From assembly GCF_004010195.1 (NCBI RefSeq), contig NC_057736.1, forward strand, positions 11,091,968 to 11,155,967: a DNA stretch of 64,000 bases, read 5' to 3'. Shown here one piece after another: positions 1 through 64,000 of this stretch. The notes beneath the pieces were generated by a model. That model was not told the origin of the DNA. It made no database searches and saw only the letters and a program-made list of their open reading frames with translations. The first letter of the stretch is position 1. Every line of letters starts with the position of its first letter. A program made the position numbers and the translations under genes. This DNA is from Chiloscyllium plagiosum (lineage: Eukaryota).

Positions 1-2216
1 GATTCATCTAACCAATAAGGCAGAACGCGACCAGACAAAGCTGACATGGATCTTTCAACAGAACTTAGGAGGCAATCTCAAAAATTACTGCAAGCACACG
101 AAAGCAACATTTGGAGGTCTCTACATCAACATGCTCTCCAAGGTCAACCTTGAATGGGTCTGACTGGATGATGTGAAATAAATGAAACATTCATTAATTT
201 AAATAACAGAAACTGCATTAGCAGAATTTGTCAGGAATGCAACTAGAAAACTGCAAATAGTATTAAGTTTTGTTGATGAGTGTTAATAAATTAATCATAA
301 GCTATTAAACAATCTAAATTCTTCATAATTTTTCACTTTCCTATAGATTTGCCACAACAAGTTGTCATAGCCCCAGAAGACCATAGGGCTGCTCTCTCAA
401 TACAAACAGATAACTGGTGAGTTTAACCAGAGGGTCATATCTCAGATGATGTTCAGAATGCCAAAATACCAATAATTGAACCTTGCCCTTAAGGTCAAGT
501 GGTATATGGTCTAGTAACTTCCAAACCAGTTTTCATTTTACGTGGGAATAGAATAATTATTCTTTTAAAGATTTTAAAAAAAAATTGGAAAGACGCAATT
601 ACCTCAAACAATGCCTTTCACACCTGCAGCAAATACAGTCCCAGGGCTGTTATTCTTACATTGCTGGCCTCAGGAACCTTACTGTGAATTGAATTTAGCT
701 TGTTGTAATCCATAGCACAAACCAAACTAAAGTCAGTTTAAAAAAAGTTGACACAGGATAGCTGGTATTGAAAATATTACTAGCCACAAATCACTCAACA
801 TGAAATAGTTGCGCAAGGTCTTTGAGTTATACTTTTTGAGGAAGAAGCAGCAGCTAATTTTCAACTGGCCAAAATATTTTGATCGCAATTTTTGCTTCAA
901 GCATCCCTAAACTTGATGCAGAGAGAAAAAGTTTTTTCACCAATTTCCAAATCAAACTACACCAAAATTTAAACAAAACACCCTGCACTTTTTTTTTTGA
1001 AACTGCACAAAATTCCCCTGTTTTTCAATATAATTACCTCCCATTCTTTTAAACTTGTTACTGCATAGCCCTAATTTATCTAGTCTATCATTAAGGGCCA
1101 TCCTGTCATCGATGGAACCAATCTGGTACACCTGTATATCACCTCAAATATCACAATTGCTGCAAGACCTCCTTACTCTTGCATTTCCAATATTTTGCAC
1201 CAGCCCCAGCAAACAAAAGACCACATGCTGTTTGTTTTTTCAACTGTTCACTATACACCTGCACACTACCTTCAAGTTTCTTCTAAGAGTACGACTTGAA
1301 CATACAACCTTGATGCCTTTTAAAACATACTGCTTTTCTATTCTTCATTAGAAGTTACCCATACACCACACCATCTGTCAATCTCTTTGCAACTTGTTCC
1401 CTCTTCACAGCTTTATTAAATGTAGAAAACCACATGAGAATTAACTTAGAATAAAAAAATGAAAATAACATATTCCAAATTATTCACAAATTGCAATGGT
1501 CTCAACAATGATTAGGGCAACATTCTATTTAAACCTCCCAAATTGAAAACACTTTGTTTAACCTATTGAGTTTCAGGATTCCGAAAGTATTTATCACCAG
1601 TGACAGATTGGTGATATACCTACAGACAGTTTGGTGCATGGCTTGGCAAGGAACTTGCAGATGACTTTACCATGCAGGTGTTGCTCGAGTTGACACTGTG
1701 CATTTAGTATATAGTGTACAGCGCTCCACTATTTCTGCAAATCACCTCTGAAAGAAGTGATTGGGGTTACTATTCAACTGGACTGTTTGTTCTGGATGGC
1801 ACCAAAGTGGTGTTGTTGGAGCTGCACTCACACAGGCAAGTAGAGGGCATTCCATCATAGCCCGACATTTACCTTGTAGATGGTGGGTTTGCTCTAGGGT
1901 GTCAATTATTCACCAAGGAATTCCCAGATTATAACTAATTCCTATAGCAAGGGTTTTCATACGCCTGTTGCAGTTCAATTTCTGCGTAATGGTAACCTCC
2001 AGGATGTTGTGGTGATATTGATCAAATAAATGTTGCTCAGGACACCAAGAAAACTTCCATTCTGGCAGAGGTTTTTTCCATACAAGTGACAGATCACAAT
2101 GGAAAGATCATAAGCTCCAACCAATCCAAAGATGCATACGCATGAAATAAAAACTGACATTTTTTTTAAAAAAGGTTTAAATTGTTTTCTACTATCTGGA
2201 TGAACTTAGTTCTAAC

Positions 2217-2352
2217 CTGTGACTTTGCTGAATTCTTCCATAATGTTTTCCTTCGTCTTGTTCTTTGGAATAGAGCCAACAAACAGTCTGTTATTGGCCA
2301 CAGAAATACAAACTCCAATGTGTTTACCAGGACGGATTTCATAGTTATCACA
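2217..2352 (-). CDS. HNRNPR: HNRNPR exon 7
   Basis: ttgtag|...ACAG|gttaga, 136 nt, [45 protein letters not shown]. Confidence 0.95.
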
Positions 2353-5300
2353 CTACAAGAGAAAAGACAGGTTCAACTTGCATTAACATTTACAGCTTGG
2401 CACTTTTCAAACTGCTCTATTAAGCAACTTTTCAATGTAAAAAAGTTGCAGCTTCATTGTACACTGAACAGAAAGGATGCTTTAAAAAAAATTGAAAAAG
2501 ATTTGCAGTATACCCAAATTTCAACATGTTCTTAAAAGCTTACAGTTTTGAATCACAGTATTAAAATAGACAAGATTACCAGTTTAACAGCCTCCTGTGC
2601 TGCATCCTTGTTACAGAAAGTAACAAAAGCATAGCCACGGTTCTGACCAGACAGGGGATCCATCATTAGTCGCAGATCCCAGATAGAACCGGCTTTCTCA
2701 AACAAAGGAACAAGTTCATTTTCATACAAATCCCGGGGGATCTTCCCAACAAATACCTAAAGTTGAAAAGTATGCAAAATTGTAAATATAACAAGATGTT
2801 GACATGTCTCAGAGTAAGCTTTGGCATAAGGAATAACAAACATGCTGCAAGTCAGATTAATACCTAGAGTAGTTTCAATGCCCATATACCTTTTGTGAAT
2901 GAATGAAGGAAAGATTATATTGTACAATCATTACAATATGTCTATTGCTATTATTTCTATTCTTGCACTGATGGAGTGAAGGTGAAGCTACACTCGTGTT
3001 AAAGAAAGGAAGGAATAGAAAACAATGCTAACAGGATTAGATGAAACAACGAGGGAGAAAACTTGTGTGCAATTTAAACTCAGGAACATACCAGTTGAGT
3101 CCATCAGCCAATCTTTCTACTGAAAAACTACACGTAAATCACATTTACAGAACTTCAACACAGTACTTCTCAACAAACACAATAAAGCTGTTTTCTGGAT
3201 CAGTCACCTTGGGTGTGATTCAACACTGTCAAACAACCAACAAGTTGACAATTATTTGATGTTTAACATATTTAAGTGCTTTGGATGTGGAATCAATTTT
3301 AACTAGGACAACAAAGAACAATTACTAAAATGATTGTATATGAGCCACATAGTACACAGTCAGGCTTAAGTTGTCTCTCCCCCCCATTATTTATCTAGCC
3401 TTACAACTTTGGGCTTTGATTTAAGGTGGATTATTCAAATGACAAAGACAATCACACATATTGATTTGGATTGGAAGACCATAAAACAGTCAACATTTCA
3501 GTTCCCTTTACACATCTACATAGTGAAGCATTTTCATTAAAAGCCAAATTTAGTGTCTTCCAATTCAGTTTATGACCCTTCTATAAACAGTTAACCTTGT
3601 TGAAATCAATGTTATTTCAAAGTTGTTTACGAGATAGTTAAGATTTTCCTACTTTTCAAATGACTTGAAAGAATAATCTGAAACGTACCCTTTGTTAAGC
3701 AAGTCCTGGGTTATTTCTTACAAACACTATTTATAGGAATTCAAATATGTTTCCATTGTCAAAAATGTCTATCAGGAGAGGCTTAAAGTAAGGAACGTTC
3801 CATTTAAGAGATGAAGTGGAATTTCTTGAAGGTTATTAATCCTTGGAATCAACTTCTAGGGACCAGTGGAAATGGTCATATTTTCAATGCCAAGACAGAC
3901 AGATGGCTGATCAACAAGAGAGGAAGGTGTTACAGCCAACAGGCAGAAAGCAGGACTTCAGGCTACATTCAGATCAGCCATGATTTTACTGAATGGCAGA
4001 GCATCTATTTCTTACGGTCCCTATGCTGATATGCAGCACCATAGGTGGAAACAAACGTCAGGTAAGTCTATCATGCAGTCATGGCTTGTGGCCACATAGA
4101 TAGATCATCAGGTTTTTTAAGTACATCTTAAAACTAAAACTATTCCTGTTATCATCAGGCACCCAGAGAACACTTCACCTAACTGAATCAAATGGCAGCA
4201 CTCTTGCTCGAATCCCAAATGAGAATTATATTCCCAGTCCAGGGCTTGAGCATGAACTCTAAGATGACAAAATCAAAGCTAAATTCAGACATGACATCCT
4301 TCATGCGATGTTAAGCTGAAAGCCATCCATCATTATCCTGACCAATATGCTTCCCTCATCCACACATCGAAGCATACAAACTGATCTCTGCTGTCGTTTG
4401 GGGAAGTGGTGTAGTAGTAACTTCAATGAAGTGGTAATCAACAGTCCCGGACTAATATTTTGTGCACGGTGGTAATGTCTCTACCTCTGGACTCTAGTCC
4501 AAGATGAGTTCTTGTATCATAACATTTCCAAACTGGTTGATGGACTTGATCATGCAGCATAAACTTTACTTGTGTTAATTCAAATAATCTTCTTCACTCA
4601 AACATCCAAACTATCCACCAGTTCAAATTAATTTGAAGTTATGAACTGTTTTAGGTTTAAAATTAAATATAATTTTGGAAAGCTAATCTACTGCTGGTAT
4701 TAAAAAAAGTATGAAGGAACTGGAATTAAGTTACCTGTTGGATACACTAACTCTAAACTTTCAAAGTATTATGTACAGACTTGCATCCATGAACTGTATA
4801 GCTTTGTTTTATTAAAAATATTGAAACAACGAATACCCAGTTCCCTTGAGCAACAGGTCGATTACAAGATGAAAACCCTTACCTTCTACACTGTAACACG
4901 TCCTGAATATCAATGAATCAGTTCAACAGTTTATAAGGCTGATTACTCATTGTTGGACACTGACCTCTGTTCCGATTCCAGGTTGTGGACCTGAATGCAC
5001 ATTGTCAGGAGGAGGACCACCATACTTCCTTTGCCCTGTAGTTACATCCAAAGTGTAGCCAGTCCGTTCCAAAAGTGCCTAAACAATGCATTAACAGCCC
5101 ACAATGAATTTAATACCAGTATACATTAAATAGCTATAGTAAGCACCAAGATTATTTCACAGAAAAATTATAAACACATTAACTACAAATTAACAGTTTC
5201 AGTCAAACCAAATGAGTAATTACTTCAATTTGGAGTTTTTAAAGAAATCATAAACAGGTTTGATTTATCCCAAATATCCAGATTTATTTTGTTTCAGTTG

Positions 5301-8128
5301 TCTCCTGAATCTAGGCAGGTTTATATTATCAAGGAAACTAATCATCTCCCAACTTTTCAACAACCCTTGTAACCTCGTCAATGGACACTGACCGTTCATC
5401 TGCACTTCTCAAATTCGAAACAGGAGGAAAGAGAAGACATATTCAAGATGATCTCAGGCCCAAATACCTCGCCTCATGTAGTTATCTTCTATTCATAACT
5501 ATCTTCCCCCGCTTGTTCTTCCACCAAATCTACAAAGTCATTTGTCATAATACTTGAGATTTTTATTGGTTCAAACAGAATTTTTCGTAGATTTTTCATG
5601 TGAATTGCAGTATTGTATATCTAGCTTTTCCTGCCAAAGCTAGCTGGTAAATTAGGTGGATTAGCCAGAGGAAATTCAAGCTTACAGGCATAGGATAGGG
5701 GGATACATCTGAGTGGGATGCTCTTTCGAGTGTCAAAATGGACTTGTTGGGCTGAATGGCCTGTTCCCACACTGTAGAGATTCTACATGTGAGATTACCT
5801 GAGCTAAATTCAACATGCATTTTCACAAACAGCAAATACCTTAATTTTTGACTCATCTGGACCCTTTGTAGCATCTTGTACTTTGCTACCTTGCTTCTCC
5901 CGCTGCCTGTAGGTCTTCATTACTCCACAAAGAAAGGCACTCTTATTCTGAAAGGAAAGATTGATATCTGAAATTATAATAAATTTAAATGATGCATTTA
6001 TTGATTAAGTCAAGTATGGAAGATTTGTTGCATGACATCATTAATTATAAACTGTGCCCCTTTGTCTAGTTTCTGCCCTTTGTCCTCTATACTAACTGTT
6101 CTTTTAAAATATTTTGATGGATTCTAAGATTTTGTATCTGCCCTTCAACAATTAAAATGAGAAAAATCAAAATTAATTCACCCCTTAATTTTTCAAATGT
6201 CAAAAAGTACAAGTCGTTTTTGAACACAACAGATCTTAAGTGCAAAAGTGCATGACCAGTTAGTTACCTGCACGTGAGATAGGTCACTTTCCTTAAATTG
6301 CTGCAATACAGACAGTGCTCCTTCCTCATTGAATTCCCTGAGCGCATCAATGGCTCTCTCATCAAGATCAGCATAAGATACCAATCCTGCAAACAAAATG
6401 TAAACTAAGTGTTAGATAACAAAGATCCAATCAAATATTAAACGTATACAAATTCACATGAAAAGGTCATTTCAAATCTATTTCCAAAACTTACACATCG
6501 AGTCACAAGTTAAAAGGAACCAAAGACAAAAGATACAGTGGCGTTAATTATTTGTGTCTCACCCAAATCTTCCAAAAAGCGTGGATGCATTTTGGGGTTT
6601 TTAAATCACCATTTCCAGCTAATGTATCATGACATACCTAGTTCCAAGATTGCTTTTTTTGTGTAACAACAAGCTTCTGATGCTTAGCTTAGTTTTTAAA
6701 AATACACAAATACCGATGAAAATATAGGTATACGTTCCATGACCCAAGAACAAAACAAGATATAAATATAATTAGACACAATTTTATCTACTATCGCGTG
6801 CACAAAGACTCATTTTATAAACATAAAATTCAAGAAATGCTCACACTTTAGCAACTACATATTCTGCTGCATCCATATAAGAAAACCATCTTACACAATT
6901 CAATCCCCTACATCACTACGGTTAATTTTCTAAAAACGATATTTGATTGCACATGGATTTTAGATATACCTCAAATTTCTATCATTGAGCGTTAAAGAGA
7001 ACTAGAAACTCAAATTGTACAACAAGTTGACATGTACAGCTCCTGCAGCACTAGCCAACTATGGCAATATTATTTATTAGCAATTTTCTTCGCATTTTGA
7101 AAATAGAAGGCAAAAGGCCGCAGAGGTACAAGACACTCAAAGTTTTAAAGCATCCTGTTTACAACATTACATTTACATCAGAGTTACTTGATAATCCTTA
7201 CCTATAATCACAGGTTCATAACCAACATATTCTAAAGGTGTTTTAATTATTTTCTTTACATGTCATGGTGCATTTAATTATTAAATAAATAATAACCAAC
7301 TTAGCTCCACCTCTGGGAAAAATTATGAAATTAGGAGGATATATAGTAGATTAAATCCTCTGGACATTTGATGCAATGCCACAAGTTCAAATTAAAAAAG
7401 CACTGTCCAGCTGGAAGCAGATGAAAACCATTGATCAGATCTCTAGTAGGCACTAAAACATGCTGCACAACTCCATTTCATGGTTGACTTTGCAGAAAAT
7501 TAAGACATTGGCTGTTTAGGTAGGATTTAAATTTAGGGAACTTACTGAACTAAATAGCATTTTGAAATTAACACAGAACCGCACACAAACTCTTCAAACT
7601 AAATGCCTACATTTTCTTAATTGCTATGTGAGCACACCTTTCAAACAGCTAGAAAGCAAGACCAAGCTTGTTTCATGCTTTTAATTCTACGGACAGTGAA
7701 TATCATCAGCCATTGCTTCTGCTCTCTAGTGGCTTTACGATATGAATTTTGAGCCTTTCATAAATTACAAAATTGTGCACTACCAATACCACTACAAATG
7801 CTGGCAGGAATTATACACAGCAGTCTCTTTCGATTTCAACAAATGCATCAAGTGTCAAATCCACCTCAAATTTGTTAGCAGCATGTCAGGAATTTCCCAG
7901 TTACATATCATTTTCAGGTTAAAGCAATATTTTGGACTACTAAAACCACAGGTCAGGGCATATTATACCTGTTTGAAAGATATCATCTAGCCTTTCTGCT
8001 ACTTTCTGTGGCAAGCCAGCATCTATTAGCACCTGGTAGTGTTCTGAATGGGTGACAGCAGATGAGGTATCCATGGGTTCTTCCTCCTCCTTCACCTGCG
8101 CTGCATTTCCATTCACCTCAGTAGCCAT
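2217..8128 (-). CDS. HNRNPR: Heterogeneous nuclear ribonucleoprotein R, 5' part (coding exons 2-7; gene continues beyond position 1)
   Basis: Six GT-AG exons (8128-7969, 6386-6268, 5947-5840, 5078-4965, 2756-2580, 2352-2217) splice in frame to [22 protein letters not shown]...EEFSKVT. Residues such as [24 protein letters not shown] and CDNYEIRPG fit hnRNP R better than SYNCRIP. Confidence 0.96.
2580..2756 (-). CDS. HNRNPR: HNRNPR exon 6 (RRM1)
   Basis: tttag|...CTG|gtaatc, 177 nt, [47 protein letters not shown]... Confidence 0.95.
4190..4400 (+). mobile_element. Decayed DeuSINE (SacSINE1-like) copy
   Basis: ggcagcactcttgc...cttgagca...gatgttaagctga...cctgaccaatat resembles the shark DeuSINE consensus as I recall it; heavily diverged. 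Confidence 0.35.
4965..5078 (-). CDS. HNRNPR: HNRNPR exon 5
   Basis: tttag|...GAG|gtcagt, 114 nt, [38 protein letters not shown]. Confidence 0.95.
5840..5947 (-). CDS. HNRNPR: HNRNPR exon 4
   Basis: ttcag|...AAG|gtattt, 108 nt, [36 protein letters not shown]. Confidence 0.95.
6268..6386 (-). CDS. HNRNPR: HNRNPR exon 3
   Basis: ttgcag|G...CAG|gtaact, 119 nt, [19 protein letters not shown]...SHVQ. Confidence 0.95.
7969..8128 (-). CDS. HNRNPR: HNRNPR exon 2 coding part (start codon; exon begins at 8140)
   Basis: Acceptor ttttcattccag|, ATG at 8128, donor ACAG|gtataa; 160 nt coding. Confidence 0.95.
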
Positions 8129-10387
8129 TTCTAATTATAGCTGGAATGAAAAAAAATACTATTTAAGACCATTTTTTTCCTCTGCATATTAGGTTGTCAC
8201 AAGGCTTTATTGCTAAATGCTATATAAACACGGAGTGGCTCAGGATAGAATACTGTTCCTTCACTTCTGGGACCAGATTTAAACCCAACCCAGGTAAACA
8301 AGATAAAAGTTTCATCTATCTTTAAAAGGTCCTAAGTGAAATGGGTTTGGGCATTTCCCAATGGACAGAAGTCCATAATGCAAAAACTGCCCACAATTCA
8401 CCACTCAGAAACAGAGATGGCTAGTGCAGGAAATGGAAATGTCACGCTGGTTCAGTAGGGGTCCTCTGATCTTGGAAGTCAGGCACCTGATCAAATCTAG
8501 TGAGTGGGCTCAACATTAAAAATTCAACTGTAACAACGCCCGACCTGATGGTGCTTGATGCTGGTACTTGGAACACAGGAAAATCTTCCAGTACTGAGTT
8601 ATTTCAGCAAAGATGCATCCAGAGCAGTTATTTACCATTACAGTAATGTAAAATAAGCCTCATTAACCCCTACTGTGATCACTCACAGAGTGATGAGCAG
8701 AAACAATCGATTACAAAATTCACAACAAGAGCTAATACCCATCAATGCATACAAGTTAAAGACCCTGGACAGCAGGTTTTAATTCCATCATCTCAAATAC
8801 TATAGTTTGAAATCAAAACAATGATTCTTCAGAATGAATGCCTGTTTCAAAAAGCTTTTTTTTAACCCCTTCAGTGAATGCAAATGTAAAGACTATACAA
8901 ACCTTTATATAAAACAATACATTCCTTATAGCTACCAAATCCCTTGCAAACTGTGTTGCTCAACCTTTGTTTCAAAAATGCACACGTACCAGTAAATAAG
9001 ACAAGGCAAATCAACAAGGACAGTCAAACGTAAAGGTAAAGCCATTTAGGATCCAAAAGGAAATCACATTCCACAGGCAGAAACCATGTCTAAAGTACTG
9101 AATGAGTACTCTGCAACTATTTGTAACGACAATTTTCTCTTCAAATGAGAATAACACCAACGCAGTAAAAGATGGGAAGAACTAATTATACAAATTAGAT
9201 AAAAACAGACGAGAAGGTTCTTAAAACATTATCAAGTGAAATTGAAAACAGCAACCAATAAGACAGGATACATGTTATCACAAGAAGCAGCTATCTCTCA
9301 AGTCATCCCTGGATATAGAAGTGGTGCCAAAAGCCTGAAGGGCTGTAAATGTTATGTACTCAAAAAAGATGATGAACCCAGCAACTGCAAAACAGCCAAC
9401 CTAACAGCAGTTGTTGGGAAATTAATTTCCACAAGGAAAAATGTATATTAATCCCACCCAGCGCAGATTTGTAAGACTATGCAGGCTGAAAGACATGACC
9501 GAATTCTTCAATGCAATAATGGGAGAGAACTGATGAAAATACTGCAACTAATGCCAGGTACGAACTTCCAAAAGGAATTAAATGCAATGCCACAAAATAC
9601 CTTGTGAGCAAAAGGTAAGCCCTTGAGGATACAAGGGATTTTATTTGAATGAGCATGAACCTGGCTCAAAGATTTTTAGGTTGGAAGGAAGCATACAGTA
9701 GGGTCCAGCAATCATCACTATTAAGTCATTGTTCCACTGGACATATAGGTTTGTGGCCTGGACTTTGTTTTATCGGGGGTGGGGGGGAGGAGAATGAGGA
9801 GAAGTAGGTGTTTACACATTAGTCAACATGTGGAAATATAATAAACAGTAAAGAGAAAAGTCATCATGTTCAGGGTGGCAATGACAAGTAAAATGAGCAG
9901 ACAAAACAGCACGCAAAATTTAGAAATGCAAGGCACCCGTTTTAGGGAGAAGGAGGAGACAAAATAAATGGTACAACCTGGAAGAGTAGTCTCAAAACTG
10001 GCATGACATGATGGTATGTGTGTTTTGGAATCCTTGTTTTTTAGAGTCCAAAACAAAGATGATTTATTGAGACCTTTAAAAATAACTGTCATCAGCCATC
10101 AGCTAGAGTTGTGTATCTAATGTTAGGTGCCACATTTCAGAGAAGGATGCCAAGGTTTTGGAAAGGATGCAGATTTACAAGAATAGTATCAGGAATGAGG
10201 GACTTCAGTTTTGTGGATAGACTCGAATATTTGAAACTGTTTTCTTAAAACAAAGAGTGTCATGGGGAAATCTGATGATTAAGGGAGCAAATGAGGGAAA
10301 ACTGCTCCAAAACATCTAAAATACCTCAAAAACACGAGCAGCTGTTACAGCCAGAACTTTTCTCCACCCTCCATTTTGGATTACCCA

Positions 10388-10938
10388 TCATGTTGCGGCT
10401 CTACAGGATGTTTGTTAGGCCACCCTATTGGAAAGATGATGTGAAACGTGAAAGGGTTCAGAAAAGATTTACAAGGATGTTACCAGGGTTGGAGGATTTG
10501 AGCTCTATGGAGAGGCTGGGGCTCTTTTCCCTGGAGCATCAGAAGCTGAGTTATCTGATAGAGATTTATAAAATCATGAGGGGCATAAATAGGGTAAAGA
10601 GACAATGTCTTTTCCCTGGGATTGGGTGGGGGGGAAAGAGTCCAGAACTAGAGGGCAGAGGTTTAGGGTGCGAGGGGAAAGATATAAGAGACCTAAGGGG
10701 CAACTGTTTCACATAGAGGGTTGTACGCATATGGAGTGAGCTGCCAGATGAAGTGGTGGAGGTGGTACAATTGTTGCATTTAAAAGGCATCTGGGTGGGT
10801 ATGTAAATAGGAAGGGGTTTAGAGGGATATGGGCCAAGTACTGGCAAACAGGACTAGATTAGGTTAAGACATCTGGCCAGCATAGATGAATTGGACCGAA
10901 GAGTCTGTTTCCATGCTGTACATCTGTATGACTCTATG
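10388..10938 (+). mobile_element. CR1/HER1-like LINE 3' end
   Basis: ERVQKRFTRMLPGL...YKIMRG remnants and the tail ctgtttccatgctgtacatctgtatgactctatg, shared with many copies in the window. Confidence 0.85.
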
Positions 10939-12549
10939 TTCCCAGGCAGATAGGTTGATAACTGGAGAAGACAGAGATGGAAACGTGGAACGTTTAAAAT
11001 TGTAGAGGAAGAGAGGGAAGCAAGACCAATAGAGAGAAGCTAAAAGCCCTTTCAAAACAGTTACCACACATAATTGTCCATTTGCTTTCGGAGCTATATC
11101 ACAAATGAAATGAGGAAAAAGATATAGCCATACAGTGAACAATGGGATATTTATAAGTATATTGTAATTTGCTTACTGGGAGGGGAATGCTTGAATAAAC
11201 CAAATATAACTCCAGTACACTCAATTTTATTTTCATAGATGTTTGTAAGATACTAAGCACTTAAAACAATTATTAACGGCTATATGCACAAAAACACAAG
11301 CAGAATATTATGAAGCAAACCAGCTCTGGCCTAAGCAAAGCATAGGATAATCTTAGATAAACTTCAGGAATTATTTTTTGAAAACAAGTCAACAGTTTTC
11401 TAATCATTTGCATTGATAACACCTTTAACAACCTCAAGATGTCTTAAAACATATCAAGATCATTTTATTACTTGTGATGACATGATCATATAGTGGAAAG
11501 TATGATTTCCATGATTGCTCTTTTAAAAACATATGGGTTGATCGCTACTATTCAAGTGGTCTAAAAACAATGCTCCAAAGTGAATGCTCAAATGTATGCA
11601 TTACCAATCATACTATTGCATCAAGTGCACAATTTCCCTAAGTTTGACAAGTACAAACTATATCATGAACTAAACGTGCAACTTGGAATTCACACAATCG
11701 AATTCAATGAAACTTATGAAATATATTGTGTGGTATTTCAGACTGAACTCTCTGGGTTGAAATTAAATTATTTCAAATGATGAAAGCTATCTTTCAGCAC
11801 CAACATCAGTAATGCAGCAGAAATTACATAATTCTCATCTCCAAATGTGGCGTAATGAAGTATCAAATCACTGGCAATTTCAAGAGGTTCCATTCAAAAA
11901 ATTCCAAGATTCAAACATACACATACATAAGAATTTAAACACATAAAAAGATTCATCCTCCACCTGAACTAAATGAAATATAGCAAGTACATGACCCATC
12001 AAAAAAACTCCAACAAATTAAAAATACCAATCATTATTGAAAGCTCTACCCTTACCTAACTACTCACTCATGCTCTAGAGAGATGGAGACCACGTTCAAA
12101 CCAAGTAATTATTATATACTTCAAAAAAGGGGGCTTATTTGAACTGTAAAGCTCAGTAGTCAATTCAAAATCTGCACAGACAGCAAAAGCTTTAAGACAT
12201 AAAGATTCCATTCATGCCACAAGTTTCCCAATGCATCTATGACCAAGAAGCCATTCGCGGTTATCACTAGTTAATCCACGTGTACTAAAAATGTTCAGTT
12301 CGGCCATGCGTCAACTCGGCACAACAATGAGGCCGAGCCACATGTTGCATCAACATTAACCGAGCAAATAAAAACCATAATGAATAAATAAAATTTTAAA
12401 AATGCAAATAATCAACGGGTACGGTGAAAACAGAACCATCCTCTGCTAAAGGGCAGGGGGGGTGGAAGAGACGTACAGAAAATGTCCATGAAGATTAATA
12501 GTCGGGCACTCCTGCATTTACAACAAAATTAAAAATAATATTTGACAGC

Positions 12550-13520
12550 ATCGCGCAATTCAGATGGGTTTTTTTTTAATGAAAACGCCAGAAAGACAAG
12601 GCGCCTAGTCGAGAGCGAAATAAAGTCAGTAAATAAAGAGTGAATATAACCCCGAGGCGTCGGGGCCTTGCACACGCTTAAAATTACAACAAAAGAACAA
12701 AAGGCCGGGGGTGGCGAGAATGAAAATAAAAACAGATGGGATCGCGGCGGGAGCGGTAAAATGTTAAAGGGGGGAAAAATGAAGAGGGTCTAACACGGGA
12801 GGCCGGGGGAGATTGCAAATAGAAGCTGAGGCCTTTCATCGGGCGCTTCTCAACCTCCCCCTCCGCTCGAAGCCCAGCTCCGAGAATGCCGGCGGCTCGG
12901 GCCGGCGGGCGGGCGTCGACAATCACTGGCGAATCGCGGTAAAACCCGCGGCTTTTCAACTCGCCCCAGAGGGGGGGGGACGAATCAAACGGCCCGGCAG
13001 CTCCTCACAGAGAGCCCGCGGGCGGGAATTCGGACAAGAGTGCCGGGGCTGCGGCCTAGCTGCCCCCTCCCCCCGGGAACCAGAGCGCGGCACCTCGGCC
13101 TCAGCTTCAACCCGCGGCCCCGGCTTTTCCAAACACTTCGGCACCAGCTCTCCCCGACCCGCCCGTCCGCCCTTACCTTACTGTCGGGGCTGCCGGTGCG
13201 ATACGATTCGGTTCAGCTCCGCCACTCCCTTGCCGACGCTCCGATGGTTTAGTATTTTACTGGTAGATTAGATTTATTTATTTATTTATTTCCCTTGCCC
13301 TCTCCTCTCTCGCTCTGGAAGATCTCGCTAAAATGGCCGCGGCCGCCTCATGGATCCCGCTCCCGGCGCTGCACGGGGTTTCCCGGCTGCGGCCGCACGG
13401 CCCGGGCCCCGCCCACTGTCCCTCCGGGCAACCGCGACCCCGCCTTCCCAGGGAAACGGCTGGCCAATCACAACATCCAAGATGGGATGGAGTGGGCGCC
13501 ATGCAATGGGAGGCCGTGTT
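12550..13520. promoter_or_regulatory. CpG-island promoter of HNRNPR
   Basis: Abrupt GC/CpG enrichment against an AT-rich background; GC boxes, GGCCAATCA at about 13462-13470, YY1 motif. Confidence 0.85.
13177..13350 (-). other. HNRNPR: Probable non-coding exon 1 of HNRNPR
   Basis: Strong donor AAG|GTAAGG (intron starts at 13176) inside the CpG island; YY1-type GCGGCCATTTT at 13330-13340; start site approximate. Confidence 0.65.
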
Positions 13521-14065
13521 AGGGGGAAGTCAGTGACGGAGGGTGGGTTGACGGATATGGTGAGAGGTTAGGGCAAGAATGGAGGCTGTCTGATGTGACT
13601 GGGGGGGGGGAAGATAGAGGGTGGGAGAGTGATTGANNNNNNNNNNNNNNNNNNNNNNNNNNNNNNNNNNNNNNNNNNNNNNNNNNNNNNNNNNNNNNNN
13701 NNNNNNNNNNNNNNNNNNNNNNNNNNNNNNNNNNNNNNNNNNNNNNNNNNNNNNNNNNNNNNNNNNNNNNNNNNNNNNNNNNNNNNNNNNNNNNNNNNNN
13801 NNNNNNNNNNNNNNNNNNNNNNNNNNNNNNNNNNNNNNNNNNNNNNNNNNNNNNNNNNNNNNNNNNNNNNNNNNNNNNNNNNNNNNNNNNNNNNNNNNNN
13901 NNNNNNNNNNNNNNNNNNNNNNNNNNNNNNNNNNNNNNNNNNNNNNNNNNNNNNNNNNNNNNNNNNNNNNNNNNNNNNNNNNNNNNNNNNNNNNNNNNNN
14001 NNNNNNNNNNNNNNNNNNNNNNNNNNNNNNNNNNNNNNNNNNNNNNNNNNNNNNNNNNNNNNNNN

Positions 14066-14242
14066 GCCAATTTACCTGACCTGCACATCTTTGGACTGTG
14101 GGAGGAAACCGGAGCACCCGGAGGAAACCCACGCAGACACGGAGAGAACGTACAAACTCCACAGTGAGTCGCCTGAGGCGGGAATTGAACCCGGGACTCT
14201 GGCGCTGTGAGGCAGCAGTGCTAACCACTGTGCCACCGTGCC
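14066..14242 (-). mobile_element. HE1-like V-SINE (tRNA-derived), cut by the assembly gap
   Basis: A box (GTGGCACAGTGG), B box (GGTTCAATTCC), V-domain gtctgcgtgggtttcctccgggtgctccggtttcctccca. Confidence 0.85.
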
Positions 14243-14519
14243 TCGCAGTGTCTGAGATCCAGGTTCAATTCCCACCTCAGGTGACTGACTGTGTGGAGTT
14301 TGCACGTTCTCCCCGTGTCTGCGTGGGTTTCCTCCGGGTGCTCCGGTTTCCTCCCAGTCTAAAGATGTGCAGGTCAGGTGAATTGGCCATGCTAAATTGC
14401 CCATAGTGTTAGGTAAGGGGTAAATGTAGGGGTATGGGTGGGTTGCGCTTCGGCGGGGCGGTGTGGACTTAGTGTGGAAACAGACCCTGCGGCCCAACAA
14501 GTAATCTAATCTAATCTAA
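14241..14519 (+). mobile_element. HE1-like V-SINE, 5'-truncated, with (AATCT)n tail
   Basis: B box, V-domain and taatctaatctaatct tail; inverted relative to the adjacent copy. Confidence 0.85.
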
Positions 14520-15410
14520 AAGTAAGAACATAAGAAGTAGGCGCAGGAATAGCTATCTGGCCTGTTGAGCCTGCTTCGCCATATATAACAATATCATCGT
14601 TGATCTTTTCATGGATTCAGCTCCACTTACCTGCCCACTTACCATAACCCTTAATTCTTTCATTGTTCAAAAATCTTATCTAAACAGCTCCTTCAGATTG
14701 GAGGTCTAGCAAATTATATCTGCAGCCCCTCCATTCCAGTTAAAGCAGCCCCAGCTTATAAATCTTCCTGTTAAAACATCCCAATACTGGCAACATTCTC
14801 ACAAACACCTGTTCTCTCCGGTGTAACTTCATTCTCCTTTTAATGGAGTGATACTGTCGTTATGGTTTAATAATTGTTTTATGCAGACTGTCCTAATTTC
14901 ATAAAATGTGCCTCATCTAATAAACAGAAGTATCACATATGGTTTCATAACCACCTTCAGACATCTGTAGATATGCATACCTAGTAGGCTGTCTCTCTAA
15001 ATGTCTTGGTATCCCATTATTTATGATACATTGTACTTACTTGTCTTGTTAGCCCTCCATAACATATTTCTCCATAATACATTTCTCAGGATTGAATATC
15101 ATTAGTCACTTTGTTGTCTTATCAAGATAGTCGATTTATGGGTTCCTACAGTCCACTGCTGCTGCTTTGGTACCCATGAAGAACGTTCACTATGAAGAGC
15201 AAAGAAACCTTGTGTTGAGCCCCATAATATGACTGGAAACATCTTTCCAGCTACAAAAACACTTATTGAGCATGACTCTGTTAGCTGTCAATTTTGACAT
15301 GGCTTGTTTATCATGGATTCCACTGCATTTTACTTTTCATATAAAATCCATATATACTGCATCAAATGCATTATTCCAATCCGACTCTTCTGGACTAACT
15401 TAAAAAATCA

Positions 15411-15598
15411 ACGAGGTAAAAACAATGACTGCAGATGCTGGGAACCAGATTCTGGATCAGTGGTGCTGGAAGAGCACAGCAATTCAGGCAGCATCTGAGG
15501 ACAGGCAAAATCGACGTTTCGGGCAAAAGCCCTTCATCAGGAATAAAGGCAGAGAGCCTGAAGCATGGAGAGATAAGCTAGAGGAGGGTGGGGGTGGG
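15411..15598 (-). mobile_element. Penelope-like (Neptune-type) 3' end stub
   Basis: Same terminal sequence (ggtaaaaacaatgactgcagat...) as the GIY-YIG element at 41508-42316. Confidence 0.85.
15513..15540 (-). ncRNA. Minimal hammerhead ribozyme motif (intact core)
   Basis: CUGAUGA-A-GGGC-UUUU-GCCC-GAAAC-GUC. Confidence 0.75.
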
Positions 15599-17424
15599 TA
15601 AACAGCTCCTTCAGATTGGAGGTCTAGCAAATTATATCTGCAGCCCCTCCATTCCAGTTAAAGCAGCCCCAGCTTATAAATCTTCCTGTTAAAACATCCC
15701 AATACTGGCAACATTCTCACAAACACCTGTTCTCTCCGGTGTAACTTCATTCTCCTTTTAATGGAGTGATACTGTCGTTATGGTTTAATAATTGTTTTAT
15801 GCAGACTGTCCTAATTTCATAAAATGTGCCTCATCTAATAAACAGAAGTATCACATATGGTTTCATAACCACCTTCAGACATCTGTAGATATGCATACCT
15901 AGTAGGCTGTCTCTCTAAATGTCTTGGTATCCCATTATTTATGATACATTGTACTTACTTGTCTTGTTAGCCCTCCATAACATATTTCTCCATAATACAT
16001 TTCTCAGGATTGAATATCATTAGTCACTTTGTTGTCTTATCAAGATAGTCGATTTATGGGTTCCTGCAGTCCTCTGCTGCTGCTGCTTTGGTACCCATGA
16101 AGAACGTTCACTATGAAGAGCAAAGAAACCTTGTGTTGAGCCCCATAATATGACTGGAAACATCTTTCCAGCTACAAAAACACTTATTGAGCATGACTCT
16201 GTTAGCTGTCAATTTTGACATGGCTTGTTTATCATGATTCCACTGCATTTTACTTTTCATATAAAATCCATATATACTACATCAAATGCATTATTCCAAT
16301 CCGACTCTTCTGGACTAACTTAAAAAATCAGTCTATTTAATCAGACGTAACCATTCCTTAGCAAAACCATGTCGATTGTCCTTGATTAGTCCACCCTTTT
16401 CTAAATGGTGATTTAACTCAATCATACTAACTCTTTCCAGTAATAGGTTAGCCTGACTGGTTTGTAATTGCTTAATATATCCCTTCCTTCTTACCAAAGT
16501 TAGCAGTAGCTCCTTCAGTCCTCTTGCCATGCCTGTAGCCATAGGGAATTGGAAAATGATGGTCAGTCTGCTTTGCTTCTTTCAATGTTCCATAAGACCA
16601 TAAGAAATAGGAACAAGAGTAGGCTGTTTGGCCCCTCAAGCCTGGTCCATCATTGAATAGGATCAGAGCTAATCCAACATTCTATGAGTCCACTTTTCTG
16701 CCCTTTCCCCATAACCCCTGATTCCCCCAATGAACCAAGAATCTACCTGTCTCAGTCTTAAATATACACAAGCATTCAGCCCCAAAAGATCTCTACAGAA
16801 AGAAATTCTAAAGATTCTCAACCTTCTGAGAGCAGAAATCCCTCCTCATTTCAACCTCAGATTGCTGCCCCTTTATTTTTGAGACCATGTCCTCTGGTCC
16901 TAGACTCTCCGAAGAGGGAAAACATCACCTCAGCATTTATCATGTACAGCCCCCAAACAAACCTACATGTTTCACAAAGATCACCTTTCATTTTATCAAA
17001 CTGTTTGGCCTTTGCTCATAAGAAAATTCCTTCATTTTAGGGATTATCCTATTGAACATTCCCTGAATTGCCTCCAATCAAGTGATATCATAAATCTTCC
17101 CTGTGTTGTGCCTTCTGATTTCAGCAGTCTGTTGTTATACTCCTGAGGGATGCAACTACCCTCTCTGCGAATTTTGGAACTGCACCCACACCCCAATGGG
17201 AACATTACCAGTTAAGAAATTTGATAGAGACCCAGACTAATGCTCTCAGATACAAATCCCACCATCCACACGTGGAATTTAAATTCACTCAATAAAATCT
17301 GGAATATAAAACTGGTTCTCAATGGTTTTTTTTCACAATCATGGTCACCATCAATCTGGTTGACTAGTGTCCTTCCAGGCAACATAATTTCCATCCTGAC
17401 TTGGTCTGACTTCTATACGATGTG

Positions 17425-17571
17425 TTGGAGCCAGTGTTAGACTGGGGTGGACTAAGTTAAAAATCACAACACCAGGTTATAGTCCAACAGGTTTATTTTG
17501 GAACTTCGAAAGCTACTGCTTCCAAATAAACCTGTTGGACTATAACCTGGTGTTGTGAGATTTTTAACTTT
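17425..17571. mobile_element. Penelope-derived fold-back (palindromic) mini element
   Basis: aagttaaaaatcacaacaccaggttatagtccaacaggtttatt and its reverse complement, pivoting at cttcgaaagcta; same family as 25982-26081 and 46827-47014. Confidence 0.7.
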
Positions 17572-18164
17572 ATATATGATTACAGTCCACAGAAATGTGG
17601 TAACCTTTAACTGCCCTTTGAAATGGCCTAGCATGTCACTCAGTTCAAGGACAATTTGGGATGGGCAACTAACAACAATGATGCCCTCATCTCATGAAAA
17701 TGTATCTCTTAAAAACTCAAATCTGGATCATATGAATCCAATAAACCAAAGTTTTAATACTGACTTGAGGGATGTCAGAGTCCACTTCCCTCCAGTGTAA
17801 AATAAAGACTCTTCATTGCTAATTATGTTAATTTTAGTCAATTTTGTATCCACATATCCACTGCCCCATTCATCCATTATGTGAACAAATCTTTTATATT
17901 ACTTGTGCAAACACCCTCTGAAACTCTGTACACACAAGATCAGTTGCACCAACTTCAACTGCCTCCATTGAAATTCGTTTATGGACTCAAATCACATTTG
18001 TCAGATGCTATTTGCCTTTAATAAACCCACATTGATTTTCATTACTTAACCCATGTTATTTTGAACATTAATTTGGGATTCTAAGTTTTCCACCAATGAG
18101 GAGGAGTTAACTAACCTTCTCCTTTGTTTTGAACACTCTCCAATCCTAAAGCATCGAATGAAGT

Positions 18165-19322
18165 GTGGGGTAGGCAATTCAGCCCTTTGAGCCCACTCCA
18201 CCATTTAACTTATCCTCGTCTCAACTCCACTCTCCTGTCTGCTCCCCAAAGCTCTTTACCCCAGTTTTTATTACCAACGTATCTATTTCTTTCTTGAATG
18301 TGTTGATTGATTCTGCCTCCACTGCATTCAGCGGCAGTGACTTCCACCAACTCTCAATCTTCTGGGAAAAGTAGTTTCTCCTCATCTCACTCTATATCTA
18401 CGCCCTTTTGTTCAAGACTGGCCCACAAGGGGGAACATCTGTTCAAAGTCCAGGTTATCAATCCCCTTTAGCATATTATATGCCTCAATCAGATCCCTCC
18501 TTGTTCTTCTGAACTCCAACAAGTACAACCCAAGCTATTCAACCATTCCACAAATCAACCTGTGAACCTCCTCTGAACTGCCTCCAGTGCTACAACCAAC
18601 TTACTCAATTAAGGAGACCAGAACTAGATACACTATTCCAGATGTGGTCTCACCAACATCTTGTATAATTTTAACATTACTACAATAAATGCCAGGATTC
18701 CCTTGGCCTTTCTGATTATATGCTGCACCTGCATACCCACTTTCAGCAATTCATGCACATACATTCCAGATTCCTCTGCACTGACGCACTTTGAATCTGC
18801 TTCCATTTAAATATGTTGCCTTGTGCATTTTGGCAAGCAAAATAAAATATTGCATTATCCACATTAAGTTCCATCTGCCAGACACATACATTCCAGATTC
18901 CTCTGCACTGACGCACTTTGAATCTGCTTCCCATTTAAATATGTTGCCTTGTGCATTTTGGCAAGCAAAATAAAATATTGCATTATCCACATTAAGTTCC
19001 ATCTGCCAGATTCTGACCCATTTTCCCCTCAATATCCATCTGTAAACTCTTTATCTCTTCATCACTGCCTGTTTTCCCACCTATTTTAGTATCATCCATA
19101 AATTTTGCTATGTTACATTCTGTCCCTGCTTGCATATCATTTACATAGATTGTAAATCGTTGCAGTCCGAGAATTGAATTCTGTGACATCACACTAGTTA
19201 CAGTTCACCATTTATCCCAATCATCTGCTCTCTGTCAGTCAGTTAGTCCTATCCAAACCAATACTCTACCCTGAACCCCCATGATCTAACCTCCGGGATC
19301 AGTCTTTCATGAGGCACCTTGT
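18165..19322 (-). mobile_element. Old CR1-like LINE fragment with an internal 127-bp tandem duplication (18756-18882 / 18883-19010)
   Basis: RT remnants IYVND..KFMDDTKIGG and WQMELNVD; the duplication is directly visible. Confidence 0.75.
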
Positions 19323-19724
19323 CAAAAACATCAATACAATTGACAAAGAGAATTGAAAGATTTTGGTTGGAGCCAAAATGGCAGAGTGGGCTCGAAGGGC
19401 TGAATTGCCTACCCCAATCTTCATTCCAATGCTTTAGGATTGAAGAGTGTTCAAAACAAAGGAGAAAGTTAGTTAACCTCTCCTCATTGGTGGAAAACGT
19501 AGAATCCCAAATTAATGTTCAAAATAACGGGTTAAGTAATGAAAAGTGCTATTTCCTTCCTAATACCTTCAGCAACCTAAAAAGCATTCTAATCAGACTG
19601 AGAATAGCCACCTTCATAAATTGAAACATAACGTGGAGAAGTCGGCTATTTAACACATCATACTAATAATGAACCTTTCATGACGTTGCCATCTGACTCC
19701 ATTTCTCCTCTCTTTCCCCACAGT

Positions 19725-20257
19725 ATAGAGTCATAGAGATGTACAGCTCGAAAACAGACCGATCGGTCCAACTCGTCCATGCTGACCAGATTTCCTAACC
19801 TAATCTGGTCCCATTTGCCAGCACTTGGCCCATATCCCTCTAAACATTTCCTATTCATGTACCCATCCAGATGCCTTTTAAATGGTGTAATTGTACCAAC
19901 ATCCACCACTTCCTCTGGCAGCTCATTCCACACACACACCTTTCTCTGCATAAAAAGGTTGCCCCTTAGGTCTCTTTTAAATCTTTCCCCCCTCATCCTA
20001 AACCTATGCCCTCTAGTTCTGGACTTGCCCCACCCCAGGGAAAATACCTTAATAAATTTACCCTACCCATGTCCCTCATGATTTTATACACCTCTATAAG
20101 GTCACCCCTCAACCTCTGATGCTCCAGGGAAAGCAGCCCGAACCTATTCAGCCTCTCTGTAGAGCTCAAACCTTCCAACTCTAGCAACATCCTTGTAAAT
20201 GTTTTCTGAACCTTTTCAAGTTTCACAACATCCTTCCTACAGGAAGGAGACCAGAAT
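19725..20257 (-). mobile_element. CR1/HER1-like LINE 3' end
   Basis: LEKVQKTFTRML...[22 protein letters not shown]; conserved tail. Confidence 0.85.
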
Positions 20258-21574
20258 CGTCAGGCACCTATTCCCTGTCACTTTTTACTTTTGAACCTTA
20301 CATACATCAGCCTTTTAGGAAGTGCATTCTGCATTTCTCCTTATTCCCACTCTGAATCATTTGTCAGGTATCTCAAATCCTTGTCCCCTAGTTACAAATG
20401 CCATGCCAGTGAAAAGAGTTTTATTGAAATGCCTTATCATTTTGAAAGTCTCTGTTAATTCTCTTTTAAGCATACTCTGATCCAAGAAGATGATTTAACT
20501 TGCCAGAAATATCTTTTAATTTTATCAATTTATCCACCCATCATTTTGACAGTGACAAACTCTTTGCACTATTTTTCCTGCCTCACTCCTCCTTCACATT
20601 TATTAACCATAGAAACTAGGAGCAGCTGTTTGAGCCTGCTCCACCATCATGGCTAAACATCTAACCCAATGCCATATTCCCACTTGCTCTCTGACACCTT
20701 GATGTGCTTACAACCTAAAAATGTATCTTTTTCTTTCTTGGATTCTCTGATTTATTAATGCATAATCAGGCCTCCTTCCTTTGCTTCATATTAATCTCAA
20801 TTGCCTTAGTCAGCAAGGGAGCTCCTTCTTGTTTTGGATACCCTACCTTTGCCTCTGATGGAAACGTGTTTAATCTATACCTGAATAACTCCTTCCTGAC
20901 GGCCTCCCATTGCTCATTAACTATTTAACCTGCCAATATTTGTTTCCAAAACATCTGGGTTGGACTCCTTGAAAACATGTAAATTAGTCTTCACCTCTTT
21001 TGTCCCTTTCCATGTTTACTGTCAATCTAATGGTGCTACTCTCAAGCTGTTATTGTTCATTAGGTGCTCTTACTTGTAACTTATTTCAGCTGGCACATTT
21101 CATTTGTGGAAATAGTTTTGTCCATGTTGAGCTCAACATACTGATTAAGAAAGTATTTTTAAGTTAAAAAAAATCCATTCCCTTCACTCAACTTATTATC
21201 TCCTTCTGCCTGTATCTGGTTAATGAAGACCCTTCCATTGTTGTTATAATTTAAATCTGCTCACATTTTCTCCTCCATCTCCTTCACACTAATTAGTATT
21301 CTTGAGTATTGCTGAAAAAAAGAAACATGTTGTTACAGCTTCTCATCTTGCACCTTCTGGATACGGTCAAAAGTGTCAAATTTCAAAGCAAATAATAATT
21401 TATACTTCATGAGAAAAGGATGCGGATTGGTTGGCAAGTCAGCTCCAATTGGCTGAGGCTTTACCAAGCACAATGCAATTAAGTTATTTTCTCCCAATTA
21501 GACCTAACTGCCAACTAATCTAGCAACTAATTTATGTTCAATTATCAAGCCTGTATTGATTTCTTAAAGAGTGT

Positions 21575-22620
21575 TTCATTGACCAGTGGCCATCTGAGAG
21601 GAAAGAATTCTCTTCACCTCTGTCTCAAAAAGGGGACCTCTTATTTTTAAACTATGTTCCCTTGGTGTACTTTTCCCCACAAAAAATCTTGTCAATATTG
21701 GCCCTATCGATTTCCCCCAGGATCTTATATGTTCCAGTAAGATCACCACTCTTTCTTCTAAATTTCTAAATAACATTTCAAATGCAATTGTAATTTTTTC
21801 AAATAAGCAGATCAAAACTGTACACAAAACACGCCAGATATGGTCTAATCCAGCCCTGTACAGCTGCAGTAAAACATCCCTACTTTTACATTCCATTCCC
21901 CTTACAACAAATAACAACATTCCATTCACCTTTCTAATAACTTGCTGTACCTGCATACTAACATTAGGGTTCATATGCCAGGACACTCAGATCCCTCTGA
22001 GCTACAAAATTCTGCTCTCACTATTTAAATAGTCTACTGCTTTTCTTTGCCAAAGTGACAAGTTCACATTTTCTCACATCGCAGTCCAGAGGGAGATGTT
22101 GCCATAGTGGTAATAATCCTACCTTACCTGCTGGTAGGATATAAATGCAATTAATTAGATCTGGGACAAAAGCCAATCTTAATGGTATGATCATAAAATT
22201 ATCATTGATTATTGTCACAAACTCATCCAGTCCATCAATGCCCGATAGGGAAGGCAATCTGCCATCCTCACCTGGTCTGGAATATATGTGACTTTAGGTC
22301 CATAGAAACATGGTTGACTTTTAACTGCCCTTGCAAGGACAGCAAGTGGTGATCTTGTTAGTGATATCCACATCCTATGAAAGAATTTTAAAAACTGTCA
22401 AATTTTCGCCCACTCACTTAACCTTTCTACATCCCTTTGTGGACTCTACGTCCACTTGACAGTTGACATTCTTATGTATTTTTGTGATCAGCAAACTTAG
22501 CTACCATACATTCAGTCTATTCACCCAAGTCATTGATATGGATTGGAAATAGTCAAGGCCACTCCATGATTCATGTGGCACTCCACTACTTACAATTTGC
22601 CAAATCAAAATGACTCATTT
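21575..22620 (-). mobile_element. Old CR1-like LINE fragments, interrupted by another repeat at about 22085-22390
   Basis: QVQQVIRKVNGML..RGMECKSRDVLLQLY remnants; gtggcactccact (GVPQ region) at about 22575. Confidence 0.6.
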
Positions 22621-24329
22621 CCTTTCTATTTCATGTTAGTCAACTAATACCCTGCTTTATTATCTTGTTTTCACATCTTCTCTCATGTGACACCTTCCCC
22701 CACTATTTTAGTCAAAAGCCCTCTCTGTTGCCCAAATTATATAACTCCCCAGAACACCACTCCTAGCATGGTTCTGATTTGATTTTCTGTTTTACTGGCG
22801 CCAGAGCCCCTTGAGTTGAAAACCACTTCTCCCACACAAGTCTTTGAGTCATGCATTCATCTTGTAATCTTATCTCCCTCGAACAATTTGCTTGTGGCTC
22901 AAGTAATCAGACTTCCTGCTTTTTTAATTTAGCCCCCAACTGCTCATATGCCCGAAGCAGAACTTCTTTCCCATTCCAACTTATGCTTTAGGTACCTAAC
23001 TATACTAAACTGGATCCTCTCACTCCCACTGCAATTTCCTCTACAGTCTTGCACAAATGTCCCAAAACCTGACAATGGGCAGGTAAAATGACCTTCTAGA
23101 CTCTTTCTCTTGATGACAGAGAAGTGTGTCTGTCTCCAGGAAAATACTTACGTTCACTAGATCCTGGAATGACAGAACTATCTTAAGAATCAAACTGAAT
23201 GGCCTTTAACCTCTGAAATAGAGATCTCAGACAAATATATATAAGTTCTTGAGAGGGTTTGACAATGTTGATTTTGAGAAGCTAATTAGTTGGAAACCAC
23301 CAAGAACTAAATGAAATTTTTAAATTGGGAGGTAGGCATTACAGGCAAAATTAACATTTTTGGTGACCCCTAATTGCACTTGAACTAGGTCAAACATGTT
23401 GTTGTGGTCTGGAGTCACAAGTAAGCCAAGACAGATTCATTTTGTTTACGGACTGTAGTAAGCCAAAAGGGATCTACAGTAATTGATAGTTTCAAGGCAC
23501 TATTAATGATGCTAGCTTTCAATTCCACGTTTAATTAATTAACCTCAAAGTAAGAAAAAAAAATCAGTGCATTTGTCTACTTGTGTCTTGAGGACAGATA
23601 GTAAAGGAGAATCAGGTCTGGTGACTGCGTAGAAAGTCACCAAAAAGGAAATATTTCTGACCTCGCTAGTTAAATAAGAAATCTTAAAGAGACAATAGGA
23701 GATACTTCATTTCATTTGAGTGTCTGTATAGGATATTGATAGGAAAAAGGGTTGAATCTTCATTTTTGCTGTTTATAAGATCCTTCCATTTGAGTGTATA
23801 TTTGCTATTCTTTATTAGTTAAAAAAAACTTTATTACATAAAGAACAGTGATAGCCTCTTATGAATGTGTTCAATAACTTAACCCCCCCAAAAAACCTAA
23901 CAAAAATGTGTGTTTCAGGTTTCAGTCTGGAATCTGACTTGTTCAGTGTCATCATCCGGGATCTTTACAAAGTGGATGCTTTTAGTGGAATTTAAATCTA
24001 TTATATTTAAGAGGGGTTTGTGAATCTTCTTTTTAAAAATGAGCACATGGAGTTGCAGGACATAAAATGGAAGAGCTTGTAAAGTATATTACACATTAGA
24101 ATTTTGACATGGCTAAACTTTTTCTAAGGTAAGAAACTGTAACTGGATCATTTAAAACAAAAGGCTGTACACAGAGTCAGCATTAACGTTCAAGGTAGAA
24201 ATAAAAGCAGGAGCTCACAAGGTTAAAATGCTTAAACTGATTACCTGACATTTAGAATTAAAAGGAGGAAAACCTAAAATCGCAGTAAGTAGCTAAGATT
24301 TAATTAAAATTGAAAAAAAACTTAAAGAC

Positions 24330-24679
24330 TATGAGGGGCATTGATAGGGTAAATAGGCAAAGTCTTTTCCCTGGGGTCAGGGAGTCCAGAACTAGAGGGC
24401 ATAGGTTTAGGGGGAGGGGGGAAAGATATAAAAGAGACCTACGGGGCAACTTTTTCCACGGAGAGGGTGATACGTATATGGAATGAGCTGCCAGAGGAAG
24501 TGGTGGAGGCTGGTACAATTGCAACATTTAAGAGGCATTTGGATGGGTAAATGAATAGGAAGAGTTTGGAGGATATGGGCCAGGTGCTGGCAGGTGGGAC
24601 TAGATTGGGTTGAGATACCTCCTCGTCCTGGACGGGATAGACCGAAGGGTCTGTTTCCATGCTGTACATCTCTATGACT
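24330..24679 (+). mobile_element. CR1/HER1-like LINE 3' end nested in the LTR remnant
   Basis: Matches the same 3' consensus as other copies. Confidence 0.85.
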
Positions 24680-26699
24680 TCAATAAGAGGAAGAACAGAG
24701 AAAGAAATGAAAAGACTTGAATTGGAAGTAAGAGAGAAAATAAGGGCAAAGAAAGAAGAGTCCTTATCAGCCATGATCATAATGTTGCAGCAGACACAAA
24801 AAAGCAAATAGCTTACTCGACTCATTTACAATGTAAAGAGAATGAAGAAAAGAAAATAAGCCTTGAAGTGAAAAGAGAGAAATAAAAAGAACAAAATGAA
24901 GACCAATGGAAGGGAAATTGAATGAAAAATGCTATACTCTAAATGGGAAAGTCATATAGCATGTTTTAGCTAAAGGAAATCTTAGAATAAACGCGGAAAC
25001 AAAAAAATAGTTAAGGTAACGATTCTTATTCCACTGAGGAATTTAACTGGAGATCTGCGTTTCATGTCTGAATTTACAGAGGATAGAGTTGGAAAATAAA
25101 AGGAAAAGCAAAAACACTGGGGAAGCTGGAAATCCGAAACAAAAATAGAAAGTGTGGCAGCATCTGTGGAGAGAACAAAAATTAAAGTATCAAGTCCAAT
25201 ATAATTCTTCTTCAGAGAGTTTTGTAAAGATAGCTGTGAAGCTGAATCTTACGGTTGATGGGTACACCAATGAATGGCCAGTTTTTCAGAGAAACAATCA
25301 ATCTGCAGACTATCAATGTTAAAAAAGAAATTATCACTTCTTAAAATTTGACCCTGAAGTGTATCAATTAAAATGCAGTACCATAAGGAGGAAACCTAAT
25401 TAGACATCTGTAGAATTTGCATGGGAAAAATAATTAAGCCATCTATGGTTTTGATCACTGAATTTTCAGAGAAACAAGTTAAAACATGAGAAATGATGAT
25501 ACTGGAAGGATTCTGAAATAGAATTCTGATAACCATTAAGAATTATTTAGATGAATGTCAAGTATCAAAAAACTAAGACACAGCAGTTCTGTCAGATACA
25601 CATATCTCTCAATTGTGTGAAGTAGTGGTTGTAACAAGGTAATTGGAGGAATAAAGAAAACTGGGAATGAAAAAGCTACTAATTTTTGGGATTGAACACA
25701 AAAAAGCTTGAAGAAGAAAGGCCGGAACTTAAAAATTGATATAAAGAAAATAATACTGGAGTATATTCTCTCAGAACCTACAAGTCAGGGAGAGATGGCT
25801 CAGGACAATAAAGAAAGGTGGTTATGAATATTTTATTTCAAAAGCAGTAGTTCCTTATTCTTCTAATCAAGGAGGCAATCCAAGAAAGATATTGAGAAAC
25901 ATGTGCAAATCAGTCACTGATGCTGGCTGAAGACACCTGTCTTCCAGATGGGTTAAAGATCAGAAATATACATTTATTGGACATAGCACTAGCTTCCAAA
26001 TAAACCTATTGGACTATAACGTGATGTTGTGGTTTTTAACTTTGTCCACTCCAGTCCAACACCAGCCCCTCCAAATCATAATTATTGGAAGCACGCAAGG
26101 AGATTGCAAAACATTTCCATTGTCTGGAGTTGAATTAAAGAGTGACTTAATAAAGAGAGAAGTTGTAGTTGGATGAGTGAATAAATTTATTTTTTCTGAG
26201 GGAATGACTTGTATAGTTTAAAAATATTGGCCTCACCAACGATGTTGATATAGCCAGCTAAAGTAAAAGAAACGGATGTTACAGGAGTGACATCTTCGAC
26301 TGTTTTCAAGCGGTGCTGTGATTAGATTTCAGGTTCATAGAATTGGACAAGAAAAAGGGCGATGAAATAGAAGTAATATGGAAATTCAGTTTTGAAAACA
26401 CAAGTAAAATGTATAGAAAATTAGGCAAACCCCTGTTTAATACATCATCTTTTAATAGAAATATAACTGATAATTCATCATTTGAGAGAGAAGTATTAAA
26501 AAAGTCAAATTGAAATCAGAAGTAATACCTGTTTTATTATCGAGAGAAAGTATCAGTGAAGTTTATGGAGATCTCAAATACTAGATGGTGGTGATTGGGC
26601 AATGCTCAGTTTGCTCATACTTCCCAATTCTACAATAAAAACATAATCCAAAAATGTAGTAATATTCTTTCACCATTATGTACCATAAGGCAGACCAGG

Positions 26700-26795
26700 G
26701 TCTAGATTAGAGTGATGCTGGAAAAGCACAGCAGGTCAGGCAGTCTCAGAGGAGCAGGAAAAATTGACATTTTGGGCAAAAACCCTGCATTAGAA
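26700..26795 (-). mobile_element. Penelope-like 3' stub with a degenerate hammerhead
   Basis: 15-bp TSD ataaggcagaccagg at 26685-26699 and 26796-26810. Confidence 0.75.
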
Positions 26796-27053
26796 ATAAG
26801 GCAGACCAGGCTGGAGAAATGAGAAGCAATAATGATTGTTAAACTGGTTTACTTCAGTTATGGATGGACTCAATTCAGTTTGTATAATATCAAAACAATG
26901 AACAGCATTTTCACTTACCCACATCATTACGTTTTCTTGTAAACGTAAAATTAATGACCAACCTTAGATCTCCTGCTGAGTTTGTCCTTTAGTGAGACAT
27001 CTACAATCCTTTCACAGGTCATGTGGAAGAAAAAAATTGGGTACTGCTGAGAA

Positions 27054-27200
27054 CAAGTGTGGTGCTGGTAAAGCACCTTCATTAGGCTTATGTCCGAAAA
27101 GTTGATTCCCCTGCTCATCGGATGCTGCCTGACCTGCTGTGCTTTTCCAACACCACACACTCAACTCTAATCTCCAGCATCTGCACTCCTCACTTTCTCC
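27054..27200 (+). mobile_element. Penelope-like stub with a short 5' inversion
   Basis: TSD tactgc(t/g)gagaa at 27042-27053 and 27201-27212; gtgtggtgctgg...ccaacaccacac inverted arms. Confidence 0.7.
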
Positions 27201-39014: not shown

Positions 39015-39345
39015 TAATTGGTTTTTTAATTTTTGCCTTTCAGGAGGTGAGTTGCAGTAACAATGCGGTTTGCTCCTGCACTTTGTATTTGGATGCATTT
39101 TGCTGTCGACGGCGTAACCAATTTCCAGCGGCTCACATTGCCCTACTCCTGTCTTCAAGTTAAAAACTTGTTGAGCTATTCTACAATACTGGCGTCTTTT
39201 TTATTTGCATAAAAGAAACTTTGACTCCACTCACAGCTACGAAAGCAGCGCTGTAGTGCCTTTGTCCATCAAGAAACAAACATTGCAAACTGACTTTCCC
39301 CGCAGTTGCAAAAACCAAAGGTATTTCTTACTCATGTAGGACCGA

Positions 39346-40282
39346 TTCCTTCTCTTTGCCTGACCTGGTTTGTGTATTATAAACACCATAATATATTACG
39401 ATTGTATTGAGATTGTATTGAGATTATAACATGATTTATAGGAAAGAGTTTAACTTCATTCTCTATAATATCCAATATGACATGTTTGGAATCAACATTT
39501 ACATATATTGAGGCAAGGACTGATAACTGAACAGACCCTCATTATACTTTGGCAGAAAGATGTTGGGACTGTGGTCTTTCCCCACTGCGCCTTGGTGGCT
39601 GCTGACCCAGGTTTAAGCGCATCCCTCAACAGAGTCCTGGACCTTCTAATGTGCAAGTCTGCAACATTCAATCAAAATCAACTCTTCTCAGTGGAAGACC
39701 ACAAAACGTCGGAGAGACCAAAGAGGTTTCACCAGGTTAATACTAAAGCTTCATCCTGTAAGAAGGATCTTAATGCGGACCATGGTACAGTGCAGAAACA
39801 GATCTTTCAGCCTACAGCTCCTGTACTAGCTCTTTGCTGGAGAGGACTGTGCACTCTATGATTTGTTTCTGCACATGCACACTAAGACAAACATCAGCTG
39901 CTTGTTGGAAGATCACCACCTCGGTAAATAACATTTTTTGGTGTGCCCATAATCTCATTGATCTTCCGGTGCAAAGATTTACATGTGACCGACTGAAGGA
40001 GACTGGGACATTCTAAGTCTGGAACAATGTACTGAGGGATTCACTAAAGCTTGCGACAGGAGGAAAAAGGTTGAGTGGGAAAAGATCAGAGCCTTAGGTC
40101 AGTCTGCCATAGTACAACGAAGGACTGGTAACTGTATAGGTTCCTTCACTATGCCTGACCTGGTATGTCTATTATAAACATCATAACATATTTTGATGCA
40201 GCTCAGATTACAACATAATTTATGGAGAAGAGTTTAACTTCATTTCCAATATGAAATGTTTGGAAACTACAATTACAAATGT
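39346..40282. repeat. Diverged direct repeat of about 150 bp (39346-39508 and 40141-40282)
   Basis: Shared blocks gcctgacctggt, tattataaaca, aagagtttaacttcatt, tccaatatga.atgtttggaa. Confidence 0.75.
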
Positions 40283-40334
40283 TATCAATAAAACATATTT
40301 TGTATGTTTTACAAAATCACAGAATAATCACAAT

Positions 40335-40626
40335 TGGGCATAGGTTTAGGGTGAGAGGGGAAAGATATAAAAGAGACATAAGAGGCAACTTTTTCACTCA
40401 GATGGTGGTACGCGTATGGAATGAGCTGCCCGAGGAAGTGGTGGAGGTTTGTACAATTGCAACATTTAAAAGGCGTCTGGTTGGGTATATGAATAGGAAG
40501 GTTTTGGAGGGATATGGGCCAGGTGCTGGCAGGTGGGACTAGATTGGGTTGGGATATCTTTTCGACATGGACGAGTTGGACCGAAGGGTCTGTTTCCATG
40601 TTGTACATCTCTATAACTCTATGACT
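40335..40626 (+). mobile_element. CR1/HER1-like LINE 3' end
   Basis: [31 protein letters not shown] plus tail. Confidence 0.85.
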
Positions 40627-41082
40627 ACATAATTACTCGTCTCTTGTAAGAGCCTTTGAATATTCATCCTCCACACCATTTATGATGCTATGCTGCTTAT
40701 CTCAATCATTCCCTGTGGAAAAGTATATGGTATCCTGCTCAAACAGGCCACTTCATTAATAAGTTACCAGCAGTCTCTCGCAGTTTTACTCCACATCAGT
40801 CACCCAAACATTTTTTTTTCTGTACAATTAGGGCAACATGTGCTAACCTTGGCAGTGACATAAACATCAAATGGAAGAATTTTAAATTTTTTTAACTTAT
40901 TTAAAGAAAAAAATCTTCCACTTGCTATTGATGGAATCTGAAACAGAACATGCACAATGTTACGGGCAATTAGATATAATTTTCCCTGAACTTCTTTCAA
41001 AAATATTTCAATTTTATTTCTGGCTTATGGCATGTGAACATTCAATTTGTGCTTTGGTCAACTGTTAACTATTGAGTATCGG

Positions 41083-43168
41083 ACATAGAACATTACAGCA
41101 CGGTACAGGCCATTCGGACCTCGATGTTGCACCGACCTGTGGAACCAATCAGAAGCCAATCTAATCTGCACTATTCCATTCTCTCCATGTGCCTATCCAA
41201 TGACCAATTAAATGCACTTAAAGTTGGCGAATCTACTACTGTTGTAGGCAGTGCATTCCATGGCCCTACTACTGAGTAAAGAAACTACTTCTGACATCTG
41301 TCCTATATCTATGACCCCTCAACGGAAAACTATGTCCCCTCACGCTAGCCATCACCATCCGAGGAAAAAGGCTCTCACTGTCCAACTTATCTAACCCTCT
41401 GATTATCTTATATGTCTCAATTAAGTCACCTCTCAAACTTCTTCTCGCTAATGAAAACAGCCTCAAGTCCCTCAGCTTTTCCTTGTAAAACCTTCCCTCC
41501 ATACTAGGTAAAAACAATGACTGCAGATTCTGGAAACCAGAGTCTGGATTAGAGCGGCGCTGAAAAAGCACAGCAGTTCAGGTAGCATCCAAGGAGCTGG
41601 AAAATCGACATTTCGGGCAAAAGCCCTTCATCAGGAATATGGGCAGAGTGCCTGAAGGGTGGAGAGATAAATGAGAAGAGGATGGGGGAGAAAGTAGCAT
41701 ATAGTACAATAGGTGAATGCAGATGGGGATGAGGGTGATAGGTCGGGGAGGAGGGTGGGGGAAGGTAGCAAAGAGTACAATGGGTGGATGGGGGTGGGGA
41801 TGAAGGTGATAGGTCAGAGAGGAGGGTGGAGTGGATAGGTGGAAAGGAAGATAGGCAGGTAGGACAAGTCATGGGGACAGTGCTGAGCTGGAAGTTTGGA
41901 ACTGGGGTGAGGTGGGGGATGGGGAAATGAGAAAGCTGATGAAGTCCACATTGATGCCCTGGGGTTGAAGTGTTCTGAGGCGGAAGATGTGGCGTTCTTC
42001 CTCCAGACATCGGGTGGTGAGGGAGTGGCGGCGAAGGTGGCCCAGGACCTCCATGTCCTCAGCTGAGTGGGAGGGGAAGTTGAAATGTTGGGCCACAGGG
42101 CAGTATGGTTGATTGTTGCGGGTGTCCCAGAGATGTTCCCTAAAGCTCTCTGCTAGGAGGCGTCCAGTCTCCCCAATGTAGAGGAGACTGCATCGGGAGC
42201 AACGGATACAATAAAAGATAATGGTGGATGTGCAGGCAAAACTTTGATGGTCATGGAACGCTTCTTTAGGGCCTTGGATGGAGGTGAGGGAGGAGGTGTG
42301 GGCACAGGTTTTGTAATTCCCTCCGTACCAGACCACATCCGAGTAAATTTCCTCTGAACCCTTTCCAAAGCTTCCACATCCTTCCTATAATGCGGTGACC
42401 AGAACTGTACGCAATACTCCAAATGTGGCCTCACCAGAGTTTTGTACAGCTGCAACATGATCTCATGGTTCCAAAACTCAATCCCTCTACCAGTAAAAGC
42501 TAACACACTGTATGCCTTCTTAACAACCTTATCAACCTGGGTGGCAACTTTCAAGAATCTAAGTACCTGGACACTAAGATCTCTTTCCTCATCTACACTA
42601 ACAAGAATCTTACCATTAGCCCAGTAATCTATATTCCTGTTACTCCTTTCAAAGTGAATCACCTCACACTTTTCTGGACTAAACTCAATTTGCCACCTCT
42701 CAGCCCAAGTCTGCAACTTATCTATGTCCCTCCGTAACCTACAACATTCTTTATCCACAACTCGACCAACCCTAGTATCATCTGCAAATTTACTAACTCA
42801 TCTTTCTATGCCTTCATCCAGGTCATTTATATAAATTACAAATAGCAGTGGACCCAAAACAGATCCTTGTAGTACCCCAATAGTAACTGAACTCCAGGAT
42901 GAACATTTCCCATCAACCACCGCCCTCTGTCTTCTTTCAGCTAGCCAATTTCTGATCCAAACCACTAAATCACCCTCAATCCCATGCCTCCGTATTTTGT
43001 TCAATAGCCTACTGTGGGGAACCTTATTAAAAGTTTTACTGAAATCTATATACACCACATCAACTACTTTCCCCTCATCCACCTGTTTGGTCACCTTCTC
43101 AAAGAACTCACTAAGGTTTGTGAGGCATGACCTACCCTTCACAAAACCGTGTTGACTATCCCTAATCA
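41083..43168 (-). mobile_element. CR1-like LINE (RT domain to 3' end) split by a Penelope insertion
   Basis: [55 protein letters not shown]. Confidence 0.9.
41508..42316 (-). mobile_element. Penelope-like (Neptune-type) element, 5'-truncated, GIY-YIG endonuclease region plus 3' end
   Basis: [29 protein letters not shown]...GIN; TSD ttccctcc(a/g)tac(t/c)ag at 41493-41507 and 42317-42331; hammerhead core 41607-41634 with a GAAAU change. Confidence 0.9.
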
Positions 43169-44878
43169 TTTATTTAGAGTTCAGAAATGTGCATTTATTA
43201 ACTTGCAATATATCTATTAAAAAGTACTGAAAACCCTAGTTGCTGAGTACCCAGTGCTATGCCTCATATTAACTTAATGCACCAGCAGTAGAAAACACCA
43301 GTCATATACACATACTGCATAGGAAAAACTTGCCATAACCATCTGGTTGGCATCCCACCATCCCAGCTCACACTTCGTCGTGTCAACCATCATCTCAGTG
43401 GTCACTGACATAATTTGGCTCTATGTTAAATAACACTTCTATATTAAAATTCTCACTGTTTTCAAATCTCTCTATGGCATCCCTCCTCCCAATTACTCTT
43501 CCAGACCTACAATCTTTTGACGTCTCTGTTCTCTTCTAATTCTAGCCTTTTAGTTTCAATTAGTCCACCATTTGATGCTTCCAATTTCCTAGGCTATTTT
43601 AAGCCAAAATTCTAATTCTAAACCGAAAGGCCATAAACCTCAATGTGTGTCTTCCTTTAATATTTGCTAATAAACCTACGTATATTAAAAGTGCTCTATA
43701 AAAGCCTTTTATTTTATGAATTCAGAGGGTGTGGAAATCACCAGCTCAACCAGTAGTTATTGCAACACCTAATTCCTCGTCAGAAGGTGGAGGTCAGCTA
43801 CCTTCCTAGAACACTGCATTCCTTAGGTGTAGGTACATCTACACTGCCAGCAGCAAGGGAGTTCCAGGATTTTGACCCACTGACAGTGAAAGGTCAACAA
43901 TGTAGTGTGTCTGTGGTTTGGAGAAGAACTTGTTGGTGGTCATGCTCCATCTATCTGCTGCCCTTGTCCTCCCATCTAGCACAGGTTGAGTTATAAATGT
44001 GCAGATGTGAAGTATTTATATTTAACATTTACTATCGTTCAGTAGAAAGTTTGCAACAATTTAAAACAATCAAATACATTCTGTTGCCATTTATTACAAA
44101 GATGCTTTGTATTTAATATTGCTTAGAAGACTTTACTTTTGAAGGATTGCAGAAAATGAATTCATTTCAATGTTTTGTGTAAATACCTGAGTGGTATCTT
44201 TAAGAGATTATTGAAAGTTCACAGTGGACATGGCAGATTTCTTTTTTTTAAATGAATGCTTCCTATAAATCACATAACTATTAACTGCTTACTTTGCTGG
44301 ATACCCTGATGAGGCTGTCTTGAACAGAAGCTGGAATCAAGATGTTCTTGCTTCTTGTGATTCAGCTGGAGAAGAGCTTGCTTAGAATAAGCTGCCCAGC
44401 AGATCTCTCTCACTTACAAAAATAAAGCCATATTTTTGAGCTCAAGGTAAAACCTATTGGTACTTCTGAAATATGGGGAAAACATTTTCAATATGGAATT
44501 TTCTGAGCAAGCTCTGTCTGCAAGGCTTAAGAGACAATCATGCAGGATTAGGGACTTGGCCATATGTATCAGAACCTCAGAACAACTAACTCCATAACAT
44601 TTAACATGTATCCTTTTGCTTTCAAAAATAATCCAATTGCCAAAGCTTTTCCGTTTTTCAGATAACCAGTCTCTGCAGAAAAATCTCTTTTCTTTTCCTC
44701 TTTTGCTGAAGACTGTGGATGCTTTGGCGGTATTTAGAGGGAGAAGCATTTGTAGCTCTGTGTCACTAACTGCATATGTTAATAAATTATTGCATCTTTA
44801 ATGAATAATTTTTGTTTTGATAAAGAAACATAATTACCAGCTTAAGTATCTGCTTGATAGATCTTGGTGTTTAAACAC

Positions 44879-45503
44879 TGATATATAATGGGCCAGACCA
44901 AACCTCCTCAAAATATTCTAAGAAAATAGTCTAACTTTTTATTATTTTAAAGGTAAGTGGAAGGCATTGTGTTCCAGGTGCACTTCAGTTGGTCAAAACT
45001 ACTCAACATTAAGCAAAACCCACTTTCCTTTTATACAACAACTAAAATACAGACAAAATGAAAATAAGAGAATTGGCTTAACTGTAACAATCAAGATGCT
45101 TAACAAAATAATAGATATACTAACTACTACTAATTACCTGTTCCAATATAGTTACATTATATAAACACACCCTTGGAAAAGGCAAATTCAGTAAAATAGA
45201 TTGTCTCACATGCAATTCTACCAGCAGGAAGAGAACCCCAGCTTTTAGTTCTAACAGAGAGAGTAATAAAAGCTTCCGCACCCAGTTTCAAGATTCTAAC
45301 AACTGCAGAAAACTAAAACTGAAAATTCTGGTTCAGTGGGAGCTTGACCCCACCCATTCAGGCTGCTTCTATTGTTTAAACCCCAAGGCCTCACAATTGT
45401 TTACTTTATTAGCTTTGTGCAGACTTCTTCGCACCGGTCTCCCTCAACCTTGCTTCATAAGAAAAGGCAAATGTACACCTCTTTATACTATGGCTTTATC
45501 ACA
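44879..45503. mobile_element. Possible solo LTR
   Basis: TG...CA ends with 4-bp flanking direct repeat acac (44875-44878, 45504-45507); family not identified. Confidence 0.3.
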
Positions 45504-46826
45504 ACACAGCATTTTATTGGTCTTCCTAGTAACAGGAAATTATATTTATACTATAGGTTGTGATCCATGGAGTATTGGACAAATTAGTTAACATACACAT
45601 GCATACACTGTGTGATTGAGTATTAAAAGCATATGCCCAACAACTAAATCTTAATTTTTAAAAAAATCTACAATAATGAATAAGATGAAGGCATTTTAAA
45701 AATTATGTTTATATTGTTGTGTTTGGCTGAAAGTTCAGCATCTTCTATAGATGGAGGATGCACCACAGAATGAACAGTAGATGGACAAGCTTGATCATCT
45801 CAGTACTTTGAGAACATCTTTGAGCATCAACTCAGCAAGTCGATTTAGTTGACGGACCTGAACCTATTCTATTCACAGGCAGTATAAACCATTTCACCAA
45901 CATTCCAGCTTTGGAAGAATTTCAGTTCTGCGGTAGAGTTAAAAGCTCCTCTCCGAGCCATAGATTATCATGACTGAACAGTATCACTGTCTCTGGATCA
46001 AAATCCTGGAAGTGCAAGCCTCCCTGTACCTCTGGACCACAGTGAATTAGTAAGGTGGGTTAACATCACCTTCTTAATAATAACTAGGGATGAGCAATAA
46101 ACGCTGGCCCAGTCAATCACATCATAACCAATGACTGAATAAAAAATGCGGTAGACAGTTGACCAGCCATATTACGAACAGATGTGATCCAAATATTATT
46201 TTGTAAAAGTTGTTGTGGGCCCGTACAAATATATTTTGAACTTTTAAACAAAGGACAATTTGCTCAGGAAAGGGCACTGGGAACAACAACAACAACACTG
46301 TACCCAGATGGAGGAGGGAGCTCAAATGAAGTGATTTTCAGAGAGAGGTCACATTGTAACAATACTATATCTCATTAGAAATATAAGTTAGGTAGAATAC
46401 AGATGTTAAAAACATTACAACTAGCATGAAGACACTATATATACACACACACACTATTAGTTATAATTATTATGCACAGTCAATGAAAAATATAAAAATA
46501 GCTAAATGACTAAAGGGAGGTCAGGTAGGACATAACATAATTGGATATGAAAGTAAAAATGTTAACTTCAGAAGAAATCCAGGATCCATCCAACTGATAA
46601 GAATGAAAAAGGTTATTCTGCATGGTTATTTTCAAAACCAGGATAAGACTGCACTCAAAGGCAAAGAAGTGAAATCTTTCTACTAATAAACATTTAACAT
46701 GTGATTCTTACATGATTGAAAGAATAAGGTAGAGATGAAAGGAATGTTAAAAATCACTAGGTAAAAGCTCAAAACTTCAAAAGGCATCTTCACCAAATAA
46801 ATAAGGAATACAGCATCACATGAAAG

Positions 46827-47014
46827 ATTTGGAGATGCCGGTGTTGGACTGGGGTGTAGAAAGTTAAAAATCATACAACACCTGGTTATAGTCCAGCAGG
46901 TTTAATTGGAAGCACTAGCTTTCGGAGCGCCAACCACCTGGTGAAGGAGCGATGCTCTGAAAGCTAGTGCTTCCAATTAAACCTGTTGGACTATAACCTG
47001 GTGTTGTATGATTT
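46827..47014. mobile_element. Penelope-derived fold-back mini element with a hammerhead variant
   Basis: Perfect 12-bp TSD atcacatgaaag; long inverted arms; core CAC-CUGGUGA-A-GGAGC-GAU-GCUCU-GAAAG-CUA-GUG at 46938-46966. Confidence 0.8.
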
Positions 47015-47986
47015 ATCACATGAAAGGAGGTGAGTACCCACATTCGCAAAGCAGGAGGAAGCAAAATGAAACAAAAACCCAAATTTCAAATTACAGACCC
47101 TCACATTTCTCAAGGGTATTTTCTCCCATGTGAACTAAATAACTTAAAGCTCAGGGTTTTAAAGTCAAACTGCTCTAAATATTATTGAATAATCTATTCT
47201 TACATATTGTTAGATATTTTATTCAGATATTCCAAGATGTTCTTAGTGCATTAGTCATTACTTTTAATATTAGATTCAGCAAATTGTCTCAGTTCAGCTT
47301 TTTATTCTATTATCACTTAAACAAACCCTAAACTCTTATGCATTTACTTTAATGGGGGGGGGAGGTAGCAAAGAATATTTTCTGAAACAAATAGCCCAGA
47401 TCCTTAAAACAGCTGGGATGTTTATAACACATTAAACTTAAGCAGGTTATTTGTAGTATGGTAACATTCTCAGACAGTTTCTTCTCATGGGATTAGTATT
47501 TTAATCTCACAAACCAAAAACACTAAGCATCCGCGAAATTAACTAGCTTGAACTCGAGAGAAGTTATCCGAAAAAAAATCTGAACTAAGTTAGTTCTAGA
47601 AAGGTTGGAAGCTGTCTAAATCACTTCCACATACCCCAGCTTGCAGCAGGATGACTATTGTATCTTTGAACTCAGAACAAATTTGACCTTTTAAAAAGAG
47701 CAACAGAGCACTAGTCTCCTTCACTTTCCTTGCAGCTATTTCCAGCAGTGCATGAGCCGAAAACCCACCACAAGTCATTTTTACTAGTCATGGAGGATTC
47801 CTAGAGGATTTGTTTGAAGAACAGGAAACTCATCCAGCTACAACTGGTCCACATAGAAACTCCAGTATCAACAGCTTACTTGCAGAATCCCTTTGGAGTC
47901 AAAAAACTATTTGAGACAATCTACAACACATACTTTTCTTCTTTCTTTAATTATCACATGGCCAAACTACCTTAAATACACTGCAG

Positions 47987-48117
47987 GAGCAAATTACTAC
48001 AGACGTTGGAAATTGCACTGAAAATGTCAAATGCTAGAGATCACAGCAGGTCAGACCGCATCCATGGAAACAGAGCAAGCTAACATTTTGAGTCGAGATG
48101 ACTCTTCATCAGAGCTT
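47987..48117 (-). mobile_element. Penelope-like 3' stub ending at a degenerate hammerhead
   Basis: GCU-CUGAUGA-A-GAGUC-AUCUC-GACUC-AAAAU-GUU-AGC at 48112-48082; flanking repeat actgcag. Confidence 0.7.
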
Positions 48118-50117
48118 ACTGCAGTTTCTTTTTCATTTTTATTGCCTCTCTCCAGCCTTCTGTTGGATCTACAATTTTATAGGAAAAATATGTTTGCTTA
48201 ATCAAAATTGCTTGTCAATAATCTTTGATGTAACTTTATGGTAGTAAACCTTTTATTTATTTTGGATGGAAGAAACATGGCTGACTTGTTTTTCATACTA
48301 AACCTGACAGTCTGAAACCTATAGAATTGTCCATACCACCAACCTCATTAAACTTAACATTTATGACTAATTGGATTAGAAAAGGAAACCTGTTTAACCA
48401 CCGATAGTAACTTAAGCACTACAGACTCAAGCATCAATTTATTAAAGAGCATAGAGGCTATACCCTCCCCTCCACTTTTTGATTCGATCAGTTAGAACAT
48501 ATTTTTTAAAAACTCAGCTCAATGATACACCCACCTCACCATTGCAGAAAATACAACATACATCAAACTACCATTTGGTAAATTAGATGTAGCAATTCAA
48601 AGTTGCTTGCCACCCTACAGCCCAAAAGTGAGAAGCACAAATTCTGGGCAAGAGAAGCATATTTCTGGCCTCTGAACAATCATTGCAGAAATTATCAAAA
48701 GCTCAGTTTTTTTAAAAACTAAAACACAAGCATATCAGCAGCATAGTCAACTTGGCTCTAAATACCAATATGAGATTGCATGCCATTTATCGGAAAGCTC
48801 TAAACTCAGAGCCAACCAACTTCACACTAGACATCCACTCCCAAATACTAGCAAGATCAGGAGAATGGAATTATGTTCACATAAGTGTATTGTCAGGGTG
48901 TCTATTTAACCAGTATGTCCCATGGAAAGCTCTGCTATATCATTTAATTCCTCTAGAAAACCAATTAGATAGCATATTCTACTAAAATACCTCTTGAAAC
49001 CAAAATATCAGGCTGGATGCAAATTTGTTCACAATTTATTGTAGCTTATTCAATGCACAATATTATGATCAAATCACCTTCAGCTTGCATAAGGGTTGGA
49101 AGTTTACCCTTTCACAGGTCATGGGTATTACTGGTAAAATCAGAACTTTTGCTGCTAGTGTTAATTATTGAATTAAATGGCCTGCCAGGTTTTCAGAGGA
49201 CTGTTAAAGAGTCAACCACATTGGTGAGTGCCTGAAATGCAGCCCAGTCTGGATTAGGATAGTAAATTATTTTCCTTAAAAGGACATTGATGTGTTAAAT
49301 CAACTAGCTTTATATTCCTAATTTATTCATTTAATTTAATTGGACCAACTATGATGAGAGTTGATGAACCAGAACATTAGCTTAGTTCCCTACACGACTA
49401 GACCAGTAACATTACCATTGATTCACCATCTATCCCCCCATTAAAGTTAACCCAGATGATGTTCTGCCTTTTTACAATATCACTACATCACTGCTACATG
49501 AAAACTGTCCAGTTGTCAAACTTCTTCAGCATCACTAAGAAAATAGTCACTTTTAAAGCAAGCCTGACAGATGTGTTATTTGCTCCCAAGCCTAAAATTA
49601 TTTAAGAGTAATTTCATTTAGAATTATTGTAACCATCAGGTCAGGTATAGGTCATTTAAAAATTCTAGAATTTCAGTGGCCCAAAATTGGAAATGCAGGT
49701 ATAACCCATATAAACAATGGATAGTTTACAGTTATAGAGCACAGAAACACACTCCTTGGCTCAACTCATCCATGCCAACCAGGTTTGCCCAAACAGAACT
49801 ATTCCCACTTGCCTGCATTTGACCCCTATCCCTCTAAACCTTTGCTATTCCACAAACCTGTCCAAATGTCTTTTAAAATAGCATAATTGTACCCACCTCT
49901 ACCACTTTATTCCATATATACTGCACTGTGAGAGGAAAAAGCTGCCCCTCAGATGCCTTTAAATCTTTCCCTTTTCACAGGATCTCTGTACCCTCTAATT
50001 TTGGACTCCCCTATCCTGAGGACAGACTCAATTACACAAATCACAAAAAAACATGCACACAGCCTCAGCACTTGGCATAAGCTGTATACAAAGTTTGAGA
50101 TAGTGAACAGTGATTTT

Positions 50118-50123
50118 TTTATT
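50118..50123 (-). terminator. ATP5IF1 polyadenylation signal AATAAA
   Basis: tttatt about 90 nt downstream of the stop codon. Confidence 0.65.
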
Positions 50124-50211
50124 TAACAATTTACATTCAAGCACAATTAAGAGTTCACCATTAATTAATGCCATGATTGAAATACTCTAGCAACATAGAA
50201 ACATTAGAAAT

Positions 50212-50365
50212 CTAGTCACTGTCATAGCCATCGTGCTTCAGCTTCTTGATCTGACCCTTGTGGCGTTTAATCTCACTCTGTAAACGCTGTATTTCATGCT
50301 CGTGATGGTTAATCTCCTCTTGATGATGTTTCCTCAGATTTTCAATCTGTTCCATTTCTTTTTCC
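50212..50365 (-). CDS. ATP5IF1: ATP5IF1 exon 3 (His-rich coiled coil)
   Basis: ttgcag| acceptor; [20 protein letters not shown]; stop TAG. Confidence 0.95.
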
Positions 50366-53300
50366 CTGCAAAACAGAACCACTTTAAATGGCCTGGTAGG
50401 TATTGAAAAAGGAAGCATTTTGTTAAAGATAAATCAGAGATTACTTTCTGAAGCCATAGCCAAGTAGCTATACATTTGAAAAGGCAAAAGGGCCTCATCT
50501 TTTCAGCAATACATGAGAGCAACTGAGCAGTCATAAACTGTGACGGTGTTATATTGAGCTAAGTGATCATAAAAGGAAGCGTTATGAAGAACCTCTCTAC
50601 CTTAGGAGACCCAGTGGTGTGAACAAACCTGGAGAAACTTCTCTTAAACCCATACATACAAAATTTAGACAGGAGTGAAGATTGACTACTACATTGGTGC
50701 ACAGGATCAATATTGTGCCAATGAGTGGTTCAGACATGTTCCAGCTTTAAACATCAAGTATTTATCCAACATACAGTATGGAACTCTGGGATTTGGTCTC
50801 GATGCTGATTTCAAGACTCTTGACATGGAGTCTGAGCAATCCTACTGCTGATCAACACAAACTCAAAATTTCCACCTTTAATTTGGCAATGTACTGGCAA
50901 TCTTGCTTTAGGATACATTAGATGGAAGTAATTGGTGTGCACGCTTTCATTTGCTGTGCTTTTTCAGACAAAGAAAACAGCTTCTTTCTGGGCAGGTTCA
51001 CATATCATTTGAACATGGTCATTGCCAGGCAATGACCATCTCTAATAACAGATTCCAACCATATCTCATGTTATCCAGTAGTATTACCAATGCTGAATCC
51101 TCCATCATCAATATCTTGGGAGGTTACCATCACCAGAAATTGAAATGGACCAAATAAATACCACTGCCACTTGAGTAGGTCAGAGGCTGGGAAATGGGGC
51201 ACGAGCTCACTTCCAGTCTCCCTGAATCATGAATAATACGATCTACAAGGCAAGTCAGGAGTATGATGGAATAGCCTCCATTTGCCTGGGATGAGTCCAG
51301 CTCCAACAACATTCAAGAGGTTTGACACCATGCAGGATAAAACAACCCTCTTCATTGGTACCCCTGCACCACTTTCAAGATTCGCAGTCAGGACATCTAC
51401 TAAATACACTGCAGTAATTCACCAAGATTTTCCCAGCCTCTTTCAAACACAAACTCTACAACCTAGAAGGACAAAAGGCAGTGGATTCATGGGCACACTA
51501 TCAACTGCACGTTCCTCTCCAAGCCACTCACCTGACCCAAACTAATTGGCATTCCTTCACTGTTCCTGGGAGAAAATCCTGAAATTTCCTTTCCAACAGC
51601 ACTATGGATATCCCTATACTCCAAGGACTGCAGTGGTTTAAGGCAGCTCCCTCTCCAGGGCAATTAACACTGGGGAAATCATGCTGGCCAAGCTCATGAT
51701 ACCCATATCACATCAACAAATAAAAGACAAAAGCAGTTTCTATAATCACAGAAAACAATACATTTCTGCAAAAGTCAGTTCTAAAAGATACCAGACCAAT
51801 CAAGACTCTTAATAGAGTCTTTACCAGAATTGGTGTGCTAAGCTTGTTTTTGATCATTTATAATATGGTTTCAATTGTTAGAACTAGTTGTCAGAAGTCT
51901 TACTATCAAGAATGAGTGAATTCACTCTGCTTTTCAGGTATACCTACACTAAATGTAGAACCTATGGTGTTAGTGACTGATAAGGCTCAGCTATTCAATA
52001 TTTAGGCTCGACCTGAGTCTGTAATAAGTCACATGATTCAACTTGCCACTTATTTAAATACCCCTCAGACAAACTGTAAAAGGGAGGTCACATTTTAGAC
52101 TAGCAGGGTAGATAAAATAAGCAGGGACTGTGGGTAAGAATTTTCAAAATATCATTTCAAATTACATGTTAAAATGTAACAACTTGCATCAACTGGTTGC
52201 AATCATGACAAAAGCAGTGGACTGAGTTGAATACATTGTAAACATTCAGGCTATCAAATTGAAATTTTACACAAATTCGAACAGTAAATTACTCTTGGCA
52301 GCAAACGTTCGATCCTTCTAAACAGTTTAGAGACAGTTGCAGAGAGTTGTCAATTTCAGAGAACCTCATCCTCTGAATTCAACAGATCCTCAATCAAGAT
52401 TTTAGAAACATTAAATTATATAATAACCCAAATCAGTCAGGGCAGGAAGGGGAAATAAACAGGTCACAATTGAGAAACCGACAGATGGTAGAAATTGTTA
52501 CCTGAAGTATTTCTCCTCTATTGCTGCCTCCCTTTTGCCAAACGCACCTCCAGCTTCTCTTATGCTCCCTCCTCCACCACCACCTTTGCCAGCACCTTTG
52601 CCCAACTCTCCCAGCTGAAACACAAACATCATCAATCTTTAGGTTAGCAAATACGCACAGAGCATTGGCCATGTTCCCTTGGAAAATGTCTTCTACCCCT
52701 TGGAAGGAAATTATACAGCTTTATATGCAATTTGAAGCAGCCTAACATCTCAGCAATATTAGGAACATTGGTCCTTTGAGGTTTAGGTTTGCTTGCTAAG
52801 TTGGTAGATTTGTTCTCAGACGTTTTGGTATCATGCTAGGTAACATCAGTGAGCCTCCACTGAAGCTCACGTGAGGCTTCAACAGAGGCTCACTGATGAT
52901 GTTACTTAGCATAGGAACAAAATGCCCAAGAACAAACCTCCCAGCACAATAAGGAAACTTACAACCTGAACTTCAACCTGAGTGACAAATCTTCTCAAAT
53001 CACATTGGTCCTTTGAGTTGCTCCACCACTCAAAAAGATCATGGCTGGTCTGGTTGCGGCCTCAGGCCTACATTATGGTCAGAGCTGAAACTTTATTGCT
53101 GGAACAGCACAGCAGGTCAGGCAGCATCTAGGGAACAGAAGATTCGACGTTTCGGGCACATGCCCTTCTTCAGGAATGAGCAGAGAGTGTTCAGCAGGAG
53201 AAGATAAAAGGTAGGGAGGAGGGACTTGGAGGAGGGGAGTTGGAAATGTGATAGGTGGAAAGAGGCCAAGGTGAGGGTGATAGGTCGGAGTAGGAGGGAG

Positions 53301-56300
53301 GCGGAGAGGACAAGAAGAAGACTGCAGGTCAGGAAGGCGGTGCCGGGCGGGAGGGACCNNNNNNNNNNNNNNNNNNNNNNNNNNNNNNNNNNNNNNNNNN
53401 NNNNNNNNNNNNNNNNNNNNNNNNNNNNNNNNNNNNNNNNNNNNNNNNNNNNNNNNNNNNNNNNNNNNNNNNNNNNNNNNNNNNNNNNNNNNNNNNNNNN
53501 NNNNNNNNNNNNNNNNNNNNNNNNNNNNNNNNNNNNNNNNNNNNNNNNNNNNNNNNNNNNNNNNNNNNNNNNNNNNNNNNNNNNNNNNNNNNNNNNNNNN
53601 NNNNNNNNNNNNNNNNNNNNNNNNNNNNNNNNNNNNNNNNNNNNNNNNNNNNNNNNNNNNNNNNNNNNNNNNNNNNNNNNNNNNNNNNNNNNNNNNNNNN
53701 NNNNNNNNNNNNNNNNNNNNNNNNNNNNNNNNNNNNNNNNNNNNNNNNNNNNNNNNNNNNGGGGGGAGGGGGGGTGAAGGAACTGGTGAGGTCCAAGTTC
53801 ATCCCCTGCGGTTGGAGTGTTCCCAGTCGGAAGATAAGACGCTCCTCCTCCGACCGTTGCGTTGTTGTGGTTTGGCGGTGGATGAGTCCAATGACCTGCA
53901 TATCCTCGGTGGAGTGGGAGGGGGAGTTGAAATGCTGTGCTACAGGGTGGTTTGGTTGGTTCGTCTGGGTGGCCCAGAGGTGCTCTCTGAATCGCTCCGC
54001 AAGTAGGCGGCCTGTCTCCCCAATATAGAGGAGGCCACACCGGCTGCAGCGGATGCAGTAGATGATGTGGGTGGAGGTGCAGGTGAATCTGTGGCGGATA
54101 TGGAAGTTTCCTTTGGGGCCTTGGAGAGAAGTGGGGGGGGAGGTGTGGGCGCAAGTGTTGCACCTCCTGCGGTTGCATGGGAAGGTGCCGGGAGTGGAGG
54201 TTGGGTCGGTGGGGGGTGTGAGTCTGACAAGGGAGTCGCGGAGGGAGTGGTCTCTACGGACAGCTGATAGGGGAGGGGAGGGAAATATATCGTTGGTGCT
54301 GGGGTCTGTTTGGAGGTGGCGGAAGTGACGGCGGATGATGCGCTGTACATGGAGATTGGTGGGGTGGTAGGTGAGGACCAGTGGGGTTCTGTTCTGGTGG
54401 CGGTTGGAGGGGCGGGGCTCAAGGGCGGAGGAGCGGGAAGTGGAGGAGATGCGGTGGAGGGCATCGTCGATCACGTCGGGGGGGAAATTGCGGTCCTTGA
54501 AGAAGGAGGCCGTCTGTGTTGTGCGTATTTTGAACTGGTCCTCCTGGGAGCAGATGCGGCGGAGACGAAGGAATTGGGAGAATGGGATGGCGTTTTTACA
54601 GGGGGCGGGGTGGGAGGAGGTGTAGTCCAGGTAGCTTATGGTCATTATAGTCAGCCCCAGATAAATCTCAATTCCCTTATATGTGAATAATCTAATGCAG
54701 CTTTCAGTGAATTTAAGAACCCAGCCTCCCCTGTAGAATTCAACACGAACAATACATTGAGAAATACAACATGTCTTTAGAAGGACTTTACACCTGTCCA
54801 CAACAGACAACATCCTTCACCTACAAACTATCCAGCAACATGAATGGCATTTAGACAACATGTTACTCCAGGATCTAAATAAGTCAAAACTGAAATAACT
54901 GTGGATGCTGTAAATAAAAAAAAAGGATATTGCTGGAAAAGCTCAGTTCTGGCAGCATCTTTGGAGATATTAGAGTTAACATTTTGGATCGAGTGACCCT
55001 TCCTCAGAACTCAACCTAAGACGTTAACTCTGATTTCTCTCCACAAATGCTGTCTGACCTGCTGAGCTTTTCCAACAATTTCTGTTTTTGTTGCTAAATA
55101 AATCAGTTGCGGCCTGCACAATTGCCCATACAGTGACAAGACAAATTTGAAACTGCAGTTACAATTTGACTTTCCACTGCAAATACAATCAGAGAGATGT
55201 ACAGCACAGAGACACTTCAGTCAAACTTTTCCATGCTGACCAGATATCCTAACCTAATCTAGTCTCATTTGCCAGCACTTGGCCCATATCCCTCCAAACC
55301 CTTCCTATTCATATACCCATCCAAATGCCTCTTAAATGTTGCATTTGTACCAGCCTCCACCACTTCCTCTGGCAGCTCATTCCATACACCTACCACCCTC
55401 TGCAAGTAAAAGTTGCCCCTTAGGTATCTTTCTCCTCCTACTCTAAACCTATTCTCTTCAGCGAGTTTTGAGAAGATTTGTAGCTCAGGTTGAGGTTTTG
55501 AATGTAGAACTGGAAGTTCATTTCCAGACATTTTGTTACCCTATTAGGGAACATCTTCAGTGGGCCTCATGCTGAAAGTCCCTGCTTTCTATTTATATGT
55601 TTGGGTTGATGTTATTTCCTGTGGTGAAGTCACCTCCGGTTCCTTTTCTTAGGGGGTGGTAGATGGGGTCTAACTCGACATGTTTGTTGATAGAGTTCCA
55701 GTTGGCATGCTATGCTTCTGGAATTCTCGTGCGTATCTTTGTTTGGCTTGTCCTAGGATGATTGTGTTGTCCCAGTCGAAGTGGTGTCTTTGCTCATCTG
55801 TGTGTAAGGATACTAGTGAGACAGGATCATGTCTTTTTGTGGTTAGTTGATCTTCATGTATCCGGGTGGCTAGTTTTCTGCCTGTTCGTTACAGTCTTTG
55901 CACGGTATTTTGTAAATGACATTAGTTTTGCTTGTTGTCTGTAATAGGGTCTTTCAAGTTCATTAGCTGCTGTTTTAGTGGGTTTGTAGGCTACCATGAT
56001 ACCAAGGGGTTCGAGTAGTCTGGCAGTCATTTCCGAGATGTCTTTGATGTAGGGGAGTGTGGCTAGGATTTCTGGACATGCTTTTTCTGCTTGTTTGGGT
56101 TTGTTGCTGAGAGATCGGTGGATGGTGTTCATTGGGTACCCATTCTTTTTGAATACACTGTATAGGTGATCTTCCTCTGCTCTGCATAGTTCCTCTGTGC
56201 TGTACTGTGTTGGCTTGTTGAAATAATGTTCATTTGAAATAAAGCCAAACAAAAGACACGCACGAGAATTCCTAGAAGCATGGCATTCCAAATGGGGGTG

Positions 56301-56611
56301 AAGGGGGGGGTTTAGATTAGATTAGATTACAGTGTGGAAACAGGCCCTTCGGCCCAACAAGTCCACACCGGGGTAGAGGTGAAGGGGGGTGACATCTGCC
56401 CGAGCTGCCCTGTCATTCACTCACTCAGTGACCGGGCCCGACATCACGAGCTGCCTCAGTGCTTGGGGGCTTTCTCCGCTCCGGCCCTCCCCGGGGGCCC
56501 TCAGGCCCAGACCACCCCCTGACCCCGGTGTGGTACCTGGCTACTGTCGCTGTAAGCCCGCAACTGCCGAGCGACAACGAACTGACTCCTGAGCACCAGC
56601 AAACGCGCCAT
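50212..56611 (-). CDS. ATP5IF1: ATP synthase inhibitory factor 1, mitochondrial; 3 exons, 113 aa
   Basis: 75+113+154 nt splice in frame: [25 protein letters not shown]|[38 protein letters not shown]|[50 protein letters not shown]. Confidence 0.96.
52502..52614 (-). CDS. ATP5IF1: ATP5IF1 exon 2 (inhibitory segment)
   Basis: [19 protein letters not shown] signature; tttcag| and CAG|gtaaca. Confidence 0.96.
52781..53001. mobile_element. Poseidon-type Penelope fold-back mini element
   Basis: Perfect 16-bp TSD acattggtcctttgag (52765-52780, 53002-53017); inverted arms around tcacgtga; degenerate hammerhead CUGAUGA at 52893. Confidence 0.78.
53082..54635 (-). mobile_element. Young Neptune-type Penelope-like element (RT thumb, Cys linker, GIY-YIG, 3' end) in ATP5IF1 intron 1
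   Basis: Open frame [59 protein letters not shown]; 9-bp TSD ttatggtca (53073-53081, 54636-54644); N gap 53359-53760. Confidence 0.92.
53142..53177 (-). ncRNA. Minimal hammerhead ribozyme (intact core with stem I)
   Basis: AUUC-CUGAAGA-A-GGGCA-UG-UGCCC-GAAAC-GUC-GAAU: 4-bp stem I, stem II, palindromic ACGU stem III. Confidence 0.8.
54887..55093. mobile_element. Penelope-derived fold-back mini element
   Basis: TSD ctaaataa(g/a)tca (54875-54886, 55094-55105); minus-strand GAGUU-CUGAGGA-A-GGGUC-ACUC-GAUCC-AAAAU-GUU-AACUC. Confidence 0.75.
55188..55452 (-). mobile_element. CR1/HER1-like LINE 3' end
   Basis: [17 protein letters not shown] plus tail. Confidence 0.85.
55455..56292 (-). mobile_element. 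Poseidon-type Penelope-like fragment with a 5' inverted segment
   Basis: [15 protein letters not shown]...[20 protein letters not shown]; degenerate hammerhead 55560-55527; 56240-56292 is the reverse complement of about 55700-55750. Confidence 0.8.
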
Positions 56612-56790
56612 CGTCCCCGTCCTTGCAGTGACCGAATGGCGGCCAACGCTGACGCCCACAGCACGTGACCCGCGGACCTGTCAATCAGGGTTCGTCACGG
56701 ACCCAAGAACCACGTGATCCCGGCCCCCACAGGGATGGTTCCGCCCCTGGAACCATGTGACTCTGGACCTGTCAATCAGGGAGTTGGTGC
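56370..56790. promoter_or_regulatory. CpG-island promoter of ATP5IF1
   Basis: CpG-rich; E-boxes at 56662, 56711 and 56754; CTGTCAATCA at 56678 and 56769; GC box at 56741. Confidence 0.8.
56537..56611 (-). CDS. ATP5IF1: ATP5IF1 exon 1 (mitochondrial targeting peptide)
   Basis: acgATGG start, Arg/Leu-rich presequence, CAG|gtacca donor, within a CpG island. Confidence 0.85.
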
Positions 56791-56814
56791 CAGTCCACAC
56801 AATGGCGCAAATGT

Positions 56815-58780
56815 TATAGAATCAAAGAACAAATAAAATTACAGCACAGGAACAGGTTCTTTAGCCCTCCAAGCCAACGCTGATCCAGATCATCTGTCTA
56901 AACCTGTTGCCTATTTTATAAGGATCTGTATCCCTGTGCTCCTTGCCCTTTGATACATCTTAAATGACATCATTGTGCCCATCCCTACCACCTCCACTGC
57001 ATTTCAGGCACACACCACACTGTGCGTAACTTTCCATGCATATCTCCCCTAATCTTTTCCACTCTCACCTTCAACTTGTGACCTCTAGTAATTATAGAGT
57101 TATAGAGTCACAGAGATATACAGCATGGAAACAGATCCTTCGGTCCAACCCGTCAATGCCGGCCAGATATCCCAACCCAATCTACTCCCACCTGCCAGCA
57201 CCCAGCCCATATCCCTCCAAACCTTCCTATTCATATACCCATCCAAATGTCTTTTAAATGTTGCAATTGTACCAGCATCCACCACTTCCTCTGGCAGCTC
57301 ATTCCATACACGCACCACCCTCTGTGTGAAAAGGTTGCCTCTTAGGTATCTTTTATATCTTTCCCCTCTTATCCTAAACCTATGCCCTCTAGTTCTGGAC
57401 TCCCCGGCCCCAGGGAAAAGACTTTGTCTGTTTATCCTATCCATGCCCCTCATAACTTTGTAAACCTCTATAAGGTCACCCCTCAGCCTCTGACACTCCA
57501 GGGAAAACAGACTCAGCCTGTTCAACCTCTCCCTGTAGCTCAAATACTCCAACCCTGGCAACATCCTTGTAAATCTTTTCTGAACCCTTTCAAGTTTCAN
57601 NNNNNNNNNNNNNNNNNNNNNNNNNNNNNNNNNNNNNNCAAGTTTCACAGCATCTTTCCGATAGGAAGGAGACCAGAATTGCATGCAATATTCCAACAGT
57701 GGCCTAACCAATGTCCTGTACAGCCGCAACATGACCTCCCAATTCCTGTACTCAATACTCTGACCTATAAAGGAAAGCATACAAAACGCCTTCTTCACTA
57801 TCCTAACTACCTGCGACTCCACTTTCAAGGAGCTGTGAACCTGCACTCCAAGGTCTCTTTGTTCAACAACACTCCCTAGGACTTTACCATTAAGTGTATA
57901 AGTCCTGCTAAGATTTGCTTTCCCAAGCAGCACCTCACATTTATCTGAATTAAACTCCATCTGCCACTTCCCAGCCCATTGTCCCATCTGGTCAAGATCC
58001 TGAGGTAACCCTCTTCGCTGTCCACTACACCTCCAATTTTGGTGTCATCTGCAAACTTACTAACTATACCTCTTATGCTCTCATCCAAATCATTTACATA
58101 AATGACAAAAAGTAGAGGACCCAGCACCGATCCTTGTGGCACTCCAGTTGTCACAAGCCTCCAGTCTGAAAAACAACTCTCCATGACCACCCTCTGTCTT
58201 CTATCTTTGAGTCAGTTTTGTATCCAAATGGCTAGTTCTCCCTGTATTCCGTAAGATCTAACCTTGCTAACCATTTTCCCATGGAGAACCTTGTTGAATG
58301 CCTTATTGAAGTCCATATAGATCACATCTACTACTCTGCCCTCATCAGTCTTCTTTGTCACTTCTTCAAAAAACTCAATCAAGTTTGTGAGACATGATTT
58401 CCCACGCACAAAGCCATGTACATCCTGTCCCTTGAGTCCCACACTCGGGGAAAATGCTTTTTGCTTTCGACACTGTCTATACCTCTCATGATTTTGTCGA
58501 CCCAATCAGTTCCCCACTCAATCTCCATCTTTCTAATAAAAACAATTCTAACATACTCAACCTCTTTTCATAGCTAGCACTCTCTAAAAGGCAACATCCT
58601 AGTGAACCTCCTCTGCACCCTCTCTAAAGCATCCACATCCTTTTGGTAAGGTGGCGACCAGAACTGTACACAGTATTCTAAATGTGACCGAACCAAAATC
58701 TTATACATCTGTAACATGACCTACCAATTCTTATACTCAATAACCTGTCTGATGAAGGGAAGCATGCTGTATGCCTTTTT
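56815..58780 (-). mobile_element. Young CR1/HER1-like LINE (57094-58420) nested in an older CR1-like LINE
   Basis: [53 protein letters not shown]; frameshifted; older LINE sequence on both sides. Confidence 0.88.
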
Positions 58781-59030
58781 AGATGAGATTACATTCCCCT
58801 ACAGTATGGAAACAGGCCCTTCAGCCCAACAAGACCACACTGACCCTCCAAAGAGTAACCTACCCAGACCCATTCCCTGACCCTATATTTACCCCTGACT
58901 AATGCACCTAACACTATGGGCAATTTGGCATGACCAATTCATCTAACCTGCACATCTTTGGATTATGGGAGGCAGCCAGAGGAAACCCACACAGACACGG
59001 GGAGAATGTGCAAACTCCACACAGACAGTC
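58781..59030 (-). mobile_element. HE1-like V-SINE, 5'-truncated
   Basis: V-domain remnant and LINE-like tail. Confidence 0.75.
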
Positions 59031-59430
59031 GAATTTTGACAGGGTAAAGAAGTATATTCTGCTTACACTAGTTGGTATGTCAGTAACTAGGAATAACAAT
59101 TTCAAGACTGTCAGCAAGAGAGCTAGAGTGAGATGAGGAGAAATGTCTTTACTGAGAGAGTTGTTAGGATTTGGAATATGCTTCCTGGGAGAGTGGTGCA
59201 GATGGATTCAATTGGAAGTTTCAATAGAGAGTTAAATAGTGAGTAATGTACAGTGCTATGGAAATAGGGCTGGAGAATGGGACTGGCTGGAGAGCTCTTT
59301 TGGGAGCCAATACAGACACTTTGGGCTGAATAGCCATCTTCTGTACTGTAAAATTCTATGATTATATAATTATGAATCACGTTTTTGTTCCTGGATGTTG
59401 ACCGAAGCACTGTGTACTTACTACATCTTG

Positions 59431-59755
59431 ATTAGATTAGATTAGTTACAGTGTGGAAACAGGCCCTTCGGCCCAACAAGTCCACACCAACCCGCCGAAG
59501 TGCAACCCACCCAGACCCATTCCCCTACATTTACCGCTTCACCTAACACTAAGGGAAATTTAGCGTGGCCAATTCACCTAACCTGCACATTTTTGGACTG
59601 TGGGAGGAAACCGGAGCACCCGGAAGAAACCCGCGCAGACACGGGGAGAATGTGCAAACTCCACACAGTCAGTCACCTGAGGCAGGAATTGAACCTGGGT
59701 CTCTGGCGCTGTAAGGCAACAGTGCTAACCACTGTGCCACTATGCCACCGTGCCC
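59431..59755 (-). mobile_element. Full-length HE1-like V-SINE
   Basis: A and B boxes, V-domain, (AATCT)n tail. Confidence 0.88.
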
Positions 59756-61001
59756 CTAGATTTCTTCCCCTAGATTTCCAGTTAACTATAATTATTGACC
59801 TCAGGTTCTTGATTTTTTGATGACTAGCAATTAATCAGTGTCTTCATTCCCAGTTTGAACTAAAACTGGAAATGTTTCAGCATCAGTAAATGAGAAAGGA
59901 AATTGTATTCCACCCTCATCCCAAAATTAGAAAGTTTGCAATTCAGTTTCTAGCAAAACTAATACCTTAGTATCTTAGGTAAATAATTGTAAAGTACATG
60001 TAATTATAATTAAATTGCTTTATTGCGGTTTGCATGCATTTAGAGCATTGTTTTTCTAATTGAATCAAAAATTAATAATTGAAAATGCATTGTACAACTT
60101 AGCAAACTACAACCCATGCAGGCTACACCGAACACTGAAATGTGTGTCTTGACCAAATTTGAAACCAGTATTATTATCTAAAGTGAATTCATCTAATATT
60201 GCTGTTGATCAGTTTGAGAGGAAAGTGTTTGCAAGGGTACTGATTTATTCTTTTTCCTCAACTGTACGAAGCACCATCTAATGGTCAGGTAAGAAATGAC
60301 TGAACATCACATGTGGTTTGGAATTGGAGCTCAGGGTGACATTACAGTACCAGCTTTCATGTAATGGATTTATTTGTGTTCCTGATGGATCTTCTTAATG
60401 GCCCTGTGTAGTTAGTCTCAGGTCTCAAGTGTAGTTTGGATGTAGTAATAACTGTTAACCTTTAGACTATTGCAATGTTCATTCCTTATGGAAATCTAAA
60501 TAATTATAGTGTGGTCACACTGCAGTAAATATGTATACACAATGTTTCACAACAGTTAAAAAAAGAGGTAAGTCAAGCTTGTTTTGGGTATTGGTTGAAA
60601 GAGGAATGCTGATTAGGTCCCTGAGAAAACGCTCTGCTTTTTTTTGGATAATTTTTTTTCTGCATTCAACTTGACAGAGACAGAGTCTTACAATTTAACA
60701 TATTAACTATTAGGCATTAAAAGCACTCTTCAGTTCGGCTTAAGTTTGGAAGCACCATCATCTCCAAGTCAGACATGATCTTCAGGTTGATGTGTATCGC
60801 CTTTGCTTTGGTGTGGCTGGGTCAATAACCAAGCATTCCCTATCTGACATTATTGTGTGATTGCCATCACAACATGAGAGGTTTAAAGAGAATACATAAG
60901 TCACCAAACTCACAGGATGAGGTCATCGCTGCATTTATTGCCTATCCCTAATTGCCTTATTGTTGGTCTCGAGTCACATGGAGGCCAGACCAGGTAACGA
61001 T

Positions 61002-61093
61002 AGACAGGCAGGAGGCCGGAAGAACACGGCAAGCCAGGCAGCATCTGGAGATGGAGATTTTGACCCTTTGGGTATAACCCTTCTTCAGGAAGG
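61002..61093 (-). mobile_element. Penelope-like 3' stub ending at a degenerate hammerhead
   Basis: TSD ccaggtaa(c/g)gat (60990-61001, 61094-61105); CUGAAGA-A-GGGU-UAU-ACCC-AAAGG-GUC. Confidence 0.7.
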
Positions 61094-61488
61094 CCAGGTA
61101 AGGATGGCAGTAATGAGCCAGATGAGTTTTTCCTAACAATCAACAATGGTCATCCAGATTTTTTCTTCATGATTTCAAATCCTATTGTCTGCTGTAGTGG
61201 GATTCAAAGCCAGGTCTCCAGCACATTCCTAGGGTCTCTGGATTAACAGTGCACTGATAATACCATGAGGCTATCACCAACCCCTTGTTATGGACAAAGA
61301 CAGTGGGCAATGGACAATAATACATTATAGTCAGCATTTTAAAATCAGTTGTGTCAAAAAAAAGTTTCATTATTTCATCTGTAGAAAACTATAACAACTC
61401 TAGACCAGAGGCAGAGAGGAAAGACATGGGCACTATGGTTGCTCCCAGCCTGGGACCCAGTCACTGAAATGAGACTCTCTCTCAGACT

Positions 61489-64000
61489 CCCACACTGACC
61501 CAAGCTCAACACCCCCACACTGACCTGAGCTCAACACCCCCACACTAACCTGAGCTCAGTGACCCCACACTGACCTGAGCTCAGTGACCCCACACTGACC
61601 TGAGCTCAATGACCCCACACTGACCCGAGCTCAACAACCCCACGCTGATCCGAGCTCAACAAACCCACACTGACCCGAGCTCAATGGCCCCACACTGACT
61701 CGAGCTCAATGACCCCACACTGACCCGAGCTCAGTGACCCCACACTGATCCGAGCTCAATGACCCCACACTGACCCGAGCTCAACACCCCCACACTGACC
61801 TGAGCTCAATGACCCCACACTGACCCGAGCTCAACAACCCCACGCTGATCCGAGCTCAGTGACCCCACACTGACCCGAGCTCAATGGCCCCACACTGACT
61901 CGAGCTCAATGACCCCACACTGACCCGAGCTCAGTGACCCCACACTGATCCGAGCTCAATGACCCCACACTGACCCGAGCTCAACACCCCCACACTGACC
62001 CGAGCTCAGTGACCCTACACTGACCTGAGCTCAGTGACCCTCAAACTGACCCGGGCTTAGTGACTTCACGCTGACCCGAGCTCATTGACCCTCACACTTA
62101 CCCGAGCTCAGTGACCCCCACGCTGACCCGAAGTCAACACCCCCACACTGACCTGAGCTCAACACCCCCACACTGACCCGAGCTCAGTGACCCCACACCG
62201 ACCTGAGCTCAATGACCCCACATTGACCCGAGTTCAGTGACCACACAATGATCCGAGCTCAGTGACCCCACACTGACCCGAGCTCAGTGACCCCCACACT
62301 GACCCGAGCTCAACACCCCGACACTGACCTGAGCTCAGTGACCCCCACACTGACCCAAGCTCAGTGACCCCACACTGACCTGAGCTCAATGACCCCACAT
62401 TGACCCGAGTTCAGTGACCACACATTGACCCGAGCTCAGTGACCCCACACAGACCCGAGCTCAGTGACTCCCACACTGACCCGAGCTCAAAACCCCCACA
62501 CTGACCCGAGCTCAGTGACTCCCACACTGACCCGAGCTCAACACCCCACACTGACCCCACACTGACCCGAACTCAGTGACCCCGACACTGACCGAGCTCA
62601 ACGCCCCCCACTGACACAAGCTCAGTGACCCCCACACTAACCCGAGCTCAGTGACCCCACACTGACCCGAGCTCGGTGATCCCCACACTGACCCGAGCTC
62701 AGTGACCCCTACACTGACCTGAGCTCTGTGACCCCACACTGACCCAAGCTCGGTAATCCCCACACTGACCCAAGCTCAGTGACCCCACACTGACCTGAGC
62801 TCAACACTCCCACACTGACCCGAGCTCAGTAACCCCACACTGACCCGAGCTCATCACCCCCATACTGACCCGGGCTCAGTGACCCCACAATGACCCGTGA
62901 TCAGTGACTCCACACTAACCTGAGCTCATCACCCCCACACTGACCCGAGCTCAGTGACTCCCACACTGACCCAAGCTCAGTGACCCCACACTGACCCGAG
63001 CTCATCTCTCCACACTGACACGAGCTCAACACCCCAACACTGACCCGAGCTCAACAACCCCACGCTGATCCGAGCTCAGTGACCCTACACTGACCTGAGC
63101 TCAATGACCCCACTCTGACCCGAGCTCAACAACCCCACGCTGATCCGAGCTCAGTGACCCCACACTGACTCGAGCTCAATGACCCCACACTGACCCGAGC
63201 TCAACACCCCCACACTGACCCAAGCTCAGTGACCCTACACTGACCTGAGCTCAGTGACCCTCAAACTGACCCGGGGTCAGTGACTCCACGCTGACCCGAG
63301 CTCAGTCATCCCACACTGACCTGAGCTCATTGACCCTCACACGTACCCGAGCTCAGTGACCCCACACTGACCCGAGCTCAATGACCCCACACTGACTCGA
63401 GCTCAATGACCCCACACTGACCCGAGCTCAGTGACCCCACACTGACTCGAGCTCAATGACCCCACACTGACCCGAGCTCAGTGACCCACACTGACCCGAG
63501 CTCAATGACCCCACACTGACCCGAGCTCAATGACCCCACACTAACCCAAGCTCAACACCCCCACACTGACCCGAGCTCAGTGACCCTCAAACTGACCCGG
63601 GCTCAGTGACTCCACGCTGACCCGAGCTCAGTGACTTCCACACTGACCCGAGCTCAGTGACTCCCACACTGACCCGAGCTCATCACCCCCACACTGACCC
63701 GAGCTCAATGACCCCACACTGACCCGAGCTCAATGATCCCACACTGACCCGAGGTCAGTGACCCTACACTGACCTGAGCTCAGTGACCCTCAAACTGACC
63801 CGGGCTCAGTGACTCCACGCTGACCCGAGCTCAGTGACTCCCACACTGACCCGAGCTCATCACCCCCACACTGACCCGAGCTCAGTGACTCCACACTGAC
63901 TTGAGCTCAGTGACCCCACACTGACCCGAGCTCAGTGACTCCCACACTGACCCGAGCTCAGTGAACCCACACTGACCCGAGCTCATCTCTCCACACTGAC
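61489..64000. repeat. Minisatellite with a 25-26 bp unit, consensus GACCCCACACTGACCCGAGCTCAGT, roughly 100 copies, runs off the window
   Basis: Directly visible tandem array with recurring variant blocks. Confidence 0.97.

What the first reader, a model, noticed from the sequence alone, without database searches (positions are those of the whole stretch)
15411..61093. A population of tiny Penelope-derived stubs and fold-back hairpins whose breakpoints cluster at a hammerhead ribozyme
Seen: about a dozen CUGANGA-stem II-GAAA-NUH motifs (15513, ~26770, ~27080, 30409, ~30590, 30695, 41607, 46938, 48082, 52893, 53146, 54978, 55527, 61062) from several sequence families. Stem II, stem I and the palindromic stem III (ACGU or AGCU) differ in sequence but keep their pairing. 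Most of the short inserts (90-220 bp) have 7-16 bp TSDs. They either stop a few nt 5' of the core (26795, 48117, 61093) or fold back at or next to it (~17505, ~27078, 30697, ~46930, ~52870, ~55010). Established: Penelope-like elements carry minimal, probably dimer-acting hammerheads in their terminal repeats and can show inverted 5' segments. Inference: either the ribozyme region is a stop/fold-back hotspot for the RT, or these are a non-autonomous class of ribozyme-bearing mini-retroelements mobilised in trans by Neptune/Poseidon enzymes.
Basis: partly seen in the sequence, partly recalled or inferred. Interest (0 to 1): 0.8.

Follow-up and report, generated by a model that had tools for sequence, protein, structure and literature searches.

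The report
Penelope retroelement stubs ending at cap
These short stubs and hairpins are aborted copies of a Penelope-type jumping gene; they stop not where its small ribozyme cuts but just in front of it, with an extra G that suggests the copying enzyme ran off the capped start of the RNA, which gives a testable clue to how these elements copy themselves.

Summary
Largely real, but re-explained. All 14 listed motifs are homologous to Penelope-like element (PLE) hammerheads. Only 4 keep an intact core, and 4 sit in longer copies. In 80 blind 10-kb stretches, 115 of 178 arms that reach the ribozyme end between 12 nt before and 10 nt after the first C of CUGANGA (break rate in the peak 10-45 times background). 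Only 9 of 212 end at the cleavage site. Hairpins pair one tailed and one tail-less arm (43 of 49), often carry TSDs (26 of 49) and mostly have different pivots, so they form anew at each insertion.

New test: in one young subfamily a G precedes the A four bases before the core in 60% of 7,563 non-template junctions, against 14% one base downstream. This is the cap signature known from full-length L1.

Best reading: the capped RNA begins at the hammerhead. Reverse transcription primed internally from both target nicks runs off the cap, leaving stubs or head-to-head hairpins. The architecture is published; the cap-end clustering was not found in my searches. This scan noted the same stubs before elsewhere in this genome. 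No RNA start was shown directly.

The parts
15411..15598 (-). Family A 3' end with intact min-HHR (core C at 15540) and tail; reaches about 55 nt upstream of the core; no short TSD; between two 730-bp direct copies
17422..17572 (.). Family B hairpin, pivot past the core (+17/+35), 8-bp TSD with 1 mismatch
25982..26081 (+).
26700..26795 (-). Family A tail-less stub, degenerate core, 15-bp TSD
27054..27200 (+). Family A tailed arm from about +9 plus a short inverted arm, 12-bp TSD
30362..30820 (.). Four-arm family A composite inside one 10-bp TSD; includes the 30609-30820 hairpin with intact core at 30695 and a junction with 3-nt microhomology
41503..42313 (-). Longer family A copy: GIY-YIG remnant, 3' UTR, intact core (41634), tail
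46827..47014 (.). Family B hairpin (tailed arm from +14, tail-less arm from about -7), 12-bp TSD
47987..48117 (-). Family C stub ending about 4 nt before the core, degenerate GAAA, 7-bp TSD
52781..53001 (.). Family D (Poseidon-like, label recalled) hairpin, both arms from about -17, 16-bp TSD
53079..54800 (-). Longer family A copy with assembly gap: Cys-rich linker and GIY-YIG (PF01541, E 9.9e-5), 3' UTR, intact core (53173), tail-less end; shows the HHR is sense to the ORF
54887..55093 (.). Family C hairpin; tailed arm starts at the A at -4 preceded by G; 12-bp TSD
55455..56321 (-). Longer family D copy with degenerate core (55560)
61002..61093 (-). Family E tail-less stub ending about 4 nt before the core, 12-bp TSD

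Best explanation
The inserts are dead-on-arrival products of autonomous Neptune-type PLEs, made anew at each site. Positions count from the first C of CUGANGA = 0. (1) Inferred: a capped Pol II transcript starts at an initiator-like A just before the hammerhead (A at -4 of TCATTC in family A1; about -8 to -5 in family B). The hammerhead-plus-tail module therefore forms the RNA's 5' end and is repeated at its 3' end. (2) Shown in vitro for another PLE (PMC11167929) and mirrored here: the protein nicks both target strands and starts reverse transcription internally at two sites, here about +88 and +125. (3) Inferred: priming on the 5' copy of the module lets the cDNA run off the cap after 90-130 nt, often copying the cap as one extra base. 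(4) Inferred: end joining, with microhomology and short templated inserts, links one cDNA to the target (stub) or two cDNAs head to head (hairpin with one tailed and one tail-less arm inside a TSD). Longer copies come from priming on the 3' copy or from a strand transfer. Ribozyme cleavage (+28) does not set the ends.
For: Break rate is 90 events in 1,106 nt at risk at 0 to -11 (8.1 per 100 nt). It is 0.17-0.77 per 100 nt from +11 to +100 and 0.22-0.61 from -26 to -800. 115 of 178 arms reaching +20 end in -12..+10, and 9 of 212 end at +24..+33. Artefact controls: 13 of 13 long copies were still called at -138 or beyond with only other-subfamily references; 3 of 45 simulated upstream ends were miscalled into the peak. 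3' ends are bimodal, and 43 of 49 hairpins pair a tailed with a tail-less arm. TSDs were found in 26 of 49 hairpins versus 1 of 479 mismatched flank pairs. Genome-wide exact counts for subfamily A1: 34,784 copies reach -3, 27,148 reach -4, 19,585 have the template C at -5 and 14,381 reach -7. G makes up 4,544 of 7,563 non-template bases at -5 (60%) versus 1,054 of 7,636 at -4 (14%); base composition predicts 26%. None of 38 sampled G junctions carries the long 3' UTR upstream (by eye), so the G is not a template variant. An extra G from the cap marks full-length L1 5' junctions (PMC11702581, passage). Copies that run past the tail continue into an ATG-started frame, which puts the module ahead of an ORF start. 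Pivots differ: 13 short A1 hairpins give 13 different arm spacings, and three B hairpins with equal spacing have three different junctions.
Against: No RNA 5' end was observed; the read lay showed no place where many molecules begin. The G test is genome-wide for one subfamily only. Family B rests on 3 G of 4 non-template bases among 14 copies, and family C on 2 of 2. The -4 control is diluted by C from hairpin microhomology. In about 14 of 38 sampled G junctions (by eye) the G can also be read from the partner arm or a local duplication; for solo copies the 62-nt stretches do not show whether the G belongs to the target. The edge is not a single base: losses are 22%, 28% and 27% over -3 to -4, -4 to -5 and -5 to -7. 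The edge coincides with the 5' end of stem I in family A and with the border of sequence conservation between subfamilies, where single cross-subfamily alignments often break. Families B and C had only 3 long references each. No full-length element was retrieved, so the ORF start is assigned by position. Family D shows no clear peak.
Confidence: 0.68

Rival explanations
1. Non-autonomous mini-elements: short capped RNAs from stubs, or from internally deleted minis carrying both end modules, are mobilised in trans and supply the templates.
For: About 20 of 29 distinct loci that run past the tail are internally deleted tandems (ORF start joined to 3' UTR), a ready substrate. Tandem retrozymes derive from PLE pLTRs (bioRxiv 10.64898/2026.07.22.740005, parts 1-3 of 5 read). 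4 of 38 G-selected junctions share one pivot. A short RNA from the same start would leave the same G.
Against: Hairpin pivots mostly differ. All-against-all search found no shared upstream sequence among stubs other than the element's own 3' UTR or an inverted arm. In the Anolis PLE the protein needs RNA 3' of the initiation sites (PMC11167929), which stubs lack; this was not tested for these families. The 4 shared pivots fall in at least two sequence variants, as expected when both arms run to the same end.
Confidence: 0.17
2. Hairpins form by snap-back: one run-off cDNA folds on itself and is copied back, then is cut at the tail-less site, rather than by two primers.
For: Partner arms are more alike than random arms (family A 0.87 versus 0.77, n=25) and usually share variants. 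Some junctions show 2-3 nt microhomology, as at 30695. Self-priming was proposed for rotifer PLE palindromes (PMC3846280, passages).
Against: The second arm ends at the same tail-less site as solo copies (56 tail-less and 61 tailed among 123 solos), which matches the two in vitro start sites. Arms differ by a 2-nt variant in 5 of 10 young B hairpins. Two primers on one RNA also give matching arms.
Confidence: 0.25
3. The ribozyme itself sets the ends, by self-cleavage or by stalling the RT at its fold.
For: The edge coincides with the 5' strand of stem I in family A. The break rate rises mildly inside the core (1.6 per 100 nt at +1 to +10).
Against: Only 9 of 212 ends lie at the cleavage site, and an RT would meet the 3' side of the fold first. 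This reading does not predict the extra G. Cleavage was not needed for insertion in vitro (PMC11167929).
Confidence: 0.08
4. Alignment artefact: the conserved module simply aligns better than the subfamily-specific 3' UTR.
For: Single cross-subfamily alignments often break at -4 to -6.
Against: Leave-subfamily-out and simulation controls, TSD-bounded inserts, reference-free hairpin pivots, and exact-match counts within one subfamily.
Confidence: 0.03

Closest known systems
EN+ Penelope-like element insertions with inverted pLTR, tail and TSD (PMC3846280 passages; PMC8557442 passages)
   Same: 5'-truncated copy with an adjacent inverted copy, a 30-40 bp tail on one end only, a TSD, and palindromes at the inverted junction.
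   Different: Here the unit is usually shrunk to the 90-130 nt end module, ends cluster at the ribozyme's 5' edge, and a G excess points to a capped sense template. PMC3846280 proposed self-priming on an antisense template.
Minimal hammerheads of metazoan PLEs (PMC4209133, parts 1-2 of 4 read: results, discussion)
   Same: Same motif anatomy. Mostly single copies tied to truncated PLEs. Pairs on opposite strands about 100-700 bp apart were noted in Schistosoma.
   Different: In the parts read there is no mapping of breakpoints. That paper proposed cleavage and circularisation, which would put junctions at the cut site; no peak is seen there.
Anolis Poseidon PAc in vitro (PMC11167929, parts 1-2 of 4 read)
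   Same: Two internal RT start sites bracket the tail, both strands are nicked and extended, the hammerhead lies at the ORF's 5' end, and cleavage is not required.
   Different: Different clade. The parts read do not describe where cDNAs end in vivo or why hairpins form.
Non-LTR retrozymes (PMC7229834 passages; bioRxiv 10.64898/2026.07.22.740005 parts 1-3 of 5)
   Same: Non-coding, type I hammerhead, PLE-derived, in vertebrates including a cartilaginous fish.
   Different: Defined as head-to-tail tandems with circular RNAs. The window's inserts are single or head-to-head, with minimal and mostly broken cores.
L1 full-length junctions and twin priming (PMC11702581 passages); retroviral strong-stop DNA (recalled)
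   Same: Extra G from the cap; second nick used as a primer; short cDNA running off the RNA 5' end.
   Different: In twin priming the inverted part is a different stretch of RNA (recalled). Here both arms repeat the same module, and priming is by target DNA at internal sites.

Membership tests
EN+ PLE (Neptune type) insertion | Linked to an ORF with a C-terminal GIY-YIG endonuclease | tested here: met
   PF01541, E 9.9e-5, in 53761-54555(-), upstream of the family A module. Not shown for families B, C, D or E.
EN+ PLE (Neptune type) insertion | Zn-finger-like linker between RT and EN, and RT phylogeny in the Neptune clade | tested here: inconclusive
   Cys-rich words seen in the translation; no tree built; clade names are by resemblance.
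EN+ PLE (Neptune type) insertion | 30-40 bp tail on one end; adjacent inverted 5'-truncated copy; TSD | tested here: met
   43 of 49 hairpins are tailed plus tail-less; TSD in 26 of 49 versus 1 of 479.
PLE minimal hammerhead | CUGANGA, extra base, stem II, GAAA, palindromic 15.2-16.2, NUH, short stem I | tested here: met
   61 intact motifs in 80 loci versus 0-2 in 3 Markov controls; 4 in the window versus 0 in 30 controls.
PLE minimal hammerhead | Self-cleavage as a dimer | not testable with these tools
   Needs in vitro transcription.
Non-LTR retrozyme | Head-to-tail tandem units each carrying a hammerhead | tested here: not met
   No such tandem array in the window; inserts are single or head-to-head. 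Short tandems exist elsewhere (L023, L126).
Non-LTR retrozyme | Expressed as a circular RNA with a junction at the cleavage site | tested here: inconclusive
   No peak of genomic ends at +28; RNA lay uninformative.
Self-amplifying non-autonomous hairpin family (MITE- or SINE-like) | Copies share one fixed structure inherited from a master | tested here: not met
   Pivots differ between loci; one pivot recurs in 4 of 38 G-selected junctions.

The most novel reading that the evidence does not exclude
PLE replication starts like a retrovirus. The protein primes on the ribozyme-bearing module at the capped 5' end of its RNA, makes a 90-130 nt strong-stop-like cDNA, and must jump to the repeated module at the 3' end to copy the rest. 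The roughly one million stubs and hairpin arms (extrapolated) are failed jumps. This would explain pseudo-LTR regeneration, the inverted 5' copy and the tail in one scheme.
Probability: 0.35. Interest if true: 0.78.

Novelty: new variant of a known kind. Interest (0 to 1): 0.5.

Why it matters
How PLEs complete a transposition cycle is open. [quoted passage not shown] A base-resolution record of where cDNAs end, from tens of thousands of young copies, gives three things. It points to the RNA start. It argues for a capped sense template, against both the antisense self-priming and the cleave-and-circularise models. It gives predictions that the existing in vitro system can test. It also warns annotators that most hammerhead hits in such genomes are broken by-products, not ribozyme genes.

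Tried and rejected
Rfam: no hammerhead family reached E 5; only tRNA, snoRNAs and hairpin look-alikes.

RNA evidence: no RNA holder listed. Laying two single-cell poly(A) runs and two contig sets on L122: X22 laid nothing. X21 gave 1,017 reads on both strands, with a depth drop near -5 and no place where many molecules begin. This mirrors read-through of genomic copies and says nothing on the start site.

Splice-acceptor explanation (in D. virilis the intron end maps to helix I, PMC4209133): rejected, because families A and B have no AG at the edge and stubs share no common upstream exon.

Cleavage-site model: rejected.

The genome-wide G test in family B was not completed: one search gave 7,425 matches but their flanks were not read.

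BLASTP of the family A and D frames: no similarity, so the D clade label is untested.

Rows dropped: 5 of 249 hits scoring under 45, one duplicate hit, and the window's own hits were left out of the sample statistics; 14 censored ends were not counted as events.

Literature: 9 answered searches listed no paper mapping PLE 5' ends to the ribozyme edge or reporting a cap-derived G in PLEs. Subscription journals and Repbase are not covered, supplements were not read, and Fig. S2 of PMC11167929 (genomic coverage of PAc ends) may bear on this.
Full report
Setting. The window lies in a 3.56-Gb genome, shark-like by inference. It holds ends of at least five PLE families (A-E, my labels). The longer family A copy at 53079-54800(-) carries a GIY-YIG domain (PF01541, E 9.9e-5) upstream of the hammerhead, so the ribozyme is sense to the ORF. 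Positions below count from the first C of CUGANGA = 0; cleavage would fall near +28.

Observation in the window. All 14 listed motifs are homologous to PLE hammerheads, but only 4 keep an intact core and 4 lie in longer copies. Ten short inserts have 7-16 bp TSDs, and the stated stops 26795, 48117 and 61093 are exact. Five hairpins are confirmed. The ~27078 site has only a short inverted arm, and the 17505 hairpin lacks the core. Stems differ between families while pairing is kept (by eye).

Blind sample. I took 80 stretches of 10 kb at round coordinates, 20 of them on the window's contig (765,796 non-N bases). After dropping 5 weak hits, 1 duplicate and the window's hits, 221 arms remained: 212 of the Neptune-type families and 9 of family D. 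Extrapolated, that is about a million arms genome-wide. Exact matches alone number 69,836, 10,765 and 16,708 for three young subfamilies.

5' ends pile up at 0 to -11, at 8.1 breaks per 100 nt at risk, against 0.17-0.77 from +11 to +100 and 0.22-0.61 beyond -26. 115 of 178 arms reaching +20 end in -12..+10, 48 run further, and only 9 of 212 end at +24..+33. Controls: 13 of 13 long copies stayed long with other-subfamily references, and 3 of 45 simulated upstream ends were miscalled. Single cross-subfamily alignments do often break at -4, so the conserved block starts there too. Family D showed no clear peak.

Hairpins. Of 49 head-to-head pairs, 43 join a tailed arm (end near +125) to a tail-less arm (near +88), and 26 have an 8-18 bp TSD versus 1 of 479 controls. 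Pivots mostly differ. In young copies 13 of 13 short A1 pairs have different spacings, and three B pairs with equal spacing have different junctions. Junctions show microhomology and short templated inserts. Partner arms are more alike than random arms (0.87 versus 0.77 in family A), so they usually come from one source, although 5 of 10 young B pairs differ by a 2-nt variant. The two 3' ends match the two internal RT start sites found in vitro for an Anolis PLE, whose protein nicks and extends both strands and does not need ribozyme cleavage (PMC11167929).

What sets the 5' edge. The edge is beyond the ribozyme fold and about 30 nt upstream of the cut site. In family A1 it falls at the A of an initiator-like TCATTC (initiator consensus recalled). 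Genome-wide exact counts: 34,784 copies reach -3, 27,148 reach -4, 19,585 continue with the template C and 14,381 reach -7. Among the 7,563 that leave the template at -5, 4,544 have G (60%). Among the 7,636 that leave at -4, 1,054 have G (14%). Composition predicts 26%.

In 38 sampled G junctions none carried the long 3' UTR and 23 scored as hairpins. In about 14 the G could also come from the partner arm or a local duplication; two of the 38 share flanks. An extra G from the mRNA cap is the mark of full-length L1 junctions (PMC11702581). Support in other families is thin: B 3 of 4, C 2 of 2. Copies that extend past the tail run into an ATG-started frame, so the module also sits ahead of an ORF start; about 20 of 29 such loci are internally deleted tandems. 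RNA reads did not show a start site.

Mechanism. Shown: clustering, paired tailed and tail-less arms, TSDs, varied pivots, and the G excess in one subfamily. Inferred: a capped RNA start at the ribozyme's front edge, priming on the 5' copy of the module from one or both nicks, run-off at the cap, and end joining into stubs or hairpins (0.68). Rivals: short non-autonomous templates (0.17), snap-back for the hairpin step (0.25, compatible with the cap start), ribozyme stall or cleavage (0.08), artefact (0.03).

Known and new. Inverted pLTR, tail and TSD (PMC3846280, PMC8557442) and opposite-strand min-HHR pairs (PMC4209133) are published, and retrozymes are tandem derivatives that these inserts do not match. 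My nine answered searches listed no paper mapping PLE ends to the ribozyme edge or a cap G; coverage is limited to the open library. Earlier notes of this scan describe the same stubs elsewhere in this genome, and two already suspected the RNA start. A word search for a cap test found nothing, but only a few lines of each note are shown. Verdict: a new variant of a known kind, whose value lies in making the PLE cycle testable; interest 0.5.

Noticed in passing
window 14681-16330: The PLE end at 15411-15598 sits between two 730-bp direct copies at 99% identity: a giant target duplication, a tandem duplication or an assembly effect.
   Followed up: no
window 30362-30820: Four family A arms (a hairpin, a solo arm and a second hairpin sharing ends) inside a single 10-bp TSD: one complex event or nested insertions.
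   Followed up: partly
L111-L140: About 20 of 29 distinct loci that run past the tail are internally deleted tandems joining the ORF start (+145 to +558) to the 3' UTR (-14 to -244), with a few near-recurrent junctions; candidate non-autonomous minis or signs of RT jumping on a looped RNA.
   Followed up: partly
window 55560-55600(-) and L078, L095, L110: Family D has a TATA-like box about 35-50 nt upstream of the core; both arms of the window hairpin at 52781-53001 start near -17, roughly 30 nt below the box position in related copies.
   Followed up: no
L032:4935-5173, L040:9262-9534: One PLE family inserted into another family's end module, suggesting these modules are favoured targets.
   Followed up: no
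window 31900-37220 (-): Ribosomal-protein-like host gene (RPL13A by recall) with intronic SNORD33 (37143-37218) and SNORD34 (34958-35031); tRNA at 38943-39014.
   Followed up: no
window 14066-14387: A 320-bp hairpin made of a different, hammerhead-free repeat also present at 59413-59746.
   Followed up: no
window 61489-64000: 25-bp satellite array of about 100 copies.
   Followed up: no
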